Sequence record: NC_019407.1
Length of the DNA stretch: 64,000 nt
Direction: 5' to 3' (one strand)
Shown here: in pieces, positions 1-64,000 of the stretch
How the letters are laid out: each line of letters begins with the position of its first letter
Position numbering within the stretch: the first letter of the stretch is position 1
The notes under the pieces: model-generated
What the model was told of the DNA's origin: nothing
Database searches by the model: none
What the model saw: only the letters and a program-made list of their open reading frames with translations
Program-made: the position numbers and the translations under genes

Positions 1-58
1 GCAGGCCTTTCCAGGTGGCTTCCGCCACGTCGGCGTCGATCTGGGGTGCTGTCGTCAT
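1..58 (-). CDS. 5' end of a gene running off the window (MTTAPQIDADVAEATWKGL...)
   Basis: ATG at 58, open to the window edge; lies downstream of a terminator and a weak TTGACA at 89-94. Confidence 0.5.
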   Translation of the reverse strand, partial: MTTAPQIDADVAEATWKGL

Positions 59-105
59 TCCTGACATTTGCCCTGAAACGCCAGGGCCTGTCAACGCTTG
101 AAATC

Positions 106-135
106 AAAAGGGCCGCCCCAGCGGGACGGCCCTTT
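106..135 (-). terminator. Intrinsic terminator
   Basis: Minus strand AAAGGGCCGTCCC-GCT-GGGGCGGCCC followed by TTTTGATTT. Confidence 0.8.
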
Positions 136-356
136 CTCGATCTTGTCGAACTTCGCCGATCCGAAACCGGGGCTTCCCGGCGACCGCCTCGGAGTTCGAC
201 CTTGTAGCGCCTTTAACGCTTGCCCCGCGTCGCGGCTTGGGAGCACCGAGCCTTGACGCTGATCTAGTGGGCGGCAGGTGATCGCGGCGGTCATTGCCTC
301 CTTCAAGGGCGAGGCCCTCTCATGCCCGCGCAGCTTAGGCGGCGGCGCGGGTCACG

Positions 357-740
357 TCAATCCCCCGGATAGCTGGCGCAGACCTCGCGCAGGATCGAGC
401 GCAGCGGCTCGCCCGGCACCGCCAGGGGCTTGAGCTTGCGGCTCTCGTCCCAGGCCATGGCGTTGGCGTGCAGGAGCCAGAGGACGAAGGCGCGCAGGTC
501 CTTGGCCCCGTCGGGCAGCGGGATGCCGCGCGCGGTGGGGACGTGGAAGACTCGCCCATCATCCGTGTACGCGAGAACCTCGTCGAGCACCGTGGCCCGC
601 TTCTTGGCCTCGGCGAGGACAGCGACACCTTTCTGGAACTCACTGACCTGGATGAGCGCCCGACGCTCCTTAGGGAAGTGGGTCTTGGTCCACCAGGAGG
701 GCTTGCTGTTTGAGGACACGGTTACGCTCCAGGAGGGCAC
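357..740 (-). CDS. Hypothetical protein (true start uncertain, probably near 670-690)
   Basis: Protein-like frame with phage codon bias; AAGGAG near 665 but no clear ATG. Confidence 0.5.
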   Translation of the reverse strand: MPSWSVTVSSNSKPSWWTKTHFPKERRALIQVSEFQKGVAVLAEAKKRATVLDEVLAYTDDGRVFHVPTARGIPLPDGAKDLRAFVLWLLHANAMAWDESRKLKPLAVPGEPLRSILREVCASYPGD

Positions 741-933
741 GCAGCGAGGGGATGTCGCCGTCCGCCATCTGGTAGAGGCGGACGAACTCGTCGTAGTCGT
801 ACTCGTTGATGAGGTCCCGCATCGCCTGCGGGAGCTTGTCGATGGTCTTGAAGAGCCGGCGCCGATAGCGCTGGGCCTCCATGCGCCGGCGGATGGCGGC
901 GTGGCGCGTCTTGGCCGCCCGAACGCGCCGCAT
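670..933 (-). CDS. Hypothetical protein, 87 aa (MRRVRAAKT...)
   Basis: ATG overlaps the TGA of the upstream gene at 933. Confidence 0.7.
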   Translation of the reverse strand: MRRVRAAKTRHAAIRRRMEAQRYRRRLFKTIDKLPQAMRDLINEYDYDEFVRLYQMADGDIPSLRALLERNRVLKQQALLVDQDPLP

Positions 934-1442
934 CAGGCCGCCGGGGCGATCCAGTCCTCGCGGTCGTCGGCGTAGAGCACCGCCGCCAGCTTCCCCGTGC
1001 CGATGTCGCACTTGGCCGCCGCCTCGACCGCCTGGGGCGCGGTGGCCCCCATGTGGAGCGCGCCCAGGGCCGACCACGTGCCCGAGCCGAAGGCGTAGAA
1101 CGGCGCGCGCATGGTGTAGGCCGGCGCGCCGCTCTCGAACCGCAGGCAAAGACCATCGGGCAGGATGATGTAGCCGTTGGTCTCCTTGTCCGGCTTCTCG
1201 GGGCGCCCCATGTCGCAATAGGCGTCGCGCCCGCCGCTGGCCAGCCACTCGTCGAAGGCCGGCGAGCGCACCCAGTCGTTGAAGATTTGGACGTAGGCCG
1301 ATTCACCCGCCGCGCCGAACAGCAGCGTGCCGCCAGGACCCTTGCGCTTGCCGATCTTCTGGACATTCCCGCAGGGCGTCCAGAGGTCGAGAACCCGAGC
1401 GTCAGCGGCCAGCACGCCGTCGCGATAGACGATACACGTCAT
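933..1442 (-). CDS. Ntn-hydrolase, proteasome-beta/HslV-like protease
   Basis: N-terminal Thr (MTCIV...AAD), conserved Lys (QKI), GAAG, and YAFGSG..ALGAL motifs. Confidence 0.7.
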   Translation of the reverse strand: MTCIVYRDGVLAADARVLDLWTPCGNVQKIGKRKGPGGTLLFGAAGESAYVQIFNDWVRSPAFDEWLASGGRDAYCDMGRPEKPDKETNGYIILPDGLCLRFESGAPAYTMRAPFYAFGSGTWSALGALHMGATAPQAVEAAAKCDIGTGKLAAVLYADDREDWIAPAA

Positions 1443-1472
1443 ACGTCCAAACTCCTCAAAAGCAACTTCAGA

Positions 1473-2165
1473 TCAGCGCGGGGCTTGCGGCAGGCGCTTG
1501 GCCGCCGGGTTCCGGGCCGAGCCCGTGGTCGGACCCGCCAGACGCCCGACCTTCTCGGCCTTGAAGCCCTCGGGGCGCAGGGGCGTGCGCGACTTGCCCG
1601 ACGCGGCGGACCGCTCCTTGACGAGGTCATCGCCGCCCTGGGTCTGGGGCGTGGCGCCCTTGATCACGCCGCCCTTGCGGTTGACGTTCGGGGCGTTGAC
1701 CGACTGGACCTGCCCGTTGGCGCCAGCCGCGATCTGGCGCGTCGTCAGATCGACCAGGGCGTCGGCGAAGGCCGACAGCAAGGCCAGGGCGGAGTCCTCG
1801 ACCGGCTTAGCCGAGACGCCGGTGAAGCCGGTGTCCTCGTGCTTGGCCTTGCCGCTGATCCGCACCGAGATCAGCCGGGTCTTCTTGTTGCGGAACAGCC
1901 CCGAGACCTCCTCGCGGGTCGAGACGTCGACGCGGGCGCCGGGCGCGACCGTTTCCAGAAGGGCCAGGGTGGCGTAGTAGCTGTTGACGAAATTGAGGGC
2001 CGCGCCCTTGGGATGGCCGACGGCGGCGGCGATCTTGGCGAAGCCGTTGTCGATCACGGTGCTGGCGAGGCTGGTCGGATAGGACTCGGTCAGCAGGGTG
2101 TTGACCTGGGTCTTCAGGGTCTTCAGTTGGTTGATGTCCAGGGTGAGGGCGCGCTTGGCGACCAT
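1473..2165 (-). CDS. Hypothetical protein, 230 aa, with a basic low-complexity C-terminus
   Basis: RBS GGAGAAAG before ATG; codon bias. Confidence 0.8.
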   Translation of the reverse strand: MVAKRALTLDINQLKTLKTQVNTLLTESYPTSLASTVIDNGFAKIAAAVGHPKGAALNFVNSYYATLALLETVAPGARVDVSTREEVSGLFRNKKTRLISVRISGKAKHEDTGFTGVSAKPVEDSALALLSAFADALVDLTTRQIAAGANGQVQSVNAPNVNRKGGVIKGATPQTQGGDDLVKERSAASGKSRTPLRPEGFKAEKVGRLAGPTTGSARNPAAKRLPQAPR

Positions 2166-2175
2166 GGTCTTTCTC

Positions 2176-2712
2176 CTAGTCCTGCTCGTCGATCTGGCGA
2201 GCGCGTTGAGTGTTGCCGTGGCGATAATCGTTCCAGTGGTCCATCTTGACGAACTTCCCGCCCACCGTGCGTTGGACGAAAATCCCGTCCGGGGAGACCA
2301 GCCCGTATTTCTCGTCCGCCTCGTTGATCATGCGGAAGAACTCCGCCTGCCAGGGGATCGGCATCTCCTGGAGCGACACGCGCGGCAGGCAGAGCCAGGA
2401 GGCGTAGGAGAGCCCGAAGAAGTAGCTTGACGGGGTGTCATGCAGCGGCACGTCGCCGGCGTAGTGCGTCACGTGTCCGGTCTTAGGATCGCGCGCCGAG
2501 TGGCTCCAGGCGGCCCAGAGATCGCGGCGGCCGGCCTCGGCGTCGGCCTGACCCCGGATGATCGCCTGGATGTCCGGGGTATAGCCCGAGAAGGCGGTGG
2601 TGTCGTTCTCGTCCAGGCAGTCGGCCAGGGCCGCGCGCAGGGCCGATCGCAGCTTGTCCTCGGTCAAGGTCGCGTCGGCGGCGATCTGGGCGATACGGTC
2701 GCGGAAGGTCAT
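2176..2712 (-). CDS. Hypothetical protein, 178 aa (MTFRDRIA...)
   Basis: ATGA overlap with the upstream stop at 2709-2712. Confidence 0.75.
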   Translation of the reverse strand: MTFRDRIAQIAADATLTEDKLRSALRAALADCLDENDTTAFSGYTPDIQAIIRGQADAEAGRRDLWAAWSHSARDPKTGHVTHYAGDVPLHDTPSSYFFGLSYASWLCLPRVSLQEMPIPWQAEFFRMINEADEKYGLVSPDGIFVQRTVGGKFVKMDHWNDYRHGNTQRARQIDEQD

Positions 2713-3137
2713 TGGCAGACGTCCTTGGCGTCGCGCGCGGTCACGGGCGACATGTAGGTGTCGGGGTCCCAGGCGCCGGGCGTGCTGCCGCCATAGACAT
2801 AGTCGCCCGGCGCGGGCGGCGTCATCGACCCGCCGTTGCTGGCGACCTTGCCCGGATTGGCGTAGGCCGAGAGCCACAGGCGCCCGTCGCTGCCGCGCAG
2901 GACGAATTGGCCGTTCTGGCGGCAGACGCGAGCGATGGTCATGCGCCATGCGTAGTTGAGCTTGGCCTTCTTGGCGGCCTCGTCCCGCAACCACTGCTCA
3001 TGCCCCAGACGCGCCCAGCGAGCCTTCTTGGCCACGAGGTCCTTGTGCTCCTGCGACCAGAGGGGGTGGTTGTACTCGTCGCACGCCGAGAGGCTGATCC
3101 CGGCGACGACGAGCAGGAGGAGAGCGCCGCGCCGCAT
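2709..3137 (-). CDS. Putative lipoprotein, 142 aa
   Basis: MRRGALLLLVVAGISLSAC signal peptide with lipobox LSAC; start coupled to the NAMPT stop. Confidence 0.7.
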   Translation of the reverse strand: MRRGALLLLVVAGISLSACDEYNHPLWSQEHKDLVAKKARWARLGHEQWLRDEAAKKAKLNYAWRMTIARVCRQNGQFVLRGSDGRLWLSAYANPGKVASNGGSMTPPAPGDYVYGGSTPGAWDPDTYMSPVTARDAKDVCQ

Positions 3138-4567
3138 CAGGCGATCTCGTAGCCGGCCGCGACCCGCTCGCGGATTTGGTCCAGGGTCGCCGGCTCCAGC
3201 ACCTTGCCGGTGTTGAAGACCTCGTCCAGCAGGTCGTGCTCGACGACGTCGCCCTCGTGGACCGTGATGGTCTCGAAGCGGCCGTCCTCGGTCGTCACCA
3301 GGGCCAGCTTGCCCTTCTTGGAGACCTTGCCCGGATCGGTGATCGGGTCCTTGTAGATTTCGACCCACTCGCCGTTGATCTCCTGGGCCGAGGACTTCAT
3401 CGCCCACTTGTTGGTGTCGCGGTCCAGGTCGCCCGTCGCCAGACCGCCGCCGGCGGCCGTGATGATGCTGTCGGGCGCGACGCCGATGTTGCGGGCCAGG
3501 ATGAACGGGTCCATGTGGGTGTTCTCGTTCATGCCGTCGCCCTGGAGGACCTTGGCGCCCAGGTTCAGCACGTCCAGGCCGTGGCTGTTCTTCTGGGTCC
3601 CGAAGCCGGCGGCCAGGGTCTGGACGACCGGCGGGATGACCTTGAAGAGGTCGCCCGAGTCCGGGCGGCAGACCGGGGTCAGGTTCTTGTTGGCGATCAG
3701 TTCCTTGCGCTCGGTCAGCTTGCCGGCGAAGCGGAAGATGTCCCAGGTGTCGCCGACCAGCGAGACGATCGAGCCGGGAGGCGCCTTGTTCAGGCAGTGG
3801 TCGATATAGTCGTCGTCGTTGTCGCGCCCGAACGCGCACGAGATCGAGTGCTCCGAGGCCAGGACCGAATAGCCCGACATCTCGCTGAAGTAGTTGATAT
3901 TCGCCGCCCGCACGCCGGGGACGTTGTCCGAGCCCTGGAAGTGGAAGAGGTGGGCGATGCCGGCCAAGACCGAGTGGTCATAGCCCATGGTCCCGCGCGA
4001 GGAGAAGTCGAGGAAGGCGAACGGCGACATCGGGGTGTCGCTGTTGGCTTCCCAGAAGCTCTTGATCCGCGTGGCGATGCCGTTGACGCGCGCGGCGATC
4101 GTCGAGGCCGTCCAGACGTCGCGCAGGATCATGGTCTCGAAGTAGGAGGTCAGCCAGGGCAGGCGCGGGTCGAGGTTCTCGACCGAGATCAGCGCGTTGC
4201 GGATCGGGATCATCACGCCCTCGGGCGCGGCCTTGATCCGCAGCGGGAGATAGCCGCCGTACTCGTTCAGGATGATCTCCCAGCCGTCGCGGTTGAACGG
4301 CAGGCCGTGGGCCGGCACGAACGCGGCCATCTCCTCGACGTCGGCGCGGGTGACCGGCTTGCCGAGCTTCTGGAAGAGCAGGCGCTGGAACGCCGCCAGC
4401 ATCACCTTGGGATAGCGCCCGCCCCGGCTCTCGATGTAGCTGTAGACGGTGGTGCAGCCGTCGCGATAGAGCACCCAGTGCCCCAGCTTGTAGCTGTCGG
4501 TGTCGGCGATCAGGTTATAGGTCTCGACGGGCGGCGTGCCGTCCCAGTTGGCGAGGTCAAAGGCCAT
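3137..4567 (-). CDS. nadV: Nicotinamide phosphoribosyltransferase (NAMPT/NadV)
   Basis: DTDSYKLGH, YIESRGG, DFSSRG, ASEHS, SLVGDTWD, RPDSGD, QGDG, KVSKKG motifs; 476 aa. Confidence 0.93.
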   Translation of the reverse strand: MAFDLANWDGTPPVETYNLIADTDSYKLGHWVLYRDGCTTVYSYIESRGGRYPKVMLAAFQRLLFQKLGKPVTRADVEEMAAFVPAHGLPFNRDGWEIILNEYGGYLPLRIKAAPEGVMIPIRNALISVENLDPRLPWLTSYFETMILRDVWTASTIAARVNGIATRIKSFWEANSDTPMSPFAFLDFSSRGTMGYDHSVLAGIAHLFHFQGSDNVPGVRAANINYFSEMSGYSVLASEHSISCAFGRDNDDDYIDHCLNKAPPGSIVSLVGDTWDIFRFAGKLTERKELIANKNLTPVCRPDSGDLFKVIPPVVQTLAAGFGTQKNSHGLDVLNLGAKVLQGDGMNENTHMDPFILARNIGVAPDSIITAAGGGLATGDLDRDTNKWAMKSSAQEINGEWVEIYKDPITDPGKVSKKGKLALVTTEDGRFETITVHEGDVVEHDLLDEVFNTGKVLEPATLDQIRERVAAGYEIA

Positions 4568-4581
4568 GATGAGGTCCCCCT

Positions 4582-5823
4582 TTAAGCGTTGAGGCTGAGC
4601 ATGCGGTCCACGATGAAGGCGTGGTCCTCGAAGGTGTCGCCAGGGTCGATCTCCGAGATCGGGTCCCAGTCGGCGGCGGCGGCGTCGTCATGGCCCTGCA
4701 CGTGCGGCAGACCCAGGCCCAGCGGCGGGGGCGGCAGGACGAAGTGGTAGGCCGTGGAGATGATGTGGGCGCGGCGCGAGCGGTGCGGGTCGTCGAACAC
4801 CTGCGGATCGCCGATCTGATAGCGGCGCAGCAGGTGCATCGCCTTCAGTACGCAGTCGGGCGCCGGCGGGGCGGCGGACTTGGTCTTCTCGGCCGCCTTG
4901 CACGCTTCCAGCCACGCGCGGTACTCCGGCAGATGGGCGGGCGGGATGAACAGCGCCGTCTCCTCGATCACCTCGCGCAGGCAGTTGTCCATCAGCGAGC
5001 GACCGGCGTTGACGAAACCGCCCGGCAGGGCTTTCATCCCAAAGCCCTCGGGGCCGCCGCGCCGGATGCGCAGGATGTGACCGGCGCACTCGACGACCGC
5101 GTCCACCGCCAGGAAGGGGCCAGCGCCCCAGCGTTCGCGATAGGCGTCCTCGGCCTTCTTCTGCGACATCAGATAGGCGTATTCCGGGCGGTCCCGGAAC
5201 CGTTCCAGGAAATCGATCGTGCTCGGGTAGAGGAGATCGGTCCAGGCGTAGCCGTTGTCGCTCCACGAGGTGTCGCGGAAGTTGACGGCGCCGGCGAAAT
5301 AGGCCTTGCGCAGGGCGGTGGCGTTGACCCCGTTGTCCTCGACCGGGGTGTAGGGCCATTGCGGGAACCACGTCAGATATTCGCTGGTGGCGTCGCGGAT
5401 GTTGCCGATCAGGGTGACGCGCGGACGCAGGACCTTGGAGGCGTTCTTGACGTGCTGCTGGACCTGGGCGATCCACTCGTTCTTCCCGTAGGGGCCGGTG
5501 TCATTGAGCGCGATCACCTCGGTGCGGCTCAGGAGGTCGAGCACGAGGGCGGCGTGATCGTCCACTCGGCTCTCGACGGTCTCGGCCTCGCGGCCGGCGT
5601 CGGCCTCTTCCTGGGCCAGATCGCTGAGCCCGTTCAGGATCATCTCCTGGCGCTCGCGGAAGGTGAAGGGGTTGCGGGTGTCGCGGGCGAGATTGGCCGA
5701 ACCGACGAACCACAGGACCTTGCGGGCCTTGCGGCGCGCGGCCTGGAAGAGGCGGAAATGACCCATCCTGGTCACCAACTGCCCCCGCGTGATCAGCACC
5801 GCGATGTCGTATTCGAAGTCCAC
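4582..5823 (-). CDS. nadM: Bifunctional NMN adenylyltransferase / Nudix hydrolase (NadM-Nudix type)
   Basis: xMGH motif, GSAN...RNPFTFRERQEMI, NATALR, Nudix-like LPGGFV...REVIEET, PHRSRRAHII; adjacent to NAMPT. Confidence 0.88.
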   Translation of the reverse strand: MDFEYDIAVLITRGQLVTRMGHFRLFQAARRKARKVLWFVGSANLARDTRNPFTFRERQEMILNGLSDLAQEEADAGREAETVESRVDDHAALVLDLLSRTEVIALNDTGPYGKNEWIAQVQQHVKNASKVLRPRVTLIGNIRDATSEYLTWFPQWPYTPVEDNGVNATALRKAYFAGAVNFRDTSWSDNGYAWTDLLYPSTIDFLERFRDRPEYAYLMSQKKAEDAYRERWGAGPFLAVDAVVECAGHILRIRRGGPEGFGMKALPGGFVNAGRSLMDNCLREVIEETALFIPPAHLPEYRAWLEACKAAEKTKSAAPPAPDCVLKAMHLLRRYQIGDPQVFDDPHRSRRAHIISTAYHFVLPPPPLGLGLPHVQGHDDAAAADWDPISEIDPGDTFEDHAFIVDRMLSLNA

Positions 5824-6251
5824 TATCGCTTACCCCTCATTCTGAAGCCGGGCCGGATGCGCCGGATCGGCTTGTTCTCGTCCAGGGAGCGACCCCCATA
5901 GCCGCTCAACTCGCTGAAACCGTTCATGCGCACCGCGAACCGGCGCGTCTTGACGGTCAACTGGTCGCGCTCGAAACCGCGCTCGACCAGCGTCAGGTCG
6001 ATGACGTCGCCGAACACCTCCCCGTGGAAGATGCGCCGCCGCGCCCAGGCGATCGCCGCCCCGAGGTGCGGAAATTCCCGGCGCCGCTCGGCGTCCCGGA
6101 TCGAGACGCCGTCGGCATAGCTGGCGTCGACCCAGTCCAGTTTGACCTCGCGGCGCGGCGCGGTCACCTCCTTGAACTCGATCGGCGGCGACGGTTGGCC
6201 CAGGCCACCCGTCTCGATGTCAAAAACCGCGTAGGTGATTGTCTCCGTCAT
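5823..6251 (-). CDS. Hypothetical protein, 142 aa, probably leaderless
   Basis: The ATG at 6251 lies 8 nt after the -10 of the promoter at 6284; the upstream GTG falls inside the -10. Confidence 0.7.
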   Translation of the reverse strand: MTETITYAVFDIETGGLGQPSPPIEFKEVTAPRREVKLDWVDASYADGVSIRDAERRREFPHLGAAIAWARRRIFHGEVFGDVIDLTLVERGFERDQLTVKTRRFAVRMNGFSELSGYGGRSLDENKPIRRIRPGFRMRGKR

Positions 6252-6257
6252 GCCTCG

Positions 6258-6300
6258 CGACACTACGCTTTGGGTTCTTGTATTGTCAACACATCACTTC
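6258..6300 (-). promoter_or_regulatory. Sigma70-type promoter for the NAD operon
   Basis: GTGTTGACA-N18-TAGTGT. Confidence 0.7.
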
Positions 6301-6767
6301 AGGAGCTTGAGGGCCGGGGCGTGATATTTGAACCCCGCCTCGCTAATCGGCCCCACGCCCACGAAGGTGATGGTCGGCTTGCCGAACACCGTGCGGCCCG
6401 CGTCGAGGACGAGGGTCGCGCCGGCATGGTCGCGGAACCGCTCATAGAGGGCTTCCAACTCGGCGTTGGTCCCGGCGTGGAGCGCGATCTTCACGGCCGA
6501 CTGCGAGTAGCGGTATTGCCGCGCGATCCTGGGGAACCGCTCCATGGCGTCCCACCACGCATGGAGGTAGGCGTGGCCGGCCTGAGCCGCGAGCTTGCCC
6601 AGGTTGAGGGATTTCTCGTCCGGCTTGCGGCGGCTCTTGGCCACGGTCATCGCGTCGAGCGCTTCCTGGCTCACGACGGCGTAGAGGCGCAGTTCGGCCT
6701 TAGGCTTGCCGGCGAAGACCGCCATCAGAGAGTCCCAGGCGTTGCGCCAAGCGTCGATCACGTTCAT
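6294..6767 (-). CDS. Peptidyl-tRNA hydrolase, Pth2 family
   Basis: GKLAAQAGHA, KIAL, DAGRTVF..PTITFVGVGP motifs. Confidence 0.88.
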   Translation of the reverse strand: MNVIDAWRNAWDSLMAVFAGKPKAELRLYAVVSQEALDAMTVAKSRRKPDEKSLNLGKLAAQAGHAYLHAWWDAMERFPRIARQYRYSQSAVKIALHAGTNAELEALYERFRDHAGATLVLDAGRTVFGKPTITFVGVGPISEAGFKYHAPALKLLK

Positions 6768-7207
6768 GAAAAGCGGCTTTCGTAGGAGGCCTCCAGGGCG
6801 ATCGCCGCGTCGAAGGCGACGTCGATGAGGTCCTCGTGCATGAGAACATCGAAGGAGCGGTCGACCCGGAGGGCGAACTGGGCTTCCATCGAGCGGTTGA
6901 AGCCCAGGAGGTCCTTGTGGAGCCCTGCCATGCGGTCCAGGAGCTTGATCGCATAGACGTCCGGCCCGAAGGTCCCTCGCGTCTGATGCAGGCGCTTCTT
7001 GACGTCGTTGATCGTCTCCCAGGACTTGACCTTCAAGTCCTCCATGAGGTCGGCCTGCTGCTCGACCCGGATCAGGTGACGCAGCAGCCGCCGGAGCCGG
7101 GCCTGGATTTGATCAGGCGGGGCCGACGGCGGAGGAGCGCGACACTCCTCTGCCTCGGTGGCGATCATCTGACGCGCCCGGTTGACGCAGTCGAGGATCG
7201 AAGCCAT
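6764..7207 (-). CDS. Hypothetical protein, 147 aa, helical
   Basis: Start and stop overlap both neighbours. Confidence 0.7.
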   Translation of the reverse strand: MASILDCVNRARQMIATEAEECRAPPPSAPPDQIQARLRRLLRHLIRVEQQADLMEDLKVKSWETINDVKKRLHQTRGTFGPDVYAIKLLDRMAGLHKDLLGFNRSMEAQFALRVDRSFDVLMHEDLIDVAFDAAIALEASYESRFS

Positions 7208-7632
7208 CAGCCCTCGGCGGCCGGCGCTTCCGGCTCAGCGGTGGTCTTGCCCTTGCCCTTGCTCGCCGGCGCGGCCTGGGCTTCTTCCGCCGCCGGCTCG
7301 GCGATGGGCGCGGGGGCTTCCACCACCGGTTCGGCGTCCGCAGCCGCCTCGACCGGCGTGTAGTCGGCCTCGAACGCGGCTGGCTTCAGGATGGCGATCT
7401 CGTAGGTGTCCTCGCCGCGCGGGATGCGGACGATGTAGTCGTCCTGGGTCGCCGAGGCGATCTGGCCGTTGATCGGGACCAGGAGCTTGCCGACGGCGTC
7501 CTTGCCGACGTGCATGGTCCCCATGGCGGTGTAGCCCGAGTGCTGGGTCAGCCACGCCGGCAGGTCTTCCAGGCGCTGGAAGCTGTACTGGACGGCGTCC
7601 ACGGTCACCGGTTGGCGGATATACTGGGTCAT
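7207..7632 (-). CDS. Hypothetical phage protein with an Ala/Pro/Glu-rich tail
   Basis: YIRQPVTVDAVQY and DYIVR..F..Y pattern common in phage proteins. Confidence 0.75.
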   Translation of the reverse strand: MTQYIRQPVTVDAVQYSFQRLEDLPAWLTQHSGYTAMGTMHVGKDAVGKLLVPINGQIASATQDDYIVRIPRGEDTYEIAILKPAAFEADYTPVEAAADAEPVVEAPAPIAEPAAEEAQAAPASKGKGKTTAEPEAPAAEG

Positions 7633-8231
7633 GCGGTCTCCTGCTGGAGGTTAGCCGGCGCCGGGATGGCGTCGGAAAGGGCTTGCTCGACCAGGACCAG
7701 GATGTCCATGACGAGCTTGGGATTGAGGTCGGGCTCGGTGAGCGCGGCGGCCAGGGCGTTGATCCGGAACCACGTCGGGTCGGCGTGCGGGATCAGATTG
7801 AGATTGTGCAGGTGCAGCAGCGTCGAGCCGTGGGAGGCGGTCCGCTCCGAAAGCTCGCGCAGCACGCGGGCGCCGGCGAGTTGGTCGGCCAGGACCTTGA
7901 TCACGCTGCCCGAGGGAGCCAGGAGCAGGCGCATCCAGTCGCCGTTCGGATCGTCGGCTTGGCGCAGGTCCGGATGGTCCAGCGTCTTGCCCCAGATCAC
8001 CTCGTGCGCCTTGGCGGCCAGCGAGCGGCGGCGGCGGGCGAGGTCTTCGGCGTCCTTGGCGGCGCGCAGGCTGGAAAGCGTCGTGGCGATCAACACCGAG
8101 GGAAAGAGCGCGACGACGAAGAACGCGGCGCGCTCAAGCGGCGAGGCGTGCGAAGCCACGATATTCATGACCGTGCCGATCAGCACCGTCGGATAGATCA
8201 AGCCGCCGTGGCGCTGGATGAACGAGATCAT
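7629..8231 (-). CDS. Membrane protein, 200 aa
   Basis: Two N-terminal hydrophobic segments; first gene after the promoter at 8287. Confidence 0.75.
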   Translation of the reverse strand: MISFIQRHGGLIYPTVLIGTVMNIVASHASPLERAAFFVVALFPSVLIATTLSSLRAAKDAEDLARRRRSLAAKAHEVIWGKTLDHPDLRQADDPNGDWMRLLLAPSGSVIKVLADQLAGARVLRELSERTASHGSTLLHLHNLNLIPHADPTWFRINALAAALTEPDLNPKLVMDILVLVEQALSDAIPAPANLQQETA

Positions 8232-8306
8232 GAAAAGGGCCTCCGGCGTTGTCGTCGGAGGCCCTTCTAGCGAGTCGGTGTCAGGCTGTCAACACATGTC
8301 AGCCAG
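8229..8306 (-). promoter_or_regulatory. Conserved promoter plus terminator-like leader hairpin
   Basis: CTGGC-N6-GTGTTGACA-N17-TAGAAG-GGCCTCCG-ACGACAACGC-CGGAGGCCC-TTTTC-ATG. Confidence 0.88.
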
Positions 8307-8308
8307 GA

Positions 8309-8920
8309 TCAAGCGGCGTTCGTCACCAGGGTTTCCAGCCGGTCGAAGCCCAGATCGAGGCGGCCCCACATCGACGAGGGCGTATGCGGCTTGACCACCT
8401 CGGTGAACCGCGCGCGCTCCTTCAGATACATGCGGGCCATGGGGATGTTCGGCTGGCCGGTCGCCGGGTCCTTGATCGAGGCCTCGACATTGGCGATCCG
8501 GTCGGCGAGCTTGAGGATGCAGGCCTTGGGGTGCTCGCCCAGCTTGCGATAGATATCCTCGTTGCGGGCCTTGCGGTTGGGGCCGATGCCCGAGACCGCC
8601 CAGACCAGCGCCGCGACGTCCTCGCCGAACTTTTCCTTGATCATCTCCAGCCGCTGCTCGGGCGTCATGTCGAGATGGGTGTCCTCGATCACGTCGTGCA
8701 GCTTGGCGGCGGCCGTCCAGGTAAAGCCCAGGAAGCCGTAGTCGTCGAGGATGCGCTCGACCTTCTGGAGATGGTAGAGATAGGGCTGGCCGGCGTACTG
8801 CTGGTCCCCGTGGGCGGCGATGGCGAACTCCGTCGGGTCTTCCTGGCGCAGCGGCGCGCCCGGCGCCGTCGGAAGGCCCGTCAGGATGGAGGCGAGTTGG
8901 TCGAGCGAGGCGTCAGACAT
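8309..8920 (-). CDS. HD-domain hydrolase of the RelA/SpoT (Mesh1, small alarmone hydrolase) type
   Basis: AHGDQQY.GQPYLYH, LHDVIEDT, LKLADRIANV motifs; no synthetase domain. Confidence 0.82.
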   Translation of the reverse strand: MSDASLDQLASILTGLPTAPGAPLRQEDPTEFAIAAHGDQQYAGQPYLYHLQKVERILDDYGFLGFTWTAAAKLHDVIEDTHLDMTPEQRLEMIKEKFGEDVAALVWAVSGIGPNRKARNEDIYRKLGEHPKACILKLADRIANVEASIKDPATGQPNIPMARMYLKERARFTEVVKPHTPSSMWGRLDLGFDRLETLVTNAA

Positions 8921-9326
8921 GGGGCTTCTCGGAGATCGGGGTGAAGACTTCCAGGCCGTCGACGATCTGCATCAGATGCGTCGGCGGGTGGGCGGGATTG
9001 TAGCGGATGTAGCCGGCGAGGCCGCCGTCGATCATCGCCCCGCCCCGCTCCTTGTAGTCGTGCCGGAAGCGCGAGACCAGGAACGAGCCGTCGGGCATCT
9101 CGATCGCCGAGAACTGGGCCTGTCGGATCGAGGCCGCCGAGGTGATGTAGAGCCCGCCGCCCAGCGGATGGGTGAAGAGCCCGAAGTAGTTGTCGTGGCC
9201 CTTCTCGCGGTCCGGCGTCTCGGTGTAGAAGACGTGGAACGGCCCCTCACGATCGGGCAGGTCGTAATAGCCGACGTACTTGGCGTTGTAGTGCTTTTCG
9301 GCCCCGGCGATGTTGATGCTGCTCAT
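8913..9326 (-). CDS. Hypothetical protein, 137 aa (MSSINIAG...)
   Basis: ATGA overlap with the HNH stop at 9323-9326. Confidence 0.75.
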   Translation of the reverse strand: MSSINIAGAEKHYNAKYVGYYDLPDREGPFHVFYTETPDREKGHDNYFGLFTHPLGGGLYITSAASIRQAQFSAIEMPDGSFLVSRFRHDYKERGGAMIDGGLAGYIRYNPAHPPTHLMQIVDGLEVFTPISEKPHV

Positions 9327-9826
9327 GCGACCCTCAGGAATTCTCCCCAGGCGGGGAGCGCGTGCTTCAGATAGGCGGCGTGCGCCTCGTCCGGCGTCGT
9401 GTAGCACCCGAGATAGCGATACACCCCGTTGATCGTGACCTGGGCCTGGAACGGCTTCGTCTTGCTCCGGCTCTTGGTCACGCCCTTGGGAAGCGCGCCG
9501 ACGTTCGGGCGGTTCACGAGGTTCTGGGACCGCGTCGCCTTCCGGAGGTTCTTGATCCGATTGTTGCGCCGGTTCAAGTCCTTGTGGTCGACGTCGTGAT
9601 CGGGCATCACCCCGTGGTGGATCGCCCAGGCCACCTTGTGGGCGGCGATCTGAATTCGCCGGCCGCCATAGGAGACCTTCATCACCCGATAGCCGTCCTT
9701 GGTCACCGAGCCGCAGCGCTTGCGGGACTTGGAGCCCCGCACGGTGATGGCGCCGGTGGCGGGATCGTACTTGTAGCGCGCCCGGAGGAAGTCGACCGGG
9801 ATCGAAAACTCTGCATCCCCCGACAT
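9323..9826 (-). CDS. HNH homing-type endonuclease with a C-terminal AP2-like DNA-binding domain
   Basis: VDHKDLNRRNNRIKNLRKATRSQN and FQAQVTING..RYLGCY.T.DEAHAAY. Confidence 0.88.
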   Translation of the reverse strand: MSGDAEFSIPVDFLRARYKYDPATGAITVRGSKSRKRCGSVTKDGYRVMKVSYGGRRIQIAAHKVAWAIHHGVMPDHDVDHKDLNRRNNRIKNLRKATRSQNLVNRPNVGALPKGVTKSRSKTKPFQAQVTINGVYRYLGCYTTPDEAHAAYLKHALPAWGEFLRVA

Positions 9827-9830
9827 AGGA

Positions 9831-10070
9831 TTAGTCCTTCTGGGCGTGCCGCTTGAAGAGGAGGTAGAAGCCGTAGGCGACGAGCACCGGAATCCAGAGC
9901 AGGATCAGAGCCACGGTCTGACCGAGGGTCATGAAGAAGAACGCGGCCTTCCAGTCGTTGTTGTACTGGTTGTCGCGCACCGCGTGGACTTTCGGATAGT
10001 CGATCGCATAGCGGTAGCCGGCCCGCGCGAGACCCAGCAGCATCCCGATGATGAAGTAGAGATCGGTCAT
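9831..10070 (-). CDS. Small membrane protein
   Basis: Two hydrophobic segments. Confidence 0.7.
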   Translation of the reverse strand: MTDLYFIIGMLLGLARAGYRYAIDYPKVHAVRDNQYNNDWKAAFFFMTLGQTVALILLWIPVLVAYGFYLLFKRHAQKD

Positions 10071-10073
10071 GGC

Positions 10074-10340
10074 TTACTTCTCCGAGGCCTCGATCATCTT
10101 CTGGACGCCGGCGTTCAGCTTCTTGCGCAGGACCCAGAAGACCGGAATCCAGAACAGGGCGAACAGGCTGGCGGGCCAGAGGGCGCCGAGGACCAGACCG
10201 GTGATGAAGACGAACCAGCCGTAGATGCCGAATTCGTCGAGGGTTCTGATCCCCACCTCGCGGACGAAGGTCGGGACGATGGTCGCGCCGGCGACCCACC
10301 ATCCGATGGCCAGGAAAAGGCCGACGAGCCAGTAGAACAT
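10074..10340 (-). CDS. Small membrane protein
   Basis: Hydrophobic, with RBS AAGGAA. Confidence 0.7.
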   Translation of the reverse strand: MFYWLVGLFLAIGWWVAGATIVPTFVREVGIRTLDEFGIYGWFVFITGLVLGALWPASLFALFWIPVFWVLRKKLNAGVQKMIEASEK

Positions 10341-10642
10341 CAGGGTTGTTCCTTCTCAAGACCCACGTCAGGGTCGTATTTCAGGATGACGCCGTCCTCG
10401 TTACGGTGCTCCATCAGCGGGAACCCCGAGACGAACTGCGGCACGAAGAGGTCGCGGCGCGGCTGCTGGAGCCAGATCAGGCCGGTCTCGGCGACCACCG
10501 CGCGCTCGGCCGGGGTAAGCTCCCAGCAGGAGATCACGCCCTCGGGGCCGGTGTAGGTGTGGAGCGGCGCGACCGTGTCCTCGTTCCCCGGAGCGGGGTT
10601 CCAGACCTTGTTGGCGCCGGCGAAATTACGAGGAACGGCCAT
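10340..10642 (-). CDS. Hypothetical phage protein, 100 aa
   Basis: ISCWELTPAER...GLIWL pattern; coupled to neighbours. Confidence 0.7.
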   Translation of the reverse strand: MAVPRNFAGANKVWNPAPGNEDTVAPLHTYTGPEGVISCWELTPAERAVVAETGLIWLQQPRRDLFVPQFVSGFPLMEHRNEDGVILKYDPDVGLEKEQP

Positions 10643-10877
10643 CGGCGTTCTTGCCCTTGTTGACGAAATACCAGATCGCCAGGGCGATCAGGAAGCCGGG
10701 GACGCCCAGCGGCCATGCGATGGCCATGCCCAGCGCGGTGAAGAAGCCCAGCGCCACCGCGCCCGCCGCGTCGGCGAGCTTCAGGACCCCGGTGCGGCTT
10801 TCGTGCTTGATCGTCCAGATGGTCGCGACAAGGCCGCTGACCACGCCCAGGATGATCGAGAAGATGATGTAATTCAA
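10626..10877 (-). CDS. Small membrane protein (TTG start)
   Basis: TTGA overlap at 10874-10877; hydrophobic. Confidence 0.6.
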   Translation of the reverse strand: MNYIIFSIILGVVSGLVATIWTIKHESRTGVLKLADAAGAVALGFFTALGMAIAWPLGVPGFLIALAIWYFVNKGKNADGRSS

Positions 10878-11257
10878 AGCAGACCCGCCGCCTGCTTGGC
10901 GGCCTCCTTGGCGCGGACCTTGTCGGGAGACAGGCTCTTCACGCGGTTGATCTCGTCGGCCTCGCAGCCGTCGGCGCTGATGCCGAGATTTTCGCAGAGG
11001 GTGTAGAGCGACAGCAGCAGGCCGCCGACCTCTTCCTTGACCTCGCCGACCGGCCGGCTGTAGGTCCAGTGCGCCTGCCGGATCACGTCCTCCAGGCTCA
11101 GGCCCTGGGTCTGGACGAGTTCCATGCACTCCTCCAGGGTGCGGAAGGCCTGGATGCGCCGGTTGAAGACGCGGCCCGTCAGGACCTCCTCGACCCACTT
11201 CCAGCACCACGTCTGGCGCTTGGCCCGGTGCTCATGACAGGCGTCGACCTCGGTCAC
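10874..11257 (-). CDS. MazG-like NTP pyrophosphohydrolase (putative)
   Basis: LEECMEL...EEVGGLL..LYTLC..LGI pattern of the all-alpha NTP-PPase fold. Confidence 0.55.
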   Translation of the reverse strand: MTEVDACHEHRAKRQTWCWKWVEEVLTGRVFNRRIQAFRTLEECMELVQTQGLSLEDVIRQAHWTYSRPVGEVKEEVGGLLLSLYTLCENLGISADGCEADEINRVKSLSPDKVRAKEAAKQAAGLL

Positions 11258-11400
11258 GATTTTCTCCAGTCGAACAGCGCCCAGAAGGCTTGGCGGGTGT
11301 CCCTGGTCCAGGACCAGGGACGGATCGCCAGGATGGAAAGGACGAGGGCGGCGGCGAGATAGATCAGCGCCGCCCGCGCCACGATGTCGAGGAATCCCAT
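11254..11400 (-). CDS. Small membrane protein, 48 aa (MGFLDIVARAALIYLAAALVL...)
   Basis: Fills the gap between RtcB and the MazG-like gene; GTGA overlap; not in the ORF track. Confidence 0.6.
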   Translation of the reverse strand: MGFLDIVARAALIYLAAALVLSILAIRPWSWTRDTRQAFWALFDWRKS

Positions 11401-11403
11401 GGC

Positions 11404-12636
11404 CTAGCCCTTCACGCAGAGGACTTGCTTGAGGGTGTGGACGATGTCCACGAGGTCCTTCTGGGCCTCCATGACCGCGTCGATGTCCTTGTAGGCCATC
11501 GGGATTTCGTCGATCACGCCAGCGTCCTTACGGCACTCCACGCCCTCGGTGGCCTTGATCTGGTCCTCCAGGGTGAAGGTCGCCTTGGCCTGGGTCCGCG
11601 ACATCGTCCGGCCCGCGCCGTGCGAGCACGAGCAGAACGAGTCCGCATTGCCCTTGCCGCGCACGATGTAGGACTTGGCCCCCATCGAGCCGGGGATGAT
11701 CCCGAACTGGTCCTTCTGCGCCGACACCGCGCCCTTGCGGGTCACGAAGACCCACTCGTCGAAGTGGAATTCCTTCTGGACGTAGTTGTGGTGGCAGTTC
11801 ACCGCTTCCTTGTCCGTCTTGAACGGCGGCAGGCCCGACGCCCGCATGGCCTCCAGGACCCGGACCATCATCATCTCGCGGTTGATCCGCGCGAAGTCCT
11901 GGCCCCAGGCGACGGCTTCCACGTAGTCGTGGAACTCCGGTTCGCCTTCGCAGAGCCAAGCAAGGTCCTTGTCCAGCGGCTTGCGCCCGTCACGCCGCAG
12001 CATCATCTCCTTGGCCTTCTCGATGAAGATACGGCCGATGGTGTTGCCGACGCCGCGCGAGCCCGAGTGGAGCATCACCCAGACGCGCTGGTCCTCGTCG
12101 AGGCAGACCTCGATGAAGTGGTTGCCGCCGCCCAGGGTGCCCAGTTGGACCACGCTGTTGGCGTTCTTCAGCGCCGGGTACTTCTCGCAGAGCTTGTCGA
12201 ACCGCGCCTCCAGGCCCGAGTCGACCCACTTGCGCAGGATCGAGTTGGGGATGCCGCTGCGCCCGTTCCAGCCGCCCGACGGACCCGGCCCGCCGTGCGG
12301 GACGGCGTGCTCGATCAGCGAGCGAAGCTTGGACAGGCTGTCGGGAAGGTCCGACGCGGTCAGGCTGGTGCGGACCGCCATCATGCCGCAGCCGATGTCG
12401 ACGCCGACGGCGGCCGGGATGATCGCGCCCTTGGTCGGGATCACCGAGCCCACGGTCGAGCCGATGCCCATGTGGACATCCGGCATCAGGGCGACGTGCG
12501 AGTGGATGAAGGGCAAGGCCGCGAGGTTGTGGGCCTGGACCTGAGCCGGTTGCTCGAAGTTCACGCCGCGAACCCAGGCCTTGATCACCCCGCCATTCCA
12601 GCCGTTGATCTCTTCGTAATGGGTCTCGGCGGACAC
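11404..12636 (-). CDS. rtcB: RNA 3'-phosphate/5'-OH ligase RtcB
   Basis: MPDVHMG, GVDIGCGM, GTLGGGNHFIE, HSGSRG, HHNY, RKGA, PGSMG, SHGAGR, DEIPMAYK. Confidence 0.96.
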   Translation of the reverse strand: MSAETHYEEINGWNGGVIKAWVRGVNFEQPAQVQAHNLAALPFIHSHVALMPDVHMGIGSTVGSVIPTKGAIIPAAVGVDIGCGMMAVRTSLTASDLPDSLSKLRSLIEHAVPHGGPGPSGGWNGRSGIPNSILRKWVDSGLEARFDKLCEKYPALKNANSVVQLGTLGGGNHFIEVCLDEDQRVWVMLHSGSRGVGNTIGRIFIEKAKEMMLRRDGRKPLDKDLAWLCEGEPEFHDYVEAVAWGQDFARINREMMMVRVLEAMRASGLPPFKTDKEAVNCHHNYVQKEFHFDEWVFVTRKGAVSAQKDQFGIIPGSMGAKSYIVRGKGNADSFCSCSHGAGRTMSRTQAKATFTLEDQIKATEGVECRKDAGVIDEIPMAYKDIDAVMEAQKDLVDIVHTLKQVLCVKG

Positions 12637-12640
12637 GGCG

Positions 12641-12710
12641 GGCTCCTTCTGTGGTGTCGTGATTTACGACTTTTGACCATGCTCCTCGGACGGTGTCAAC
12701 ACTTCTTCAA
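12641..12710 (-). promoter_or_regulatory. Promoter dedicated to rtcB
   Basis: GTGTTGACA-N17-TCAAAA...ACGACAC...AGAAGGAG before the GTG start. Confidence 0.65.
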
Positions 12711-12879
12711 CGGCGGTGATCTGAATTTGCAGCAGACTGGCCGCCGGGTGGCTGGGCGGAAGAAGCGCCTCGGCCTGTTTCATCGCGTCCAGGGTGTCTT
12801 CCAGCGCGGCGCGGAAGGTGTTGCGCTGCTCGGTGGTGGCGCGGACGGCGGAGGGAAATTCGAAGATCATGGGGATCAC
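12664..12879 (-). CDS. Hypothetical protein, about 70 aa
   Basis: Between a terminator and rtcB; its 3' end contains the rtcB promoter. Confidence 0.55.
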   Translation of the reverse strand: MIPMIFEFPSAVRATTEQRNTFRAALEDTLDAMKQAEALLPPSHPAASLLQIQITAVEEVLTPSEEHGQKS

Positions 12880-12894
12880 CTTGAGGGGTACGCC

Positions 12895-12933
12895 AAAACG
12901 AAAAACGCCGGCGAGGATGGCTCGCCGGCGTTT
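12895..12933 (-). terminator. Intrinsic terminator after SPFH
   Basis: Perfect 13-bp stem AAACGCCGGCGAG/CTCGCCGGCGTTT with TTTTCGTTTT on the minus strand. Confidence 0.88.
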
Positions 12934-12964
12934 CCTAGTCCAGGGCGGGGCTAGAGCCGCCGCC

Positions 12965-13798
12965 TTACTTCACGTTGATGAACGGAATCGCGCCGGCGCC
13001 CATGGTCGAGGGCAGGTGGCCGTCCCATTTGTCGATCGCCCGCAGTTGGGCGACTTCCGGCGACGAGCGAACCGATTCAGCCAGCAGACGGTTGGCCTCG
13101 GCGGTGCCGCGCGCTTCTTCGATCTTGGCGTCAGCCTCGGCCTTGGACACCTGCACCCGCGCCTGGGCGGCCACGGTGTCGGCGTCGGCCTTGGTCTTGG
13201 CCTGGATCGAGTCGAGGATCACCTGCGGATAGCGGATGGCTCCGATCCAGTCGAGTTGGCTGATCGTCACGCCTTCCTTGGACCATTTGCGCTGCACCGT
13301 GGCGAGCGCCTTCTGGATCACGGCCTGCCGCCCGCCCTTGTAGAGGTACTCGACCGACACGAGTTCGGTTTCCTTGGCGATCGCCGAGCGGACGTCGTTG
13401 CGGATCGGCCCTTCGAACAGTTGATCGAAGGTCAGGCGGTACTTCTTGTACAGCGCCGGAGCGGCGGCCGATTCGACGCGCATGACGAGTTGGACGTCAG
13501 CGGTCATCGGCAGGGCGTTGTTGTCCGAGAACGTGACTTCTTCGTTCTCGGCGCCGCGCTCGTCGGTCTCGCGGGTGTAGGTGTAGGTGCGCTGGATCGC
13601 CGGGTAGTCGACGATCTTCTCGCCCAGGCCGTTGAAGTGCATGCCCGAGGCCAGCGGCGTCGGATCGACGCCCGAGCCGCCCATGGTGCGAATCTTCACA
13701 CCGATATTGCCCGGCTCGACGGTATGGAAACCGCAGGCCGACATGGTCGCCGCCATGCCCATCAGGGCGACGGCGGTCAGGAAGGACTTAATCTTCAA
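12965..13798 (-). CDS. SPFH/band-7/prohibitin-domain lipoprotein
   Basis: Lipobox MSAC; VEPGNIGVK...G, Ala/Glu-rich coiled coil AKAEADAKIEEARG.AEANR..AES, KWDG.LP. Confidence 0.88.
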   Translation of the reverse strand: MKIKSFLTAVALMGMAATMSACGFHTVEPGNIGVKIRTMGGSGVDPTPLASGMHFNGLGEKIVDYPAIQRTYTYTRETDERGAENEEVTFSDNNALPMTADVQLVMRVESAAAPALYKKYRLTFDQLFEGPIRNDVRSAIAKETELVSVEYLYKGGRQAVIQKALATVQRKWSKEGVTISQLDWIGAIRYPQVILDSIQAKTKADADTVAAQARVQVSKAEADAKIEEARGTAEANRLLAESVRSSPEVAQLRAIDKWDGHLPSTMGAGAIPFINVK

Positions 13799-14138
13799 GG
13801 GGTTGCTCCTTGCTTTGTTTCGGGGATTTGTGGAACGCTTTTGCGATGTCGCCAGCCAGCTTCATCGCGAACATCACGACCGTCGGCAGGCCCACGAACA
13901 GGACCGCGAAGGCCGCGAACGAGGCGCCGAGGAAGTGGGCTTCGGTGAGGGTCCAGGCAAAGCCCATGATGACCAGCGCGCCGGCCATGATCACGAGCAT
14001 CGGATAGACCGAGAGGCGGTAGAAGAGCCCCGGAAGGCGCTTGTCCTTGAGGGCCGCGCTGGGACCGCCCAAGGCGTTCACCAGGAAGAAGACCATCAGG
14101 ATCAGATAGATCGGGAAGAGCGGAAGGAAGAGCCTCAT
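13788..14138 (-). CDS. Membrane protein, 116 aa
   Basis: Three hydrophobic segments; ATGA overlap. Confidence 0.7.
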   Translation of the reverse strand: MRLFLPLFPIYLILMVFFLVNALGGPSAALKDKRLPGLFYRLSVYPMLVIMAGALVIMGFAWTLTEAHFLGASFAAFAVLFVGLPTVVMFAMKLAGDIAKAFHKSPKQSKEQPLED

Positions 14139-14872
14139 TGGGCGCGGCCTTTCAGGAGTTCGTTGACGCGATTGCGCAGGCTGTCGACCTTGTCCTGGCC
14201 CCCGAGGATGTCGGCGAGCAGGTTTTCGTCGACGCGGCTGAGCGCCCAGGCGAGATCGACCATCAGCGTCGTCTTCTGCTCGGTCGCGATGGCGACCTGC
14301 TCCTCGATCGCCTCGACGATCGCGGTGACGAGGACTTCCTGGCGCACGCGCCAGCAGCCGTCGTCGCCGGCATAGAACCAAGTCGAGATGATGTTGTCGG
14401 CGCGGCTGTTGTCGGCGATCTTGCGGGCGGCGTGGTAGGGGCCGTCATCGCGGCCGAGCACCGTGCCCAGGGCCAGGGCCGCCTCGATGTCCCTGAACCG
14501 GTTGGCGACCATGGGGAACCACGACTCGCGGTCCTTGAAGTCGTCGCGGGCGTTCTGGATGATCTGGAGGATCAGGGCCACGCGCTTGTCCGAGATCGGC
14601 CGGTCCTCGACCAGCCGGCGGGACGCCCACTTGACGCGTTCGAGCGGCGTGACCACCACCGGCGCGCCGGCGTTGAGCAGCAGCTTGGCGACCTCGTTCT
14701 CGTAGGACTCGTACTCGCGGCAGCGCGCTTCCAGGCGACGGATAGTGGCGCGGTCCTCGATCGCCTGCTTGGTCATGTCGTCCATGGCCTCGGTGGCTTC
14801 CCGAAGTTGCTCCTCCAAGGCCGCCACGCGCTGAACGACGCCGAGCGCCAGAGTTTCGGTCGCGTCGGGCAT
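14135..14872 (-). CDS. Hypothetical coiled-coil protein, 245 aa (MPDATETL...)
   Basis: Start overlaps the upstream stop at 14872. Confidence 0.72.
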   Translation of the reverse strand: MPDATETLALGVVQRVAALEEQLREATEAMDDMTKQAIEDRATIRRLEARCREYESYENEVAKLLLNAGAPVVVTPLERVKWASRRLVEDRPISDKRVALILQIIQNARDDFKDRESWFPMVANRFRDIEAALALGTVLGRDDGPYHAARKIADNSRADNIISTWFYAGDDGCWRVRQEVLVTAIVEAIEEQVAIATEQKTTLMVDLAWALSRVDENLLADILGGQDKVDSLRNRVNELLKGRAQ

Positions 14873-15159
14873 CAGGCCGCGAGCCCGCGCTGCTTCAAGG
14901 CGACGATCTGCTCGATCTCCTTGAGGATGTGGTCCGACAGGCGGTCGGTCCGTTCCTTGATGCCGGCCGGGACGCCGATCTTGCACTGACCGATCTCGTG
15001 CAGGCGGTCGGAGACGGCCTTCAGGTCGATCAGGGTGTCGCTGATCAGCACCTCGGCGAGGCCGATGGCCTCGGTCTGGATGGCGGCGATCCGCTGGGCG
15101 GTGGTCTGCGCCGATTGGCCCGCGACGAGGGCCAGGGCGGCGTTGTTCTTCTGGGTCAT
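14872..15159 (-). CDS. Hypothetical protein, 95 aa
   Basis: First gene after the promoter at 15212; SD AAGGAG. Confidence 0.8.
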   Translation of the reverse strand: MTQKNNAALALVAGQSAQTTAQRIAAIQTEAIGLAEVLISDTLIDLKAVSDRLHEIGQCKIGVPAGIKERTDRLSDHILKEIEQIVALKQRGLAA

Positions 15160-15162
15160 GGA

Positions 15163-15230
15163 GTCTCCTTCGTTGTCGTCGGGCGTGACTTCTAGTTGGG
15201 TTCCTGGAGGCTGTCAACACTTTCGCTCAC
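15163..15230 (-). promoter_or_regulatory. Conserved promoter
   Basis: GTGTTGACA-N17-TAGAAG-N9-ACGACAACGAAGGAG. Confidence 0.85.
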
Positions 15231-15482
15231 CGGCGCGGCACCGTAGTGCGCGACCAGGACAAGCCGGGCGCCGCAGGCGACCAGCGCGCCGCGCGCGTCG
15301 TAGATCAGCCGTCCGGCCTCCTCGCCGTTCTTGTCCAGGATGATGGCCTCCCTGGCGTAGGTCGGCTTGCCGCTCTTGCCCCGCTGGATGCGGATCGGGG
15401 GATCATCCGTGCCGCGCTTGGTGTTGCGGTCGATGACCTGCCGGTTGATGTTGAGGACGCAGGTCTTGCGGGTGATCTTCAT
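15192..15482 (-). CDS. Hypothetical protein, 96 aa (MKITRKTCVLNINRQVI...)
   Basis: ATGA overlap at 15479-15482. Confidence 0.7.
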   Translation of the reverse strand: MKITRKTCVLNINRQVIDRNTKRGTDDPPIRIQRGKSGKPTYAREAIILDKNGEEAGRLIYDARGALVACGARLVLVAHYGAAPVSESVDSLQEPN

Positions 15483-15787
15483 TTGGCGGCGGCCTCCATC
15501 CTGAGGGTGATGATTTCCTGGCGCAGGCGCTCGTTCTCGCTCCGCATCCGTTCGAGAGGATCGGTGATCGCCCGGACGCGCGCGTCGATCAGGGCCTTCT
15601 CCTCGGGCGAGCGCCACTGGTAGCCGTGATAGAGGGCGCTCAGCAGGTTGACCTTGCCGCTGCCGGCGACGATCTTGCCCCGCGTCTTGAGCCATTCCGC
15701 CGCCGCCGCCTCATGCAGGAGCCAGGGCGTGGGATGCAGGGGAAGCAGGCGCGCCGGGATCGGCGCGCCATGGTGGTCCAGGATCAA
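15479..15787 (-). CDS. Hypothetical protein, 102 aa
   Basis: Coupled to neighbours. Confidence 0.65.
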   Translation of the reverse strand: MILDHHGAPIPARLLPLHPTPWLLHEAAAAEWLKTRGKIVAGSGKVNLLSALYHGYQWRSPEEKALIDARVRAITDPLERMRSENERLRQEIITLRMEAAAK

Positions 15788-17205
15788 ATCAGCGCTCCTT
15801 GGCTCGGATCGGCCGGCGCGTAGACGGCGCGGTTGATGGTGGTCTCCGGCTCGCCCGAGCGCTTGTTGGCGCCGTGACGCTTGATCGTGGCCCGGATGGC
15901 GTAGCGCTTGCCGGCCTCGGGACGGTACTTGCCGGTGTGGAAGTTCACCACCGCCGAGCCGTCATCGCAGCGGATGGCCACGATGCAGGTCGTCTCGCCG
16001 AAGTCGTTGGTGTAGAGGTTGGTCCGCACGACCTCGCCCACGAAGTCCACGCGCTGGCCCTCGGCGGCGTCGAGGTGCTTGGCAGGAGGGCGCTGGGGAG
16101 CGTCGGCCTTCTTGCGGGCGTCCTCCTCGCGCTCCAGGGCGCGGCCGACCGACAGACCGACAGCGGCGACGATCACCCCGATGCGCTTGACCAGGACGAA
16201 ATCTTCCTGGGCGAGCACCATCTTGATGTTCTCGTGGAACGGATTGCCCGGCTTCAGCGAGCGGATGTAGTCGGTGAAGCCCTCGCGGTCGAATTCCGGC
16301 TCGAAGCCCTTGTAGGAGTCGATGATCTCCTGGTTGCGCTTGCGCTCGTAGTCCGACAGGCCATAGCCCCGGTTGCCGAACATCAGCAGGCCGACATGCT
16401 TGCGCGAGTCTTCCTTGCTGTAGCCGCCGAGCCGGCGCGCCACGCGGTACGAGGTCCGCAGGAGTTCGCCCAGATCGACGTACTCCTCGCCCTTGCGCCA
16501 GCCGCCCGGATCACCCTTGAAGTTGTTCAGGTCATCCCAGAACGACAGCATGCGGACCGGATCGGCCCCCATATAGGCTTTCAGGCACGAGGCCCCGATC
16601 ATCTTGATCCCGTCGGCGGTCTCGCAGACGAAGGTGTGTTTGCGGCGCTGGTTGACGCCGCAGTGGGCGCACTCGCCAGCGTGTACACGCATCCCTTCCA
16701 CGACGTCGTTGGCGGTCTTGTCGACCAGCTTGAGGTAGTGCCCCGTCTTCTCGGCGGCTTCGTAGATGCCCAGGACGCGGCCCTTCTCGCCGACCATCGG
16801 CGGAACCGACAGGGTGATCTCGATGCGGCGCACCACCATGGCCTCGTCGCTCAGATAGGGCGAGGGAATGTCGACCACCTTGCGCTCCAGGACCTCCAGG
16901 GTCTGGGCGCCGTGGGCGGCCCGCTTCTGGAGCTTGGCCAGCAGGCGCATGAAGCGTTCCTCGACGGCGAAGCCCATCATGAAGGTCAGGACGGCTTGGC
17001 CGTCGCGCACGCCTTCCTGGGCCTCCCACATGGCGGTCCGGTGAGCCTCGCGCTCCTGCTCGCCCTCGAAGATCGACACGCCCCTGGCGGTCACGACCTC
17101 GACGCCGTCGACCAGCACGCTGGCCTGATCGGCGACCGTCTCGGGACGCTCACCGTAGGTTTCCAGCATGTAGTCCTGGTAGCTGCCTTCGAATTCGCCA
17201 AACAT
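15784..17205 (-). CDS. Hypothetical protein, 473 aa, with a central Cys motif and a putative C-terminal OB-fold
   Basis: CAHC...RR..TF....IGASCL; C-terminal beta-rich FVGEVV...YAIRATIKRH...TTINR; first gene after a promoter. Confidence 0.8.
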   Translation of the reverse strand: MFGEFEGSYQDYMLETYGERPETVADQASVLVDGVEVVTARGVSIFEGEQEREAHRTAMWEAQEGVRDGQAVLTFMMGFAVEERFMRLLAKLQKRAAHGAQTLEVLERKVVDIPSPYLSDEAMVVRRIEITLSVPPMVGEKGRVLGIYEAAEKTGHYLKLVDKTANDVVEGMRVHAGECAHCGVNQRRKHTFVCETADGIKMIGASCLKAYMGADPVRMLSFWDDLNNFKGDPGGWRKGEEYVDLGELLRTSYRVARRLGGYSKEDSRKHVGLLMFGNRGYGLSDYERKRNQEIIDSYKGFEPEFDREGFTDYIRSLKPGNPFHENIKMVLAQEDFVLVKRIGVIVAAVGLSVGRALEREEDARKKADAPQRPPAKHLDAAEGQRVDFVGEVVRTNLYTNDFGETTCIVAIRCDDGSAVVNFHTGKYRPEAGKRYAIRATIKRHGANKRSGEPETTINRAVYAPADPSQGALI

Positions 17206-17210
17206 GATCG

Positions 17211-17277
17211 GCTCCTCTCGCTGTCGTGAGGGAGCTTGTACGGGCTCACGCCGATGCTGTCAACACTCTAACGCCAA
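17211..17277 (-). promoter_or_regulatory. Conserved promoter with an SD-occluding hairpin
   Basis: TTGGC-N6-GTGTTGACA-N17-TACAAG; GCTCCCTC-ACGACAGC-GAGAGGAGC. Confidence 0.85.
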
Positions 17278-17288
17278 CAAAAGAATCG

Positions 17289-17609
17289 CTAGGCCGCGTC
17301 CTCGGGGGCCATTTCGAGCGTCAGGGTGTACATGTCGTCGACCCCGATCGCCGGCTCGATCCCGACGATCACGCAGGTCCTGATCTTGCCGCTCTGGGCC
17401 TCGTAGATCACCGTGTCGCCCAGGCGCGGGCCTTGGCAGTGAACCATCACGCTGGCCCGATCGATCAGCAGGGGCTTCCTGAACCAACCGCGCTTGACCT
17501 TGCGCGGCGGCGCGATCTGGAACGTGCTGGCGTGGAGCGCGTGTCCCCAGCCCTGCTTGGCGGGCCGGAAGTCGAAGGTGCGCGGGCCGTTATCGAGGCG
17601 CAGGAGCAT
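17289..17609 (-). CDS. Hypothetical protein, 106 aa
   Basis: RBS GGAAAGGGA; codon bias. Confidence 0.7.
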   Translation of the reverse strand: MLLRLDNGPRTFDFRPAKQGWGHALHASTFQIAPPRKVKRGWFRKPLLIDRASVMVHCQGPRLGDTVIYEAQSGKIRTCVIVGIEPAIGVDDMYTLTLEMAPEDAA

Positions 17610-17817
17610 GGCGGTCCCTTTCCAGAGTGCGACGCTCCAGGCGCCTGTGGCCGATGAAGGTGATCATGTCCTTGGCCTGGACGCGCGTGGGCATATAGCC
17701 TCCGAACCGCCGCTGGAGCGGGATGCGCCGGTACTTGGCGTCGAACTTCCAGCGCCAGCGCCACGCATCGGGATTCTGCCGAGCGAGAAGGGCGAAGGCG
17801 AAGGACGGCGGGATCAT
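17590..17817 (-). CDS. Hypothetical basic protein, 75 aa
   Basis: ATGA overlap at 17814-17817. Confidence 0.55.
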   Translation of the reverse strand: MIPPSFAFALLARQNPDAWRWRWKFDAKYRRIPLQRRFGGYMPTRVQAKDMITFIGHRRLERRTLERDRHAPAPR

Positions 17818-18059
17818 GGGTTGTCTCCCGAGAGGACCGAGAAGGTCGCCACCGGCGTCTTGCCGTCCAGCGGATGACCCAGGACCAGTTCGGGGTCCTC
17901 GTCGCCCTCGCGGTCCTTCCAGACCACCTTGCCGTGATAGGTCATCACGCCGGCCGGAAGGTTCTGGCTGACCAGCCGCAAGGTCTCGGCATAGACATGG
18001 GTCCAGTCGAACGGATTCACCTGGGCCGGATTGTTGGTCACGCTGACGATCAAGGGCAT
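17814..18059 (-). CDS. Hypothetical protein, 81 aa (MPLIVSV...)
   Basis: Start overlaps the upstream stop at 18059. Confidence 0.65.
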   Translation of the reverse strand: MPLIVSVTNNPAQVNPFDWTHVYAETLRLVSQNLPAGVMTYHGKVVWKDREGDEDPELVLGHPLDGKTPVATFSVLSGDNP

Positions 18060-18580
18060 CAGGAGGTCGAGCCTTTCAGATGGGTGTGGCCACGATGGAA
18101 CATGGTGGCGGCTTGCTTTTCGGTCCGGCACGGCCCGAACCACAGGCTGTCGCCCTGGCGGCGGGCGGCGATCCCGTATTCCCGCCGGGGTTCTTCGAGA
18201 TAGGGAAGCGTCGTCAGGGCGCTCAGGACCTCGTAGGGCGTCTCGTCCGGCTCGATCTGGTCGTCGGCCACGGCGATGTAGAAATAGAGGTCGCGGTCGG
18301 CCAGACCCAGCGGCGACTTGGCCCGGAACGAGCGGTAGCTCGACCAGAACCAGCCTCGCCGCATCTCCAGGCCCCGGCGGACGCCGAGCAAGCCCTCCTG
18401 GGTCTCGCCCTCGGGCCAGCACCCGAGGATCGAGGCGCTATAGGTTGCGCCCTCGGGCTCGCCGAGGTCGGCGCGGACAGCCGTCATGGCGATCGCCTTG
18501 GCCTCTTCCTCGTCGGCCGCCGCGATCTCGATCTCGGTGACCAGGGACTGGGAGACCTTGACCAGGAACCGCTCAGTCAC
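18059..18580 (-). CDS. Hypothetical protein, 173 aa
   Basis: GTG start overlapping the upstream gene. Confidence 0.7.
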   Translation of the reverse strand: MTERFLVKVSQSLVTEIEIAAADEEEAKAIAMTAVRADLGEPEGATYSASILGCWPEGETQEGLLGVRRGLEMRRGWFWSSYRSFRAKSPLGLADRDLYFYIAVADDQIEPDETPYEVLSALTTLPYLEEPRREYGIAARRQGDSLWFGPCRTEKQAATMFHRGHTHLKGSTS

Positions 18581-19265
18581 GGAGACCTGCGAGTTGGAAC
18601 GCCGTGGCGCCGACGGCCGCCGCCAGTTCTTGCTTCAGGTGCTCGACGTCCTCCTTCAATTCCTTGAAGTAGGGCGTGTCGGCGAGCAGGTCCTGCATTT
18701 TCCAGGCCAGGGTGTAGGCCCGGTGGACATAGCTCGTCGGATCGTCCTCGACCATCTTGACGACGTCGATCGCCTTCAGTTCGATCAGGCCCTCGGGACC
18801 CTTGATGAACACCACGTCATGCGGCTCGATGATCCGCACGCCGCCCGAGGCGAGGTTCTTCAGGACACGCTCGCGGTGCTCGCAGTGATCGACCACGCCG
18901 ATCTCGCCGCGCAGGGCGTGCGGCGGGTTGTGGGTCACCATGACGACCCGGTCGCCCGGCTGGAACGCCCAGCGCACTTCGGGGTCGTTGAGGTGGTCGT
19001 CGACCATCTGTCGGATCGTCGCCAGGGAAGTGTGGCCGTAGCAGTCGCCGTGGAGGACGTAGTGGATGATCTTCCACTCCTTCTCGGTCGGCATCGGGAT
19101 TTCCTTCCCGTCGCCGTCGCGGCCGTGATAGTAGGCCGCCGTGCCCAGGCGATGGATGAGTTCGAAGGGCTCGCCCTCGTCGGTGACCTCCGGATGCTCG
19201 TCGAGCAGCGCGATCATCTTGGCGAGGCTGTAGGTGAGCGGTCGGGTGGCGGGGCGCTGGGTCAC
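18573..19265 (-). CDS. Hypothetical protein, 230 aa, with an SH3/KOW-like segment
   Basis: GTGA overlap at 19262-19265; FQPGDRVV...GEIGVV. Confidence 0.7.
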   Translation of the reverse strand: MTQRPATRPLTYSLAKMIALLDEHPEVTDEGEPFELIHRLGTAAYYHGRDGDGKEIPMPTEKEWKIIHYVLHGDCYGHTSLATIRQMVDDHLNDPEVRWAFQPGDRVVMVTHNPPHALRGEIGVVDHCEHRERVLKNLASGGVRIIEPHDVVFIKGPEGLIELKAIDVVKMVEDDPTSYVHRAYTLAWKMQDLLADTPYFKELKEDVEHLKQELAAAVGATAFQLAGLRD

Positions 19266-20140
19266 AGGTGCTTCTCCAGGCCCAGGTCGTCGATCACCGC
19301 CTGGGCGATCGCTTCCAGATTGAAGTGGCCGTCGATGACCGTGTCCTGCGCATCGTCGGCGTCGACATAGTTGGACGGCGTCGGCGCCGGGGCTTCCAGG
19401 ATCGCACGCTTCAGGGCGTCGGCCAGGATGACCGCCGGGGTCCGCTTGACCTTGGCCTTCTTGACCTTCCAGTTGAGGTCCTGGAGGCGCACGACGCGGC
19501 GATCGCCATCGACGATCTCCTTGAAGGCGCCGGCCTTGATCAGTCGCTCGACCGTGTCGTCGCTGAAATGCGGGTTGGCCTCGTCGACCGGGAAGGTTGT
19601 CCAGCAGTCCTGGCCCAGTTGGGTCAGGGTGCGCGAGGCGTTGTTCGCCGCGACGATGGCGTGGTACTCGTCGGCGAGCATGAACTGCTCGTAGCCAGGG
19701 CCGCAGAGCGTGCCCCGATCGTTCAGGACCTCGACATAGCAGTTCTCGCCGTTCCAAGAATCGGAGAGGTAGCACTTGACCAGGGTGTAGGTCTTGCCGA
19801 CGGTGTAGTTCTCGTCGCCGCCGACATAGACCGCCTGGGCGTTCTGCGGGAACGGCCAGCGATACTGCTCGTGGTCGGGATCGAACGCCTCCAGGACCTT
19901 CAGGATCGAGTCCAGGCTCACCTCGTCGGGGGTGAAGCGCTTGTACTTGCCGTCGGCGTCGCGGCCGTGGAATAGGTCCTGGCACTCGCGCACGATGTCG
20001 TACTCGAACGGCCAGATCGCGCCGCCGCGATAGTCCGAGAGGACCTTGTCGAACTCGGCGACCGAGGCGCCCGACGCGGCCATGGCAAGCAGCGTCTGGA
20101 GGATTTCGGCCGGCGGGCGGGCGTGGGGCTGTCGGATCAT
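19262..20140 (-). CDS. Hypothetical protein, 292 aa
   Basis: ATGA overlap; codon bias. Confidence 0.75.
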   Translation of the reverse strand: MIRQPHARPPAEILQTLLAMAASGASVAEFDKVLSDYRGGAIWPFEYDIVRECQDLFHGRDADGKYKRFTPDEVSLDSILKVLEAFDPDHEQYRWPFPQNAQAVYVGGDENYTVGKTYTLVKCYLSDSWNGENCYVEVLNDRGTLCGPGYEQFMLADEYHAIVAANNASRTLTQLGQDCWTTFPVDEANPHFSDDTVERLIKAGAFKEIVDGDRRVVRLQDLNWKVKKAKVKRTPAVILADALKRAILEAPAPTPSNYVDADDAQDTVIDGHFNLEAIAQAVIDDLGLEKHL

Positions 20141-20499
20141 TGGTCCGACACCTTCGCCAGTTGCTTTTCCAGTTCGGCGCGCAGTTCGGCGGTGCTCAGG
20201 CCCAGGCGCTCCTTCATGAACGCCACCGCCTCGGCGGCGGTCTCGAACGAGCGGGTCTCGGCATCGGTGCTGTCGCGCAGGCCGAGGATTTCGACCACGC
20301 CCCAGATCGTCGCCCAGGCGACGGCGATCAAGGCCGCCACCGTGATGGCAAAGCCGAAGTTGAACTGGCGCGCGGCGCTCAGTTCCACCGCCTCGGCCGC
20401 CGTCCAGGCCACTGCGACCATGCTCACGGAGGCGAGATGGAGCAGGGCGCCCCTGCGGGTGTGGGTCGGGCGGACGGTCAGGGTCATCTTGTCTTGCAC
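20137..20499 (-). CDS. Membrane protein, 120 aa (GTG start)
   Basis: GAGGAG SD before GTG at 20499; two hydrophobic segments. Confidence 0.7.
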   Translation of the reverse strand: MQDKMTLTVRPTHTRRGALLHLASVSMVAVAWTAAEAVELSAARQFNFGFAITVAALIAVAWATIWGVVEILGLRDSTDAETRSFETAAEAVAFMKERLGLSTAELRAELEKQLAKVSDQ

Positions 20500-20502
20500 G
20501 AG

Positions 20503-20573
20503 GGTCTCCTCTGCGGTTGTCGTCGCCCGCCTCTTAGGCCAAGGCCGAAGCCTTGTCAACACATTCAAGCCAA
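20503..20573 (-). promoter_or_regulatory. Conserved promoter with a cUUCGg hairpin in the spacer
   Basis: TTGGC-N6-GTGTTGACA-AGGCTTCGGCCTTGGCC-TAAGAG-N7-ACGACAA. Confidence 0.85.
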
Positions 20574-21698
20574 CGTTACACCGAGCGTCGCGGCCATCTT
20601 CTGGAGCGCCGCGCGCTGGGTCTTGATCTGCTCGTCGAACTTGTCGAACGCGGTCAGGACGTCGGTCTCCAGCTTGCCGAGCGCTTCCCATTGCTTCTTC
20701 AGTTCGGCGCCCGCCAGTTCCGCCGCCTCGTTGCGTTCGGGGCCATAGACCCGCTCGCGCATCTCGGCGACCCAGGCCCAGGGCAGGCTCAGGTCCTCGG
20801 CGACCTTCTTGTCGGTCCAGGTCCCGATGTAGCGCTGCTGGATCGTGTTGTAGTGGACGTCGAGGGCCTCGATGATCCGGCGGTTCTCGGCCGGCGTCGC
20901 CGTGCGCGGCGGATCGGCGAGAGGAACAGGCGTGGCGACGGCGGCTGCGGTGGCGGGCACGGGGGCGATCTCCGAAACAGGGTTGGGGGCGTCCGGGGCA
21001 AGCTTGCCCTGGCGGATCAGACGGGTGCGGGCGGCGTTCTTCTGCCGCTGGGAGCGTTCCTCGGGGGTCATCGACTCCCAGTAGCGGCGGGAGGCCTCGC
21101 CCTGCTTGGCGGCGGTCTCGGCCTTCTTGGCGGCGGCGCGCTCGCGGCGCGTGGCGTGACCCTTGGCGGTGGCGGCCGAGCGCTGTTCGGGAGTCATGGC
21201 GCTCTGGACCCGGCGCAGGCGCTCGGCGTCCCCGCGCCCGCTCTTGGCCTTGAGGCCGCTCTTGACCATCGCCGCCTCCACGAGGGCGGCGCCGACGGCG
21301 GTCGGAGCGTTGGCGGGATTGGGCTTAGGTTCCACGATCTCTTCCTTTGGAATGATCTCGAATTTCGAAAGGGCGTTCGAGACGGTGTAGACGGCCGCGT
21401 CGAGCAGGATGTCGTGTTGGTTCTCGGGCGGCTGCGAGGCGGCCTTGGCCAGCCCGTGGCAGGCGGGACAGACGTCCTTGGTGCGCGAGCCGCCGACGGC
21501 CCAGCCGCGCTTGCGGAACATCCTGGCGGCGAACTCCGCCGGGATATGGGGTGAGCGGGTGGTGATGGGGATGGCGTCCTCGGCCGGGCACTTGCGGCAG
21601 ACGATGACCACGTGGTTCTGTCGCTTGGACAGATCGCCGTTCAGGGGACGCATCTCGACCCGGAACGCATCCCGTGTCGCCAGTTTTGTCGTGCTCAT
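20565..21698 (-). CDS. Hypothetical protein, 377 aa: N-terminal Zn finger, two MTPExRS repeats, C-terminal HTH-like domain
   Basis: CRKC...CPAC; MTPEQRSAA and MTPEERSQR; TDKKVAEDLSLPWAWVAEMR. Confidence 0.78.
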   Translation of the reverse strand: MSTTKLATRDAFRVEMRPLNGDLSKRQNHVVIVCRKCPAEDAIPITTRSPHIPAEFAARMFRKRGWAVGGSRTKDVCPACHGLAKAASQPPENQHDILLDAAVYTVSNALSKFEIIPKEEIVEPKPNPANAPTAVGAALVEAAMVKSGLKAKSGRGDAERLRRVQSAMTPEQRSAATAKGHATRRERAAAKKAETAAKQGEASRRYWESMTPEERSQRQKNAARTRLIRQGKLAPDAPNPVSEIAPVPATAAAVATPVPLADPPRTATPAENRRIIEALDVHYNTIQQRYIGTWTDKKVAEDLSLPWAWVAEMRERVYGPERNEAAELAGAELKKQWEALGKLETDVLTAFDKFDEQIKTQRAALQKMAATLGVTLA

Positions 21699-21707
21699 CT
21701 TATGGGT

Positions 21708-21947
21708 TCACCGACATGAGAAGCACACCTCATCCTCTAACTCGGACGGATCGCACCAGTGGTCGCAGACCTCGCACTTCCAGACCTTGCGGTCGAGGAA
21801 GGTGAAAAAGGCGTCCGGGGCGTCGTAGTAGCCGAACGGGAAGCCGGCGTTGTCGACGGCCTCCTGGACGTCGATCGTCGTGCCGATCATCTTTGGTGCC
21901 AGACGCAGCGCCATGGCCATCAGTTCGGGGCCGCCGGGCTCAGCCAT
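21708..21947 (-). CDS. Small Zn-ribbon protein, 79 aa
   Basis: CEVCDHW...CFSC. Confidence 0.7.
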   Translation of the reverse strand: MAEPGGPELMAMALRLAPKMIGTTIDVQEAVDNAGFPFGYYDAPDAFFTFLDRKVWKCEVCDHWCDPSELEDEVCFSCR

Positions 21948-22278
21948 GGGCCTTCGCCTTTCTCGGGCGGTTCTCGTCCCACCAGACATGCCACTCGGCC
22001 TTGGTCATCCACGGCTGCTTGCGGCGGTCGTTATAGACCCCGAGGCCCACGGCCGTGACCTGATAGCGCTTGGAGCCGCGCGTCATGAAGGGCAGGCGCT
22101 GCTCGGAGATCACGTAGCCGCGCTTCTCCAACTTGGCCAGCGTCGCCGAGTGGTGCGAGCCATTCGAGCCGCCGACTTCCATCGGCGTATGCCAGCGGAT
22201 CGGCTCATCGCGGAAGGTGGGGATGAGACAGCCCAGGACCTCCCAGTCGCGATCGGTGAGGGGACGCAGACGGCTCAT
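21940..22278 (-). CDS. Winged-helix-like small protein
   Basis: ATLAKLEKRGYV...YQVTAVG. Confidence 0.65.
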   Translation of the reverse strand: MSRLRPLTDRDWEVLGCLIPTFRDEPIRWHTPMEVGGSNGSHHSATLAKLEKRGYVISEQRLPFMTRGSKRYQVTAVGLGVYNDRRKQPWMTKAEWHVWWDENRPRKAKAHG

Positions 22279-22448
22279 CGCAGTAATTCTCCGTCGGCGA
22301 TCCGGATGTCGCTCAGGGGATAGTCCTGGAAGAAGGCGCGCAGCCGCTGGCGCAGCATCCCCTCGACAGCCTCGGCATTGTTCAAGGTCTCGAAGAGGTC
22401 CTCGAACATCTGGCGCTCATTGGCGCGTAAGGGTCGGGTCTTCGGCAC
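22275..22448 (-). CDS. Small protein, 57 aa (MPKTRPLRANERQMFEDLF...)
   Basis: AAGGAGG SD before GTG, directly after the promoter at 22499; stop overlaps the next start; not in the ORF track. Confidence 0.75.
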   Translation of the reverse strand: MPKTRPLRANERQMFEDLFETLNNAEAVEGMLRQRLRAFFQDYPLSDIRIADGELLR

Positions 22449-22450
22449 GG

Positions 22451-22518
22451 GACCTCCTTCGTTGTCGTCATGCGGCTTCTAGGGCGTCTTTGCCGGATTG
22501 TCAACACATTCCAGCCAG
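22451..22518 (-). promoter_or_regulatory. Conserved promoter
   Basis: CTGGC-N6-GTGTTGACA-N17-TAGAAG-N7-ACGACAACGAAGGAGG. Confidence 0.88.
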
Positions 22519-22830
22519 CCGGGCGATGTAGTCCCGCATCGCCGCGCTGGACGCATAGCGCCATGTCCAAGGGACCTGCTCGGGCCGCGCGCCGTTGAAC
22601 CGGCAGAGCCAGAGGAAGGCCGCCTCGGAATGGGGCCAGTTCTCGGCGTCGGCCGAGAAACCGGTCATGCGGAAGCACGCCGCGACCTCGGCCGGCGTCA
22701 GGTTCGGGTCGCGCACAGCCTTGAGCTTGACCTTCACCTCCTCGGGCAGCGCGGGTGGCGGGGGCTCGACCTCGTAGCCGGCCTTGCGCAGGAGCTTGAT
22801 CGCGGCGGCGATCTCAGGACTCGGTTTCAG
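22501..22830 (-). CDS. Hypothetical protein (start uncertain: CTG 22830 or GTG 22737)
   Basis: Frame open to 22830, with GGGGAG upstream of the CTG. Confidence 0.55.
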   Translation of the reverse strand: MKPSPEIAAAIKLLRKAGYEVEPPPPALPEEVKVKLKAVRDPNLTPAEVAACFRMTGFSADAENWPHSEAAFLWLCRFNGARPEQVPWTWRYASSAAMRDYIARLAGMC

Positions 22831-23062
22831 GTTTCCACTCCCCGCACCAGGAATTCATGTGGACCAGCGGGAATTCCGCCCAGCCGATCTGGTCGGGCGG
22901 GTTGTCCCCGTGGAAGCTGCCGCCCGTTCGCGCGGGGTGGTAGCGCGACGGGCCGACCTTGATCGAGGGCGGGAAGCGCCGGCAGTCGCCGTGCATCTGG
23001 ACCGCGCCCGTCTCAAGGAAGAACCGGCAGGTCTTGCAGGATTGGCCTTCGGGCTGTCTCAT
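22814..23062 (-). CDS. Small Cys-rich phage protein, 82 aa
   Basis: CKTC...CRRFPP...FP.V...WCGEW; ATGA overlap. Confidence 0.7.
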   Translation of the reverse strand: MRQPEGQSCKTCRFFLETGAVQMHGDCRRFPPSIKVGPSRYHPARTGGSFHGDNPPDQIGWAEFPLVHMNSWCGEWKPETES

Positions 23063-23325
23063 GCGGGAACCCTGCCCGCGCTGACGGCCGCGCGCCACGC
23101 GGCGACGTCGCCCAAGAGCGCGCCGCCCAGGAAGCGGTCCTCATGGATCGGCACGTCGCCGTCGGCCAGCGCCAGCAGATCGAGTTGGGCGTCGATCCAC
23201 TGCTGCTCGCTCATATAGGGCTGGTGGCGCGCCGTGGCGCGGATGCCGTATTGCAGGCGCTTGTCGTAGAGGGTGAGACGCAGGCCCGCGTGGTCGCGCT
23301 CGATCCAGATGTCAGGCCGCTGCAT
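23059..23325 (-). CDS. Hypothetical protein, 88 aa
   Basis: GAGGAGG SD inside the ardC 3' end. Confidence 0.65.
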   Translation of the reverse strand: MQRPDIWIERDHAGLRLTLYDKRLQYGIRATARHQPYMSEQQWIDAQLDLLALADGDVPIHEDRFLGGALLGDVAAWRAAVSAGRVPA

Positions 23326-24343
23326 CGGCGACCTCCTCGACCTCTTCCTCGCTCGGGGCGATCGTCGAGCCCGAATATTCCTGGAGGTGGTCGACCGCCT
23401 TCTGGGCCAGCGACGCGGCGGTGAAGATGAAGCGCTTATCGCCCTTCAGGACCTTCAGCCAGGAGGCGACGTAGGAGGCGTGGTCTTCGCGGACTTCCGG
23501 GGTCAGGCCGAGGATGGCGCAGAGGAAGGCCGAGCCCAGTTCGGCGACCAGTTCCTCGGCGGCGTAGGCCTCGTCACCGAAGCGCTTGCCGAACTCGCGG
23601 TTCAGGCGGTCCTCGCGACCTGTCCAGTGGACGAACTCGTGGCCGAGGGTGGCGTAGTAGCTCTCCTCGTCGCGGAAGGCGTCGAACTGGGGCATCTGGA
23701 TGAAGTCCAGGTGCGGCGAGAAGAAGGCCCGGTGACCGCCGTGGCGCACCTCGGCGCCCGTGGCGGCGAAGAACTTCTCGACCGCCGCGTTGCGCTCCAG
23801 GACCCGCTTGGCTTCCTCGGCGGGCGTCGCCGGCGCCGGGGCGGGCTTCTGGTAGAAGCGCTCGGGCAGGCCGTCGATCTGCTCGACATTGAACACCAGA
23901 TAGGACTTCAGGAACGGGATCATCCGTTCGACGTCCTTGCCGTTGGAGTCCTTCTCGGTCTTCTTGAACTTCGAGGCGTAGACGATCAGTTCGGACTTCT
24001 CGCCCTTGCGGACCTGACCACCCAGGTCCCTGGCTTGGTTGTAGGTCATCCAGGTCGGGTTGGTGTAGCCGCGCTCCTGGGCGGCGGCCCATAGGAGGAC
24101 CACGTTGATCCCGGTGTAGCGCTGGCCGGTCACCCGGCGGGGATAGATCGCCATGCCGGCCGAGGCGCCGCCGGGAGCCGACCACGGCTTCAACCAGGGA
24201 CGCACGCCAGCGTCGAGGGCGGCGACGATCTTGTCGGTGATCTTCTGATAGAGATCGACCTTGACGGTTTCGGTCGAGGCCTTGCCGGTCTCCTTGGTGG
24301 AGCACTTGGCGGGCTTCTTCTTGGCGGCGGTGGTCTTGGTCAT
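23312..24343 (-). CDS. ardC: ArdC-family antirestriction / ssDNA-binding protein (N-terminal ArdC domain plus zincin-like domain)
   Basis: DLYQKITDKI..AL.AG..PW.KPW, Y.GIN..LLW, W.TYNQA..LGGQVRKGEK, Y.VFN.EQ.DGLP, HEFVHWTG...RL.R, YA.EELVAELGSAFL. Confidence 0.92.
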   Translation of the reverse strand: MTKTTAAKKKPAKCSTKETGKASTETVKVDLYQKITDKIVAALDAGVRPWLKPWSAPGGASAGMAIYPRRVTGQRYTGINVVLLWAAAQERGYTNPTWMTYNQARDLGGQVRKGEKSELIVYASKFKKTEKDSNGKDVERMIPFLKSYLVFNVEQIDGLPERFYQKPAPAPATPAEEAKRVLERNAAVEKFFAATGAEVRHGGHRAFFSPHLDFIQMPQFDAFRDEESYYATLGHEFVHWTGREDRLNREFGKRFGDEAYAAEELVAELGSAFLCAILGLTPEVREDHASYVASWLKVLKGDKRFIFTAASLAQKAVDHLQEYSGSTIAPSEEEVEEVADAAA

Positions 24344-24346
24344 CAG

Positions 24347-24413
24347 GACCTCCTCGTTGTCGTCGAGGGGGTTCTAGCCGGCGACCGCGACCTTGTCAAC
24401 ACTCTCGCGCCAG
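24347..24413 (-). promoter_or_regulatory. Conserved promoter for ardC, with SD hairpin
   Basis: CTGGC-GCGAGA-GTGTTGACA-N17-TAGAAC-CCCCTCG-ACGACAA-CGAGGAGG. Confidence 0.88.
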
Positions 24414-24610
24414 TTCTTAATCGCTTGGCGTTCCGCGAAGGTGGGCTGGCGCTCCCAGCAGGCATACTGCTCCGAGCCTCGGGTACAGTTCTCACGGATG
24501 ATCTCGCCATCCGCGTTGTGCAGCGGCGTGTAGGGCTTCTTCATGCAGTGCCCGAGATACTGCCCCACCCAGGGGTGCCAGAGGCGGCAGTTGCCGCAGA
24601 CCTGCCTCAT
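24374..24610 (-). CDS. Small Cys-rich protein, 78 aa
   Basis: CGNC...HC...C...CW. Confidence 0.65.
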   Translation of the reverse strand: MRQVCGNCRLWHPWVGQYLGHCMKKPYTPLHNADGEIIRENCTRGSEQYACWERQPTFAERQAIKNWRESVDKVAVAG

Positions 24611-24849
24611 CAGGCGCTCATTATCGCCGCGCAGAGGATCATCACCACCAGCCCGCCGACGATCGGGCAGACGATCAGCGACATGCAGAACGTCAAGGTC
24701 GGGTGGTCGATGAAATAGAACAGGTAGGGAGGCGGTTGGGGCTGGTTATAGAGAACGGCCGCGCCCAGCGCCAGCGCGATGGCGCCGATGATCCAGGCCA
24801 GTCCATACCAGAAGGCGCCCTGGAGAAGCGTTTCGACTTTCGGGTTCAT
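24610..24849 (-). CDS. Small membrane protein
   Basis: Two hydrophobic segments. Confidence 0.7.
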   Translation of the reverse strand: MNPKVETLLQGAFWYGLAWIIGAIALALGAAVLYNQPQPPPYLFYFIDHPTLTFCMSLIVCPIVGGLVVMILCAAIMSA

Positions 24850-25166
24850 CGGCGGTTGTTCTCCAGGTCCCAGATGCGGTTGCGCAGTTGGCGGATGGTC
24901 TCTTCCAGGTCGCGGACCTTGCGATAATGCTGGTCCTCGGTCTCCTGGGTGTTGCGCTTGTAGCGCCGCTCCCGCTCGTCCATCTCCGTCTGGAGCGGAT
25001 TGGGGATCACGTCATGACCGTGGGCCATGCCGTAGTTCTCGAACGAGCCCTCGATCCCCTCGGCGATCCCCTGGCGCTTTTCCAGTGGGATGCCGTTCCA
25101 GAGGTCAAAGAGGCCTTCGGCGTCAAACGAGGCGTCCAGGCTTTCGAGCCAGTAATCAGTCGCCAT
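24846..25166 (-). CDS. Hypothetical protein, 106 aa, with C-terminal coiled coil
   Basis: Coupled ORF; GGGGAGGG SD. Confidence 0.75.
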   Translation of the reverse strand: MATDYWLESLDASFDAEGLFDLWNGIPLEKRQGIAEGIEGSFENYGMAHGHDVIPNPLQTEMDERERRYKRNTQETEDQHYRKVRDLEETIRQLRNRIWDLENNRR

Positions 25167-25539
25167 GATGCACGCCCTCCCCGGCCCGGACGCATTGGAT
25201 CGGGCCTCCGTCGCCCTCTTCGGTGTAGCGCACGAGACTGCCGGCCTTGATCAGCATCTGGACCGTCTCGTCGCTGACCGTAACGTCGCGCCCCGGCGGG
25301 CTCCAGGAGCGGCCGTCATCCATCAGGATCAGACCTTCGCGCCGGATCGCCAGGGACATCGCCTGGGCCGCGCGCTGGGCGGCGCTGGTCGCGCCCTCGA
25401 CCAGGACCTTGAGGTCCTCGATCGGGAAGCACTCCAGGAACCGAGTGCGGACCTCCAGGCGCTCGGCCGGCGGCAGGCGCATGATGTCGCCCACCAGGAT
25501 GTCGGCGTACTCCTCGGCGGTCTTGGGGGCGTCGGTCAT
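25156..25539 (-). CDS. Hypothetical protein with a wHTH-like C-terminus
   Basis: ETVQMLIKAGSLV; ATGA overlap with the ACP stop. Confidence 0.7.
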   Translation of the reverse strand: MTDAPKTAEEYADILVGDIMRLPPAERLEVRTRFLECFPIEDLKVLVEGATSAAQRAAQAMSLAIRREGLILMDDGRSWSPPGRDVTVSDETVQMLIKAGSLVRYTEEGDGGPIQCVRAGEGVHHGD

Positions 25540-25793
25540 GACTTGAGGCTCTGGCAGGCGAACGTGATCACGTCGCCGAGGGTGTTGAAATCCTCGGGGA
25601 ACTGGACCGGCTCAGGGACGGCGAAGTCCTCCTCCAGGCACATCATCAACTCGATGATGTCCAGGCTGTCGAGGCCCAGATCATCTTCCAGCCGCAGGCC
25701 CTCGTCCATGTCGTCGAGGGTGTACGACCGGTCGGTGATCGCATGGGCGTAGTCGAAGGTCGCCGCCTTGATCTCGTCGCGCGTGAAGGTCAC
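25536..25793 (-). CDS. acpP: Acyl carrier protein (phosphopantetheine-binding)
   Basis: LEDDLGLDSLDIIELMMCLEEDF...FNTLGDVI; acidic, 85 aa. Confidence 0.85.
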   Translation of the reverse strand: MTFTRDEIKAATFDYAHAITDRSYTLDDMDEGLRLEDDLGLDSLDIIELMMCLEEDFAVPEPVQFPEDFNTLGDVITFACQSLKS

Positions 25794-26524
25794 GGCTCTC
25801 CCCCTGGTGTCGTTTCGGCGCTTCTAGCCCTCCCAAGCAGAGCCGTCAACACATCAGCGCCACGCCAGACCCAGGATAGGCTCAGAACGAGGTCGCGGTC
25901 CTCATAGGCGGCGCTGCGCCCGGTGATCACCTTGATCGCCGAGAGCGGGCCAAACCGCCAGAAGACGACCGTGCGCGAGTCGTTACGGCCCGGCAGATGC
26001 TCCAGCAGCACGCGACGCTTGATCGCCAAATGCCGCTGCTCCCTGTGGAGGACGAGCGCGATCTTGCGCGTCGGGTCAGACCCGAACCACCGGCGCCAGT
26101 AGCCCGGATTGTCGATGTTCTCGAACAGCCGGCCGATCCGCTTGCTGACGGGGCGAAGCCCAGGCTCGCGCCGGCGCACGCTCAGCGGCGGAAAGGTGCA
26201 AGGCGGCCACTCCGGAAGCAGGCGCAGGCGCAGCCTCCGGAATTCCCACGCCGGCATGGCGTTGTCCTTGGTGTTGTTGCACGCCACGCAGGCCGCCGCC
26301 AGATTGCTCTCGTGGTTCGATCCGCCCTCGGCCCTAGCCTCCAGGTGCTCGATCGTCACCTCGTCGGGCTCCAGCTTGCCGCCGCCCCGGCCGATCCGCC
26401 GGCGATAGGCCATCTGCCCCGTGCAATAGGTGCAGAGGCCACCCGCCTCCAGGAAGAGGCGGTGGCGGCGGTTCGGAGCGGCGGGCGGTAGCGGGTCCTG
26501 GACCAGCACCTCAGATGAGGACAT
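25790..26524 (-). CDS. HNH endonuclease (Zn-binding McrA/HNH_5 type)
   Basis: CTYC...TIEHL.AR.EGGSN..SNLAAAC.ACN..K. Confidence 0.82.
   Translation of the reverse strand: MSSSEVLVQDPLPPAAPNRRHRLFLEAGGLCTYCTGQMAYRRRIGRGGGKLEPDEVTIEHLEARAEGGSNHESNLAAACVACNNTKDNAMPAWEFRRLRLRLLPEWPPCTFPPLSVRRREPGLRPVSKRIGRLFENIDNPGYWRRWFGSDPTRKIALVLHREQRHLAIKRRVLLEHLPGRNDSRTVVFWRFGPLSAIKVITGRSAAYEDRDLVLSLSWVWRGADVLTALLGRARSAETTPGGEP
25796..25863 (-). promoter_or_regulatory. Conserved promoter for ACP, inside the HNH gene 3' end
   Basis: TGGC-N6-GTGTTGACG-N17-TAGAAG-N7-ACGACAC-CAGGGGAG. Confidence 0.78.
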
Positions 26525-26957
26525 AGCCGTCCTTGCCGTTGTCGAAGATCAGATCGGAGAAGCGCAGCGTCTCCAGGGCGGTGTTGAAGGCCGCCTCGGA
26601 GCCGCCCACCCGCGCCCAGACCGTGCGTCCGCCCATGACGACATGGAAGAGGTCCGGCGCCGTCTGGGACCGCACCACCGAGGCGGCGTTGTCGACCAGC
26701 ACCCGATAGGCCGCGCCGGCGACCGTCAGGCGGTCGCGCGTGTCGAGCAGGCCCAGACCCCGCAGGTCGGCGAGATAGTCGCTCAGCCCCTGCACCGTGA
26801 CGCCGGCCGCCAGGGCAAGCGTGGTCGGGTTGTTGTTGGCGCCCAAGGCCTTAAGGACCTCGACCCGGCGCAGGATCGCCTCCTCGCGGGTCTCGACCTC
26901 GATCTGGTCGTCGGTCTTCTGGGCGCCCTGAATGGTCTTGCGCAGCGGTTGCAGCAT
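26511..26957 (-). CDS. Winged-helix-like protein, 148 aa
   Basis: TTLALAAGVTVQGLSDYLADLRGLGLL...LTVAG. Confidence 0.65.
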   Translation of the reverse strand: MLQPLRKTIQGAQKTDDQIEVETREEAILRRVEVLKALGANNNPTTLALAAGVTVQGLSDYLADLRGLGLLDTRDRLTVAGAAYRVLVDNAASVVRSQTAPDLFHVVMGGRTVWARVGGSEAAFNTALETLRFSDLIFDNGKDGYVLI

Positions 26958-26966
26958 GGTCGATCC

Positions 26967-27350
26967 TTAACGAATGAGGCTCCAGGCCTCTTGGGTTTTG
27001 CCGTAGGGTTCGGGGAAGATATAGCCCCGGTGGTGGAGGTCGGCCAAGATCGCCTCGGTGTGCGGAAGGTAGGCCTCTTCGCTCCCGGTATAGGGCGTCT
27101 CCTGGTTCCTGGCTCGCCAGAAGAGGCGGTGGTTCAGCCGCAGAGCCGTGCGCTCGAACGCTCGGCGCGGATTGATCTCGCAGGCCAGGATGTGGCAAAT
27201 CCAGCCCGCCTCGGTGTGGCGCACCCGCCCGCCCTGCAAGGCGAAGAAGCCCTCGTCCTTAAGCGCCATGAACTCCGCCTGGAGTTCCGGCAGGAAACGC
27301 ACGAGGCGCCCGAACGCGTCATGGAAGACGACGACGCGGCGATCATACAT
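26967..27350 (-). CDS. Hypothetical protein, 127 aa
   Basis: Coupled ORF. Confidence 0.6.
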   Translation of the reverse strand: MYDRRVVVFHDAFGRLVRFLPELQAEFMALKDEGFFALQGGRVRHTEAGWICHILACEINPRRAFERTALRLNHRLFWRARNQETPYTGSEEAYLPHTEAILADLHHRGYIFPEPYGKTQEAWSLIR

Positions 27351-27702
27351 CGGCTTGATAGCCCAGGAACGGGCGCAGAAAGCCCATCAGGTCCTTGTCG
27401 ATGCGGATCGCCTTGAGTTCCGAGCAGCGGGCGTTCTCGGCGACGGTGCGCAGCCACTTCGCCCGCTCGTAATAGGTCGGGGCATGATCCCACCAGCGAT
27501 AGCTGCTCTGGCGGATAGCCTCGGCTTCCTTCTCGGTCGGCGGACGTCGCTTGAAACGCCACCACGGCCCGTCCTGGACGGTGTCCACCGTCATGATCTT
27601 GGCCAGGGTCTCGTTGCGGGTCGCATTGCCCAAGGCCTGCGCTTCCTCGGCCGCCTTGAGAGCGGCTTCGAGCAGGACGAGGCGATCGACTTCGGCGGAC
27701 AT
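27343..27702 (-). CDS. Hypothetical protein, 119 aa (MSAEVDRL...)
   Basis: ATG 2 nt after the upstream stop. Confidence 0.65.
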   Translation of the reverse strand: MSAEVDRLVLLEAALKAAEEAQALGNATRNETLAKIMTVDTVQDGPWWRFKRRPPTEKEAEAIRQSSYRWWDHAPTYYERAKWLRTVAENARCSELKAIRIDKDLMGFLRPFLGYQADV

Positions 27703-27704
27703 GC

Positions 27705-27974
27705 TCACTTCAGCTTCTCCCCAATATAGACGTCCAGGAACCGCGCTTGCGCATCTTGGTCCTGGAACATCCAGATCGCGTACTTGGTGCGCGGGAACGG
27801 CTGGCGGAAGAACTCCACCGGGCCAAGGAGGTCCTTGGCGCCGTGCGGCGTCGGCGCGACCAGCGGCGTCTTGACCACGAACGGGAAGCGTTCGAGGCGC
27901 TTGATCACCGCCATCGAACAGTCGCGCTCGCGCGTCGTCTTTTCGGGCAGGTCGCGGGTCCAGGTCGTGGTCAT
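27705..27974 (-). CDS. Hypothetical protein, 89 aa
   Basis: Coupled ORF. Confidence 0.65.
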   Translation of the reverse strand: MTTTWTRDLPEKTTRERDCSMAVIKRLERFPFVVKTPLVAPTPHGAKDLLGPVEFFRQPFPRTKYAIWMFQDQDAQARFLDVYIGEKLK

Positions 27975-28273
27975 CAGGCTTGCACCTCGAAGGCGTTGAT
28001 CTTGTGGGCGTCATACCACCAGCGCCGGCCCTGACAGGCCTTGCAGGTGACGTCGTCCCAGCCCTCGGCGAAGGCGAGGGGCTTGAGGGTATGGGCCGGC
28101 ACCGTCTTGATCGTCGAGCGCACCCCGCCGTTCTTCAGGTAGGCGGTGCGGCCATGGACCGTCTCGGGCACGGCGATCGTCTTGTCCGGCGACCAGCGAT
28201 TGCAGACCGTGTAGCGCCCTTCGCCGCCGTTGCGGAACGGGCGCGGGGCATGGGCGGTGGCGGGCTTAGACAC
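27974..28273 (-). CDS. Hypothetical protein, 99 aa
   Basis: GGAGAAGG SD; C-terminal VTCKAC. Confidence 0.65.
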   Translation of the reverse strand: MSKPATAHAPRPFRNGGEGRYTVCNRWSPDKTIAVPETVHGRTAYLKNGGVRSTIKTVPAHTLKPLAFAEGWDDVTCKACQGRRWWYDAHKINAFEVQA

Positions 28274-28424
28274 GGGCCTTCTCCGAGGTCCGGATGATCA
28301 GGGCGACCAGCAGGATCGCGATGATCACCGCCGTCGTCATCGGAGGCTGGCGATTGTAGCCGTCGATGAAGCCAAGCACGGTCCCCGCCAGCATCGCCGC
28401 CCCATAGGCGCTCCAGAACTTCAA
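28266..28424 (-). CDS. Small membrane protein, 52 aa (TTG start)
   Basis: TTGA overlap; two hydrophobic segments. Confidence 0.6.
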   Translation of the reverse strand: MKFWSAYGAAMLAGTVLGFIDGYNRQPPMTTAVIIAILLVALIIRTSEKARV

Positions 28425-29008
28425 GCCTCGATCTCCTCGAACCGTCCATCCATGAATTCGGCCTCGCGCCGACCCCACATCTGGCCCTCGGCGTCGAGGT
28501 AGGTCAGCAGGGTCTCGTCATCGAGCACCGGGGTCTCGCACTGGATGCGGATCGTCCCGACCAGGGCGTATTCGCCGCCGCGCTTCTTGTGGCGGAAGCG
28601 CCGCATGCCGCGCGGAAGCTCCGCCAGGAAGGCCTTCAGGGCGTCCGCCACCTTGGCCACGCCATGCGGGAAGTGCGAGCCCGGCCCGCGCACCCATTGA
28701 TAGATCGTCGCCAGGGCGAAGCGCCCGGCGGCGATCTCGCCGGTGGGGTCCTTGCGGATCATGTCCGGCGCGTAGTCTTCGAGGTAGTTCGTCCCGAGGA
28801 TCGCCATGCAGCGGGCCTCCTCCACCGAGGTCGGCAGACGCAGATGATCGCGGTCCAGGCGGTCGGCCTCGGCGAGCGATTTGATCACCCCGACCAAGAT
28901 CGCCGCCTTCTCGGCGTGCCATTGCCGTCCGCCCGGCTCTGGGGCGCGCTCGGCGTGGTAGAGGTGGTAGTCCAGTATCTCGTGGACGTCTTCGCTCTGG
29001 CGGGACAT
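28421..29008 (-). CDS. Protein with a C-terminal DUF1653-like (SH3-like) domain
   Basis: RRFRHKKRGGEY..VG......ET.V.Y......W.R...EF..RF. Confidence 0.72.
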   Translation of the reverse strand: MSRQSEDVHEILDYHLYHAERAPEPGGRQWHAEKAAILVGVIKSLAEADRLDRDHLRLPTSVEEARCMAILGTNYLEDYAPDMIRKDPTGEIAAGRFALATIYQWVRGPGSHFPHGVAKVADALKAFLAELPRGMRRFRHKKRGGEYALVGTIRIQCETPVLDDETLLTYLDAEGQMWGRREAEFMDGRFEEIEA

Positions 29009-29011
29009 AAG

Positions 29012-29080
29012 GTTCCTTCCGTTGTCGTCACCCGCGACACTAGATGGTCGCGGGTGCGCGTGTCAACACTTCACGTCAGA
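29012..29080 (-). promoter_or_regulatory. Conserved promoter whose -10 sits in the loop of a perfect 10-bp inverted repeat
   Basis: GTGTTGACA-N18-TAGTGT; CACCCGCGAC/GTCGCGGGTG at 29029-29056; ACGACAACGGAAGGA. Confidence 0.82.
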
Positions 29081-29586
29081 GCTAGACGGCGACGATAGAA
29101 CAGGCGCCGGCCGTTGAAGAACAGACGGATGCGGAATTCCTCGTCGAGGGTCCCGATGTCGAGGCTAAAGCCCAGGAGGCCCAGGCTGACATAGGCATGG
29201 CGCCCGAAGCTCCCCGGAATGGCGTCCATGCCGCCGGCGACGAACCGGATGAGCCAGAGCCAGCCCAGGTCGAATCGCTTGAAGCCCTGCCATTCGATCG
29301 AGCGCCAGGAGAAGCCGCCGCCCAGCAGGGTGATGTCGATGTCCAGGTTCCAGCCGTCGGCCAGCGGATCGCGGCGGCGGTGGTAGCGCAGGCGAAAGAA
29401 GCCGCCGTCGAGGTCGAAGTTCGGGATCACACCCAAGGCCAGACGGCGCAGACGCGCCAGGACGTAGCCGACCGGGAAGATCACCAGGGCGTAGAGACTC
29501 AGGAGGAAGACCAGGGCCACGGCGCACCACAGGCCATGCCAGAAGAACCCGAGCATCATCCCAAGCTTTGGCGAATGGTCGGGCAT
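29071..29586 (-). CDS. Membrane protein, 171 aa
   Basis: N-terminal TM segment; AAGGGG SD. Confidence 0.65.
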   Translation of the reverse strand: MPDHSPKLGMMLGFFWHGLWCAVALVFLLSLYALVIFPVGYVLARLRRLALGVIPNFDLDGGFFRLRYHRRRDPLADGWNLDIDITLLGGGFSWRSIEWQGFKRFDLGWLWLIRFVAGGMDAIPGSFGRHAYVSLGLLGFSLDIGTLDEEFRIRLFFNGRRLFYRRRLALT

Positions 29587-29588
29587 GG

Positions 29589-30227
29589 TCAGGTCCCCTT
29601 GGCGAAGTCACCGGCCCGGCCGATGACATGGAAATAGGCGTAGGCCTCGCCGGGCGTATGCCGGTCGCGATTATCGACGACCGGGAGGTCCTCGGCGTAG
29701 CGGGCGAACCACGCGGCCTTGCGCGCCGCCCAGGCGGCGGGGTCCTCGTCGTGATCCCAGCCGAACAGTCCGCGCCCGTTTTCCCGACCCTTGCGCAGGT
29801 GGGCCACTGGCTGGTTGGTCCCGATGTAGCGGGTGTAGGCCTCGGGCGCTTCGCCGTGCTGGGTCGGGCGGCCGTCGCCATGGTGGTCGACGAAGGCCAG
29901 ATCGTTTTTGGAGAGGTCCTGGGCGATCCAGCCGCGACGGTCCTTGACGAAGGGATCGACCAGGATGGTGATCTCGCGATAGATGTTCGCGCCGACGATC
30001 ATGGCCCAGGCCTCGTCATCGGCGCGTTCCTTGCCGCCATCGCGCAGGGAGATCAGGTAAGCGCAGCCGTCCTGGATGGACTTGCCCTCCAGGAGGGCCG
30101 CCCAGTTCATGCAGATGTCGCCCCACTTCTTGGCGGCCAGGACGTCCCAGGCGGTGCGCTGCTTGGCGTCGCGCTCGTAATAGACCCTGGCGGCGTCGCG
30201 CAGATGATCGGAGAAGGTCTGGATCAT
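29589..30227 (-). CDS. Hypothetical protein, 212 aa
   Basis: Coupled ORF; codon bias. Confidence 0.75.
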   Translation of the reverse strand: MIQTFSDHLRDAARVYYERDAKQRTAWDVLAAKKWGDICMNWAALLEGKSIQDGCAYLISLRDGGKERADDEAWAMIVGANIYREITILVDPFVKDRRGWIAQDLSKNDLAFVDHHGDGRPTQHGEAPEAYTRYIGTNQPVAHLRKGRENGRGLFGWDHDEDPAAWAARKAAWFARYAEDLPVVDNRDRHTPGEAYAYFHVIGRAGDFAKGT

Positions 30228-30520
30228 CAGTCGACCTTCGGTTCGCGCTTGAAGCGGCCGTTCTCGTCATAGCGGTCCGGGTTGGCGCCGGGGGCGTGGA
30301 AGCCCGCCATCGAGCCGATCTCCATGGCCGCGCGCTGCGCCGGCGTGACGCCCATGCGCTGGTTCATGGCGGTGACGGCGGCCTCGCCCTGGACCCCGTA
30401 GTCGGTCGCGTAGTAGCCGGTCTCATCCTTCTTCAGGATGACCGTCTCGCCCGTCTCGATGTTGATCGAGTAGCAGAGGTCGGGCAGGGCCGCGAGATTG
30501 ATCTGGCGTTGGGTCAGCAT
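30227..30520 (-). CDS. Small protein resembling a domain seen in conjugative-element proteins
   Basis: LPDLCYS...TGE.VILK.DETGYY...MNQRMGVT.AQ..AMEIGSM.GF..PGA.P..YDENG. Confidence 0.75.
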   Translation of the reverse strand: MLTQRQINLAALPDLCYSINIETGETVILKKDETGYYATDYGVQGEAAVTAMNQRMGVTPAQRAAMEIGSMAGFHAPGANPDRYDENGRFKREPKVD

Positions 30521-30523
30521 GGA

Positions 30524-30592
30524 GGCCTCCTTGTTGTCGTCGAGGATGGCTTTTAGCCGGCCCAGGTCACGTTGTCAACACTCGACAGCCAA
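30524..30592 (-). promoter_or_regulatory. Conserved promoter
   Basis: TTGGC-N6-GTGTTGACA-N17-TAAAAG-N9-ACGACAACAAGGAGG. Confidence 0.88.
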
Positions 30593-30895
30593 GTAGACGT
30601 TGCGGCGCGGCTCATAGGGGAGATCGTTGGCGATCGCCATCAGCCAGCCGGCGTGGCAGCGCTTGGGAGCGCAGTGGCAGACGAGATGGAAGCCCTTGAA
30701 GTTGGCCTTGACCCAGGCGACGAACGCCTCGTCCTTGGACTTCAGGGCGATGTACTTGTCGATCACCGTGTCGCGATCGCCATCCTGACCGATGCGGAAC
30801 TCGTTGCCCGCCGGGGTCCCCCGGCCGACGTACTTGGACATCGGCGGGAGATGGCCTGGGAACTCGCTTCGGCTGAGAACGCGCAGTTCGATCAT
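30575..30895 (-). CDS. DUF4326-like protein
   Basis: YVGRGT..GNEF.IG.DGDR..VI.KY...G..LVCHCAPK.CH..WL. Confidence 0.78.
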   Translation of the reverse strand: MIELRVLSRSEFPGHLPPMSKYVGRGTPAGNEFRIGQDGDRDTVIDKYIALKSKDEAFVAWVKANFKGFHLVCHCAPKRCHAGWLMAIANDLPYEPRRNVYLAVEC

Positions 30896-31530
30896 GCCGC
30901 CCGGCTCTCCACGTAGTCGGCGAGGATCGCCAGGGTGTCCTCGGCCGAGGTGTGGAGGATCGAGAAGCCCCCAGCCCGGTTCCAGGCCACGCAGTTGGCG
31001 ACGCGGTCGTCGATCAGGATTTGGTGGTCGGAGTGCTTGCGGTGCATGAATTCCTGCTTCTTGGCCGAGGTCGTGCAGATGAAGCGGTGGTCCTCGATCC
31101 GGATGCGATCGGGCACCATGCCGGCCACGGCCTCGTCCCCGGAGAACATCTTGGCGAACGCCTCGGGCAGAAGCGTCTCCTCGATCCAGCGCCGCTTGCC
31201 ATAGGCCGCGCCCAGCCAGTAGGGGTGGATCAGGAAGTCCTCGTCCGTCGCCCCGAACTTGGGTGAGGCGGTCAGGATGATCGGATCGGCCTCGAACACC
31301 GCCGTGTAGAGGTCGACGGCGCCGGGCATGAACGGCAGGGTCTCGAAGAAGTTCGTGCCCTCGATCTTGCGGTACATCCCCTGCTTCCAGAGGTTGGCTT
31401 CGTCGTCCATCGCGTGGCTCGACTTGTTGTACTCGGGATCGGGCTCAAACCCGAGCCGGCGGATGCCCTCGTCGAAGTCGGCCAGGACACCGTCCATGTC
31501 GAGATAGATGGCGAAGTTCTTCAGGTTCAT
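30892..31530 (-). CDS. HAD-family 5'(3')-deoxyribonucleotidase (NT5C-like)
   Basis: IYLDMDGVLADF, ILTA.P, K..W, LIDDR..N...W..AGG..I. Confidence 0.85.
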   Translation of the reverse strand: MNLKNFAIYLDMDGVLADFDEGIRRLGFEPDPEYNKSSHAMDDEANLWKQGMYRKIEGTNFFETLPFMPGAVDLYTAVFEADPIILTASPKFGATDEDFLIHPYWLGAAYGKRRWIEETLLPEAFAKMFSGDEAVAGMVPDRIRIEDHRFICTTSAKKQEFMHRKHSDHQILIDDRVANCVAWNRAGGFSILHTSAEDTLAILADYVESRAA

Positions 31531-31532
31531 GG

Positions 31533-31730
31533 TCACTCCGGAAATTGCGCGTGCAGCCCCATGGCGATGCGCGCCAGTTCGTAGGCGGTCTTGGTCTCCA
31601 ACTCGCAGGTCGGCGTGCGCTCGATCTTGAGTTGGTCGCTCATCATGTGGATGGCGTGGATGATGTCGCTCTTGCGCCTCTTCTCGTAGTAGCGGTGCGA
31701 CGCGGTGGCGCGGATTTCGACGATCGCCAT
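31533..31730 (-). CDS. Hypothetical protein, 65 aa
   Basis: Start overlaps the upstream stop at 31730. Confidence 0.6.
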   Translation of the reverse strand: MAIVEIRATASHRYYEKRRKSDIIHAIHMMSDQLKIERTPTCELETKTAYELARIAMGLHAQFPE

Positions 31731-31999
31731 CAGTCCGCGAACTCCCAGGACAGACACAGTTCGCGAGCCACCGAGAGACCGTCATCGGGCAGGTAGGTCG
31801 CGCAGAGCCGTTCGGCGGCGATCTGGGCCTCGGCCTTTTGTTCCAATTCCCTGGAGACGGGCTGCGAGCGTGGCATCCGGATCGTAATCCATCCCGACGC
31901 CGTCCCCGTGTCGTAGCGAGACCCCACCGGCTTGACGCCGGTAATCTCGTGGACGATCGCCCGCGCGCGGGCGCCCTTTTGCCGCTTGGTGAGTTCCAT
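31730..31999 (-). CDS. Hypothetical protein, 89 aa
   Basis: GGGGGA SD. Confidence 0.6.
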   Translation of the reverse strand: MELTKRQKGARARAIVHEITGVKPVGSRYDTGTASGWITIRMPRSQPVSRELEQKAEAQIAAERLCATYLPDDGLSVARELCLSWEFAD

Positions 32000-32001
32000 G
32001 T

Positions 32002-32388
32002 TCAGTCCCCCAGGCCCTGCATGGCGTTGTCGCGACTGTCCTCGGCGTCGGGCCGAGACGCCAGGGCCGCCAGAAGGTCAACCGAGAGGTGGCGGTTGTA
32101 GATCGCCACGCCCTTATATTTGAAAAGCTCGCTGGCTTCGTGGATCAGAGCCCGCTCAACCGCCGCCCAGGCCGTCTGGACGATCTCGGTGTCGGTGGCG
32201 TAGTAGGAGAGCTTCCACTTGCGCCCCTTCCACATCTCCGGCTCACCGGTGACGGTGTTGACCCCGTCCTTGCAGACGATCTGGAGCCAGACCTCGGTGC
32301 GGCTGGTCCCGAGTCGGAACTCGAAGCCAGGATAGCTCAGGCGGTCGACGATGGTGCGGATCGATTGGGCGCTGCGACGATTCGCCAT
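32002..32388 (-). CDS. Conserved phage protein of unknown function
   Basis: WKGRKWKLS..AT..EIVQTAW.AV.....HEA.E.F.YKG..IY..H. Confidence 0.78.
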   Translation of the reverse strand: MANRRSAQSIRTIVDRLSYPGFEFRLGTSRTEVWLQIVCKDGVNTVTGEPEMWKGRKWKLSYYATDTEIVQTAWAAVERALIHEASELFKYKGVAIYNRHLSVDLLAALASRPDAEDSRDNAMQGLGD

Positions 32389-32390
32389 GC

Positions 32391-32852
32391 TCAGGGCCTC
32401 GACTTGATCAGCTTCTTCTTGCGTCGGGGCGGGCGCGGCGCGAGCGGGAAGCCGTGATCCGCGTACACGGGTTCGGGCGGCGGGGCGGGGAGGTCCGCCG
32501 GGCGTTCCAGGCTAAAGGCGTCCGCGTCGAGGTCGTAGATCGACACCCGATCGCTGTAGCCGTAGCGGTTGTCATGGTAGGTGATCCCGACGTCTCCCAG
32601 GCTGGAGACCATGATCACCCGGCAGGCCTTGCCCTTGTAGCGGCCGTAGAGCTTCGGCATGAAGCCGGCCTCCTCGATCGCCAGGGTCTCGGTGGCGTTG
32701 CCGGCGTTCAGCGCCAGGAAGCCCCGCACGATGGCCGGCAGCTTGTAGTCGCAGATCGCGCGGCTGTTGCTGACCTCGTAGGGCATGCCGATCTTGCCCT
32801 CCATCAGGGCGCCCAGGACCTCGGCGTCGCTCAGGGTTTCAGTCTCGGCCAT
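32391..32852 (-). CDS. Hypothetical protein, 153 aa
   Basis: Codon bias; coupled ORF. Confidence 0.7.
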   Translation of the reverse strand: MAETETLSDAEVLGALMEGKIGMPYEVSNSRAICDYKLPAIVRGFLALNAGNATETLAIEEAGFMPKLYGRYKGKACRVIMVSSLGDVGITYHDNRYGYSDRVSIYDLDADAFSLERPADLPAPPPEPVYADHGFPLAPRPPRRKKKLIKSRP

Positions 32853-33108
32853 AGGTGATCCTGTACGGGAGCCCGCCGACGCAGATTTTCCCGCGTCGGC
32901 CGTCGGCGGTGGTGAAGCGGAAGCCCTGGCGGTTCTTGGTGCCGGCGCAGGACCACCATGCGCGGTGGAAGCTGACGACCTCGACGCCGGTGTCGCGCTC
33001 GACCAGATGTCGAGCGTGACGCCCCTCCCAGGTGTAGGCCCAGACCCCGATGGCGAAGAAGACCAGAGTCAGGGAGCCATAGATGGCCCCTTTGACATAG
33101 TCCCCCAT
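32839..33108 (-). CDS. Small membrane-anchored protein
   Basis: N-terminal TM segment. Confidence 0.65.
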   Translation of the reverse strand: MGDYVKGAIYGSLTLVFFAIGVWAYTWEGRHARHLVERDTGVEVVSFHRAWWSCAGTKNRQGFRFTTADGRRGKICVGGLPYRITYGRD

Positions 33109-33485
33109 CAGGCCGCCACGAGCCCGGTGATCACGTCGGTGACGATGCGGCGCTTCTCGGCCGGCATGCCCGCCAGCGCCAGGATCGTCTTGGCGCCGAT
33201 CTCGGCGACGGCGGTCTCGACGTCGGCCCGGCCGTCGGTCAGGAACGCCGGATCGTCGACCGGCGGATAGAAGTGCCCGATGTCCTTCTTCAGGAACTGA
33301 GCCGCCTCGTAGAGCTTCGAGGACGAGATGCGGTTATGCCCGCGCTCGTATTTCTGGACCTGCTGGAAGGTCACGCCGATCGCCTCGGCGAGTTGGCCTT
33401 GCGAGAAGCCGGCCGTCTTGCGGGTGTCGCGCAGCTTGCGCCCCACATAGACGTCGACGGGGTGCGGGGTCTTGTCGTCAGCCAT
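33108..33485 (-). CDS. XRE-family HTH transcription factor (alphaproteobacterial StaR/Rtr-like)
   Basis: HPVDVYVGRKLR..R...GFSQ.QLAEAIGVTFQQVQKYERG.NRISSSKLY; AGGAGG SD. Confidence 0.88.
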   Translation of the reverse strand: MADDKTPHPVDVYVGRKLRDTRKTAGFSQGQLAEAIGVTFQQVQKYERGHNRISSSKLYEAAQFLKKDIGHFYPPVDDPAFLTDGRADVETAVAEIGAKTILALAGMPAEKRRIVTDVITGLVAA

Positions 33486-34464
33486 GAGCGGCTTCCTCCT
33501 TCTGCTTCTTGGACCGCAGGTCGCGGCGGTGCTTAAAGGCCGCGCGCAGGGCCTGGGTGGTGTCGTCGTGCATGCCCAGGTCCGCCCCATCGGGCGCGAC
33601 CACGCTGTTCTGGAGGCCGAACCGATAGCCCTCGGCCGTCAGTTCGTAGACCGCCTGCTCCTCGTGCATCTGGGCGAGGTGGCGATAATATTCGGCCAGC
33701 GCCAGTTCGTAGTCGCCCAGGAAGAGGCGCGCGTTGCGCTCGACGCCGGCGACCTCGGCGCGGAAGGTCAGCAGGAACCGCCCAGGCCCGACATGCGTCA
33801 GCTTGTAGCCGTGTTCGGCCAGCACCTCGTCGACGGTCTTGGTGACCGTGTAGATGTGGAAGGTGTAGACGGCTTCGATGTGGGTGTCGTCGTAGAGATA
33901 CTCGGACCGGTTTTGATGCTCGCCGATGTAGGGACCCCACTTGTGGTAGCGCCAGCCGCCGGACGCGGGCTGGTGCTCACGCCGGACTTCCACCATCGAG
34001 ATGAAGTAGGGCGTGTCCGGATCGTCGATCAGGTCGGGGATGCAGGCGAGAAGCTGCTCGGAGCTGTCGCAGACGCCGTAGCTTTCGACCAGATAGGGGA
34101 TGCGCCTATAGCCCTCGGGGACCGGCGGGACCTCGTCCAGGTACTCGGTGTCGAGCACCTCGATCTTGTACTTGTCGTGGAGCAGCTTGATCCGCGCCTC
34201 GCGGCGGTCTCCGTCGGCCTTGATCCAGGCCCGGACCGCAGCGCTGCGTTCCTCCTCGGTCTGCCCGCGTTCGTAGGGCGGACCCCACTTGCTGTCGAGG
34301 TCCTCGATCTTTTCGACGATCTCGTACTCGGGATTCCAGGAGCCCATCGAGTAGACGCCCTGGTGGAGGCGAATGGGCTTGCGGGCGCGGTTGTTCATTT
34401 CCGCGATCATCTTGGCGATCGGGTCGACTTCCGAGGCGGGGCGCAGGGTGATGTCGTAGAGCAT
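33478..34464 (-). CDS. Hypothetical protein, 328 aa (MLYDITLRP...)
   Basis: YGVCDS..Q...GGWRYHKWGPYIG phage-type segment. Confidence 0.75.
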   Translation of the reverse strand: MLYDITLRPASEVDPIAKMIAEMNNRARKPIRLHQGVYSMGSWNPEYEIVEKIEDLDSKWGPPYERGQTEEERSAAVRAWIKADGDRREARIKLLHDKYKIEVLDTEYLDEVPPVPEGYRRIPYLVESYGVCDSSEQLLACIPDLIDDPDTPYFISMVEVRREHQPASGGWRYHKWGPYIGEHQNRSEYLYDDTHIEAVYTFHIYTVTKTVDEVLAEHGYKLTHVGPGRFLLTFRAEVAGVERNARLFLGDYELALAEYYRHLAQMHEEQAVYELTAEGYRFGLQNSVVAPDGADLGMHDDTTQALRAAFKHRRDLRSKKQKEEAAHG

Positions 34465-34745
34465 CAGGCGGCGCCCTGGGCGATTTCGTAGGTGATCTTC
34501 GAGACGCCGATATCGACCACGAACCGGTCGGGCGAGCCGTCGAACACGTAGTTGGCCTGACACCCAATCGGCATCATCTTGCCGTTGTCCATCCAGATCG
34601 CGTCCGGCGTGGCCTCGACCACGCCGCGCACCTGCGCCTGGGCCGGAGAAGGTTGCATCTCCACGCCGCCCACGGTGATCGCCACGGCCGCGAGACGCGC
34701 GCCCGGCTGGTTCAACTTGGCGATCAGGTCCTGGATCGAGTTCAC
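34464..34745 (-). CDS. Hypothetical protein, 93 aa (GTG start)
   Basis: AAGGAGG SD after the promoter at 34800. Confidence 0.75.
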   Translation of the reverse strand: MNSIQDLIAKLNQPGARLAAVAITVGGVEMQPSPAQAQVRGVVEATPDAIWMDNGKMMPIGCQANYVFDGSPDRFVVDIGVSKITYEIAQGAA

Positions 34746-34747
34746 GC

Positions 34748-34819
34748 GGCCTCCTTCTGTCGTTGTGTCGACATAAGCTCTAGCCGTGGTTTTCCGGCCT
34801 GTCAACACACAACCGCCAA
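34748..34819 (-). promoter_or_regulatory. Conserved promoter
   Basis: TTGGC-N6-GTGTTGACA-N17-TAGAGC...ACAACGACAGAAGGAGG. Confidence 0.85.
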
Positions 34820-34824
34820 GGGTC

Positions 34825-34856
34825 AAAAGAAAACCGCCGCCCCGAAGGACGGCGGT
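34825..34856 (-). terminator. Intrinsic terminator with a cUUCGg loop
   Basis: ACCGCCGTCC-TTCG-GGGCGGCGGT-TTTCTTTT. Confidence 0.88.
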
Positions 34857-34882
34857 CATGACAGAGCATGTCAGGAGGGACG

Positions 34883-37006
34883 TCAGACGTCCAGAGCGAA
34901 GGCCGGCGGGGAGACGTCCGGCTTCTGAATGATGAATCCCCGATCCAAGAGGGGCGGGAAGACCTGCTTGAGCACGCCGGCCGCGACCCCGGCTTCCTCG
35001 GCGATTTCGGCGAACGTGAAGGCCTCGCGCTGACCGGCGCTGGCGACAAACAGATCGTTGAGCGCCAGGATCACCGCGCCCGCCGGACTGATCTCGTAGG
35101 CCATGTCGAAATTCGGGTCTTCCGACAGCCGCAGCAGGCCTTCCGCCTCCAGGTTCGCGATGAGCGCCTTGAGTTGGTCGACCTTGACCGCGCCAAGATG
35201 GGTTTGGATTTCCCAGGGCGCCGCCGGCTCCTCGGCGCGCACGGCTTGCAGCGTCGCGATCAAGGCGATCGCCGGCATGGCCCGCACGATCATCTCGTCG
35301 CCAACCGTCAGGTCCGGGGTGTTGACCAGCAGGTCATTGATCACCGCGTCGCCGTGGGTCTCGACATAGGTCCGCAGCCGCTTGAGGGCGACCAGGAAAT
35401 CGTCCTTGGTGATCGGCTCGATGCGGAAGGTCAGGAGCGGGTCGGTCGGAATCTCCGAGAAGTAGGCCCGACCCCGGTGGCTCCAGCCCTCGACCACATG
35501 CAGGAAGAGATCGATCGGCATGGCGACGGCGCCAAAGCCCAGTCGCGCATCGTCCGTCGCCTCCTCGACCTGCGCCAAGGCGTTGTCGATCGCTTCGAGC
35601 GTGAAGCCCCCGACAAGGCCGTTTTCCGCCGCGTCCAGCACGTTGGCCGCTTCTTCGGTGCCGAGCCCTTCGACGACCATTTCCGAGGCCTCCTGAGCCG
35701 TTTCCTGCGGCAGGGCGTCGGCGAGCTTGCTCATCGCCTCGGCGACGCCGCTCGTGTCGAGTTCCAGCTTCAGGGCCAGCTTCTCGGGACGCGCCGAGTA
35801 GGGCACGCCCTGGATCACCACGGCGCCCAGGTCGCCGACGACGCGCTTGGTCACTTCCAGATAGGCGTAGCGCGAGGCGGCGTTGAGCAGCGACAGCCGT
35901 TCGAAGACGATCTGCTGCTCCTGCTCGCGCGACAGGATGCCCGTCTCCAGGATGAACAGCGGCTCGGAGCCATCCAGCGGGGGCTTGGCCTCGCCGTCGT
36001 CTTCCGGAAGGTCCTCGTCGAAATCGGCGCCGCTGATCGGCTCGCTCTCCGGCGGGGTGAAGCGGATGCCCGGCTCGCGGGGCGGTTCGGCGGGAGTGGC
36101 GTCGTCGAGAGGCATGTCGGTCCTTTGAGGCTTGGAGGTGATGAAGAGCGTGGTGAGATCGACGTCCCAGACCCCGCGCCCGTCGGTGAAGAGCGCCATG
36201 AAGGTCCCCAGGCGCGCATCCCAGCGGATGGTCTGGATCACGCCGTTGACGTCGCCATAGACGCCGGTCGCCCCCACGAGTTCATCGCGCAGGACCTCCG
36301 CATGGTCGTGGCACTCACCAAGCGTCGCCGGACGCACGGCGTGGAACGGGTATTGCTGATAGGCGCCCGGCGGCGAGACGAGGCGGACATTGACGTAGAG
36401 CGGCCCCAGATAGGTGTGGGCGTCGCGCAGGAAGCCGACCACGGTCTCCCCGTCGTTCTGGGTCGCCACCACGGGCATGCCGGCGCAGTTAGCCGTCAGG
36501 ACCGCCGGATAGTCCTGGGGATAGGCCACGGCGTAAAGGTGGAGATGATCACCCCGACGCTGGGCCTTCCAGTCGGCGACGCGACCGGCCGGCACGCGCG
36601 TGGCCCCAAACTCCGGCGTCTCCTCGATCAAGACGCCGCCGTCCGGAAGGTCCGCCTGCCCGACGTAAGGAACGACCTCGCTATGGCTGACGCTCCAGGC
36701 GGGCTTGGGAAATTGCGGGGTGATCATGATCTTCTCGGTGAAGGTGAGATTGATGGCGTCGGCGTAGTGGACATACGGGCCGACCGGGGTAGTCCAGGGC
36801 GGATCGCCCTTGCGGATGTCCGACAGCGGCACCGCGACGTGCCTGCCGTTGGGCTGGACGATGTCGGCCAGGATGCGCGGCGGCTGGTGAATCAGGGTCA
36901 CGACGTGCCCCTCGCCCGCCTCGAAGGTGCGGCTCTTGGGCCACCAGACCTTGGACCCGGTCCAGTGGATCGACTGGATGACGAGGTCTTGTTCGGTCCC
37001 GATCAT
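34883..37006 (-). CDS. Large multidomain hypothetical protein, 707 aa, with wHTH-like C-terminus
   Basis: Long ORF with acidic linker; LEAEGLL...YEISPAG and FTFAEIAEEAGV..GVLKQVF..LLDRGFI. Confidence 0.72.
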   Translation of the reverse strand: MIGTEQDLVIQSIHWTGSKVWWPKSRTFEAGEGHVVTLIHQPPRILADIVQPNGRHVAVPLSDIRKGDPPWTTPVGPYVHYADAINLTFTEKIMITPQFPKPAWSVSHSEVVPYVGQADLPDGGVLIEETPEFGATRVPAGRVADWKAQRRGDHLHLYAVAYPQDYPAVLTANCAGMPVVATQNDGETVVGFLRDAHTYLGPLYVNVRLVSPPGAYQQYPFHAVRPATLGECHDHAEVLRDELVGATGVYGDVNGVIQTIRWDARLGTFMALFTDGRGVWDVDLTTLFITSKPQRTDMPLDDATPAEPPREPGIRFTPPESEPISGADFDEDLPEDDGEAKPPLDGSEPLFILETGILSREQEQQIVFERLSLLNAASRYAYLEVTKRVVGDLGAVVIQGVPYSARPEKLALKLELDTSGVAEAMSKLADALPQETAQEASEMVVEGLGTEEAANVLDAAENGLVGGFTLEAIDNALAQVEEATDDARLGFGAVAMPIDLFLHVVEGWSHRGRAYFSEIPTDPLLTFRIEPITKDDFLVALKRLRTYVETHGDAVINDLLVNTPDLTVGDEMIVRAMPAIALIATLQAVRAEEPAAPWEIQTHLGAVKVDQLKALIANLEAEGLLRLSEDPNFDMAYEISPAGAVILALNDLFVASAGQREAFTFAEIAEEAGVAAGVLKQVFPPLLDRGFIIQKPDVSPPAFALDV

Positions 37007-37428
37007 GCGGACGCCGCCGCGCCGGCCGGCGTCAAGCCGTAGATGGTGGGGCCTCGCGGCGACTTGCCGATCGCGACCACTTCCAGATAGCCCATATTGT
37101 TCAAAGCCTTTGCCGTTTCATGATCGGGATGGTCGGTGAAGACGTTGAGCCGCCCGCCTTCGCCCATCGCCTGGGCGGCGCGCAGAAGGCTCGCCTCGGC
37201 TTCGGTCAGGGTGACCAGGGCGACGTCCTCCAGCGCCACGTCGATCACGCAGGTCTGACCCTGATGAACGAACTCGATGATCGCCAGCCGGCGATAGGTC
37301 CCCGGCAGGACCGCGAGGCAGACGCCTCGGACCTCGACCTTCTGGCGGGCGGTGATCGGGAGATAGAGGCTCGTCTTGACGGCCTTGCCCTTGAGGGACA
37401 GATGCTCGTGCGTCGCCAGCGGGATCAT
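37003..37428 (-). CDS. Hypothetical protein with a wHTH-like C-terminus
   Basis: AKALNNMGYLEV...YGLTPAG; ATGA overlaps. Confidence 0.65.
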   Translation of the reverse strand: MIPLATHEHLSLKGKAVKTSLYLPITARQKVEVRGVCLAVLPGTYRRLAIIEFVHQGQTCVIDVALEDVALVTLTEAEASLLRAAQAMGEGGRLNVFTDHPDHETAKALNNMGYLEVVAIGKSPRGPTIYGLTPAGAAASA

Positions 37429-37670
37429 GGCTCGACCTTCCGGACAGTGTAGGAGAATTCGTCGTGGACGCGACCGTCGAAACTAGCCTCGTAGCCGGGG
37501 CCGAGTTCGGCCAGGATGCGCGCCTCGATCTCGGCGAAGTCGATTTTCGCCATCGCCTGTTCGGCCGCCCGCATCTGCTGGAGGAAGCCGTCCTTGATCT
37601 GGCGCCCCGCCTCGGTGCGGATCGGGATGTTCTGGATCGGCGGCTCGGATTTCGACAGACGCTCGCCCAT
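37425..37670 (-). CDS. Hypothetical protein, 81 aa (MGERLSKS...)
   Basis: Start overlaps the GcrA stop. Confidence 0.65.
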   Translation of the reverse strand: MGERLSKSEPPIQNIPIRTEAGRQIKDGFLQQMRAAEQAMAKIDFAEIEARILAELGPGYEASFDGRVHDEFSYTVRKVEP

Positions 37671-38218
37671 CAGGCCCTCCGGCGATAGACCCGCACCGGG
37701 CGGGTGGGGAGGCGTTTCTCGGGCGGCTTGTAGGCGACCAGAGCATGGCTGATGCAGTAGACGCCCGCCTCGGCGCGGCACCCGCAATGGCCAAAGTCCG
37801 GCGAGTTCGGGTCGCCATAGGGCCAGCGGCACATTCCGCGCTTGAGTTCGGCCGTCGCGAACAGCCGCGCCGGGCGCGGCGGGATGACCGCCGTTCCTTC
37901 GGGGACCAGGGCGAGCTTGGGCTTGGCCGGCGGAGCGGGCTTTTCGACCTTCTTGGGCTTGCGCGCCGTGGCCTTCTTGACCTTGCGGACCTGGATGCCC
38001 AGGCCGCGCGTCTTCTTGCGGCGGGCGGTCGGAGGCGGAACCTTCTCGCCCAGTTCGCCGGCGGCCTTCAGTCGGTCGGCCTTGCCGCAGACGGCGCTCT
38101 TGGTGCGCGGCACGCTCAGGCGCTGACCGATCTCCTTGGTCCCGACCGGCTCCGCCCAGAGCTTCTTGAGCAGGGCGATGTCCTCGTCCGGCCAGTCGGA
38201 ATTCCGCTTCTTCACCAC
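37670..38218 (-). CDS. gcrA: GcrA cell-cycle regulator homolog (sigma70 cofactor)
   Basis: N-terminal W.DE.I..LKKLW...EI..RL...TKSAV.GK..RL; C-terminal MCRWPYGDP...FG.CG...YC..HA.VAY. Confidence 0.9.
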   Translation of the reverse strand: MVKKRNSDWPDEDIALLKKLWAEPVGTKEIGQRLSVPRTKSAVCGKADRLKAAGELGEKVPPPTARRKKTRGLGIQVRKVKKATARKPKKVEKPAPPAKPKLALVPEGTAVIPPRPARLFATAELKRGMCRWPYGDPNSPDFGHCGCRAEAGVYCISHALVAYKPPEKRLPTRPVRVYRRRA

Positions 38219-38225
38219 GCTTGCA

Positions 38226-38405
38226 CTACTCCTTGATCTCGACGCTCTTGGGCGGATTGGGATGAGGAACGAAGACCAGGGCCACGTCCTGACCGCCGGT
38301 ATAGCGCGTGCGCCGACTGTAGAGCCAGCCGCCTTCCACCGCCAACCGCTCGGTCACCTGACCATCGGCTTCGTCGATCTTTTCCCACTTGGACTTCTTA
38401 GCCAT
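38226..38405 (-). CDS. Small protein, 59 aa (MAKKSKWEKIDEADGQVTERLAVEGGWLYS...FVPHP)
   Basis: GAGGGG SD; just below the ORF-track cutoff; apparent paralog of 45624-45920. Confidence 0.72.
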   Translation of the reverse strand: MAKKSKWEKIDEADGQVTERLAVEGGWLYSRRTRYTGGQDVALVFVPHPNPPKSVEIKE

Positions 38406-38426
38406 CTTCCCCTCGAATTTGGCGGC

Positions 38427-38455
38427 ACCCTAGAGGAGCGTTCGAGTGTTGACAA
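38427..38455 (-). promoter_or_regulatory. Leftward promoter of the divergence (drives 38226-38405 and gcrA)
   Basis: TTGTCA-N17-TAGGGT on the minus strand, made from the first copy of the TTCGAGTGTTGACAAG repeat. Confidence 0.55.
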
Positions 38456-38467
38456 GCACCAATGTCG

Positions 38468-38534
38468 CTGGCTTTCGAGTGTTGACAAGTCCGGTGCTCG
38501 TCTATAGGGGAGACCGGGACGACAACGAAAGGAG
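38468..38534 (+). promoter_or_regulatory. First rightward conserved promoter
   Basis: CTGGC-N6-GTGTTGACA-N17-TAGGGG-N8-ACGACAACGAAAGGAG. Confidence 0.88.
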
Positions 38535-38540
38535 CCTGCC

Positions 38541-38849
38541 ATGCGCTATGTGCTCGACTATGCCGACGACCGGGACAAGCCGGTCTACACCGATTTCCAG
38601 GCCGGCGACCGCAAGGCGGCCATCGCCAAGGCCAAGCGCCTGCTCGCCAAGGCGATCAAGACCGTCGATTTCTCGCTCCACGGGGCCTATATCTTCGTCG
38701 ATCCGACGGGCGTCGCCCGCGACGTCGACGACATGATCCCGTTCGGGATGCTGAGCACGATGGCCTACGCCAGCATCATCACCCCGTCGATGATCTCGTT
38801 CGACGACCGCGACGCCAAGGCGGCGATCGCCGCGAGGCTCGCCCAATGA
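38541..38849 (+). CDS. Hypothetical protein, 102 aa
   Basis: AAAGGAG SD after the promoter. Confidence 0.8.
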   Translation: MRYVLDYADDRDKPVYTDFQAGDRKAAIAKAKRLLAKAIKTVDFSLHGAYIFVDPTGVARDVDDMIPFGMLSTMAYASIITPSMISFDDRDAKAAIAARLAQ

Positions 38850-39058
38850 TGGATCGTCAGGACGTCAAGCCCGGCTTCATCTATCGCGGCGGCAAGAACG
38901 GAACCCTGCGTCAGATCGTGAGCTATGGGGCGACCGAGGATTTCGTCTGCTGGGCCAATCCCCACGATCGCCTGCCCTACGGCGGCTTCATCTCCACCAT
39001 CTGCACGTCCAGGACGTCGTTCGCCCGCTGGGCCGACAAGATCGAGGAAGAGGTCTGA
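38846..39058 (+). CDS. Hypothetical protein, 70 aa
   Basis: ATGA overlap. Confidence 0.7.
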   Translation: MMDRQDVKPGFIYRGGKNGTLRQIVSYGATEDFVCWANPHDRLPYGGFISTICTSRTSFARWADKIEEEV

Positions 39059-39330
39059 TGAACACCTTCTTCCTCCGGCAGACCAAACGGGATGAGCAGG
39101 GTCGACGCTACTTTGAGTTCGTCGATCCTGACCTGACCCAGCGCCTCTATGTCCGCAAGCCGCCGGACGACTGGTCCGAGGGCTTCCCGATCGTCCTGGA
39201 GGACTTCGTCGATGGCAAGCCCGCCGGCTCCATCATCTGCCCGGCCGGGAAGAAGCGGGGGCACGGCTTCGCGGCCTTCTTCAAGGCCAACCCCAAGGAT
39301 TTCCGCAAGCTCAAGAAAGGTCGCCTATGA
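39058..39330 (+). CDS. Hypothetical protein, 90 aa
   Basis: TGATG overlap. Confidence 0.7.
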   Translation: MNTFFLRQTKRDEQGRRYFEFVDPDLTQRLYVRKPPDDWSEGFPIVLEDFVDGKPAGSIICPAGKKRGHGFAAFFKANPKDFRKLKKGRL

Positions 39331-39584
39331 GGATTCCCCAGCCCGTCGAGTTCACCGTGGCCGACCTCATCGCCCACCTCGCGACCCTGCCCCAGGACGC
39401 CAAGGTCGGCGTGCGCGGCGGGTTCGGGGGCTTCCGGCCGCTCGACGAGATCGCCCCGATCGAACTCGTCACCTTCTACGGCGAGACCGACGTCGACCGC
39501 ATGACGCTGGCGACCGCCGACCCCATCGCCATCAACTGGAAGGGCAAGCGCGGCGAGCCCTTCACGGCCATCATTCTCGACTAG
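39327..39584 (+). CDS. Hypothetical protein, 85 aa
   Basis: ATGA overlap. Confidence 0.7.
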   Translation: MRIPQPVEFTVADLIAHLATLPQDAKVGVRGGFGGFRPLDEIAPIELVTFYGETDVDRMTLATADPIAINWKGKRGEPFTAIILD

Positions 39585-39592
39585 GAGGACCC

Positions 39593-39832
39593 ATGACCAA
39601 CCGTGTCTGGATTGAACTCGAACCGTCCGCGTCCGAGGGCCACGCCCGCGCCGCCGCCGCGTCGGCCATGCTGAAGCGCCTGGGTGTCGACGTCGGCGTC
39701 CACAAGCCGGTGTTCTGGCACGAGCGCAATGAGCGCTACTGCTTCACGCTCGACGCCTCGGGCGTCTACGTCGAGGCCGAGGACCACGGCCACTGGTACA
39801 ACCTCGATTTCCTGGCGGGCGCCGATGTCTGA
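39593..39832 (+). CDS. Hypothetical protein, 79 aa (MTNRVWIE...)
   Basis: AGGAGG SD. Confidence 0.7.
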   Translation: MTNRVWIELEPSASEGHARAAAASAMLKRLGVDVGVHKPVFWHERNERYCFTLDASGVYVEAEDHGHWYNLDFLAGADV

Positions 39833-40220
39833 GGTCTTCCCGCCGATCCGCCCCCGCGAGGCCAGGGACGAGGAAATCCACGGCTTCGTCGTCCGCTACG
39901 GCTGGTTCTGGAACGTGACCCTGCTGAACGGCACGATCCTGGCCTTCGATCCCGACGATGTCGACCCCTGCCGCTACGGCGTGACGGGCAAGGACGACTT
40001 CCGCAACCTCGCCGGCGCGCCCGAGACGATCGCGTCCTACGAGTGCGTCCAGGGCTGGCACGCCAAGGCCAAGCACCTCTCGGGCTGGACCGAACGTCAT
40101 GACGACCGGCTCGAAGCCCTGCGGACGGCCTATCGCCGCCTGGAGGAGCAGCGCGAGCGCAACAGCCGCGCCCTGGAGGAGCACGGCGGCATCTTCAAGT
40201 TTCTGGAAGGTCAGGACTGA
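39825..40220 (+). CDS. Hypothetical protein, 131 aa (MSEVFPP...)
   Basis: Overlap-coupled start. Confidence 0.65.
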   Translation: MSEVFPPIRPREARDEEIHGFVVRYGWFWNVTLLNGTILAFDPDDVDPCRYGVTGKDDFRNLAGAPETIASYECVQGWHAKAKHLSGWTERHDDRLEALRTAYRRLEEQRERNSRALEEHGGIFKFLEGQD

Positions 40221-40462
40221 TGCAGAGGACCCTCCATTCGACCGGCCAGGAACTCTCGGTCAAGTTCAAGTTCCCCAATGAAAACCTGACCTTGACCGTG
40301 CATGCCGAACAGGACAGCCCGATGGCGTTCCTCTGGGTCGAAGGTCGCTCGGTCGACTATTTCGAGAAGCTCCTGAGCTTCGAGCCGGCCGATCTCGATC
40401 TCTTGATCGCCACCCTGTCCGAGGCGCGCAAGATGATCCGCGAGCGCGAGCCGCAGGTCTGA
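40220..40462 (+). CDS. Hypothetical protein, 80 aa
   Basis: TGATG overlap. Confidence 0.7.
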   Translation: MQRTLHSTGQELSVKFKFPNENLTLTVHAEQDSPMAFLWVEGRSVDYFEKLLSFEPADLDLLIATLSEARKMIREREPQV

Positions 40463-40463
40463 C

Positions 40464-40718
40464 ATGCTGACCAAGGACGAGATCACCTTCGCGGGCCTGA
40501 TCAAGGCCATGGAGGACGCCCGCCGCACCGCCAAGGCGGCGGGCGATCTCGTCAGCACGGCCGAGATCGACCGCTGGTTCAAGGAACACGCGCCGATCAT
40601 CCGGGAGGTCCGCGACAAGGCCGAGGCCGACGAATTCGACGCTGGCGCGAGAGTGTTGACAACCTCTGAGGAAGGGGCTAAAGACACCCTCGACGACAGC
40701 GAAAGGAGCCTGCCTTGA
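40464..40718 (+). CDS. Hypothetical protein, 84 aa
   Basis: Its 3' end contains the next promoter. Confidence 0.65.
   Translation: MLTKDEITFAGLIKAMEDARRTAKAAGDLVSTAEIDRWFKEHAPIIREVRDKAEADEFDAGARVLTTSEEGAKDTLDDSERSLP
40642..40707 (+). promoter_or_regulatory. Conserved promoter
   Basis: CTGGC-GCGAGA-GTGTTGACA-N17-TAAAGA-N8-ACGACAGCGAAAGGAG. Confidence 0.85.
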
Positions 40719-41734
40719 CCGACTTCCCGATCATCCGCGCCGCCATCTCGCCCCGCCGGGCCGCCCAATTCGACGCCGCCCTGGCGAACGTGAAGGCCTT
40801 CACCGAGGAAGGCGTCCTGATCAAGGCCGAGTGGAACGACATCAAGGACACGTTCAGCCGCGCGATCGCCGAGACCTGGGACGCGTTCAAGGACAAGGAA
40901 TACTACCCCCGCGCCCGCCAGGGCGAGCACGAGAACGTCGGCAAGCTCTACTGGGAGCTTCTGAGCCCCTACCCCCATGTCCTGGCCGGCTATCTGAAGA
41001 AGGTCCAGAACGCCAAGAACATCGAGCCGGCGATCCTGCGCGACTTCCCGATCGCCTTCTTCAGCGAGGCCCTGCCGCTCAACGACATGCTGGTCGCCCT
41101 GAAGCCGCTGATCGGCAAGCGCGCGCCGAAGAAGACCAAGGTCCAGATCGAGCGCGAGGGCAAGGAGCGGACCTGTCAGGTCTGCGGTCGCGGCATCCTG
41201 GCCGAGAACGGTCGGATCGCCCACCATGGCTATCAGCGCCCCGGCATGGGCTATCAGACCCCCTCGTGCAGCGGCGCCCTGGAACTGCCCTTCGAGATCA
41301 GCCGCGACGCCCTGGGCGCCGACATCGAAAACCTCAAGGCCTATCGCGCCCGCCGGCAGACCTATCGCTCCGACGTCAACCTGGAACTGGTCAGCCTGCC
41401 GGTCAAGTATCAGGTCTCCGAGCAGGACCCGCGCCGCGCGCCGGGCTTCAAGCACGTGGTCGACAAGATGATCCACGTCACCCGCGCCGACTGGGACGCC
41501 CAGAAGGCCGAAACCCCCGAGGCCTTCGCCGGCAAGTACGGGCCGCGCAAGCCCAACTACACCTACGAGCCCTTCACCTTCGACGCCCTGAAGGCCCAGG
41601 TCCTGGGCGTGGTCGACGGCGAGATCGAGTTCATCACCGGCACGATCCGGGCGCAGCAGAAGCGCTATGACGACTGGAAGCAGACGATGGAGTTCGTCGA
41701 TGGCCAGTACCGGATGCTGGAGGTCGCGGCTTGA
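40715..41734 (+). CDS. Hypothetical protein, 339 aa, with a Zn-binding motif
   Basis: TCQVCGR...HHGYQRP.....SC.G; TTG start after AAAGGAG. Confidence 0.8.
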   Translation: MTDFPIIRAAISPRRAAQFDAALANVKAFTEEGVLIKAEWNDIKDTFSRAIAETWDAFKDKEYYPRARQGEHENVGKLYWELLSPYPHVLAGYLKKVQNAKNIEPAILRDFPIAFFSEALPLNDMLVALKPLIGKRAPKKTKVQIEREGKERTCQVCGRGILAENGRIAHHGYQRPGMGYQTPSCSGALELPFEISRDALGADIENLKAYRARRQTYRSDVNLELVSLPVKYQVSEQDPRRAPGFKHVVDKMIHVTRADWDAQKAETPEAFAGKYGPRKPNYTYEPFTFDALKAQVLGVVDGEIEFITGTIRAQQKRYDDWKQTMEFVDGQYRMLEVAA

Positions 41735-41931
41735 GCGGCGTCGACACCGAAAGCTACAAGGAGGTCCGCATGCTGACGCTTCAGGCCGCCGCGCTTCTCA
41801 CGCGCCTCGTCGCCGAACGGGACGCGGCCAGCGGCGCGCATAAGACCGGCATGCGTAAGCTCGTCCTCAAGGCCGAGGAGGCTTACAACGCCTGCTTGAG
41901 CATGGAAGAACTCATGGACGGAGCCGTCTGA
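41731..41931 (+). CDS. Hypothetical protein, 66 aa
   Basis: TTGA overlap. Confidence 0.55.
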   Translation: MSGVDTESYKEVRMLTLQAAALLTRLVAERDAASGAHKTGMRKLVLKAEEAYNACLSMEELMDGAV

Positions 41932-42326
41932 TGCGCTTCACCTCCCAGACCCAGCCCCACTGCCGCTGCTGCGCCAAGCCGATCAAGAAGCACACCCGCC
42001 GGCACTATTTCGGCTCCAGGGAAGCCAAGGACAACGGTTGGTCGCTCGACCGGATCGAGACCCCGATGTCGGAGGACGAACTGCGCCGGCTGGTGAACGG
42101 TCATATCGTCTCGTTCGCCTGGAGCCACGACGTCACCTACGACGCCAACTACAAGGCCGTGCGGAAGAAGACCCACATCGCCTGGGCCAACGTCTGGGAC
42201 GGCGAGACCTACGAGGACGGTTATTTCTGCACCCTGCGGTGCGCCGCCGCGTTCGGGAGCATGGTCGCCGAGCACTATCCCGATATCCACACCCAGGCCT
42301 ACGCCGACTTCAAGGACAAGCGATGA
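41931..42326 (+). CDS. Zn-finger-like protein, 131 aa
   Basis: CRCC...YFCTLRCA. Confidence 0.7.
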   Translation: MRFTSQTQPHCRCCAKPIKKHTRRHYFGSREAKDNGWSLDRIETPMSEDELRRLVNGHIVSFAWSHDVTYDANYKAVRKKTHIAWANVWDGETYEDGYFCTLRCAAAFGSMVAEHYPDIHTQAYADFKDKR

Positions 42327-43045
42327 ACGACGAGATCAAGAGAACCCACGAGGCCTACGGGATCATCGGCTATAGCCACACCCAGGGCGACACCGATCTG
42401 GTCGGCGTCGACTACGCCCAGGGCCACTATGTGACCCTGACGATCAAGACGGCCATCGCCTATGAGGGTGAGACCCATGACCGCTTCCACGGCGACAAGT
42501 ACATCTGCAAGGTGGCGATGAGCGAGGTCCAGTGGGCCGCCTTCATCGCCAATCCGAACCGGGGTGACGGCGTGCCCTGCACCTTGCAGTTCTATCGCGA
42601 TCCGCTGACCGGCGAGACCAAGCACCCGAAGTATCATCGCGAGCAAATGACCCGCGTCGAGCGCACCCGCGAGGCCGTCACCGCCCGCGCCATGGCCCTG
42701 TCGACCAAGGTCAAGGAGGCCCAGGCCGAGCTTCAGCGGCTGATGGACGGCGGCCCGATCAAGAAGGGTGATCTGAAGACGCTCAAGGACCTGCTCTACT
42801 TCGCCAACCAGGACATGGAGTCGAACCTCGGCTACTTCGTCGAGCGGGTGGAGGAGACCATCGACAAGGCGGTGGTCGACGCCAAGGCCCAGGTCGACGC
42901 CCATCTCGACTTCGTGGTTCGCGAACTAGGGGTGCGGGCTCTGGGCGCGCGGCTCCAGGAGGCCATCGACGCGGGCCATGATCCCGGCTCCGTGGGGCAG
43001 GCCCTGATCGGGCTCGTGGCGCCGCCGGAGGCAGACCCGACGTGA
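42323..43045 (+). CDS. Hypothetical protein, 240 aa (MNDEIKRTHEAYG...)
   Basis: ATGA overlap; C-terminal coiled coil. Confidence 0.78.
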   Translation: MNDEIKRTHEAYGIIGYSHTQGDTDLVGVDYAQGHYVTLTIKTAIAYEGETHDRFHGDKYICKVAMSEVQWAAFIANPNRGDGVPCTLQFYRDPLTGETKHPKYHREQMTRVERTREAVTARAMALSTKVKEAQAELQRLMDGGPIKKGDLKTLKDLLYFANQDMESNLGYFVERVEETIDKAVVDAKAQVDAHLDFVVRELGVRALGARLQEAIDAGHDPGSVGQALIGLVAPPEADPT

Positions 43046-43287
43046 GCCGCCGGTTCCTCAACCGCTGGGCCGAGGCGGTCGACGGCTCGCCCCAGTCCAA
43101 GCCCTTCCGGACCAAGGGCCTGTCGTTCGCCCATGCCCGCAGGACGGCGCGGGAGACCCAAGGGGTCGTCGCCGTCGAACACCAAGAACCCGTCAGCGAC
43201 GCCTCGCCCAACTGGGCGGTGATCGAGCGCTGGGAATTCTATCCCGACGGCCGTGAGCGCCGCACCCTCAAGCTGGAGACCGTCTGA
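43042..43287 (+). CDS. Hypothetical protein, 81 aa
   Basis: GTGA overlap. Confidence 0.6.
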   Translation: MSRRFLNRWAEAVDGSPQSKPFRTKGLSFAHARRTARETQGVVAVEHQEPVSDASPNWAVIERWEFYPDGRERRTLKLETV

Positions 43288-43288
43288 C

Positions 43289-43786
43289 ATGACCCGCAGC
43301 ACCGCCGACATCATCGCCCGCATCAAGGTCCTGGAGGAGGACCCCACCGACTTCTTCGGCTTCCAGGCCAATGATCTGGTCTGCTACCTGCCGTTCGAGG
43401 CCGCCAAGCCTTGGCTGAATGAAAACGCAACGCCCGAGGTCTGGACGCCCAACGTCAACACTCCCGAGGCGATCAAGCAGGTCATCCTCGACTACATGGA
43501 GTTCGCCTGGGACAAGGCCAACAACCGGCGCGGCCTGTCGGCCGGGCGCTCGCTCGACCACATGAAGGCGTGGCTCTGGATGCTGGACGAGGACGCGGCC
43601 TGGGTCGCGGCCCTGAAGCTCTCCGACTACACCCACTACGGCAAGCCGCAGCTTCGCGCGATCTGCAAGCGTTTCGGCTGGGACTGGACCGCCTGGGACG
43701 ACGGCGCCTGGGGCAACAGCGAACACCGCGAAATCGACGTCAGGCCCGAGGACGTCCCCGAGGTCGGGATCGTCGAGCCGGCCTGA
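43289..43786 (+). CDS. Hypothetical protein, 165 aa (MTRSTADI...)
   Basis: Codon bias; FAWDKANNRRGLSAGRSLDH. Confidence 0.75.
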   Translation: MTRSTADIIARIKVLEEDPTDFFGFQANDLVCYLPFEAAKPWLNENATPEVWTPNVNTPEAIKQVILDYMEFAWDKANNRRGLSAGRSLDHMKAWLWMLDEDAAWVAALKLSDYTHYGKPQLRAICKRFGWDWTAWDDGAWGNSEHREIDVRPEDVPEVGIVEPA

Positions 43787-43793
43787 ATCTTTC

Positions 43794-43866
43794 CTGGCGC
43801 GAAAGTGTTGACAAGGTTCTGGGAACTCCTCTATACCCACGCTCGACGACAACGAGAGGAGTTCCC
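43794..43866 (+). promoter_or_regulatory. Conserved promoter; the spacer pairs perfectly (11 bp) with the SD
   Basis: CTGGC-N6-GTGTTGACA-N18-TATACC-N8-ACGACAA; GGGAACTCCTC (43821-43831) / GAGGAGTTCCC (43856-43866). Confidence 0.88.
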
Positions 43867-45627
43867 ATGGCCGAGACCATGTCCCTGAGTTTCCGGATCG
43901 AAGGCGCCGCCCTGGTGGAACGGGCGCGCGATCGCGTCATCGAAGGTAACTGGGAGCACGGCCTGCGCATCCTGGTCGAGGGCCTGCACGGCATGTCCTA
44001 CGAACTCGCGATCGACATCCTGCTCGGCAAGCACACCCTGGGCGGCTGGTCCTCGGACCCCGAGGGCGTCTATCTCACCGACCAGGACCCGGAGGACGAG
44101 ACTTTCAAGCGCTACAAGAAAACCCTCGACTACCAGTTCGCCGGCGTCTTCAAGCTGGACGACGGCCGGATCATGCGCCCCTACGCGGTGGTCGACAGCT
44201 TCTCCAAGATCGACTTCGACTCTAGGGTCCGCTTCCTGCGGCTGGCCCAGGGCTCGGACCCGGTGTTCTCGCGCCCCAAGCGCTATCACGACCCCCGCGC
44301 CGAGATCAACGGCGAGGAGATCGACTGGGCCTATCGCGCCCTGCACTACGCCGACGAGCCGACCCAGGACATCGTCCGTCTGGTCCGCATGGAGGGCTTC
44401 CACCCCACGATCCGGGCGGCGGTCCTGTTCAAGGAAGTCCGCGACTACCCCAAGCTCCTGCTCCCGAAGGTCGAGACCGACGCCCAGAAGGCCGTCGACG
44501 TGGCGATCAAGGCCCAGCGTGGTCTCTCCAAGCGCGGGCACGTCTACGAGTATGGCGCTGGTCAGGACTTCGACAAGGAGCACTACAAGACCACCATGGG
44601 GATCGATCAGGTCCCCACCGCCTGGACCGTGCGCAATCCGAAGTACGTCGATCCCGACGCCAAGTTCGTGAAGGACACCCTGGCCGAGATCGACGGCGAC
44701 AAGCGCCCGGCGCCGGCCGGTGATTACGCCGGCGCCATGAACCGGATGATCAAGGACGAGATGGACGGCGGCATGGACATCAGCGCGGCCGTCGCCATGA
44801 CCCAGGCCAAGATGGCGCTGCTGGGCGGCATGGCCGAGGACCCCGAGCAGCGCCTGCGGGCGATCAACGACGCCTACGCCGCCAAGTACGAGAAGGCCGA
44901 GGGCCGCAGCGTCGAGGAGTACCGCAAGGCCATCATCGCCCAGGCCGGCGATGATTTCTTCGATCTCGCGTACACGGATGTGAACGGCAAGGACGTCGTC
45001 CTGAAGGTCCCGACCGCGCCGTTCGAGCAGTGGGCGCTCTGGCGCACGGCCGGCTCCCACCTCGCCAAGCCCTGGAAGCGGGTGACCTACACCGGCTTCA
45101 AGACGTTCGGCGATGACCCCTATCACACCGACTGGGTGCTGGGCGCCGGGCTCAATCCCGAGGATTGGCCGATCATCGAGGCCGACAACCCGCCGCTCCA
45201 CAAGGCCGCCTGGGACAAGCGCTTCCGGCTGGCCGAGGAGAAGCTGGGCGGCAACATGCGCGTCCTGCTCGGCAAGGGCTTCGTGACCGGCAAGATCGTG
45301 ATGCTCAAGCCGGGCGAGGCCCTGTCACCGGGCGAGATCGGTGTGATCCGCAACGCCGGCCCCGACTACGTTCAGGCCGCCCAGAGCGCGATCGAGCACA
45401 ACACCGCCTTGATCTGCGAGAACGGCGGCAGCGTCGCCCACCTCGTGGTCGAGTACCTGGACAAGCCCCTGCGCCTGACCCGGATCGAGAACGCGCGCAA
45501 GATTTTCAAGGACGGCATGACCGTCTACCTCGACTTTGACAAGTCGACGCGAGAGATCGCCAAGGGCGGCCTGGGGCCGAGCCCTGCCGATCTTGGCCTC
45601 GACACGGAATGGGAGATTTTCGAATGA
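43867..45627 (+). CDS. 586-aa protein with a C-terminal PEP-utilising-enzyme mobile (phospho-His swivel) domain
   Basis: GEIGVIRNAGPDY...ALICENGGSVAHL.......ENARKIFKDGMTVYLD matches the GGxxSH..I...G..V.VD pattern. Confidence 0.72.
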   Translation: MAETMSLSFRIEGAALVERARDRVIEGNWEHGLRILVEGLHGMSYELAIDILLGKHTLGGWSSDPEGVYLTDQDPEDETFKRYKKTLDYQFAGVFKLDDGRIMRPYAVVDSFSKIDFDSRVRFLRLAQGSDPVFSRPKRYHDPRAEINGEEIDWAYRALHYADEPTQDIVRLVRMEGFHPTIRAAVLFKEVRDYPKLLLPKVETDAQKAVDVAIKAQRGLSKRGHVYEYGAGQDFDKEHYKTTMGIDQVPTAWTVRNPKYVDPDAKFVKDTLAEIDGDKRPAPAGDYAGAMNRMIKDEMDGGMDISAAVAMTQAKMALLGGMAEDPEQRLRAINDAYAAKYEKAEGRSVEEYRKAIIAQAGDDFFDLAYTDVNGKDVVLKVPTAPFEQWALWRTAGSHLAKPWKRVTYTGFKTFGDDPYHTDWVLGAGLNPEDWPIIEADNPPLHKAAWDKRFRLAEEKLGGNMRVLLGKGFVTGKIVMLKPGEALSPGEIGVIRNAGPDYVQAAQSAIEHNTALICENGGSVAHLVVEYLDKPLRLTRIENARKIFKDGMTVYLDFDKSTREIAKGGLGPSPADLGLDTEWEIFE

Positions 45628-45920
45628 GCGAGAAGTGGCAACCGGTGGAGGAAGCCGCCAATAACCTCTCCGGCTGGAACGTGCGCTCGGCCCAGATGGC
45701 GGTCGCCGGCGGGACCCTCTATCGGACGATCGTCTCGCGCGACAGCCAGGGCGCCGCGCCGGCGGTGAGCACCACCTTCGTCCCGGACGCCGCGCCGCAG
45801 TTCACCGTCCAGGTGACCGACGAGGACCTCCGGAGCCTTGCCGAGTGCAAGGACGTCGCCAGGGCGCGCAGCCTGTTCCGGGGCATCCTGAAGGCCCACG
45901 GCCTGGAGATCATCGCCTAG
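45624..45920 (+). CDS. Hypothetical protein, 98 aa; apparent paralog of 38226-38405
   Basis: KWQPVEE...MAVAGGTLYR...TTFVPD. Confidence 0.7.
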   Translation: MSEKWQPVEEAANNLSGWNVRSAQMAVAGGTLYRTIVSRDSQGAAPAVSTTFVPDAAPQFTVQVTDEDLRSLAECKDVARARSLFRGILKAHGLEIIA

Positions 45921-46145
45921 ATGCCGGTCTACGAACTCTCCGTCACCGCGATCCACCGCGACACCGTCACGATCGAGGCCGATAGCGAGGAGGCGGCCCG
46001 CGCCCGCATCCTCGAAGAAGGCTATGCCAATGGGGACGACATAAAGTCGGTTCACCACGATGTCGATCCGGAGATCGAGATCGGCGACGCGCGCGATGTG
46101 ACGGACGAGCAGTGGATCATCAGCACCTCGGACGAGGAGGACTAA
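45921..46145 (+). CDS. Small acidic protein, 74 aa
   Basis: TIEADSEEAAR pattern; abuts neighbours. Confidence 0.7.
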   Translation: MPVYELSVTAIHRDTVTIEADSEEAARARILEEGYANGDDIKSVHHDVDPEIEIGDARDVTDEQWIISTSDEED

Positions 46146-46655
46146 ATGGCCGACTTCAGCCGCGCCCGCCGGTCCATGGAGACCGCCGACCTGATCGAAC
46201 GCCTCAAGGCCCTCTACGACCTGGAGGACGCCCGCGATATCCCAGACGAGGAGACCAAGGCCGCCTTGAAGGAGGCGGTGGTCCATCTTGGGAGCCTGCA
46301 TGCGCAGGTCGAGGCCGAGCGCGCCATGGTCAAGACGGTCATGGACCAGTCCCAGGGCTACAAGACTCTGCTCCTGACGGCGTCTGAGGACCCGGACTTC
46401 AAGCGGGCGGCCTCGCAAATTCGCCTGATGGATACCTATCCCCCGCGTCTGCGGGTGGCTGTCAACACCTTCCAGAGGGCGATGGACGAGGCCGGACATC
46501 TCTCGGGGCCGGAGGGCCGCAAGATCAACGACCTGATCCAGGGCCATCTCCAACATGACCTCGCCGGCGTCATGGGGATGTCGATGAGCTACAATATCCG
46601 CGCCGCCGTCGCCGCGCTTCACGGCCTTCCGACCCCGGAGTCCAAGACCGAATGA
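46146..46655 (+). CDS. Hypothetical protein, 169 aa
   Basis: GAGGAGG SD. Confidence 0.72.
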   Translation: MADFSRARRSMETADLIERLKALYDLEDARDIPDEETKAALKEAVVHLGSLHAQVEAERAMVKTVMDQSQGYKTLLLTASEDPDFKRAASQIRLMDTYPPRLRVAVNTFQRAMDEAGHLSGPEGRKINDLIQGHLQHDLAGVMGMSMSYNIRAAVAALHGLPTPESKTE

Positions 46656-46864
46656 GCCGTCGCTACACCGGCCCGCGCTTCTGGATCGAGGAGGACGGAC
46701 GCGTCCACAAAATCCTCGACGGGGTCTCCGAGGTCGTCACCACCCTGACCGGGGACGAATTGAAGCTCCTGCGGGCCTGTGGCTGGCGGATCGGCTCGTC
46801 CACCCGTCGCTACGCCTACAACCCCGCCCACCTTCTCCGCAACGCCCTGGGAGCCGCCAAATGA
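46652..46864 (+). CDS. Hypothetical protein, 70 aa
   Basis: ATGA overlap. Confidence 0.6.
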   Translation: MSRRYTGPRFWIEEDGRVHKILDGVSEVVTTLTGDELKLLRACGWRIGSSTRRYAYNPAHLLRNALGAAK

Positions 46865-47433
46865 TCGATCCGAAAGCCAAACTCGCCGACCAAGTCGCCG
46901 GCCTCGGCCGTGACGGCGCCCGGCTCTGCGCCGAGGTACAGGAGCGATGCACCAACAACATCGCCGACGCCGTGCTGGAATTCGTCGCCGACGCCGAGAC
47001 GATTATCGAGCGCCAGCAAAAGCGCGTCGATGAACTCCAGGCCTCGACGGGGCGGCGGATGCACGTCGAGCGGGCCTATCTGCGGGTGATCCAGGAGTTC
47101 ATCGCCGCCAAGCGCCTGCCGAGCCTGTCGGCGTTCCATGACGCGGTCGGCATGCTCCAGGCCCAGACCGAGCAGATGAACGGCGACATCGAGCGGCTCG
47201 CGGCCTACCTCCGCCAACTGGACCGGCGCGCCATGGACCCCAAGCTGAAGGACCTCGTGGAGCACCTGGACTTCTACATCTTCCACGAGTTGATGCGGAA
47301 GATACACTATATCGAGCATTTCGTCCTGCGAGACGCCCGCCTCGCCCTGGTCAGCCTGACCGAGGCCGACTTCGGGCGGATGGGGCTGGGCGAGCGGCCC
47401 GAGCCCCCGGTCAGCCAGGACATGCCGTCATGA
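46861..47433 (+). CDS. Hypothetical helical protein, 190 aa
   Basis: ATGA overlap. Confidence 0.72.
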   Translation: MIDPKAKLADQVAGLGRDGARLCAEVQERCTNNIADAVLEFVADAETIIERQQKRVDELQASTGRRMHVERAYLRVIQEFIAAKRLPSLSAFHDAVGMLQAQTEQMNGDIERLAAYLRQLDRRAMDPKLKDLVEHLDFYIFHELMRKIHYIEHFVLRDARLALVSLTEADFGRMGLGERPEPPVSQDMPS

Positions 47434-47660
47434 TCGAGCACGTCTGGCGCCGTGATCCGCGCGGTCCCGCCTATGGCTTCCAGCGCCTGGACCTGGACGA
47501 GGCCCTGAAGATCGTCGCGGTCGAGAAGCAGGACTTCCTCCTCCATCTGGTCGCGGTCTTGCACGAGAACAACCTCCTGCGCGACGCCGACGTCATGGAA
47601 CTGCTCGGCAAGGGCTGGGCGCTCGACTCCTACGACCTCCATCACATCGACGACGATTAG
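47430..47660 (+). CDS. Hypothetical protein, 76 aa
   Basis: ATGA overlap. Confidence 0.65.
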   Translation: MIEHVWRRDPRGPAYGFQRLDLDEALKIVAVEKQDFLLHLVAVLHENNLLRDADVMELLGKGWALDSYDLHHIDDD

Positions 47661-47663
47661 GCG

Positions 47664-47714
47664 TTGACAACACTCTCGCGCCAACATAGAACCGCCCTCG
47701 ACGACAACGAGGAG
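47664..47714 (+). promoter_or_regulatory. Promoter with the upstream box inverted in the spacer
   Basis: TTGACA-ACACTCTCGCGCCAACA-TAGAAC-N8-ACGACAACGAGGAGG. Confidence 0.85.
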
Positions 47715-47720
47715 GCTTCG

Positions 47721-48104
47721 ATGAAACTCGCGACCCAAGACCGCACCGATCCGCGCCTGAACGCGCGCTACCGTCTCGCCAAGGCGGTGTTCTATTACGG
47801 CGGCCCGCACGAGTACCCGATCCACCTGAACGACTGGTGGAACGAGGTGACGCCGGCCGACGTCGAGGACCGCATCTCCGAACTCTGCCGCGAACTGTCC
47901 AAGCTGTCGGGCCAGACCCTGGCGCCGGCGACCTTCTACGAGCGGATGAAGCTGGGCTTCGTCGACCTCCCGGAAGTGAAGGACGAGGACTTCGCCGCCC
48001 TGTCGGAGACGACCCGCAACAACCTGCTCGCCATGCAGGACCGCTTCTCGGTCCACGGGAGCGGCTTCATGCTCTACTGGAACATCGTCAAAGAGGAGGC
48101 CTGA
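47721..48104 (+). CDS. Hypothetical protein, 127 aa (MKLATQD...)
   Basis: GAGGAGG SD after the promoter. Confidence 0.8.
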   Translation: MKLATQDRTDPRLNARYRLAKAVFYYGGPHEYPIHLNDWWNEVTPADVEDRISELCRELSKLSGQTLAPATFYERMKLGFVDLPEVKDEDFAALSETTRNNLLAMQDRFSVHGSGFMLYWNIVKEEA

Positions 48105-48107
48105 GCC

Positions 48108-48467
48108 TTGGATCGCAACGACCCCGCCCAGCCCATGTGCAAGATCGCCGTCCTGGCCGGCCCCCTGTGGGAGGTCGACACCGACAACTGCGAGACCTTG
48201 CTGGTCCCGATCAAGGACGTCCCGCACCCCTGCGCCGAGAACTTCCAGGACGAGATCGACATGGCCTTCAACATGAGCGGCGAGGCCATGGACTGGCGCC
48301 GCGTCGAGGGCTACGCCGCCGTCCTGCGCGATCCTCGCGGCGCGGACATGTCGCCCGTCGAGGGGCCGTTCGCGACCGCCGAGGAGGCTTTCGCCTACGT
48401 CAAGGATCAGTGGAGCGACCGCGTCCCCGGCTCGATGGGGCTGGCGCCCTACGAGGCCCCGCAATGA
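48108..48467 (+). CDS. Hypothetical protein, 119 aa
   Basis: TTG start after GAGGAGG. Confidence 0.65.
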   Translation: MDRNDPAQPMCKIAVLAGPLWEVDTDNCETLLVPIKDVPHPCAENFQDEIDMAFNMSGEAMDWRRVEGYAAVLRDPRGADMSPVEGPFATAEEAFAYVKDQWSDRVPGSMGLAPYEAPQ

Positions 48468-48733
48468 TCAAGGTGACGCGCGGCATGACCTGGGCTGACG
48501 CCGGCCGCTGCTCCAAGACCGACTGGACCGCGTGGCTCATCCCCGCCGGCCCGCTGATCGCGGCGCTGCCCTTCGCCGCCCTGACCGGCGCGTGCCTGTC
48601 GATCAAGGACCCGACCCACACCAATCTGGCCATCGCCTTGCTGCCCGGCGCGGCGATGCTCTTCAACGGCTGGATGGCGACGTTCGCCTTCGACCAGTTC
48701 CTGCGTGGACGGGCCGGCGAGGAGGTGCGCTGA
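48464..48733 (+). CDS. Small membrane protein, 89 aa
   Basis: Two hydrophobic segments; ATGA overlap. Confidence 0.65.
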   Translation: MIKVTRGMTWADAGRCSKTDWTAWLIPAGPLIAALPFAALTGACLSIKDPTHTNLAIALLPGAAMLFNGWMATFAFDQFLRGRAGEEVR

Positions 48734-48734
48734 C

Positions 48735-49163
48735 ATGAAGCTCTTCATCATCATCCTGGCGGCGATCCTGTGGCTGGGCGACACCGCCCGCGCCCAGTCC
48801 CTGCCGTTCCGCCTGACCCAGCCGCTGAACTACGGCAGTGATCTCCACTACACCGAGACGCGCGACGCGTCCGCCTCGCGCGAGCCGCTCAAGCGGGTGA
48901 TCGTCGACCTGTCGCGCTCGTCCACGGTGGTCATCGAGCGGGCCTGGACCTATGCCGAACTCGCCGGCGCCCAGACGACCTGCGGCGAGATCGTCCTGAA
49001 CGGCCGTCGTCAGAGATTCGTCCTCCAGGAAGGCCCCAAGACCGCCGTGATCGGCCCGGCGGTGCCCGCCTACTTCTGGTCGCTCGACGTGCCGGACTAC
49101 CAGTTCCGCAACGCCGGGTGCCTGCGCGACCGCGCCGCCCTGATCATCCCGCCGAGGTTCTGA
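48735..49163 (+). CDS. Putative exported protein, 142 aa
   Basis: MKLFIIILAAILWLGDTARA signal-peptide-like N-terminus. Confidence 0.68.
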   Translation: MKLFIIILAAILWLGDTARAQSLPFRLTQPLNYGSDLHYTETRDASASREPLKRVIVDLSRSSTVVIERAWTYAELAGAQTTCGEIVLNGRRQRFVLQEGPKTAVIGPAVPAYFWSLDVPDYQFRNAGCLRDRAALIIPPRF

Positions 49164-49165
49164 TC

Positions 49166-49230
49166 CTGGCGTTCTTGTGTTGACAAGGCCGGCGCCGCTG
49201 GCCTAGAACGTCGTGGACGACAACAGGAGG
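49166..49230 (+). promoter_or_regulatory. Conserved promoter
   Basis: CTGGC-N6-GTGTTGACA-N18-TAGAAC-N7-ACGACAACAGGAGG. Confidence 0.85.
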
Positions 49231-49234
49231 GACC

Positions 49235-49591
49235 ATGCCGCTCTACGACTTTCCGACCGGACCGACCACGATGGAGGACATCGAGGCGTTCGTCGCCGGC
49301 GCCCAGGCGGTGGTGACCGCCCAACTGGCCAAGGCCTTTCCCGGCGTGTCCGCGCCGGTCCTGGAGATCGCGCCGGTTCACCCGAGCAGCCAGTTCGCCA
49401 AGATCGTCGCGGTCGACGCCAGCCAGCGCTCGGCCTGGGCGTTCGTCCGACTGGAGAACGGCCTGATCTACAAGCCCTCGTCGTGGAAGGTGCCGGCCAA
49501 GCATGCGCGTGGCACGATCCACACCGCCGCGCACGGCGCCGAGTACGTCGACTGGACCGGCCCGCGCTACGTGAAGGACCTGCGTCGATGA
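49235..49591 (+). CDS. Conserved phage protein of unknown function
   Basis: KIV.....SAWAFV...G.IYKPSSWK.PAKHARG.I.......WTGPRY. Confidence 0.8.
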   Translation: MPLYDFPTGPTTMEDIEAFVAGAQAVVTAQLAKAFPGVSAPVLEIAPVHPSSQFAKIVAVDASQRSAWAFVRLENGLIYKPSSWKVPAKHARGTIHTAAHGAEYVDWTGPRYVKDLRR

Positions 49592-49854
49592 GGAACTTCT
49601 CCGTTCTCCTGTCGCTGCATGACGAGCGCCGCCTCTACGTGGTCGAGGCGTCGGACCCCGGCAAGGCGGTGGCCTTCGCCAAGCGCGTGGCGGCGGCGCA
49701 CGACACCGTCGGCTCCAACTGGGAGATGGAAGTCGTCTTCCACGGCGCTTCCTACCTCGCCATGAAGGGCGCTTCCGTCAAGGTCATCGATCTGCGCTCC
49801 AGCGCGCAGGAACAGGAACCGGTGCCGCACGCTCAGCGTGGGGGTGGCTGCTGA
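49588..49854 (+). CDS. Hypothetical protein, 88 aa
   Basis: ATGA overlap. Confidence 0.6.
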   Translation: MRNFSVLLSLHDERRLYVVEASDPGKAVAFAKRVAAAHDTVGSNWEMEVVFHGASYLAMKGASVKVIDLRSSAQEQEPVPHAQRGGGC

Positions 49855-50267
49855 TGCGCGTCGAGGACGGAAAGGCCATCGTCGATGACGTCTGGGCGGT
49901 GGTCAAGGGCCACCTGCCCGGCGCCATCCATTTCGTGCGCCTCAACTGGGCCGGTCGCCTGCTGCACGGCGGCGACATGCTCCACTACTGGGGCATCCAA
50001 CAGCCGACCCAGATTCCCGGCGTCGCCTATGTCTGGGACGACGAGACCAATGACGGCCCGCTCGGTGGCTGGATGGGTCCGGAGACCAAGATCATCGCCC
50101 GCTTCGCCGACCAGCGCCAGGGCCTGGACGTCCTGCGCGCGGCGATGGAGACCAAGGCGCGCTTCGACGCCCTGGTCCGCCAGGGCGAGGACCTGCTGCT
50201 CGCCCTCAAGGTCCAGCGTGACCAAGCCCTGTTCGCGGCCCTGACCCAGGGGGTTTCCGAGGCATGA
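49854..50267 (+). CDS. Hypothetical protein, 137 aa
   Basis: TGATG overlap. Confidence 0.68.
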   Translation: MRVEDGKAIVDDVWAVVKGHLPGAIHFVRLNWAGRLLHGGDMLHYWGIQQPTQIPGVAYVWDDETNDGPLGGWMGPETKIIARFADQRQGLDVLRAAMETKARFDALVRQGEDLLLALKVQRDQALFAALTQGVSEA

Positions 50268-50674
50268 GCTTTGCGATCCGCTACTTCCCCGGCCCGCGTC
50301 TGGGCTATGGCAAGGTCGTTTCCCGGCATGGGATGCACGTCCTCTTTCAGGCCTATGTCGGGAATGAGCCCCAGCCTGGGACCCTGCCCGAGGTCGTTCA
50401 CTGGGACGACATCATCGAAGGTCGCTTTGCCTCGGTCGCCAAGGTCATCCTGGCGATCGACGAATCGATGCGCTGGTTCAAGGCCTTGGAAGCCGAACGC
50501 GGCGCCGAGCAGTCCGCCGAGGTCCTCATGACGCATCTACGGCGCTATGAGCGCGACGACTGCGAGGTTTGCCACGGCGCGCGCGGCGGGGTGCGGGGCA
50601 ACGAGAACATCGTCGATGGCAAGGTGGTCTGTGACTACTGCACCATGGACATCCTCGACGCGAGGAAAAGCTGA
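50264..50674 (+). CDS. Protein with a C-terminal Zn finger
   Basis: CEVCHG..GG.RGNEN......CDYC. Confidence 0.7.
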   Translation: MSFAIRYFPGPRLGYGKVVSRHGMHVLFQAYVGNEPQPGTLPEVVHWDDIIEGRFASVAKVILAIDESMRWFKALEAERGAEQSAEVLMTHLRRYERDDCEVCHGARGGVRGNENIVDGKVVCDYCTMDILDARKS

Positions 50675-50895
50675 TGGGGGCCTACGCCTACTGCCAGAAC
50701 CCCGACTGCGGCGCGCCGCAGGATCGCCCGACGGCCCGCGAGGTCATGGAGCGCGAACGCCGCTGCTACGCCTGCGGCAAGGACGTCCCGGTCTATGACG
50801 ACTTGGCCGACGTCCTGGAGCGGATGGAGAGCCGGATCGACGATCTGGAAGCCGAGGTCAAAGCCCTGAAGGGAGAGACCGATGGGCCTGCGTAA
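50674..50895 (+). CDS. Small Zn-finger/coiled-coil protein
   Basis: CQNPDC...CYACG. Confidence 0.7.
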   Translation: MGAYAYCQNPDCGAPQDRPTAREVMERERRCYACGKDVPVYDDLADVLERMESRIDDLEAEVKALKGETDGPA

Positions 50896-51238
50896 AATCC
50901 CGCCGCGCTCCTCCTGGTGGATGGGCTATGCTCTCAGCACGGCGTTCAAGAAGCCCTCGCACGAGGAGCGGATCGCCCGGCTGCGCGCCGTTCAAGGGCA
51001 TAGGCTCTCGGGCGCCCAGATGCGCGACCCACTCATGAAGAAGCTGGTGCGCGAGGGCCTCGTGCGCCTGCATCGCTCGTCGAACGCCGAGCATTACAAG
51101 AGCGCCCGAGGCGGCTTCATGAAGTCCACCGAGGCCTATCTGACGCCGGCCGGCGAAGCCTATCTGGCGGACCCGACGCCGCATCACGTCCCGAAGTCCG
51201 AGCGGACCGAGAAGACCAAGGGGGTGCGGGGCAAATGA
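50882..51238 (+). CDS. Winged-helix-like basic protein
   Basis: MKKLVREGLV...YLTPAGEAYL. Confidence 0.65.
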   Translation: MGLRKIPPRSSWWMGYALSTAFKKPSHEERIARLRAVQGHRLSGAQMRDPLMKKLVREGLVRLHRSSNAEHYKSARGGFMKSTEAYLTPAGEAYLADPTPHHVPKSERTEKTKGVRGK

Positions 51239-51633
51239 CCGCGACCCGCCAGGAAATCAAGGACGTCCTCGACCGCGTGGCGAACCTGCGCGAGCCCGAC
51301 CGTGAAGTCGAGCTTGCCGTCTGGAACATCGTCAGCACCCAGGGGCGCTGGGCGTGGCACACCCATCATGAGACGATCCACCAGATCGCCAGCGATGGGC
51401 GATATGGCTACGGCATCTGCTCGCTGGAGCGGCTGACCTCGTCGATCAACGACGTGTTGTCGTTCGCCCACTATGCCGATCTCCATTCCCTCGAACTCCT
51501 GGAGAAGGGTCTGGCGCGGGTCAAGTTGCTTCCGCGTCATCTCTACGACCAGGACTACGACGTCCAATTCTTCCTTTGCCGCGACATGCTCATGGTGATC
51601 CTGGAGCATTGTCTTGAGAAAGCCAACGCATGA
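51235..51633 (+). CDS. Hypothetical protein, 132 aa
   Basis: ATGA overlaps. Confidence 0.68.
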   Translation: MTATRQEIKDVLDRVANLREPDREVELAVWNIVSTQGRWAWHTHHETIHQIASDGRYGYGICSLERLTSSINDVLSFAHYADLHSLELLEKGLARVKLLPRHLYDQDYDVQFFLCRDMLMVILEHCLEKANA

Positions 51634-52019
51634 GCTTCGTCTATCTTGCGATCCCCTACACCTCCCAACTGGAGGACGAGGCCGAAGCCAAGGCCGAGCG
51701 CGACGCCCGAATGGTCGAATTCTGGAAGGCCGCCGCCTTTCTGATCGACCGGGGCGATCACGTCGTCTCGCCCATGACCCTGGAGCCGGCCCTGGTCGCC
51801 GTGCCCGACATGCCCTACCGCTGGGAGCACTGGAAGGAATACTCGATCAAGATGATCGGGATTTCGTCGAAGCTGGTGGTTCTGCAATTGCCCGGCTGGT
51901 CGACCAGCCGGGGTGTCATCGGCGAGATGCACGCGGCGGGCGAAGCCGGCATCGAGATCGAGTTCCTGACCCTTCAGACGGTCGCGACGTGGTTGAGCAC
52001 CAGGGAGATTGAAGCGTGA
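51630..52019 (+). CDS. DUF1937 / nucleoside 2-deoxyribosyltransferase-like protein
   Basis: VYLAIPYT...G..V.SP..H/L...W.......LVVL.LPGW..S.GV..E...A...G. Confidence 0.75.
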   Translation: MSFVYLAIPYTSQLEDEAEAKAERDARMVEFWKAAAFLIDRGDHVVSPMTLEPALVAVPDMPYRWEHWKEYSIKMIGISSKLVVLQLPGWSTSRGVIGEMHAAGEAGIEIEFLTLQTVATWLSTREIEA

Positions 52020-52471
52020 TCCAGTTCCTCAAGGACATCACGGGCGTCACCGCGCGCGCCGAAGCCCTGGAGCGCGCAAAAGCCAAGGCCCTGCATGCCA
52101 ATCAGTTGGCCCAGGCGCGCAAGGTCGGGGAATTTCAGGTGGTGCAGGAAGACCGCAAACTCTTCCACTATCAACTGTTTCTCACCCCCTCCACGCTCGA
52201 CGGGTCTTGGTTTTACCTGGGGAGCTACGGCCACATCTGTAGCCGGGTCAACGCCCACTCCTTCTCGTCTCTGGAAGAGGCCAAGGTGGCGGGTGCGGCG
52301 GCGGGCGCTCAATGCCGCGAGCGCATCGCCGGCGAGATGGAGCGCCAGCAGCAGTTCCGCAATATCTACGCCCCGCCGGAGTTCCTGGCCAAATCCGTCA
52401 ACGCCTTCAAGTCGAGTGAGGACCTGCTGATCGAGGTCGCGCGGACGGTGTCCCAGAGGTACCAGCGATGA
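52016..52471 (+). CDS. Hypothetical protein, 151 aa
   Basis: GTGA overlap. Confidence 0.65.
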   Translation: MIQFLKDITGVTARAEALERAKAKALHANQLAQARKVGEFQVVQEDRKLFHYQLFLTPSTLDGSWFYLGSYGHICSRVNAHSFSSLEEAKVAGAAAGAQCRERIAGEMERQQQFRNIYAPPEFLAKSVNAFKSSEDLLIEVARTVSQRYQR

Positions 52472-52734
52472 GCGCGGTCGCTCTGAAGTTCGACACGCTC
52501 GCCGACGCCGAGATGGCGGTCGCCCAGGCGCTCTATGAGCACTGGGTGCGGAGCGAGCGCGCGCGCCATGTCACCTGGAACATCCCCGGCTGGGTCGAGC
52601 CGCCCGCCTGGGCGGACATGAACTGGACCGAGCGCACGCACTGGCTGGTCGAGGCCGGCCTCGTCGTCGACTGCCTGCTCGAATTCGTCAAGAACAACCC
52701 CGGCGCCTATGGAGAGAGCCATGAACCGTCGTGA
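52468..52734 (+). CDS. Hypothetical protein, 88 aa
   Basis: ATGA overlap. Confidence 0.65.
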   Translation: MSAVALKFDTLADAEMAVAQALYEHWVRSERARHVTWNIPGWVEPPAWADMNWTERTHWLVEAGLVVDCLLEFVKNNPGAYGESHEPS

Positions 52735-53341
52735 ACTGATCCTGGGCGCCGGCGCGGTCGTCGCGGCCTCGGCCCTGCCGAGCGTGGTCGAGGCCGCGCG
52801 CATCGAGCCCATTCGACGCTTGCTCCTGGAAAGCGGCTTCGTCCAGCACGAGACCTTCGCCACCTCTTGGATGGCGATCTGGACGGAAGACTCCCACGCC
52901 TCGCGGCATGCCGAGGTCGTCCGGGCCTGGATCGACGAGACGGTCCAGAGCGGCTATCTCAAGTGTGGCGGCGAGACCTACATCCTCGATAAGCACGTGC
53001 GGCTTCCGCAGGTGGACTTCACGATCTCCCCGGCCGACAAGGTCTGGTCGCACTGGTCGGGCTGGGTCGAGGAGGCAGGGCTGAAGGTCGTCGTGCGCGT
53101 GCTCGCGTCCGATCCCCAGGTCGATGCGACCTTCGATCCGGTCTATCTGATGAAGACCCGCTGGCAGACCGACGGGACCCAGGCTCCGGAGGAGACTCGC
53201 TACCTCGTCCGCCGGCCGCTCCTGCGTTACCACGAGGAACGCGAGCTTCGCTACGCCCTCGGGGACACCGCCGGCTACTCGCCGAACTCGTTGATCGAGT
53301 TCGACAATAGCTGGCTTCTCGATATGGCGAAGTCCGCATGA
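52721..53341 (+). CDS. Protein with a twin-arginine (Tat)-like signal, 206 aa
   Basis: MNRRELILGAGAVVAASALP...EAA; GGAGAG SD. Confidence 0.62.
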   Translation: MNRRELILGAGAVVAASALPSVVEAARIEPIRRLLLESGFVQHETFATSWMAIWTEDSHASRHAEVVRAWIDETVQSGYLKCGGETYILDKHVRLPQVDFTISPADKVWSHWSGWVEEAGLKVVVRVLASDPQVDATFDPVYLMKTRWQTDGTQAPEETRYLVRRPLLRYHEERELRYALGDTAGYSPNSLIEFDNSWLLDMAKSA

Positions 53342-53841
53342 TCCGCTCGACCGGAGAAGCGCCTGAGACCCGCGCCGGCCGTCTTGCCGAGGGCTATGCC
53401 GCGCAGAAAGCCGTGATCAAGAAGCTGCTGGACAGTCCGCCCGAGGTGGTGAACGCCCATTGGCAGCATCTGAGCGCGATGATCTGGGCGCACTGTGATC
53501 TGCGGGTCCTCGGGGAGTGGCAGGAACGGCCGGTCCGGGGCTGGATCGCCGAGCACATCAACGCCCCGTTCGACATCTGCCTTTCCCAGGACGGGAACGG
53601 CCGCACGATCAGCGATACTGATCTGGCGATCTCGATGATCTCCAATCTGCTCCCGACGGCCTCGATCGAAATTAGAAAGTGGCCTCCCGGCGGAATCCAG
53701 ATGCCCTGGGAGTTGAGGCTGGACACGCGCTTCAGCGCCGGCCGCCACCAGGGCCTTCTCTGGGGTTTCGGTCACAACATCGCCCAGGCCGCTTGGCGCG
53801 CCTATTTCAGCTACGTCAACAAGGAGCCCACCGATGTCTGA
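53338..53841 (+). CDS. Hypothetical protein, 167 aa
   Basis: ATGA overlap. Confidence 0.65.
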   Translation: MIRSTGEAPETRAGRLAEGYAAQKAVIKKLLDSPPEVVNAHWQHLSAMIWAHCDLRVLGEWQERPVRGWIAEHINAPFDICLSQDGNGRTISDTDLAISMISNLLPTASIEIRKWPPGGIQMPWELRLDTRFSAGRHQGLLWGFGHNIAQAAWRAYFSYVNKEPTDV

Positions 53842-54052
53842 CGTCTTCGACGAGGTCGAGCGCCGCCTGAACCGCCGGCGTCCCGGCTTCTGGATTCACA
53901 AGGCCGCCATCGCGATCATCGTGGTGATCGGCCTGTTGGTCGTCGCTGGCGGCGCCATCCAGGTCTTCAATCCGACCCTGGCGGTCCAGTGGCAGGCCAA
54001 GCAGGATGCGGCCTATGACCGCGCCTACGAAGAAGCCCGGCGGGCCGAGTGA
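53834..54052 (+). CDS. Small membrane protein, 72 aa
   Basis: Single TM segment; AAGGAG SD. Confidence 0.7.
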   Translation: MSDVFDEVERRLNRRRPGFWIHKAAIAIIVVIGLLVVAGGAIQVFNPTLAVQWQAKQDAAYDRAYEEARRAE

Positions 54053-54543
54053 TGGTGATCTTCGCGCCCGAATACACCTGGGAGGAGATCGGCACCGATG
54101 TCGCCGTCGGCCTGACCGAGGCGGTGATCCGGGGCGAGGCCGCGCCGGTCTGCGTCGGCTCCTCGCTGCACGCCATGGAATTCCACGTCATCTGGCGCGG
54201 CGATCTCTACCGGGCCTTCACCGGCATGGGGAGCGATCCCGACTGGACCTGCGCCGAGAAGGGCGTGCGGGTCCCCCATCCGCTGGACGGCAAGAAGATC
54301 GACGAGATCGAGAAGGACCGGCATCGCGACGAGGAACGCTACCGCCGCGAGATCGAGACCATGCCCGGCCGGCACCTCTACATCTGCCGCAAGACCGATG
54401 ACCTCCAGGACATCCTCGCCCGCATCCCGATGGACCTGCGGATGCGCCACGAGATGTCGAACATGATCACCCTCCTGGCCCGGATGATGCTGGTCCAGAA
54501 CTCCACCCGCACGCTTTCCCGCTCCAAACTCGACCGGTTCTGA
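54049..54543 (+). CDS. Hypothetical protein, 164 aa
   Basis: GTGA overlap. Confidence 0.65.
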   Translation: MMVIFAPEYTWEEIGTDVAVGLTEAVIRGEAAPVCVGSSLHAMEFHVIWRGDLYRAFTGMGSDPDWTCAEKGVRVPHPLDGKKIDEIEKDRHRDEERYRREIETMPGRHLYICRKTDDLQDILARIPMDLRMRHEMSNMITLLARMMLVQNSTRTLSRSKLDRF

Positions 54544-54544
54544 C

Positions 54545-55066
54545 ATGACCACCCAACGCCTCGATTTTTCCAGCGACGTCAACTGGCCCCCGAAGGTCGA
54601 CTTCGATCTCAAGAAGCTGCGCTACGACGTGGCGGTCGAAATCCTGGAGACCCTGTGGCCCAAGCACCGCCACGACAAGCGCCACGACCTGTCGCTGCTG
54701 GGCTCGCTCTGCAAGGTCAAGTTCGGCGCGGCGGGCTTCAAGGCCGACGACATCAAGGAGCAGACCCTGGCGGTCATGCGCACGCTCGAAGCGGCCAACT
54801 TCGTGCGCAACGACGGCGGCGACTGGCACCTGACGGCGACCGGGGCGATCTGGGTCCTGGTGGCCCGGACTGCGCCCTCGGGCTGGGCGACCGAGAGCGC
54901 CCTGCTCCACCACATCGAACTGGCGACCTTCCCCGCCGCCGAGATCATCTGGGCGGTCGAGTCCTGCCCCTATTTCCACATCCGCAAGGGAAGCCTGTTC
55001 GACGACAAGGTCTTCGATCTCCAGGCCTACCAGCAGCCGCTCGATGGGTGGAACGGATGGCGCTGA
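54545..55066 (+). CDS. Hypothetical protein with a wHTH-like segment
   Basis: MRTLEAANFV.....WHLTATG. Confidence 0.68.
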   Translation: MTTQRLDFSSDVNWPPKVDFDLKKLRYDVAVEILETLWPKHRHDKRHDLSLLGSLCKVKFGAAGFKADDIKEQTLAVMRTLEAANFVRNDGGDWHLTATGAIWVLVARTAPSGWATESALLHHIELATFPAAEIIWAVESCPYFHIRKGSLFDDKVFDLQAYQQPLDGWNGWR

Positions 55067-55593
55067 CCCCCGAGGCCTGGGACAGCCTGATCCTCAACCT
55101 GCGGACCGCCGCCGAGGACAAGGACCGCGAGGCCTGGGACGACGCGATCCAGGCTCTGGAAGCCGCCTTCGATGAGCATGTCGAGGGGCCGCTGGAGAGC
55201 CATCCCAACACCCTGGCCTGGAAGAAGAGCCTCGAAGAGAAGACGCGGTTCCTGGCCGGCTGGCGCCACTGGGGCGGCGGGGCGCGCGACGTCCCCGACG
55301 CCTACCGGGGCGACCCGCACTTCAACCGGGGCCGGTCCGGCGCGGCGATCGCCCAGGACATGAGCGCGGTGAAGGACCTTGACGCGTGTCACCACCCGGT
55401 CAAGCATCGGATCGCCGGCGGGGATAATCAGGTCCTGCCGCGCCACCCGGCCGTCTACGGCTCCTACGCGGTCGAAATCTGCCGCCTCTGCCGGGGGTGG
55501 ACCCTGGTTCAGCACGGGACGCCCCGGTGGCGTCCTGGTCCGTACTATGACGCCTACGAGAAGGCGACGCGCGAGGAAGAGGAGCGCTGCTGA
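55057..55593 (+). CDS. Hypothetical protein, 178 aa (MALTPEAW...)
   Basis: Overlap-coupled start and stop. Confidence 0.68.
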   Translation: MALTPEAWDSLILNLRTAAEDKDREAWDDAIQALEAAFDEHVEGPLESHPNTLAWKKSLEEKTRFLAGWRHWGGGARDVPDAYRGDPHFNRGRSGAAIAQDMSAVKDLDACHHPVKHRIAGGDNQVLPRHPAVYGSYAVEICRLCRGWTLVQHGTPRWRPGPYYDAYEKATREEEERC

Positions 55594-56288
55594 TGCTCTA
55601 TGTGTTCGGGGATATCCACGGCCGCCTCGACCTCCTGGAGAAGGCGCGACACGAAATCCGTGTACGCGGCGACTGCACGCAGATGATCTTCCTCGGGGAC
55701 TATGTCGATCGCGGTCCCGAGAGCAAGGGCGTCGTCGAGGCCGTGATGGCGCTTCAGGCCCAGGGCGAGATCGCCCTGATGGGCAACCACGAGGAAATGA
55801 TGCTGACCGCCTGTCAGATCAAGTCCTACAACGCCATGTCCAAGCTCTGGGTGTCGAACGGCGGCAAGCAGACCCTGAAGTCCTACGGGGCCGGCGACAA
55901 TGCCTGGAACGCCAAATGGGACCTGATCCCCCAGGAGCACGTCGACTGGCTGGCGCGGCTCAAGCCGATCCACGAGACGCCGGGGCGGGTGTTCGTTCAC
56001 GCCGGCCTCGCGCCGGGGGTGGCGATCAAGATGCAGGAGGAGGAACACCTTCTCTGGATCAGGGACAAGTTCCTCAACGCCTCGGCCGCCCAGTTCGAAA
56101 AGCACGTCGTCCACGGCCACACCCACACCCATGCGCGCAAGAAGATCGAAGAGCCCGAGCTTCTCGCGCATCGGACCAACCTCGACACCGGGGCCTTCTA
56201 CACGGGCGTCCTGGCCGTCGGGGTGTTCGACCCGGACGGCTACGGCGGACCCGAGGAGGTGCTGTTGATCCGCGAGGACGACGCATGA
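55593..56288 (+). CDS. Calcineurin-like metallophosphoesterase (lambda-PP / PrpA / ApaH family)
   Basis: GDIHG, GDYVDRG, GNHE, HAG, HGHT, NLDTGA. Confidence 0.92.
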   Translation: MLYVFGDIHGRLDLLEKARHEIRVRGDCTQMIFLGDYVDRGPESKGVVEAVMALQAQGEIALMGNHEEMMLTACQIKSYNAMSKLWVSNGGKQTLKSYGAGDNAWNAKWDLIPQEHVDWLARLKPIHETPGRVFVHAGLAPGVAIKMQEEEHLLWIRDKFLNASAAQFEKHVVHGHTHTHARKKIEEPELLAHRTNLDTGAFYTGVLAVGVFDPDGYGGPEEVLLIREDDA

Positions 56289-56869
56289 TCCCCGACTTCG
56301 TCCAGAAGGCTCGCAAGCTCCTGGGCCTCTACGGCGACAAGCCCAAGGTCAAGCCGGTCGATCCCGCCGCGCCGCTGGGTAGGGCGAACGGCGGGCAGGT
56401 CTTCGGCTCGCCGGTTCCGCAGGTCGTTTCCGGAAGCAGTCATGGCTTCATGGGCGGCCCTGGCGGCGGATCGATCCACACCGGCTCGGGTCACGGCGTC
56501 ATCATGATGGGGGCGGGCGGTGGCGGCTCGGCTCAAATCCTGGTCTATAACGGCGCGACGACGACGTGGGCGCCAATGCCCGAGGCCGTGGTCAAGACGG
56601 TCGAGAAGCCCAAGACGCGGCCCGGCCTGACGGCGGGAGAGGACGAGGTCATCACGACCATGGTTCGCTATGGCGATGTCGAACTGGTCCTGGAGCGCGA
56701 CCGCAGGTTCGCCTTCGTCCGTTTCGGTCTGGAGCTTGCCTATCCCCGCGTCTCGGGCCGGATGCTCAAGTCCTTGATCAAGAAGGGCTATCTGAAAGCT
56801 ATCGAGCATGACGAGATGGGCGGGCCGCAGGTGGTGGTGGTCGTGGCGGGCAAGGTTGCAGTCTGCTGA
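56285..56869 (+). CDS. Protein with a Gly-rich linker and wHTH-like C-terminus, 194 aa
   Basis: GGPGGGSIHTGSGHG..MMGAGGGGS; MLKSLIKKGYL. Confidence 0.65.
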   Translation: MIPDFVQKARKLLGLYGDKPKVKPVDPAAPLGRANGGQVFGSPVPQVVSGSSHGFMGGPGGGSIHTGSGHGVIMMGAGGGGSAQILVYNGATTTWAPMPEAVVKTVEKPKTRPGLTAGEDEVITTMVRYGDVELVLERDRRFAFVRFGLELAYPRVSGRMLKSLIKKGYLKAIEHDEMGGPQVVVVVAGKVAVC

Positions 56870-56875
56870 ATTTTG

Positions 56876-56942
56876 TTGGCGTTAGAACGTTGACAGCCTC
56901 GGCGTGATGTCATAAAAGCCTCCTCGACGACAACGAGGAGGC
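56876..56942 (+). promoter_or_regulatory. Conserved promoter with a perfect 9-bp SD-occluding hairpin
   Basis: TTGGC-N6-ACGTTGACA-N17-TAAAAG; GCCTCCTCG-ACGACAA-CGAGGAGGC. Confidence 0.88.
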
Positions 56943-56946
56943 CCAC

Positions 56947-57366
56947 ATGGCTTACGCAATTCCGGACCTGAGCACGTTCACGTTCCACGACCCCAAGGTC
57001 GAACGGTTCGCCAAGGCGATGATCTCGACGATCGAGACTGCTCAGACCATCCTCACGGCCTTCGCCAACGATCTCGCCGACAATCCTCTTCAGGCGTTCG
57101 AGCATAGCTACGGCGCCAAGATGGCCGCCGCCCACAGGGACGTCGCCAAGGGGCTGCTCAACGAGGTTCTCGACGCGCTGCTGCACGGTCAGGACAAGAC
57201 CTGGGCCTACATCGGCCAGGACCTGCGCGAGCGGCTGATGTATCGCGTGATCTACGCGGCCTCGAACCCGCCGCGCTCGACCAACGTCGAAGGCAACGAC
57301 ATGGCCCGCTTCGTCCTGCGCGCCGAGGCCGACATGCTCGACCGCATGACCAAGAGCCGCTTCTGA
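56947..57366 (+). CDS. Hypothetical helical protein, 139 aa
   Basis: First gene after the promoter. Confidence 0.8.
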   Translation: MAYAIPDLSTFTFHDPKVERFAKAMISTIETAQTILTAFANDLADNPLQAFEHSYGAKMAAAHRDVAKGLLNEVLDALLHGQDKTWAYIGQDLRERLMYRVIYAASNPPRSTNVEGNDMARFVLRAEADMLDRMTKSRF

Positions 57367-57680
57367 TGCGGATCGTCGACTTCGCGACGTTCGTGACGCT
57401 TCCGGCTGGGACCCTCTACCAGGAGATCGACCAGTACGGGAGCCCCATCAGCGCCCTGGCGATCCGCCACGACGTGCTGTTCGACGGCGATCGCCCGTTC
57501 GACTTCATCTACGAGGAAATCCTCTACCAGACGGCCGACGGCTTCCTGGGCGACCCGCCGAAGCTGGCCGAGTTGGGGACCAAGCGCTGGGGGCTCTTCG
57601 ATGACGAGACCCTGTTCATCGTCTACGAGACGCAGGACCGCGCCCGGCTGGCCAAGATCATCCTGGGAGATGCCGCATGA
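57366..57680 (+). CDS. Conserved phage protein, 104 aa
   Basis: MRIV...F..LPAGTLY. Confidence 0.72.
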   Translation: MRIVDFATFVTLPAGTLYQEIDQYGSPISALAIRHDVLFDGDRPFDFIYEEILYQTADGFLGDPPKLAELGTKRWGLFDDETLFIVYETQDRARLAKIILGDAA

Positions 57681-58060
57681 AGCCGCTCGACGAACGCATC
57701 CGTGACGCGATCGACACCCCGCGCCCGGCCTGGATCGAGCGCGTCGGGAGCCGCTATCAGGTGATCACCAAGGGCGTGCTGTTCCCGAACACGCGCAACC
57801 CGGTCGGCAAGACCTGGGCGCTGCGCTCTGGCGCCCTGACCTACATCCGTCAGCAGTATCTCACCCTGCTGGAGGGCGACTGCCCGCTGCCGGCCGCGAC
57901 CCAGGAGCAGCGCGACGCCTACCAGAACGAAGGGCGCGAGCGCCGCGCCGTCGTCGAGCAGTTGGCGACGGAACTGGATCGGCCCTACACGGACGTCTGG
58001 CGCGTGGTCCGCGACCTGGAAGCCCAGGGCCTGCTCCGCTTCGAGGAGGCCCGCCCATGA
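57677..58060 (+). CDS. Protein with an HTH-like C-terminus
   Basis: QLATELDRPYTDVWRVVRDLEAQGLL. Confidence 0.7.
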   Translation: MKPLDERIRDAIDTPRPAWIERVGSRYQVITKGVLFPNTRNPVGKTWALRSGALTYIRQQYLTLLEGDCPLPAATQEQRDAYQNEGRERRAVVEQLATELDRPYTDVWRVVRDLEAQGLLRFEEARP

Positions 58061-58278
58061 CGCCGCAGACCCAGAGGACCTTCATCCTGTCCGGCGTGGG
58101 CTTCTTCCTCGGCTTCCTGCTGGTGTTTGGCCTCATGAGCGCCACGCAGGCCTCCTACAACCGAGGCTATCGAGACGCCAAGGCCGACACGCGCCGGGAC
58201 GAGCCGGCATGCTTCGTCACCGAGCGCTGCTACCTGGGCCAGGACGCCGACGGGCGGTGGTTCATCGAGCCGAAATAG
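58057..58278 (+). CDS. Small membrane-anchored protein
   Basis: N-terminal TM segment. Confidence 0.68.
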   Translation: MTPQTQRTFILSGVGFFLGFLLVFGLMSATQASYNRGYRDAKADTRRDEPACFVTERCYLGQDADGRWFIEPK

Positions 58279-58344
58279 TTGGCGTTCAAGTGTTGCCAAG
58301 CCTCTCGGCTTGCGCTACACCCATCGTCGACGACAACGAGGAGG
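58279..58344 (+). promoter_or_regulatory. Conserved promoter (TTGCCA variant)
   Basis: TTGGC-N6-GTGTTGCCA-N17-TACACC-N8-ACGACAACGAGGAGG. Confidence 0.82.
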
Positions 58345-58350
58345 CCCCCC

Positions 58351-58545
58351 ATGCCACACCTGAGCAAGACGCCGTTCGACTTCGACTTCACCAGTGACGC
58401 TTTGGCGGCAACGCTGGAATTCGAGCGCAACACCGCCGAGTTCTACCGCTACGAGACAGTCTTCACATCCGGTCGTGCGGCAATCCACGTTCTCGTCATG
58501 GAAGAAGACGGGAATTTCGTCGGCTTCGTCTCGGGTGAAGCCTGA
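58351..58545 (+). CDS. Small protein, 64 aa (MPHLSKT...)
   Basis: GAGGAGG SD after the promoter. Confidence 0.72.
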   Translation: MPHLSKTPFDFDFTSDALAATLEFERNTAEFYRYETVFTSGRAAIHVLVMEEDGNFVGFVSGEA

Positions 58546-58913
58546 TGCAACACCTCGACCCCCGCATCGGCGTCCTGAACTCGGGCGTCTACTACGCCTT
58601 CGTCGACGGCTACGACAAGCCCGAGACGCGCGGCACGCTCGAAGAGGTCGAGATCGCCCTGGGCCTGCGCGCTGCGAAGCCGACTCCGACCAAGCGCATC
58701 GTCGCCGCCCAGCCGGCCGTCAAGTCCTACTCGGTCCACATGCGGTTCGAATATCCGGGCTGGAGCTACGTCGACGGCATCACCTACGAGGGCATGCTCG
58801 GTCGCACGAAGGCCGAAGCGATCCGCAACGCCCGCGCCGAGGCCTTTGCCGACGGTCACCTGGGTGTCGGTCAGGGCCGCGTGTGGTTCAAGGCCACGGA
58901 AGAAGACGCCTAA
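58545..58913 (+). CDS. Hypothetical protein, 122 aa
   Basis: TGATG overlap. Confidence 0.7.
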   Translation: MQHLDPRIGVLNSGVYYAFVDGYDKPETRGTLEEVEIALGLRAAKPTPTKRIVAAQPAVKSYSVHMRFEYPGWSYVDGITYEGMLGRTKAEAIRNARAEAFADGHLGVGQGRVWFKATEEDA

Positions 58914-58914
58914 G

Positions 58915-59148
58915 ATGAGCCGCATCCGCGTCATCGACCGCGACGGGTTCATGCAGGGCTGGGTCGACGCCCGCGTCGGCCTGCCGACCTATTCTGGCCC
59001 CGTCACCCGCTGGACCGAGAAGGGCTCGTTCTGGACCACCGGCGCCGACGGTGAAGAACGCCTGTGGAAGGCCGGCAATCACCAGCCCTGCGTCTACAAG
59101 AGCAAGCTCCGCAAGAGCGACATCATCCACGAACGATCGGAGGGCTAA
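58915..59148 (+). CDS. Hypothetical protein, 77 aa (MSRIRVID...)
   Basis: ATG 1 nt after the upstream stop. Confidence 0.65.
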   Translation: MSRIRVIDRDGFMQGWVDARVGLPTYSGPVTRWTEKGSFWTTGADGEERLWKAGNHQPCVYKSKLRKSDIIHERSEG

Positions 59149-59149
59149 C

Positions 59150-59464
59150 GTGAGTCTGATGACCTATCTGGCCGGCGCGGCAGTCACCGGCGCGGCCCTC
59201 TCGGTGTACGTCTTCAAGGTCCGGGCGCCGGTGGTGAGGGAGACCTACACCCACACCTGGGGCTACGTCAAAACTGACGACGTGGGCGAGACCGGCAACG
59301 TGATCATGGCCATCGCCGTCTTCGCGGCGATCTGGCCCCTGACGGCCGCCCTTGGGATCGTCATGGGTCTCTGGCATGTCCTGGTCCGCACCGTCGACGG
59401 TGCGTGGCGACGCAAGACCGATCGCCGCGAGACCACCTACGTTGGTCACCACCCCTATCTGTGA
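59150..59464 (+). CDS. Small membrane protein, 104 aa
   Basis: GTG after GGAGGG; hydrophobic segments. Confidence 0.62.
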   Translation: MSLMTYLAGAAVTGAALSVYVFKVRAPVVRETYTHTWGYVKTDDVGETGNVIMAIAVFAAIWPLTAALGIVMGLWHVLVRTVDGAWRRKTDRRETTYVGHHPYL

Positions 59465-59479
59465 CCGCCGCCAGCCTCG

Positions 59480-59522
59480 CTGGCTTCAGTGTGTTGACGG
59501 CGCGTCGATCGCCCGCTAAGAA
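59480..59522 (+). promoter_or_regulatory. Conserved promoter lacking the ACGACAA element
   Basis: CTGGC-N6-GTGTTGACG-N17-TAAGAA. Confidence 0.72.
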
Positions 59523-59580
59523 GGGCTGACGGTCACGCTCTGGCTGCATGAATTTTCAATCCGAAAGGGGCCTTAAGTCC

Positions 59581-61611
59581 ATGGATTTCCACGTCTTTAA
59601 GACGGCTGTCGCCAAGCAGTGGGCCGCGATGACCAAGGGTGACGCGACCTTGTTCCGCGTCGACGTCGACAAGGACCTCCTGTGGTCGACCTACCTGAAG
59701 GCGTTCCCGGCCGGGACCGATCCGATCTTCCGCGAGCGCTCCGAGCACGACTGCTCGTGCTGCCGCAACTTCATCCGAAACGCCGGCGACGCCGTGGCGG
59801 TGGTCAACGGCCAGATCGTCACGATCTGGGACTGGCCGATCGAGGGCGAGCCGGCCTATCAGCAGGTCTCCCAGACCCTGGCGGCGCTGGTCCGTTCGCG
59901 CCCGGTGCGCGACATCTTCCTGCACGACCAGAAGACCATCGGGACCGACAAGAACGTCGAGACCATGCTGGGCGGCGACGTCACCTGGAACCACTTCTTC
60001 GTCAATGTCCCCTCGCGCTTCGTCAAGAAGGGTAAGGACATCCCGACCGCGCTCCACATCCCGCGCACCGCGCAGGAGACGCTTCTGCGCGCCGTGACCG
60101 AGATCACCGACGAGGCGATCGACACGGTGCTGGACCTGATCGCCCAGAACGCGCTCTATCGCGGGGCCGAACACAAGTCGGCGGTGGTGGCGTTCCAGAA
60201 GGCCAAGAAGACCTTCGAGGGCCTGTCGGCCGCCGACAAGGCGCTGAAGGCCTGGGTCAACGTCGCGAGCGGTGAAATCTGGGGCTCGGTCTCGGGCATC
60301 CGGAGCACGGTGATCGGCTCGCTGCTGGTCGACCTGTCGGCTGACGTCGACCTGGAGGACGCGGTCAAGAAGTTCGAGGCCAAGGTCGCGCCGCACAACT
60401 ACAAGCGCACGACCGCCCTGGTGACCAAGAAGCAGATCGAGAACGCCAAGAAGACGATCTCCGACCTGGGCCTGACCTCGGCCCTGGAGCGGCGCTACGC
60501 CGTCCTCAAGGACGTGTCGATCAACGACGTGCTGTTCGCCGACCGCGACGCCAAGTCGGTGATGAACGACGTCTTCGACGATCTGGCCGCCGACGTCGCC
60601 GAGAAGACCAAGTCCTACGACAAGGTCGAGGAGGTCTCGATCGACAAGTTCCTGTCCGACATCCTCCCGAGGGTGTCGAGCGTCGAGGCCCTGGTCGAGA
60701 ACCGCCTGACGAGCAATTTCGTCAGCCTGATCGCGCCGGTCGATCCGACCGCCGGCTCCCTCTTCAAGTGGGGGAACAACTTCTCCTGGTCCTATGCCGG
60801 GGAGGTGGCGGACTCGATCAAGGCCCGCGTCAAGGCGGCCGGCGGCAACGTCACCGGCGATCTCTGCTGCCGTCTGGCGTGGTTCAACTATGACGACCTC
60901 GACTTCCACATGAAGGAACCGGGCGGCAACCTGATCTACTTCCGCCAGAAGTCCTCGCCCTACACGGGCGGGCGCCTCGACGTCGACATGAACGCCGGCG
61001 GGGGCCATACCCGCGAGCCGGTCGAGAACATCTTCTACGGCGATCGCCGGACGATGAAGGAAGGCGTCTACGAACTGATGGTCCATCAGTTCAGCAAGCG
61101 CGAGTCCAGCAACGTCGGCTTCGAGGTGGAGATCGACTACCTGGGCTCGATCACCCGCTATGCCTACACCACCGCCCTGCGCCCGGATCAGGTCGTCAAG
61201 GTGGCGCAGTTCAAGTACAGCCACGCGCGCGGCATCGAGTTCATCTCCTCGCTTCCGGCCTCGTCGGCGAGCAAGGACGTCTGGGGCGTCAAGACCGAGA
61301 CCTTCCGCAGGGTCAACGTCATCATGCTCTCGCCCAACCACTGGGAAGGCGAGCCGGGCGTGGGGAACAAGCACTGGTTCTTCATGCTGGACGGGGGCGT
61401 CAACGAGGACGGCGCCCGTGGCTTCTACAACGAGTTCCTGAAGGACAGCCTCACGCCCCACCGTCGCGTCTTCGAGATGCTGGGGTCCAAGCTGAAGCCC
61501 GCGCCGGCGGCGGAACAACTCTCCGGCCTGGGCTTCTCCTCGACCAAGCGCGACGAACTCGTCGTGCGCGTCAAGGGGGCCTTCACCCGTACCCTCAAGA
61601 TCAAATTCTAA
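59581..61611 (+). CDS. Large conserved phage protein (676 aa; alternative start 59548) with an N-terminal Cys/His motif and a C-terminal YfaP/DUF2135-like domain
   Basis: EHDCSCCRNF; LAWFNYDDLDFHM.EP.G..IYF......GG.LDVDMN.G....PVENI. Confidence 0.78.
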   Translation: MDFHVFKTAVAKQWAAMTKGDATLFRVDVDKDLLWSTYLKAFPAGTDPIFRERSEHDCSCCRNFIRNAGDAVAVVNGQIVTIWDWPIEGEPAYQQVSQTLAALVRSRPVRDIFLHDQKTIGTDKNVETMLGGDVTWNHFFVNVPSRFVKKGKDIPTALHIPRTAQETLLRAVTEITDEAIDTVLDLIAQNALYRGAEHKSAVVAFQKAKKTFEGLSAADKALKAWVNVASGEIWGSVSGIRSTVIGSLLVDLSADVDLEDAVKKFEAKVAPHNYKRTTALVTKKQIENAKKTISDLGLTSALERRYAVLKDVSINDVLFADRDAKSVMNDVFDDLAADVAEKTKSYDKVEEVSIDKFLSDILPRVSSVEALVENRLTSNFVSLIAPVDPTAGSLFKWGNNFSWSYAGEVADSIKARVKAAGGNVTGDLCCRLAWFNYDDLDFHMKEPGGNLIYFRQKSSPYTGGRLDVDMNAGGGHTREPVENIFYGDRRTMKEGVYELMVHQFSKRESSNVGFEVEIDYLGSITRYAYTTALRPDQVVKVAQFKYSHARGIEFISSLPASSASKDVWGVKTETFRRVNVIMLSPNHWEGEPGVGNKHWFFMLDGGVNEDGARGFYNEFLKDSLTPHRRVFEMLGSKLKPAPAAEQLSGLGFSSTKRDELVVRVKGAFTRTLKIKF

Positions 61612-61630
61612 CGGAAGGACCTGAAAGACC

Positions 61631-62053
61631 ATGAGCACCGACCTCTTCGAAATCGCCGCGCGCGAGAAGTTCCGCTTCGACAGCCCCAAGGGTCTCCTGG
61701 GCGTGGAAGAACTGTTCGACCTGCCGCTGACCAGCACCGTCGCCGGCAAGGCCAACCTGAACGACATCGCCGTCGACCTGTTCAAGCAGATCAAGGACCT
61801 CGACAACATCTCGTTCGTCACGCCCAAGAAGGTCGACCCCTCGATCGGTCAGCGCCTGGACATCGTCAAGCGGGTGATCGAGATCAAGCAGGCCGAGAAC
61901 GCGGCAAAGCTGAAGACCGCCCAGGACAAGGAGACCCTGCGCATCCTCGACGAGGCGATCGCCGCCAAGAAGTCCGAGAAGATCGCCGGCACCTCGCTGG
62001 AAGACCTGGAAGCCCAGCGCGCGGCCCTGCTCTCGGGCGGCGCCTCGGCCTAA
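61631..62053 (+). CDS. Conserved phage protein, 140 aa, probable partner of the upstream gene
   Basis: LFEIAAREKFRF.S.KG.L..EELFDLPL; coiled-coil C-terminus. Confidence 0.78.
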   Translation: MSTDLFEIAAREKFRFDSPKGLLGVEELFDLPLTSTVAGKANLNDIAVDLFKQIKDLDNISFVTPKKVDPSIGQRLDIVKRVIEIKQAENAAKLKTAQDKETLRILDEAIAAKKSEKIAGTSLEDLEAQRAALLSGGASA

Positions 62054-62079
62054 GCCTCCGGGCAGGCTGACATAGGCGC

Positions 62080-62143
62080 TTGACAACACTCTCGCGCCAA
62101 CATAGAAGGGCCTCCGACGACAACGCCGGAGGCCCTTTTCATG
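62080..62143 (+). promoter_or_regulatory. Promoter with inverted box in the spacer, plus the 41-nt hairpin cassette
   Basis: TTGACA-ACACTCTCGCGCCAACA-TAGAAGGGCCTCCGACGACAACGCCGGAGGCCCTTTTCATG. Confidence 0.88.
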
Positions 62144-62593
62144 CCTTATCCGATCCAGATCGATCCCATCATCCTCGCCCTCGGCAGCGCCTGGAAGGCG
62201 GCCGACGCCTTGGCGCTCGACCTGCGCCACAAGTGGTCCTGCGCCACCAATGACCGCAGCGCCTATGAGGCCTGGAAGGTCGCCGACGATGTGCGCAACG
62301 CCGCCTTCAAGGCCATGACCTACGCCCTGCCCGATCCGGGCAAGCCGGTGTTCATCAGCCCGACCGACTGGCTGGCCGACAAGGACAACTGGCGCACCGA
62401 GTACGCGCCGGTCCGGGTCTGGAACGGCGCGGACCACTACAAGGACTGGTACCCGTGCCTGGGCCACTACGAGTTCAACGTTCGCACCGGCGAGCGCTTC
62501 TACCGTGGGGCCGAGATGTTCGACCGCTGCGTCGAGGAGGCCGCCCGGCGCAATGCCGAGTACGCGGCATACTACGCCAAGCAGGCCGCATGA
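62141..62593 (+). CDS. Hypothetical protein, 150 aa
   Basis: First gene after the promoter. Confidence 0.75.
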   Translation: MPYPIQIDPIILALGSAWKAADALALDLRHKWSCATNDRSAYEAWKVADDVRNAAFKAMTYALPDPGKPVFISPTDWLADKDNWRTEYAPVRVWNGADHYKDWYPCLGHYEFNVRTGERFYRGAEMFDRCVEEAARRNAEYAAYYAKQAA

Positions 62594-62796
62594 CCGTCTC
62601 CCCCGAACTCGCCGCGCTCCTGGATGAGCAGCCCAAGGACAGCCCTCAAGCGGTCACGGCCTGGATGGCGAGGAAACTGGCCGATCGCCTGATCGTGGCC
62701 GTCCGGACGATGGACCGCCAGTCGGCCGATTACGAAGTCCAAGACGTCGCCGATGACCTGATCAAGCTCGCCAACATCGAAGAGTTCGGCGAATGA
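62590..62796 (+). CDS. Hypothetical protein, 68 aa
   Basis: ATGA overlap. Confidence 0.62.
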   Translation: MTVSPELAALLDEQPKDSPQAVTAWMARKLADRLIVAVRTMDRQSADYEVQDVADDLIKLANIEEFGE

Positions 62797-63038
62797 AATC
62801 CGTTCAGGTCCAGCGCGGCAAGACCACCTACCACGTCACCTTCGACGAGGCCGGGCAGGTCTCGTCGATCATCGGCGTCGCGGTGGTCGGCAAGGTCCCG
62901 CGCTACAAGGGCGGCACGCGCCGCATCACCTATTCCGGCGCCGGCAACGGCTGGCACGCCAGCGCCGGCCGCCCCATCCCCATGCAGCTTCGCCCGATCG
63001 CGGACGAGGCGTTCCAGATCAAGGAGGCCCAGTCTTGA
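62793..63038 (+). CDS. Hypothetical protein, 81 aa
   Basis: ATGA overlap. Confidence 0.62.
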   Translation: MKSVQVQRGKTTYHVTFDEAGQVSSIIGVAVVGKVPRYKGGTRRITYSGAGNGWHASAGRPIPMQLRPIADEAFQIKEAQS

Positions 63039-63838
63039 GCGACTTCCAGCTTTCCGCCCAGCACCAGCGGATCGTCAACAACACGATCGACGCGCTGGAC
63101 TATCTCTTCCGGCGCAACGGCGAGCCGTCCTCGGGCGGCGAGATGCCGTTCAACCGGCTCGATCTCGGGAGCATCGCCGACAACATCTCGGCCGTCCTGG
63201 CGGTGCTCCCCAGCCACGCCGACATCCTGACGAAGTACCTCTTCATCGCCCAGGGGCTGCTTCGCGAGATCGCCAACTACCACGCGGCCAAGCCTGACGA
63301 ACTGCGCCGGATGGCGCAGGCCCTGCGCCCCTTCTACAAGACCCGCGCCGCCGCTGGTCTGTCGCCGGCGGCCCAGCAGACCCTCGATTTCATGGTCGAA
63401 GGCCTGCGCTTCCTGGCCGAGAACGACTGCGAGCCTCCGTCGGGTGGCGAGCAGATGTACAACCGCATCTCGCTTCTGAGCCGCACCGGCTCGGACGCCA
63501 AGCGCCTGCGCCAGGAGGCCCCCAACCTCGACGTGGTGATCACCCAGGTCGAGGCCCTGTTCATCGACCTCTGGCATTATCGCGCCATCGCCCTGAAGGA
63601 CGTCCAGGACGCCTTGGAGGTCCTGGAGCCCTACTATGTTCCGCCCGCCTGGACGGTCGCGCCGGCCCCTGCGCCGGCTAAGCCCGCCGCCCGCATCGTC
63701 TCGAAGGCCGAGGCCCTGGAACTCCTCGACCACATCGCCACGACGGCCTCCGTCCTGCGGATGCAGATGGGACCGGCCAACGCCGACATCACACTGGAGC
63801 GAGTCAAGACGCTCGAAGCCTTCGTCAATCAGCAATAG
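63035..63838 (+). CDS. Helical protein with an internal domain duplication, 267 aa
   Basis: ALDYLFRRNGEPSSGGEMPFNR vs GLRFLAENDCEPPSGGEQMYNR; TTG start after AGGAGG. Confidence 0.75.
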   Translation: MSDFQLSAQHQRIVNNTIDALDYLFRRNGEPSSGGEMPFNRLDLGSIADNISAVLAVLPSHADILTKYLFIAQGLLREIANYHAAKPDELRRMAQALRPFYKTRAAAGLSPAAQQTLDFMVEGLRFLAENDCEPPSGGEQMYNRISLLSRTGSDAKRLRQEAPNLDVVITQVEALFIDLWHYRAIALKDVQDALEVLEPYYVPPAWTVAPAPAPAKPAARIVSKAEALELLDHIATTASVLRMQMGPANADITLERVKTLEAFVNQQ

Positions 63839-63846
63839 GGGCCAGC

Positions 63847-64000
63847 ATGACCACTCCGCTCTGTCTGAATCCGGACGGCGCCGACTTCCAGGCCCAGGCC
63901 GTCCTCGCCCTGGTCCGCTTCGTCATCGGCGACGACTTCGAGCCGTCCTGGAACGCCCAGAAGCAGGTCTTCGAGGGCGAGCCCCAGGTCGCCCGCTTCG
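63847..64000 (+). CDS. 5' part of a gene running off the window (MTTPLCLNPDG...)
   Basis: ATG after AGGGG; open to the end of the window. Confidence 0.6.
   Translation, partial: MTTPLCLNPDGADFQAQAVLALVRFVIGDDFEPSWNAQKQVFEGEPQVARF

What the first reader, a model, noticed from the sequence alone, without database searches (positions are those of the whole stretch)
6258..62143. Three-part promoter code repeated about 21 times: TGGC box, -35/-10, and a fixed ACGACAA at the transcript start
Seen in the sequence: 12 leftward promoters (-35 regions near 6284, 8287, 12694, 15212, 17258, 20554, 22499, 24394, 25844, 29061, 30573, 34800) and 9 rightward ones (38479, 40653, 43805, 47664, 49177, 56890, 58293, 59491, 62080) share TTGAC(A/G) or TTGCCA, then N17/18, then a TA(G/A)A(A/G)-like -10. 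By my count 15 have TGGC exactly 6 nt before the (G/A)(T/C)G that precedes the -35. 19 have ACGACA(A/G/C) 7-10 nt after the -10 hexamer (a few nt later at 34800), just ahead of the SD. At 6284 the same offset is occupied by an ATG, which points to a leaderless mRNA and suggests the motif begins at about +1. Inference: host sigma70 promoters carrying a dedicated upstream operator or activator site (about -48 to -36) and a standardised 5' end. The 5' motif could control promoter escape, 5'-end protection or binding of a phage RNA-binding protein. I know of no named function for this combination.
Basis: partly seen in the sequence, partly recalled or inferred. Interest (0 to 1): 0.82.

Follow-up and report, generated by a model that had tools for sequence, protein, structure and literature searches.

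The report
Standardised early promoter cassettes, phiCbK-like phage
The window, from Caulobacter phage Magneto, holds 21 copies of one strong early-promoter cassette read by the host's housekeeping RNA polymerase, each with two extra conserved blocks (an upstream TGGC element and a fixed GACGACAAC at the transcript start) whose roles are untested and, as far as my searches show, undescribed.

Summary
The window is Caulobacter virus Magneto, bases 124001-188000. All 21 sites exist at the stated places. Fifteen carry TGGC at the fixed offset and 19 carry ACGACA(A/G/C) 7-9 nt after the -10 (13 nt at one site). Shuffled sequence gives about none.

The -35 and -10 match the Caulobacter RpoD consensus. 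Host 5'-RACE geometry puts +1 at the G or first A of GACGACAAC. That would give a U-free, unstructured 19-25 nt leader with a strong Shine-Dalgarno sequence.

Genome-wide there are about 25 copies, all between 113 and 192 kb. This block includes the known early gene tgrL.

The same code occurs in Karma, Rogue and CcrBL10. The +1 block also occurs in Brevundimonas phages, and as GACGATCA in the Colossus group.

The TGGC-N6-GTG element also occurs inverted inside the spacer of three promoters with the same positions conserved. This points to a protein site rather than an UP element.

The phage GcrA and the XRE protein TgrL were tested as binders and are not supported.

Verdict: a real, apparently undescribed variant of phage early promoters. 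The function of the two extra blocks is inferred, not shown.

The parts
56..107 (-). Extra site at the window edge. -35 TTGACA 94-89, -10-like CAAATG 70-65, then ATG 58-56 directly followed by ACGACAG 55-49. Candidate leaderless start of gp152. A terminator-like hairpin lies just upstream.
6249..6302 (-). Promoter without the +1 block. -35 6289-6284, -10 TAGTGT 6265-6260, annotated ATG of gp162 at 6251, 8 nt after the -10. Leaderless or near-leaderless candidate. CTGA replaces TGGC.
8229..8305 (-). Full cassette. TGGC 8305-8302, -35 8292-8287, -10 8269-8264, GACGACAACG 8256-8247, ATG 8231 (gp166). Terminator-like hairpin GGGCCTCCG..CGGAGGCCC-TTTT spans the +1 block and the SD.
12634..12712 (-). 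Cassette without TGGC. -35 12699-12694, -10 CAAAAG 12675-12670, CACGACACCA 12661-12652, GTG 12636 (gp176, RtcB-like ligase).
15157..15230 (-). Cassette without exact TGGC. -35 15217-15212, -10 15194-15189, GACGACAACG 15180-15171, ATG 15159 (gp181).
17203..17276 (-). Full cassette. TGGC 17276-17273, -35 17263-17258, -10 TACAAG, CACGACAGCG 17228-17219, ATG 17205 (gp184).
20497..20572 (-). Full cassette. TGGC 20572-20569, -35 20559-20554, -10 TAAGAG, GACGACAACC 20524-20515, GTG 20499 (gp191).
22446..22517 (-). Full cassette. TGGC 22517-22514, -35 22504-22499, -10 TAGAAG, GACGACAACG 22469-22460. The geometry points to GTG 22448 as the start of gp195 (annotated at 22409).
24341..24412 (-). Full cassette. 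TGGC 24412-24409, -35 24399-24394, -10 TAGAAC, GACGACAACG 24364-24355, ATG 24343 (gp199, anti-restriction protein).
25791..25862 (-). Full cassette, variant. TGGC 25862-25859, -35 TTGACG 25849-25844, -10 TAGAAG, AACGACACCA 25814-25805, GTG 25793 (gp204).
29006..29079 (-). Cassette with CTGA instead of TGGC. -35 29066-29061, -10 TAGTGT, GACGACAACG 29029-29020, ATG 29008 (gp212).
30518..30591 (-). Full cassette. TGGC 30591-30588, -35 30578-30573, -10 TAAAAG, GACGACAACA 30541-30532, ATG 30520 (gp215).
34743..34818 (-). Full cassette with a variant +1 block. TGGC 34818-34815, -35 34805-34800, -10 TAGAGC, GTCGACACAACGACAG, GTG 34745 (gp225). The operon includes tgrL (gp223, 33108-33485), a published early gene.
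38403..38455 (-). Related leftward promoter of the gp230/GcrA-like operon. -35 TTGTCA 38455-38450 is the reverse complement of the tandem TTGACA copy. -10 TAGGGT 38432-38427, no +1 block, ATG 38405.
38469..38543 (+). Full cassette, first rightward promoter. TGGC 38469-38472, -35 38482-38487, -10 TAGGGG, GACGACAACG 38518-38527, ATG 38541 (gp231).
40643..40717 (+). Full cassette. TGGC 40643-40646, -35 40656-40661, -10 TAAAGA, GACGACAGCG 40692-40701, TTG 40715 (gp239).
43795..43869 (+). Full cassette. TGGC 43795-43798, -35 43808-43813, -10 TATACC, GACGACAACG 43845-43854, ATG 43867 (gp245).
47651..47723 (+). Inverted-element cassette. -35 47664-47669. The spacer ACACTCTCGCGCCAACA is the reverse complement of TGGCGCGAGAGTG(TTG). 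-10 TAGAAC, GACGACAACG 47700-47709, ATG 47721 (gp252).
49167..49237 (+). Full cassette. TGGC 49167-49170, -35 49180-49185, -10 TAGAAC, GACGACAACA 49216-49225, ATG 49235 (gp256).
56877..56949 (+). Full cassette. TGGC 56877-56880, -35 56890-56895, -10 TAAAAG, GACGACAACG 56926-56935, ATG 56947 (gp274). A 7-9 bp anti-SD/SD hairpin surrounds the +1 block.
58280..58353 (+). Full cassette. TGGC 58280-58283, -35 TTGCCA 58293-58298, -10 TACACC, GACGACAACG 58329-58338, ATG 58351 (gp278).
59481..59583 (+). TGGC/-35/-10 without the canonical +1 block. TGGC 59481-59484, -35 TTGACG 59494-59499, -10 TAAGAA, then GACGGTCACG and a leader of about 50 nt before ATG 59581 (gp282).
62067..62143 (+). Mosaic cassette. 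The -35-to--10 part is identical to 47664 (inverted element in the spacer). The downstream part is identical to 8287, including the terminator-like hairpin. GACGACAACG 62116-62125, ATG 62141 (gp284). The equivalent hairpin is annotated as a rho-independent terminator in the phiCbK record.

Best explanation
These are copies of one family of strong early promoters of a phiCbK-like phage, used by the unmodified host RNA polymerase with its housekeeping sigma factor (RpoD, sigma-73).

Each copy is a compact expression cassette of about 75-95 bp. In order it holds:
1. (C/T)TGGC-N6-GTG.
2. A perfect TTGACA.
3. A 17-18 nt spacer.
4. (GC)TAGAAG.
5. A 6-8 nt C-rich discriminator.
6. GACGACAAC(G)A.
7. 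GGAGG.
8. 5-8 nt, then the start codon.

How it most likely works:
- The near-consensus hexamers let the cassettes fire as soon as the DNA enters the cell, without an activator.
- Transcription starts at the G or first A of GACGACAAC.
- Every operon therefore receives the same 19-25 nt leader. It is U-free, structure-free and has a strong Shine-Dalgarno sequence.
- I take the fixed +1 block to be mainly a cis-acting start-site and initial-transcribed element. It would let polymerase leave a very tight promoter and let ribosomes load at once.
- The TGGC-N6-GTG element abutting the -35 is a separate, sequence-specific protein site. Most likely it turns the class down later in infection.

Shown: the motif family, its statistics, its genomic restriction, its conservation pattern, and its match to the RpoD consensus.

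Inferred: the start site, early timing for all copies, and the role of the two extra blocks.
For: Promoter identity:
- The match to the published Caulobacter RpoD consensus is close: -35 TTGaCgS and -10 GCtANAWC against TTGACA(A/G) and GCTAGAAG.
- A perfect TTGACA is rare in the host RpoD-motif table, at 37 occurrences in the whole file. It is present in 19 of the 21 phage sites.
- In that host 5'-RACE table the -35 T lies at -34 to -38, mostly -35 to -37. This places +1 on the G (offset 35-37) or the first A of GACGACAAC.

Placement and timing:
- All sites sit in short intergenic gaps upstream of co-oriented genes. Leaders are 19-25 nt.
- Genome-wide the 23-24 sites with the +1 block all lie between 113,060 and 192,434 of 218,929 bp. 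None is in the structural or replication modules, which use a different promoter family.
- tgrL, shown by RNA-seq to peak at 15 min, lies in the operon behind the 34800 promoter.

The +1 block goes with the promoter, not the ribosome site:
- No copy precedes a promoter-less SD.
- The block is retained where the leader is long and no SD follows, at genome 188570 and its orthologues.
- The late-gene promoter family shows no conserved leader.

Leader properties:
- T is absent at nearly all of the 16 positions from the A of the motif to the SD, including the variable ones.
- Predicted primary transcripts are unstructured, with a mean of -3.2 kcal/mol.

Selection rather than recent copying (13 orthologous pairs, Magneto against Rogue or CcrBL10):
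- Far upstream 41% identity; spacer 56%.
- TGGC box 78%; GTG 79%; -10 82%; discriminator 76%; +1 block 93%.
- The -35 and the first six bases of the +1 block were selection criteria, so their identities (99% for the -35) are not independent evidence.

Distribution in other phages:
- The code occurs in Karma (11 exact hits), Rogue (11) and CcrBL10 (13). All other viral-contig hits are singletons.
- The +1 block also occurs in Brevundimonas phage Bambus (TGACGACAA) and as GACGATCA in Colossus and CcrPW.

The TGGC element as a protein site: three promoters carry its reverse complement inside the spacer. Each scores 18.4 bits, as high as normal copies. In their orthologues the variable and conserved positions mirror those of the normal orientation.
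Against: - No transcript 5' end has been mapped in any phiCbK-like phage that I could find. The start site is therefore geometric inference.
- Early timing is documented for one operon only. The per-gene phage table of the RNA-seq paper is not in the held copy.
- An invariant 8-9 nt block is more conservation than an unstructured, U-free leader or a good escape sequence would need. That degree of conservation is typical of recognition by a macromolecule.
- Colossus-group phages infect the same host yet use GACGATCA. This argues against a purely host-dictated optimum beyond GACGA.
- Several promoters with the same -35/-10 lack the +1 block (6284, 59491, the rIIA promoter and others). It is therefore not required for promoter function.
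- About 9 of 23 sites can form an anti-SD/SD hairpin with the +1 block as the loop. The simple cis model explains this only as an add-on.
Confidence: 0.6

Rival explanations
1. The +1 block is the recognition site of a dedicated trans-acting factor that treats the early class as a unit. The factor could be a DNA-binding repressor sitting on +1 to +10 to shut early transcription off. It could instead be an RNA-binding protein or nuclease that recognises the common 5' end of early mRNAs.
For: - Seven to nine positions are invariant in more than 20 paralogous sites and across phage genera.
- A lineage-specific variant, GACGATCA, occurs in Colossus and CcrPW on the same host.
- The block is restricted to one promoter class.
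- Early genes peak at 15 min and then decline.
- Promoters with the same hexamers but no block exist and could escape such control.
- Gill et al. note that the phage's homologue of T5 A1 may alter transcription, and that T5 A1 mutants fail to shut off pre-early genes.
Against: - No factor has been identified.
- The TgrL matrix does not fit, and there is no GANTC for GcrA.
- The core is asymmetric with no consistent dyad, unlike most dimeric operators.
- The idea that one factor binds ACGAC here and GTCGTG upstream of the second promoter family fails in Colossus. There the second family reads GCCAGGAATC.
Confidence: 0.3
2. The cassettes are mobile promoter/terminator modules of the PeSL type. 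Their uniformity would be kept by copying and gene conversion, and their main evolutionary effect would be to provide homology patches for shuffling small genes.
For: - Three promoters share an identical -35-to--10 segment (47664, 62080, genome 188570). Sites 8287 and 62080 share an identical downstream segment, so 62080 is a mosaic.
- The Rogue orthologue of gp274 carries a different cassette type from Magneto.
- One Magneto/phiCbK breakpoint lies 12 nt into the gene behind the 58293 promoter.
- Hairpins that could stop upstream transcripts lie in some cassettes, and one is annotated as a terminator in phiCbK.
- The region is rich in small genes of unknown function.
Against: - Only about 1 of 7 Magneto/phiCbK breakpoints is next to a cassette, which is roughly chance.
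- Most spacers are unrelated between copies while the blocks are conserved. That is selection on the blocks, not recent copying.
- There is no AT-rich upstream region, and hairpins occur in fewer than half of the sites.
Confidence: 0.2
3. The functional unit is an RNA hairpin: an anti-SD arm, the loop ACGACAA and an SD arm. It would hide the ribosome site or be bound by a protein, in the manner of boxB, in transcripts that read through from upstream.
For: - CCTC-type anti-SD sequence occurs in the discriminator of about 12 of 23 sites, and clear hairpins in about 9.
- Stems differ between sites while the loop is constant.
- In a permutation test only 6 of 300 shuffles of the 5' arms between sites reached the observed mean stability.
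Against: - More than half the sites have no stem.
- With the start at the G, the 5' arm is not in the primary transcript.
- CCTCG is kept at genome 188570, where no SD partner follows.
- No Rfam family matches in the window.
Confidence: 0.1
4. The promoters depend on the phage GcrA homologue with CcrM methylation, or on the phage XRE protein TgrL, binding the TGGC or +1 blocks.
For: - Both proteins are encoded in the window.
- TgrL is early and mostly a repressor of host genes.
Against: - GANTC occurs in 4 of 23 promoters at no fixed position, which is the genome-average density.
- The published TgrL matrix gives 128 hits against 95-129 in shuffles, and only 3 lie within 70 bp of these promoters.
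- GANTC is instead invariant in the other promoter family.
Confidence: 0.03

Closest known systems
Caulobacter RpoD (sigma-73) housekeeping promoters
   Same: -35 TTGaCgS, -10 GCtANAWC, 17-18 nt hexamer spacing, and the -35 T lying 35-37 nt upstream of the start.
   Different: Host promoters rarely carry a perfect TTGACA. I found no report of a fixed +1 block or a TGGC-N6-GTG element in them. Host start-region sequences could not be scanned here.
PeSL cassettes (promoter-early stem-loop) of T4-type phages (PMC2839356, PMC4122927)
   Same: Both are many copies of a strong sigma-70-type early promoter in regions rich in small genes of unknown function. Both are sometimes joined to a stem-loop that can stop upstream transcription, and both show signs of copying and mosaicism between copies.
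   Different: PeSLs have an AT-rich upstream region and a regular G/C stem-loop, and they sit at indel boundaries. Here the upstream element is TGGC-N6-GTG, the hairpin is optional and lies between the -10 and the SD, there is a fixed +1 block, and breakpoints are not enriched.
Early promoters of coliphages T4 and T5 (from my own knowledge, not checked here)
   Same: They are host-polymerase promoters with consensus extended beyond the hexamers. In T5 the transcribed region contributes to promoter strength and clearance.
   Different: Those extensions are A/T-rich and loosely conserved. Here a GC-rich genome keeps an exact 9 nt block at +1 and a bipartite GC-rich upstream element.
Start-associated sequences of cluster K mycobacteriophages and stoperators of cluster A mycobacteriophages (PMC12699233, PMC9283540, PMC6550527; listed, details from my own knowledge)
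   Same: Both are short asymmetric motifs repeated 10-30 times per genome, in short intergenic gaps, always oriented with transcription, next to ribosome sites or promoters.
   Different: Stoperators are repressor sites of temperate phages that block elongation. Start-associated sequences include the ribosome site itself. Here the motif is tied to the transcription start of a lytic phage's early promoters, and no binder is known.

Membership tests
Caulobacter RpoD (sigma-73) promoter | -35 element TTGaCgS | tested here: met
   TTGACA in 19 of 21 window sites, TTGACG in the two others counted with TTGCCA once, followed by A/G.
Caulobacter RpoD (sigma-73) promoter | -10 element GCtANAWC at a 17-18 nt hexamer spacing | tested here: met
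   T 22/23, A 23/23, A 20/23 and A 16/23 at hexamer positions 1, 2, 4 and 5. C is frequent just upstream. The spacer is 17 nt (16 sites) or 18 nt (7 sites).
Caulobacter RpoD (sigma-73) promoter | Transcript start about 35-37 nt downstream of the -35 T | not testable with these tools
   Geometry puts G/A of GACGACAAC at that offset. No 5'-end data for the phage were found.
Caulobacter RpoD (sigma-73) promoter | Transcribed by RpoD holoenzyme without added factors | not testable with these tools
   This needs in vitro transcription or reporters in uninfected cells.
PeSL-type mobile promoter/terminator cassette | Repeated strong sigma-70-like early promoter | tested here: met
PeSL-type mobile promoter/terminator cassette | Adjacent stem-loop acting as terminator for upstream transcription | tested here: inconclusive
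   Hairpins occur in about 9 of 23 sites. Two have a T-tract, and one equivalent is annotated as a terminator in phiCbK. The rest have none.
PeSL-type mobile promoter/terminator cassette | [quoted passage not shown] | tested here: not met
   The upstream element is TGGC-N6-GTG. There is only a weak T excess about 17-20 nt upstream of the -35.
PeSL-type mobile promoter/terminator cassette | Cassettes lie at insertion, deletion or replacement boundaries between related phages | tested here: inconclusive
   One of about 7 Magneto/phiCbK breakpoints is adjacent to a cassette. There is one promoter swap against Rogue, and mosaic copies occur within Magneto.
GcrA/CcrM-dependent promoter | GANTC methylation site at a fixed promoter-proximal position | tested here: not met
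   Four of 23 sites have one, at varying positions, which is the genome-average density.
TgrL / XRE operator | Match to the ChIP-seq-derived TgrL matrix | tested here: not met
   128 hits against 95-129 in shuffles. Three lie near class I promoters and none lies on the conserved blocks.
Sigma-54 promoter | TGGCAC-N5-TTGC with GG and GC ten bases apart | tested here: not met
   TGGC is followed by TTG two bases too late, and the -12 GC is absent (read from the alignments).
Lambdoid sigma-dependent promoter-proximal pause site | A -10-like element (TAnnnT-like) in the initial transcribed region | tested here: not met
   The region from +1 to the SD contains almost no T.
boxB-like protein-binding hairpin | Stem present in all copies with compensatory changes | tested here: not met
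   No stem in more than half of the sites. No Rfam hit.

The most novel reading that the evidence does not exclude
The two extra blocks would be the cis-sites of a phage-encoded temporal switch acting on the whole early class at once. One protein would bind TGGC-N6-GTG over the -35 in either orientation. A second factor would read the common GACGACAAC, either as DNA at +1 or as the shared 5' end of about 25 early mRNAs. This would be an RNA 'class tag' used for coordinated shut-off, decay or capping, kept across the Dolichocephalovirinae with lineage-specific variants.
Probability: 0.2. Interest if true: 0.7.

Novelty: new variant of a known kind. Interest (0 to 1): 0.45.

Why it matters
- phiCbK is the standard phage of a major model bacterium, yet its promoters have not been described in the papers I could search.
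- A defined early-promoter family gives an operon map for about 80 kb of mostly unknown genes. It corrects some gene starts.
- It provides strong, compact, host-polymerase promoters with a standard leader for use in Caulobacter.
- It sets up a simple testable model of the phage's timing. Three promoter classes would be involved: published CtrA-dependent promoters in the terminal repeats, this RpoD class, and a GANTC-bearing class for replication and structural genes.
- If the +1 block or the TGGC element proves to be a factor site, it would identify how a giant siphophage without its own polymerase switches off its early genes.

Tried and rejected
- **Generic E. coli-type promoter scan.** It found none of the sites in 1-20000, because it demands T at the last -10 position and the phage has G/C there.
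- **Host-genome test of the motif.** No Caulobacter record was listed, so it says nothing about host promoters. The host TSS supplements hold only the 25 nt RpoD motif, not start regions.
- **Per-gene timing.** The phage sheet of the RNA-seq table was cut off in the held copy.
- **TgrL matrix.** No enrichment.
- **GANTC/GcrA.** Absent from this class.
- **Sigma-54 reading of TGGC.** The spacing is wrong.
- **Shared ACGAC half-site between this class and the second promoter family.** Attractive in Magneto, but Colossus has GCCAGGAATC there, so there is no co-variation.
- **RtrC motif.** The sequence is not given in the text of the paper, so this was not pursued.
- **Cassette-mediated shuffling.** Breakpoints against phiCbK are not enriched at cassettes.
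- **Rfam.** No family in the window.
- **Pfam on ten nearby proteins.** Only GcrA, an XRE HTH and two weak winged-helix hits.
- **Literature searches for the motif strings.** They returned only lambda/tac promoter constructs.

Full report
**Identity of the window.** A 12 kb piece of the window is 100% identical to Caulobacter virus Magneto, record positions 160000-172000. The reassembled record confirms that the window is bases 124001-188000 of the 218,929 bp genome. Magneto is a phiCbK-like giant siphophage of the Dolichocephalovirinae. The annotated genes of the window run leftward from about 38.4 kb and rightward from 38.5 kb, and most are hypothetical.

**Check of the observation.**
- All 21 sites are present.
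- ACGACAA occurs 24 times against 4.96 +/- 1.77 in shuffles. Fourteen are at the promoters. Ten lie inside genes, mostly as Asp-Asp-Lys-type codons, without the following CGA-GGAG.
- The strict composite TTGACA-N16-18-TANA-N9-13-ACGACA gives 12 hits against none in 100 shuffles.
- TGGC-N9-TTGAC gives 14 hits against 0.48.
- The information profile extends the consensus: YTGGC(G/T)-N-T-N-(A/G)(A/T)GTG-TTGACA(A/G)-N17/18-(GC)TAGAAG-N6-8 (C-rich)-GACGACAAC(G)A-GGAGG-N5-8-start.

**What kind of promoter.**
- The published consensus for the Caulobacter housekeeping sigma factor is TTGaCgS and GCtANAWC. The phage elements fit it.
- The last -10 position is G/C, not T, which is why a generic E. coli-type scan finds nothing.
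- In a host 5'-RACE table the 5' T of the -35 lies at -34 to -38, mostly -35 to -37. In the phage the G of GACGACAAC lies 35-37 nt from that T.
- The start is therefore most likely that G or the next A, and the leader to the start codon is 19-25 nt.
- At 6284 the annotated ATG of gp162 takes the place of the motif's A. At the left edge of the window a further site has ATG directly followed by ACGACAG, the annotated start of gp152.
- None of this has been measured. I found no 5'-end mapping for any phiCbK-like phage.

**Distribution in the genome.**
- There are 23-24 sites with the +1 block, all between 113,060 and 192,434.
- The structural and replication modules instead carry 19 copies of a second family, AATGTC(G/A)TGAATC-TTGACA. 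It has a GANTC site abutting the -35, a weak -10 and no conserved leader.
- The terminal repeats are known to hold CtrA-dependent promoters.
- The early gene tgrL of phiCbK corresponds to Magneto gp223, shown by a cloning-primer match. It lies in the operon behind the 34800 promoter. RNA-seq shows it peaking at 15 min, and 41% of phage genes are early.

**Distribution in other phages.**
- An exact-pattern scan of viral contigs gives 11, 11 and 13 hits in Karma, Rogue and CcrBL10. Elsewhere there are only singletons in unrelated, mostly AT-rich contigs.
- Colossus and CcrPW, which infect the same host, have TTGAC(A/G)...GTTTCTT-TACA(A/T)C-N7-GACGATCA...GGAG. One promoter there has GACGACAAC.
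- Brevundimonas phage Bambus has TTGACA...TTCCTTTACA...TGACGACAA-GGAGG.
- The core GACGA at the start is therefore shared across the subfamily. The TGGC element is confined to the Magneto/phiCbK/Rogue/CcrBL10 group.

**Selection or recent copying.**
- Thirteen orthologous pairs (Magneto against Rogue or CcrBL10) give these identities: 41% far upstream, 56% in the spacer, 78% in the TGGC box, 79% in GTG, 82% in the -10, 76% in the discriminator and 93% in the +1 block.
- The -35 and the first six bases of the +1 block were selection criteria. The other blocks were not.
- Most paralogous spacers are unrelated. The blocks are therefore kept by selection.
- Copying also happens. Three promoters share an identical -35-to--10 segment, and 62080 is a mosaic of that segment and the downstream half of 8287. 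The Rogue orthologue of gp274 carries a different cassette type.
- Against phiCbK, however, only about one of seven breakpoints lies next to a cassette.

**The TGGC element.**
- A matrix built from the 14 nt upstream of the -35 also scores three promoters on the opposite strand, at 18.4 bits, as high as normal copies. Sites 47664, 62080 and genome 188570 carry TTGACA-ACACTCTCGCGCCAA. This is the reverse complement of TTGGCGCGAGAGTGTTG(T)CAA with one change that restores a perfect -35.
- In the orthologues of these cassettes the changes fall in the central CGCG, which is the variable N6. ACACTCT and GCCA are kept.
- An element constrained in the same way on either side of the -35 is unlikely to be an UP-like contact for polymerase. 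It looks like the site of a sequence-specific protein that overlaps the -35.
- The leftward promoter of the GcrA operon uses the same quasi-palindrome, as TTGTCA-ACACTCG.

**The +1 block.**
- It goes with the promoter, not with the ribosome site. No copy precedes a promoter-less SD.
- It is kept where a long leader follows.
- The late-gene family lacks it.
- From the A of the motif to the SD there is almost no T, even at variable positions.
- Predicted primary transcripts are unstructured.
- About 9 of 23 sites can also form a hairpin with a C-rich anti-SD arm in the discriminator, the block as loop and the SD as 3' arm. Permuting the arms between sites reaches the observed stability in 6 of 300 trials.
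- With the start at the G this hairpin exists only in transcripts reading through from upstream.
- In two sites the hairpin is a canonical terminator shape. The phiCbK record annotates it as such.

**Candidate binders.**
- The phage GcrA homologue and TgrL are encoded in the window.
- GANTC is not conserved in this class.
- The published TgrL matrix is not enriched in the phage and does not fall on the promoters.
- ACGAC also occurs, reversed, upstream of the -35 in the second family, often as CACGAC...GTCGTG dyads. In Colossus that element is GCCAGGAATC. A shared factor is therefore not supported.

**Conclusion.**
- The finding is real and the promoter reading is sound.
- The cassettes are best seen as strong host-polymerase early promoters with a standard start and leader, plus a probable protein site at the -35.
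- Whether the exact +1 sequence serves polymerase escape and translation alone, or is read by a phage factor, cannot be settled by sequence. I give 0.6 to the cis reading as the main role and 0.3 to a dedicated factor.
- I found no earlier description of this family. That holds only for the library searched.

Noticed in passing
Magneto genome outside the window: 19 sites at 18,346-114,460 and 203,737 (record coordinates; loci L003-L006): A second promoter family, AATGTC(G/A)TGAATC-TTGACA(C/T), precedes structural, lysis and replication genes. It has an invariant GANTC (CcrM-type methylation site) abutting the -35 and a weak -10. A GTTAACCAT (CtrA half-site-like) often lies downstream, and an upstream inverted copy (CACGAC...GTCGTG) is frequent. 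Its GANTC context, AGATTCA, is the one reported as lowest-ranked for host GcrA binding. That raises the possibility that it is read by the phage's own GcrA homologue.
   Followed up: partly
window 38403-38455 (-) and 37670-38218 (-): The leftward operon that encodes the GcrA homologue starts from TTGTCA-N17-TAGGGT. Its -35 is the reverse complement of a tandem copy of the rightward TTGACA element. It lacks the +1 block.
   Followed up: partly
window 47664-47692, 62080-62108; genome 188570: Three promoters carry the TGGC-N6-GTG element inverted inside the spacer. Their -35-to--10 segments are identical to each other and nearly so in Karma, Rogue and CcrBL10.
   Followed up: yes
window 22409-22448 (-): gp195 is annotated to start at 22409. 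The promoter, SD and spacing point to the in-frame GTG at 22448, 13 codons upstream.
   Followed up: partly
window 6251-6263 (-): The orthologous gene is annotated with different starts in Magneto (ATG 6251) and phiCbK (a GTG equivalent to 6263). The GTG lies inside the -10 hexamer of the promoter, so the ATG is the better start for transcripts from this promoter.
   Followed up: partly
window 8247-8264 (-) and 62109-62136 (+): An identical terminator-like hairpin, GGGCCTCCG-loop-CGGAGGCCC-TTTT, lies between the -10 and the start codon. Its 5' arm is upstream of the likely start. It would therefore stop read-through transcripts but not transcripts from the promoter itself. The phiCbK record annotates the equivalent as a rho-independent terminator.
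   Followed up: partly
window 19593-23174: A 3.6 kb segment holding two of the promoters is present in Magneto and absent from phiCbK. Smaller Magneto-specific or replaced segments lie at 31733-32003, 46088-46860, 50876-51233 and 58364-58554.
   Followed up: no
window 40715-41734 (+): gp239 is about 85% identical in DNA to Colossus and 82% to CcrPW, although the rest of the 12 kb query has no DNA-level match to those phages. This suggests recent exchange of the gene. Its Colossus promoter has the Colossus-type -10 but the Magneto-type GACGACAAC.
   Followed up: no
window 59524-59580 (+); genome 188606-188662: Two promoters of the family are followed by long leaders of about 50-90 nt without a nearby SD. 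The one outside the window contains a 9 bp hairpin (GTCCGAAAT...ATTTCGGAC) conserved in Karma, Rogue and CcrBL10. No Rfam match.
   Followed up: no
Magneto record 51649 (+), 80524 (-), 112027 (-), 10197 (+): These are further promoters with the TGGC/-35 module but without the +1 block, including the one before rIIA/rIIB. In the site at the edge of the terminal repeat, the TGGC...GTG element lies in the spacer in direct orientation and supplies the -10 (TAAGTG), followed by ACGACAC.
   Followed up: no
window 3137-5823 (-): The phage encodes a nicotinamide phosphoribosyltransferase and a NadM-type adenylyltransferase/Nudix protein (NAD salvage). They lie in the operon behind the leaderless-type promoter at 6284.
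   Followed up: no

Follow-up and report, generated by a model that had tools for sequence, protein, structure and literature searches.

Caulobacter phage CcrMagneto carries, in its early region, a conserved subset of promoter-leader cassettes in which promoter DNA is complementary to the ribosome-binding site that follows it. We propose, at a probability of roughly 0.6, that the hairpin formed by these two segments gates translation of the first gene of each such unit on read-through RNA. The early region appears to be built of repeated expression cassettes, each with a host sigma-73-type promoter, an unstructured A/C-rich leader, a strong SD and a start codon. In the subset, the DNA just 5' of the predicted +1 (the whole -35/-10 spacer, or the discriminator) is complementary to the segment from the SD to the start codon and would act as a 5' arm. 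RNA made from the cassette's own promoter would lack this arm and leave the ribosome site open; RNA reading through from upstream would contain both arms, which would pair and bury the site, with hairpin energies of -12 to -29 kcal/mol and down to -35 in relatives. The first gene would then be translated mainly from own-promoter transcripts and silenced on read-through RNA. The subset consists of gp245, gp274, gp252, gp166, gp284 and gp184, plus two weak cases. Gating of this predicted, T4-like kind is well supported for the conserved subset, but not as a system-wide rule.

Promoter-leader cassettes in the early region

The window analysed here, 64,000 nucleotides long, corresponds to bases 124001-188000 of CcrMagneto (NC_019407.1; 100% identity match), a phiCbK-like siphophage (Shapirovirus). 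According to the annotation, genes occupy the minus strand from 38405 down to 1 and the plus strand between 38541 and 64000, with the point of divergence at 38405-38541. The orthologue of phiCbK tgrL (gp223) lies on the minus-strand arm (33108-33485), and tgrL was found to be early in phiCbK by RNA-seq (PMC10688885). A search with Rfam 15 gave no family match at the gathering threshold anywhere in the window.

All intergenic gaps were compared in sense orientation, and at least 18 promoter-leader cassettes were found. Eighteen, 8 on the plus strand and 10 on the minus strand, were aligned from the -35 through the start codon. Their order is a (T)GGC-N-GTG element, TTGACA, a Caulobacter-type -10 (often exactly GCTAGAAC or GCTAGAAG), a discriminator of 6-9 nt that in many cases ends in CTC, the motif GACGACAAC, a strong SD and a start codon, the last located 19-25 nt after the beginning of GACGACAAC. 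TTGACA matches the -35 element (TTGaCgS) and the cassette -10 resembles the -10 element (GCtANAWC) of the Caulobacter RpoD consensus (PMC8144410), and all cassettes share one host sigma-73-type promoter consensus, classes being judged from sequence only. The cassettes all escaped a simple E. coli-type promoter scan, since the final base of a Caulobacter -10 box is C or G, not T.

Spacing within the cassettes allowed the transcript start to be predicted. In the 18 cassettes the GACGACAAC G follows the T of TTGACA at a distance of 35-38 nt (mode 36), and global 5' RACE in the host mapped the first base of the RpoD motif to between -34 and -37 in 93% of 1,666 promoters (PMC4287350). From this host rule and the spacing we infer that the cassette +1 falls within -4 to +2 of the GACGACAAC G. 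Therefore the cassette's own transcript should be without the 5' arm, and GACGACAAC is most likely, and most simply, the beginning of a standard, unstructured A/C-rich leader. The preliminary description of this DNA had placed the 5' arm wholly or partly upstream of the start, which fits the geometry of every cassette, whether the arm is in the spacer or in the discriminator. Read-through RNA is plausible given the lack of terminators, with promoters standing in tandem on each strand.

In a pattern scan of IMG/VR the cassette was matched only in the phages Karma, Rogue and BL10; six metagenome matches to the pattern were AT-rich chance matches and were discarded. The cassettes are not described in the phiCbK genome paper nor elsewhere in the literature searched, in which no paper contained both GACGACAAC and Caulobacter.

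Several further features of the cassettes were observed. A conserved (T)GGCG-N5-GTG element lies directly 5' of TTGACA in most of them (7 matches against 0 expected), and a second subtype carries its reverse complement inside the -35/-10 spacer (TTGACAACACTCTCGCGCCAAC). With both orientations occurring, the element may be a protein-binding site that works in either direction, or a divergent -35. A full gp239 cassette (40655-40717, plus strand; TTG start at 40715) sits within coding DNA, at the 3' end of gp238, which shows that promoters of this family can also occur outside the gaps between genes. On the minus strand, the TAG in the -10 box CTAGAA doubles as the upstream stop codon at gp199/gp200 (24374-24376) and gp181/gp182 (15192-15194), so that the gp199 and gp181 promoters are embedded in the end of the preceding gene. 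For gp195 (22275-22448, minus strand) the annotated ATG is at 22409, and the cassette SD is at the standard distance from a GTG at 22448, which would give a protein of 57 aa versus 44 aa; the annotated start is probably too far downstream. Finally, Rogue and BL10 both contain a cassette promoter and GACGACAAC followed by a hairpin (GTCCGAAAT with ATTTCGGAC) in place of SD and gene, which may specify a small non-coding RNA or an attenuator.

Table 1. Features of the CcrMagneto cassettes and related elements. Positions refer to the window, except for the hairpin-only cassette; energies are predicted folding energies.
Feature	Position	Strand	Description	kcal/mol	z
gp245 -35 TTGACA	43808-43813	+	invariant in 10 phages		
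gp245 hairpin 5' arm	43820-43832	+	TGGGAACTCCTCT; fills the promoter spacer; last T is the first -10 base		
gp245 -10 TATACC	43832-43837	+	octamer TCTATACC resembles GCtANAWC		
gp245 GACGACAAC	43845-43853	+	+1 predicted at 43842-43845		
gp245 hairpin 3' arm	43855-43867	+	AGAGGAGTTCCCA; SD GAGGAG, spacer and A of ATG		
gp245 coding sequence	43867-45627	+	586 aa		
gp274 hairpin	56918-56942	+	5' arm GCCTCCTCG in discriminator, loop ACGACAA, 3' arm CGAGGAGGC with SD	-18.2	-5.6
gp252 leader hairpin	47685-47723	+	-10 and discriminator pair with SD through ATG	-12.3	-2.8
41-nt -10-to-ATG unit 5' of gp284	62101-62143	+	GC-rich hairpin from -10 to SD, then TTTTC and ATG	-27.6	-7.5
41-nt unit, second copy, 5' of gp166	8229-8272	-		-27.1	-5.5
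gp184 leader hairpin	17211-17235	-	8 bp plus bulge; 5' arm in discriminator	-13.3	-2.6
gp199 (ArdC-like) leader	24347-24372	-	weak hairpin		-1.7
gp204 (acyl carrier protein) leader	25790-25846	-	8-bp pairing of -35-proximal spacer with SD and start		-1.5
gp278 cassette	58300-58345	+	proposed pairing at chance, not conserved		
gp231 cassette	38482-38543	+	first of the plus-strand arm; no occlusion; no same-strand promoter upstream		
Canonical intrinsic terminator	12903-12933	-	perfect 13-bp GC-rich stem, long U tract		-3.8
Canonical intrinsic terminator	about 34826-34858	-	perfect 11-bp GC-rich stem, long U tract		-3.5
(T)GGCG-N5-GTG element or subtype	47663-47684, 62079-62100	+	compare 24386-24404 (-), 40641-40661 (+), 17258-17278 (-), 56875-56895 (+)		
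Hairpin-only cassette	Rogue L004 16573-16660; BL10 L030 about 820-900	+	conserved in both		

Complementary arms upstream of gp245

The cassette of gp245 occupies an 80-nt gap 5' of the gp245 ATG, with the G of GACGACAAC 37 nt from the T of TTGACA. An 11-bp perfect pairing had been claimed at 43821-43866. This pairing is real and in fact extends to 13 bp of perfect complementarity, with 22 nt between the two arms (Table 1). Only one other perfect hairpin-type inverted repeat of at least 13 nt was found in the 64 kb, namely the terminator at 12903-12933. RNA spanning 43808-43880 folded at -28.9 kcal/mol (z = -4.79), and none of 200 shuffled sequences was equally stable. The leader starting at 43845 gave z = +1.69 and was less structured than 192 of its 200 shuffles. 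A comparison of read-through and predicted-+1 leaders had been proposed as a check, and this contrast speaks for gating.

The gp245 protein has no Pfam match. In tblastn searches it showed a weak resemblance (29-31% identity) to Vibrio phage proteins annotated as 'PEP-utilizing enzyme', and homologues were also found in Brevundimonas phage Bajun and Caulobacter phage Seuss. In Bajun the homologue and the gene before it overlap, so there is no intergenic space in which a cassette could lie. When Pfam was applied to all eight genes with occluded ribosome sites, the only matches were ArdC/metallopeptidase (gp199) and PP-binding (gp204), with no common theme.

Occlusion of ribosome sites across the cassettes

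To compare cassettes we calculated, for 30 C, the opening free energy of the ribosome site (-16 to +3), all folding energies being predictions for isolated RNA, without co-transcriptional folding or ribosomes. Opening energy was used in place of RNAduplex because the latter ignores competing structure; run with just the SD region and the 48 nt upstream, it gave p <= 0.03 relative to shuffles for only 5 of 18 cassettes. In the own-transcript form (RNA starting at GACGACAAC) the 18 Magneto cassettes required 7.5 kcal/mol, rising to 13.6 kcal/mol with their own 60 nt of upstream sequence, compared with 10.7 with that of another cassette and 9.6 with random sequence. The effect of the cognate upstream sequence corresponded to z = 6.8 against random sense-strand phage sequence and to p = 0.0002 in a swap permutation. 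The result was replicated in 18 Rogue cassettes (7.1 own-transcript, 14.1 own upstream, 11.4 other cassette's, 9.2 random; all kcal/mol), with z = 8.4 against random sequence and swap p < 1e-4 (0 of 10,000 permutations). The gain due to long context was 6.25 kcal/mol in cassettes and 0.84 in 119 genes without a cassette (Mann-Whitney p = 1e-5), and the short cassette leaders were more open than those 119 genes (p = 0.001). A scan of start positions found the ribosome sites open for any start within the predicted window and, in the case of gp245, for any start downstream of the -10.

Individually, 8 of the 18 Magneto cassettes (43845, 47700, 56926, 62116, 8256, 17228, 24364 and 25814) exceeded at least 95% of natural controls in opening energy. 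The other 10 showed no occlusion beyond chance by the same comparison, and 7 of 18 were individually significant in CcrRogue. The preliminary description had extended gating to every unit of the region, and these counts do not bear that out.

Ranked by fold, the strong cases are gp245, gp274 and the two 41-nt units, followed by gp252 and gp184 as moderate and by gp199 and the acyl carrier protein gene as weak. Most of these pairings had been named in the preliminary description. The perfect 9-bp helix of gp274 (ATG at 56947) was confirmed, and none of 60 natural controls was as occluding; pairing over the SD was likewise recovered in both 41-nt cassettes. At gp184 the 8 bp plus bulge are present and of moderate strength. 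Opening-energy control comparisons gave 0.05 for gp184 and 0.05 for gp252. The pairing described for gp199 exists but makes a weak example, as does the 8-bp pairing of gp204, which is borderline and lies inside the gp205 coding sequence. For gp278 only the letters of the proposed pairing could be retrieved: it is at chance, being equalled in 0.47 of natural controls, and the Rogue and BL10 orthologues lack it.

In all significant cases the 3' arm includes the SD. For the six best hairpins, 25-50 nt separate the stop codon of the preceding gene from the 5' arm, too far for a terminating ribosome to reach. At 24364 (gp199) ribosomes that terminate on gp200 would cover the 5' arm, and at 25814 (gp204) both promoter and hairpin are located in the coding sequence of gp205. 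Since ribosomes would reach or cross the hairpins at 24364 and 25814 and open them, coupling is predicted at these two sites, not gating.

A different arrangement was observed in the gp212 cassette (29030-29060, minus strand), where the spacer has its pairing partner in the discriminator, on the far side of the -10, and not in the SD (ACCCGCGAC with GTCGCGGGT). Its Rogue counterpart, at about 30264-30290 (-) of L003, keeps the pairing with different sequences (CCGTGAC with GTCACGG). The read-through ribosome site of Magneto gp212 required 4.2 kcal/mol to open, the lowest value of all, and was more open than with any control upstream sequence; that of the Rogue cassette of this type was no more occluded than controls. 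Such pairing may serve the reverse purpose and keep the ribosome site accessible.

Conservation in related phages

Among Magneto, Karma, BL10 and Rogue, the gp245, gp252, gp274 and gp166 sites were occluded wherever they were located, and the cassettes at 49216, 58329, 15180, 22469 and 20524 were open in every one of these genomes with an orthologue. Covariation in related phages, proposed earlier as a check, was found in the gp245 stem. Ten phages of two genera all keep 10-15 bp (-14.5 to -25.4 kcal/mol), and three pairs show compensatory changes, A-T, A-T and T-A in Magneto being C-G, G-C and C-G in BL10. These changes fall outside the SD core. The arms are GGGA(A)CTCCTCT and AGAGGAGTTCCC in Shapirovirus, and (C)GGGGCCTCCTC and GAGGAGGCCCC(G) in the Poindextervirus clade; the Ccr10 and BL57 stems look like one-mismatch intermediates. 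Pairs were tabulated anchored on the arms, because MAFFT alignments misplaced a clade-specific indel in the 3' arm. In BL10 all 17 nt of the gp245 promoter spacer are paired (-35.4 kcal/mol, z = -6.5), the partner segment running from the SD to 2 nt past the ATG.

The gp274 hairpin is kept in BL10 and Rogue. Its outermost pair is G-C in Magneto and C-G in BL10, and the upstream promoter halves are unrelated. The gp252 hairpin is stronger in the Rogue orthologue (long-form opening energy 21.0). The gp204 leader is identical in Karma, and inspection by eye revealed no clear equivalent pairing in Rogue. Rogue provides two further independent examples, one with a spacer arm (L004 19050-19112) and one with a discriminator arm 5' of gp250 that is without the GACGACAAC loop. 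The latter hairpin was considered as covariation with Magneto gp184 and rejected, the two proteins being unrelated.

The 41-nt unit and intrinsic terminators

The 41-nt unit is identical in several phages and precedes unrelated genes in Rogue and BL10. The copy 5' of gp166 is kept in the Karma, BL10 and Rogue orthologues, with a C-to-T change in Karma and Rogue that produces a G-U pair. The hairpin 5' of gp284 occludes the ribosome site and is also terminator-like. Two canonical intrinsic terminators were noticed on the minus-strand arm (Table 1), the only ones seen there, and both close transcription units. On the plus-strand arm a simple scan, which has known false negatives, found no terminator-like sites above shuffle expectation.

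A near-perfect 13-nt inverted repeat was also observed at 107-135 (AAAGGGCCGCCCC with GGGACGGCCCTTT, 3-nt loop, A/T flanks), within the 3' end of gp153 (91-294, minus strand) and near gp152. It looks like a bidirectional terminator.

Alternative explanations

Terminator-like features raise the question of whether the hairpins, or at least that of the 41-nt unit, act instead by stopping incoming polymerase, the cassette's own transcripts starting inside the structure and thus escaping. Insulation would then operate on transcription, alone or along with ribosome-site occlusion. We regard such a self-bypassing terminator as possible but doubtful. Like intrinsic terminators, including the two canonical ones of this phage, the 41-nt units have long GC-rich stems (about -27 kcal/mol) with an A-rich 5' flank (AGAA) and a U-rich 3' flank (TTTTC), and their presence as an identical unit before unrelated genes in several phages is in keeping with this role. 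However, the U tract is shorter (only 4 nt) and the loop larger (10 nt, or 4 if two inner pairs form) than in intrinsic terminators, a ribosome-binding site, 8 nt away from the ATG, makes up the 3' arm, and the 5' arm overlaps the promoter -10 and discriminator. The simple scan leaves the unit unflagged, but says little, as it also misses the canonical terminator at 12903-12933. The gp245, gp274, gp252 and gp184 hairpins are without a U run, so termination does not explain the family. An element for RNA processing or stability, that is, a landmark for RNase III or RNase E or a 3'-end protector of the upstream message in which SD burial is incidental, is unlikely. Stable hairpins at transcription-unit boundaries, with a conserved single-stranded A/C-rich loop that could be cleaved, would suit such an element, but 8-13 bp stems are short for RNase III and there is no reason for a processing signal to be tied to the SD. 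All significant cases have the SD in the 3' arm (gp245 and BL10 also the start codon), and this persists though arm sequences and loop lengths (7, 10 or 22 nt) vary.

The remaining two explanations concern the promoter rather than the RNA. Discriminators might be C/T-rich for promoter reasons and pair incidentally with purine-rich SDs. Many discriminators do end in CTC, and the upstream sequences of non-cognate cassettes occlude slightly more than random ones (10.7 versus 9.6 kcal/mol). Cognate sequences nevertheless beat non-cognate ones in the swap tests of both phages, the gp245 arm is in the spacer and not in the discriminator, and its compensatory changes lie outside the SD core. We consider incidental pairing very improbable, and the swap tests, together with those changes, leave no room for a pure effect of composition. 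The repeats could also be DNA palindromes around the -10 and +1, serving as operators at which a dimeric phage or host regulator shuts the promoters off. They do straddle the core promoter, and several of the region's genes specify HTH proteins, among them gp194, gp223 (the TgrL orthologue) and gp276. Yet arm sequence and spacing vary between cassettes of one genome, which rules out recognition by a single protein; the repeat is missing from half of this promoter family; the SD invariably forms one arm; and changes are complementary between arms, with no constant half-site across cassettes or clades. We attach almost no likelihood to the operator explanation.

Discussion

Read-through hairpin gating of the first gene, our preferred explanation for the conserved subset, has an established precedent. 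As the preliminary description stated, T4 e, soc and 49 have hairpins that hide ribosome sites on long transcripts and are absent from own-promoter transcripts, and the same applies to I-TevI (PMC3014915). The CcrMagneto cassettes resemble these genes in that the SD and/or AUG is predicted to lie in the 3' strand of a helix (gp245, gp274, gp284, gp166, gp252 and gp184), the transcript from the gene's own promoter is predicted to start downstream of the 5' strand, long upstream transcripts are predicted to contain both strands, and the arrangement is conserved among related phages. Folding energies taken together with the T4 precedent suggest an effect on translation. Hairpins also sequester the ribosome sites of the homing-endonuclease genes Aeh1 mobE, T4 segB, I-TevII and I-TevIII (cited in PMC3014915). 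The likeness there is a local hairpin over the SD that limits translation from read-through RNA, as predicted for the cassettes; the difference is that those are mobile endonuclease genes, and these are ordinary early genes.

The cassettes also differ from the T4 device in several respects. T4 uses phage late promoters, whereas the cassettes use host sigma-73 (sigma-70-type) promoters that, judged by sequence, belong to one class and not to different temporal classes, so that, unlike in T4, there is no evident early-to-late switch. The 5' arm belongs to a standardised cassette with at least 18 occurrences in 64 kb, where it takes up the spacer or the discriminator, and only about 40% of Magneto cassettes carry it. 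Gating in the cassettes is predicted here from sequence and computed folds. What is new relative to the known promoter-in-hairpin device of T4 is its occurrence in an unrelated siphophage, with host-type promoters, modular recurrence and compensatory evolution.

As to purpose, our guess is that the hairpins insulate gene dosage from cumulative upstream transcription. We tentatively extend this to a portable 'insulated expression cassette', in which the spacer or discriminator doubles as the 5' arm. Insulation would be mostly translational, with the 41-nt unit also terminating incoming polymerase; the promoter embedded in that unit would bypass the terminator by starting within it. Such an extension is possible, but we would not favour it at present. 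If true, the same unit, moved to positions before unrelated genes, would leave the output of each early gene under the sole control of that gene's own promoter within a terminator-poor tandem array.

If read-through gating of the conserved subset is correct, the early region of the phiCbK-like phages, which is poorly annotated, would gain a first grammar of regulation; these are model phages of Caulobacter. Such gating would define a promoter-leader cassette with a predicted +1 and provide a rule to tell the genes that are uncoupled from upstream transcription. Annotation also gains, for example at the gp195 start. The cassettes would, in addition, supply compact natural parts for Caulobacter, namely insulated promoters and possibly a self-bypassing terminator.

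Follow-up and report, generated by a model that had tools for sequence, protein, structure and literature searches.

The gp245 protein of Caulobacter virus Magneto, consisting of 586 amino acids and annotated as a "hypothetical protein", ends in a bona fide phosphohistidine swivel domain, the mobile domain of PEP-utilising enzymes. We propose that gp245 is a phosphohistidine-carrier enzyme capable of catalysis, that is, a phosphotransferase, with a new architecture; this prediction is our best explanation of the protein, and we give it an even chance of being correct. The analysis was carried out on a window of 64,000 nucleotides corresponding to bases 124001-188000 of accession JX100812.1; in a megablast comparison, positions 43000-46500 matched this accession with 100% identity. 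All positions given here are those of the window, and gp245 and the features mapped in and around it lie on its plus strand.

The gene, CcrMagneto_gp245 (43867..45627, 586 codons plus stop), is identical to an open reading frame that a first-pass annotation of the window had singled out at 43867-45627, and contains no internal stops. Its stop codon overlaps the start of gp246 (ATGA, 45624-45627), and it is present in a single copy in the Magneto genome. A longer frame beginning at GTG 43570 was considered and rejected, since relatives align from Met1 and a strong SD sequence (GAGAGGAG) precedes the ATG at 43867. Orthologues of gp245 are found in all phiCbK-like phages with 64-100% protein identity, the phiCbK protein CbK_gp239 being 99.5% identical. 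In PHROGs, gp245 falls in phrog_11532 (PHROG 11532), whose function is listed there as unknown. The homologues of phages BL57, CcrBL10 and Bajun are labelled "PEP-utilising enzyme mobile domain-containing protein" in UniProt, and NVP1232O_63 of a Vibrio phage, which belongs to the same protein family, is labelled "PEP-utilizing enzyme"; such labels are automatic and cover the C-terminal domain only. A literature search on the family retrieved no paper, and neither a function nor an experiment nor any analysis of the N-terminus came to light. Vibrio phage J26 has a "PPDK" of 691 aa, reported to resemble PPDK over its full extent (PMC12038007), which seems to be a different protein.

The swivel domain spans residues 462-566 (45250..45564). 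When compared with Pfam, whole gp245 did not match PF00391, and its C-terminal 146 aa scored under the cut-off of 23.1 bits (12.7 bits, E 0.099). Distant relatives from Vibrio phages lay near the cut-off (E 1e-4 and 7e-4), and other relatives exceeded it with 27-40 bits (39.8 bits for P0037). A profile built from 134 relatives recognised the swivels in the structures of PEP synthase (2ols, E 6.4e-13), rifampin phosphotransferase from Listeria (RPH; 5fbs/5hv1, E 1.3e-11) and Geobacillus pyruvate kinase (2e28, E 2e-11), with the GGxxxH histidines of the profile and of these structures in register, and enzyme I was missing among its matches even at E 10. The AlphaFold model of gp245 reached a mean pLDDT of 83 with a pTM of 0.49, so that the geometry between domains is uncertain. 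Within this model, the C-terminus adopts the swivelling beta/beta/alpha fold, and residues 462-566 scored 12.5 in a fold comparison with RPH 5hv1 (rmsd 2.2, 105 aa, 25% identity), 11.5 with pyruvate kinase 2e28 (28% identity), 11.5 with enzyme I 2wqd (11%), 10.2 with EI-Ntr 5t12 (6%) and 9.0 with PPDK 1vbg (18%). Foldseek likewise placed RPH first. The swivel domain proposed in the first-pass annotation is thus borne out by both the profile of 134 relatives and the fold of the model, with gp245 on its own remaining below the PF00391 cut-off.

The predicted phosphoryl carrier is His525, encoded at 45439..45441 within the GGSVAH motif and aligned to the catalytic histidine of PEP synthase and RPH. 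It is the same histidine, in the context ENGGSVAH, that had been proposed from the letters of the window, together with the caveat that it might vary in homologues; both His525 and G520 proved to be invariant in the family (134/134 sequences). The swivel motif has been described as T/SxxGGxxxH (PMC12167813). At the Thr/Ser position (His-8), Magneto has Cys517, and Thr occurs in 55/134 family sequences. Positions His+6 and His+7 are Leu531 and Asp532 in the Magneto clade, and the family carries mainly Arg (97/134) and Glu (106/134) there, the Arg-Glu pair that is also found in PEP synthase and RPH. The changed residues flanking His525 are clade-specific drift. The domain as a whole shows every sign of being catalytic.

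Ahead of the swivel domain, gp245 contains two modules joined by a linker. Module A (43867..44571, residues 1-235) is an alpha/beta domain that matches no known fold and in which R21, D116 and Y161 are each conserved in 127-129 of the 134 sequences (at least 95%). It is followed by a variable helical linker of low confidence (44572..44901, residues 236-345, pLDDT 33-75), which is largely missing from shorter relatives of 440-490 aa. Module B (44902..45246, residues 346-460, pLDDT 85-98) consists of a beta-hairpin plus helices, and a helix at residues 443-460 leads from it into the swivel domain in the model. Module B harbours a conserved loop, K412-x3-D416-D417-P-Y-H420-T-D422 (45100..45132), in which H420 and D422 are present in all 134 sequences, D416 in 133, K412 in 131 and D417 in 104, the remainder having N, S or C in place of D417. 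This loop is a candidate second active site, and its catalytic role is suggested by this conservation.

Residues 1-460 gave no match in Pfam, NCBIfam or PDB sequences, either alone or as a profile, and direct searches of Pfam, NCBIfam, PADLOC and PDB with gp245 returned weak swivel matches and nothing else. A separate model of this region (pLDDT 73, with well-predicted cores) found no match in the PDB with Foldseek (best E 1.9), a search in which the region was used as one multi-domain piece, so that a weak match to a single domain could escape; in BFVD, the same model recovered same-family members only. Word searches with regions 346-460 and 1-235 likewise recovered the gp245 family alone. 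A lead from the ESM Atlas, PF27448 "Rph_4th" (score 0.89, a lead only), receives no backing from the fold search against RPH. Across the sequence and fold searches, no ATP-grasp domain (PF01326), PEP/pyruvate TIM barrel or RIF-binding domain was detected in gp245. The N-terminus had been described in the first-pass annotation as devoid of a recognisable ATP-grasp or TIM-barrel motif, and sequence, profile and Foldseek searches agree. gp245 thereby differs from RPH (5hv1, 5fbs) and PEP synthase (2ols), whose ATP-grasp, RIF-binding or PEP/pyruvate TIM-barrel domains it lacks and whose chains do not match residues 1-460.

The family of gp245 is large: clustered at 50% identity, it comprises no fewer than 726 clusters (phmmer, E up to 1e-3), of which 113 are represented at E up to 1e-30, and most members have 430-600 aa among the 150 matches listed. 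The cultured phages that carry it infect Caulobacter (phiCbK-like phages and Seuss), Brevundimonas (Bajun) and Vibrio (1.232.O, D93-like phages and VAP7/VP-1), and it is also present in many viral or metagenomic contigs of up to 578 kb. A scan of species genomes, which used one narrow peptide pattern, returned a single MAG contig. From this distribution, the family appears to reside mostly in phages.

The order A-B-swivel was observed in 156 of 163 retrieved relatives. B-swivel alone occurred in 4/163, at least one of which is cut by a contig end and one of which, P0157, is a complete gene of 235 aa located after an unrelated ORF. In the remaining 3/163, B-swivel is followed by an extra region of about 230-275 residues; two of these, P0111 and P0155, are complete genes within their contigs and are 44% identical to each other. 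Module B and the swivel domain were present in all 163 relatives, and hhalign recognised module B with a probability of 99.7% in proteins without module A. Conversely, searches with region 346-460 revealed no module B without a swivel domain, and in all retrieved proteins module B stands directly before one. Since B and swivel stay together both in proteins without A and in those extended by a further C-terminal region, the conserved functional unit is B plus swivel, and module A is, on this domain count, a common but dispensable addition. Moreover, the invariance of His525, G520, H420 and D422, together with the conservation of K412 and D416 at 98% or more across such a large family, points to chemistry rather than scaffolding.

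The surroundings of the gene were also inspected. All-against-all clustering of the neighbours at about 25 loci revealed no gene recurring across lineages. The lineage-specific neighbours identified with Pfam encode a UvrD-like helicase, AAA ATPases, a MoxR/VWA pair and a dCMP deaminase; they are replication or nucleotide-metabolism genes. The further gene contexts inspected were no more informative. The Magneto genome contains no match to PF01326, the PPDK_N ATP-grasp domain, and neither do 14 of the 15 other virus records that carry the family, eight being estimated as at least 90% complete; the sole match among the 16 virus records was located about 165 kb from the family gene. Caulobacter itself, used as a control in this search, has a PPDK_N protein. 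The lack of a PPDK_N gene in Magneto and in 14 of the 15 other records suggests that the functional unit is a single gene.

These observations bear on a known precedent for a swivel protein without an ATP-grasp domain, namely the two-component dikinases HpeHI, CreHI and PpsAB, whose H component, like gp245, consists of an N-terminal part and a C-terminal swivel and lacks ATP-grasp (PMC12167813). The H components HpeH, CreH and PpsA share homology with the domain by which RPH binds RIF, and the ATP-grasp component (HpeI, CreI, PpsB) is required for activity (PMC12167813). gp245 could accordingly be the "H-type" half of such a dikinase, with its ATP-grasp partner being an unrecognised phage or host protein, for instance the nucleotide-binding domain of a host PPDK or PEP synthase. 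This reading, which we regard as unlikely, draws on the shared order of substrate part and C-terminal swivel seen in HpeH (PMC12167813), on RPH and PEP synthase matching the swivel best in both sequence and fold, and on the existence of a PPDK_N protein in Caulobacter. However, the model of residues 1-460 does not resemble the RIF-binding domain of RPH, although 5hv1_A was in the searched library, and the N-terminal modules are unrelated to those of the two-component dikinases. An ATP-grasp gene is not nearby and mostly nowhere in the phage genome, PPDK_N being missing from Magneto and from all but one of the 15 other records, where it lies about 165 kb away; furthermore, no neighbour recurs, and the neighbouring ATPases are unrelated AAA or UvrD proteins. 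We also know of no precedent for the use in trans of the ATP-grasp domain of a host enzyme.

A swivel domain can also work purely as a relay, E. coli DhaM being an example. gp245 might in this manner join a PEP-dependent phosphorelay of the host (PTS or PTS-Ntr), in which it would be charged by EI/HPr-type proteins and would drain or redirect phosphoryl groups, possibly via a His-to-His relay through His420, altering SpoT/(p)ppGpp or carbon signalling. We consider this scenario improbable. The gp245 swivel shares 6-14% identity with those of EI and EI-Ntr, as against 25-28% with those of RPH and pyruvate kinase, and enzyme I did not appear among the profile matches up to the E value of 10 mentioned above. 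In contrast to enzyme I and EI-Ntr (2wqd, 5t12), gp245 has no inserted HPr-binding alpha subdomain, no PEP-binding barrel and no GAF domain: its swivel is a contiguous stretch of 105 residues, 2wqd (chain 5-233) and 5t12 align with it over about 102-109 residues, with the HPr-binding helical subdomain skipped, and Pfam gave no match to PF05524, PF02896 or GAF. In addition, the family extends beyond Caulobacter to phages whose hosts and environments are unrelated. The first-pass annotation had suggested that the protein influences PTS-Ntr, SpoT and (p)ppGpp as a phosphoryl sink, mimic or donor; this finds no support in these results, given the missing HPr-binding subdomain, the closer relationship to dikinase and pyruvate-kinase swivels and a family that is not bound to Caulobacter. 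The alternative suggested there, a new kinase architecture, is supported, as gp245 combines a swivel with an invariant histidine and modules matching no known nucleotide- or substrate-binding fold.

The slimmest chance of all is given to a non-catalytic swivel with N-terminal modules of unrelated function. Such a swivel might regulate or bind, in the manner of the extra domain at the C-terminus of Bacillus-type pyruvate kinase, or might be a decoy that binds and blocks a host PEP-utilising enzyme. If no phosphoryl chemistry were involved, however, the absolute conservation of His525 and G520 in 134 diverse sequences and the presence of a second near-invariant charged loop would be hard to explain. 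As for the Geobacillus and Staphylococcus pyruvate kinases that bear such an extra C-terminal domain (2e28, 3t05), the rest of gp245 is not a pyruvate kinase.

We return to the phosphohistidine-carrier enzyme as the preferred reading. In dikinases and enzyme I, the swivel histidine loads a phosphoryl group at one site and unloads it at another (PMC4844700, PMC12167813). By analogy with these enzymes, a phosphotransferase would be the most economical interpretation of gp245. His525 in the swivel domain (462-566) would carry a phosphoryl, or transiently a pyrophosphoryl, group, and the domain would move on a helical tether (helix 443-460) between sites that the phage-specific modules at the N-terminus provide. 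Module B (346-460) would act as the obligatory partner site; its loop K412/D416/D417/H420/D422 resembles a metal- and phosphate-binding centre or a phosphoryl-accepting one. A second site would probably be supplied by module A (R21, D116, Y161), for binding of the donor or target or for regulation, with module A being dispensable in a minority sub-family; alternatively, the second site for His525 might come from an external partner. Overall, the infected cell would supply the phosphoryl group, from a nucleotide or from PEP, and gp245 would hand it on to a small molecule or macromolecule. The phosphorylation of His525, the role of the module B loop as an active site and what serves as donor and as acceptor are all elements that we infer.

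The region upstream of gp245 contains a sigma-70-like promoter site (43808..43837), read from the sequence, with TTGACA at 43808-43813 and TATACC at 43832-43837 separated by an 18-nt spacer; its function as a promoter is predicted. A strict consensus scan missed this site because the last base of the -10 element is C. The block GTGTTGAC...CTCTAYAC is kept in Karma, phiCbK, CcrBL10 and Rogue, and the leader after the promoter site is likewise conserved in relatives. An inverted repeat (43820..43867) overlaps the site and forms a hairpin with a perfect stem of 13 bp (43820-43832 / 43855-43867). Its left arm sits in the promoter spacer and the start of the -10 element, and its right arm spans the SD (GAGAGGAG) and the A of the ATG. 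The hairpin has a folding energy of -29.2 kcal/mol (z -4.74), with 0/200 shuffles folding as well, and its stem shows a compensatory change from AA/TT to GC/GC in CcrBL10 and Rogue with an invariant loop. The SD-covering hairpin is real. A comparison of 118 annotated starts placed it as the most stable hairpin in which the SD is mostly paired, approximately equal to those of the cassettes at 8231 and 62141; the earlier description of the gp245 hairpin as the tightest SD-occluding one in the window was thus roughly right, except that it shares this rank with these two cassettes. A transcript initiated at the 43808-43837 promoter would lack the left arm, so that the SD would be masked in read-through RNA only. 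Alternatively, the palindrome might be a protein-binding site on the DNA.

The loop of the hairpin contains the motif CGACGACAACG (43844-43854), which occurs 8 times in the window against an expectation of 0.1. All 8 occurrences lie on the coding strand of their gene block, and the five sites that were compared with annotated starts are each located 12-16 nt upstream of one.

Previous work on phiCbK classified 41% of its genes as early and found that the replication region is early (PMC10688885). Early expression of gp245 is plausible and may be inferred at most. Four RNA-seq runs from 2023 contain the gp245 stretch with 97% identity on contigs of 23-45 kb, which speaks of presence in RNA libraries only and cannot tell transcription, ends or timing.

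Taken together, the phosphohistidine-carrier reading is favoured by a swivel domain recognised by both profile and fold with His525 in register with the catalytic histidine, by orthologues at 64-100% identity in phiCbK-like phages, by a conserved promoter-like site and covarying leader structure belonging to gp245 itself, and by the occurrence of its stretch in RNA-seq libraries containing a closely related phage, which is 97% identical over the stretch. Against it stand the lack of a recognisable nucleotide- or PEP-binding fold in residues 1-460, which makes the donor site putative, the size of B plus swivel (about 220 aa), which may be too small for self-sufficiency, and the departures of the Magneto clade at His-8, His+6 and His+7. 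A broader proposal, which we advance only tentatively, is that the roughly 700 or more relatives may form a self-contained class of viral phosphotransferases in which a swivel and a new 110-residue catalytic module bearing K-x3-D-D-x2-H-x-D would replace the ATP-grasp domain or the PEP barrel, possibly operating a relay from His525 to His420 that would draw on a host phosphoryl donor and, early in infection, modify a target belonging to the host, to defence or to the nucleotides.

Before this analysis, the swivel-domain tag on close relatives and phrog_11532 were already known. What is new here is the verification of the swivel and its histidine, the definition of the B-plus-swivel core and its loop, and the absence of the known partner domains and of a partner gene. 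gp245 is predicted to be a variant within the swivel-histidine phosphotransferases. To our knowledge, every characterised catalytic swivel enzyme is paired with a known donor module, be it ATP-grasp, a PEP barrel or the PTS. If gp245 is active, swivel chemistry would gain a donor or acceptor site of a new kind, and the protein would represent a function shared by very different phages, those of Caulobacter, Brevundimonas and Vibrio as well as viral contigs of megaphage size. Since phiCbK and Caulobacter constitute a genetically tractable pair, the gp245 family is directly testable there, and such tests would help to reveal the phosphorylation target of an accessory enzyme that is widespread in phages.

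Downstream of the histidine predicted to carry the phosphoryl group in gp245 (His525), the Magneto protein contains the pair Leu531-Asp532 (window positions 45457-45462). Leu-Asp is likewise found in phiCbK and CcrBL10, at the position after the catalytic His where most of the family, together with the dikinases, carry Arg-Glu; the Arg of this pair is retained in CcrRogue. Domain order also varies within the family. A sub-family comprising the retrieved proteins P0111 and P0155 (loci L055:5001-6407 and L056:4271-5773), as well as P0163, lacks module A, the N-terminal part of gp245, and places module B and the swivel domain at the start of the protein, followed by a distinct C-terminal region of 230-275 residues. 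P0111 and P0155, which share 44% identity, are both encoded by complete genes located internally in their contigs.

Among the 16 virus records searched for the PPDK-type ATP-grasp domain (PPDK_N), a family gene and a PPDK_N gene were found together in only one, a 358-kb phage with terminal repeats (L051/L052). The PPDK_N match (G011:C1:212920-213621, minus strand) contains an in-frame TGA and is spread over two frames, so either the gene is broken, or its frame is shifted, or the stop is recoded.

The stop codon of gp245 overlaps the start codon of gp246 (98 aa) in an ATGA motif (45624-45627), a sequence arrangement suggesting that the two genes are translationally coupled. Conservation of gp246 is limited to phiCbK-like phages, and it is absent as a companion of the gp245 family elsewhere.

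Elsewhere in the window, the adjacent genes gp160 and gp161 of Magneto (3137-5823, minus strand) are annotated as a nicotinate phosphoribosyltransferase and a NUDIX-domain protein, and may constitute an NAD+ salvage or reconstitution pair such as phages use against NAD-depleting defences. Nearby genes encode RtcB-like (gp176), HD/PDEase-like (gp167), peptidyl-tRNA hydrolase (gp163) and ArdC-like antirestriction (gp199) proteins.

In one RNA-seq contig of the close relative of this phage, the promoter/leader piece of gp245 (43794-43856) is matched a second time, on the other strand and at a distance of about 19 kb; the phage genome therefore carries this cassette more than once. The 11-mer CGACGACAACG occurs eight times in the window, against 0.1 copies expected, at 8247, 15171 and 24355 (minus strand) and at 43844, 47699, 56925, 58328 and 62115 (plus strand), in every case on the coding strand of its own gene block. 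Five of the sites were set against the annotated starts, and each of them precedes a start by 12-16 nt. Three of the copies, those at 43844, 8247 and 62115, each make up the loop in a strong hairpin, the stem of which is not the same from site to site. CGACGACAACG looks like a leader or promoter-proximal element common to one class of phage transcription units.
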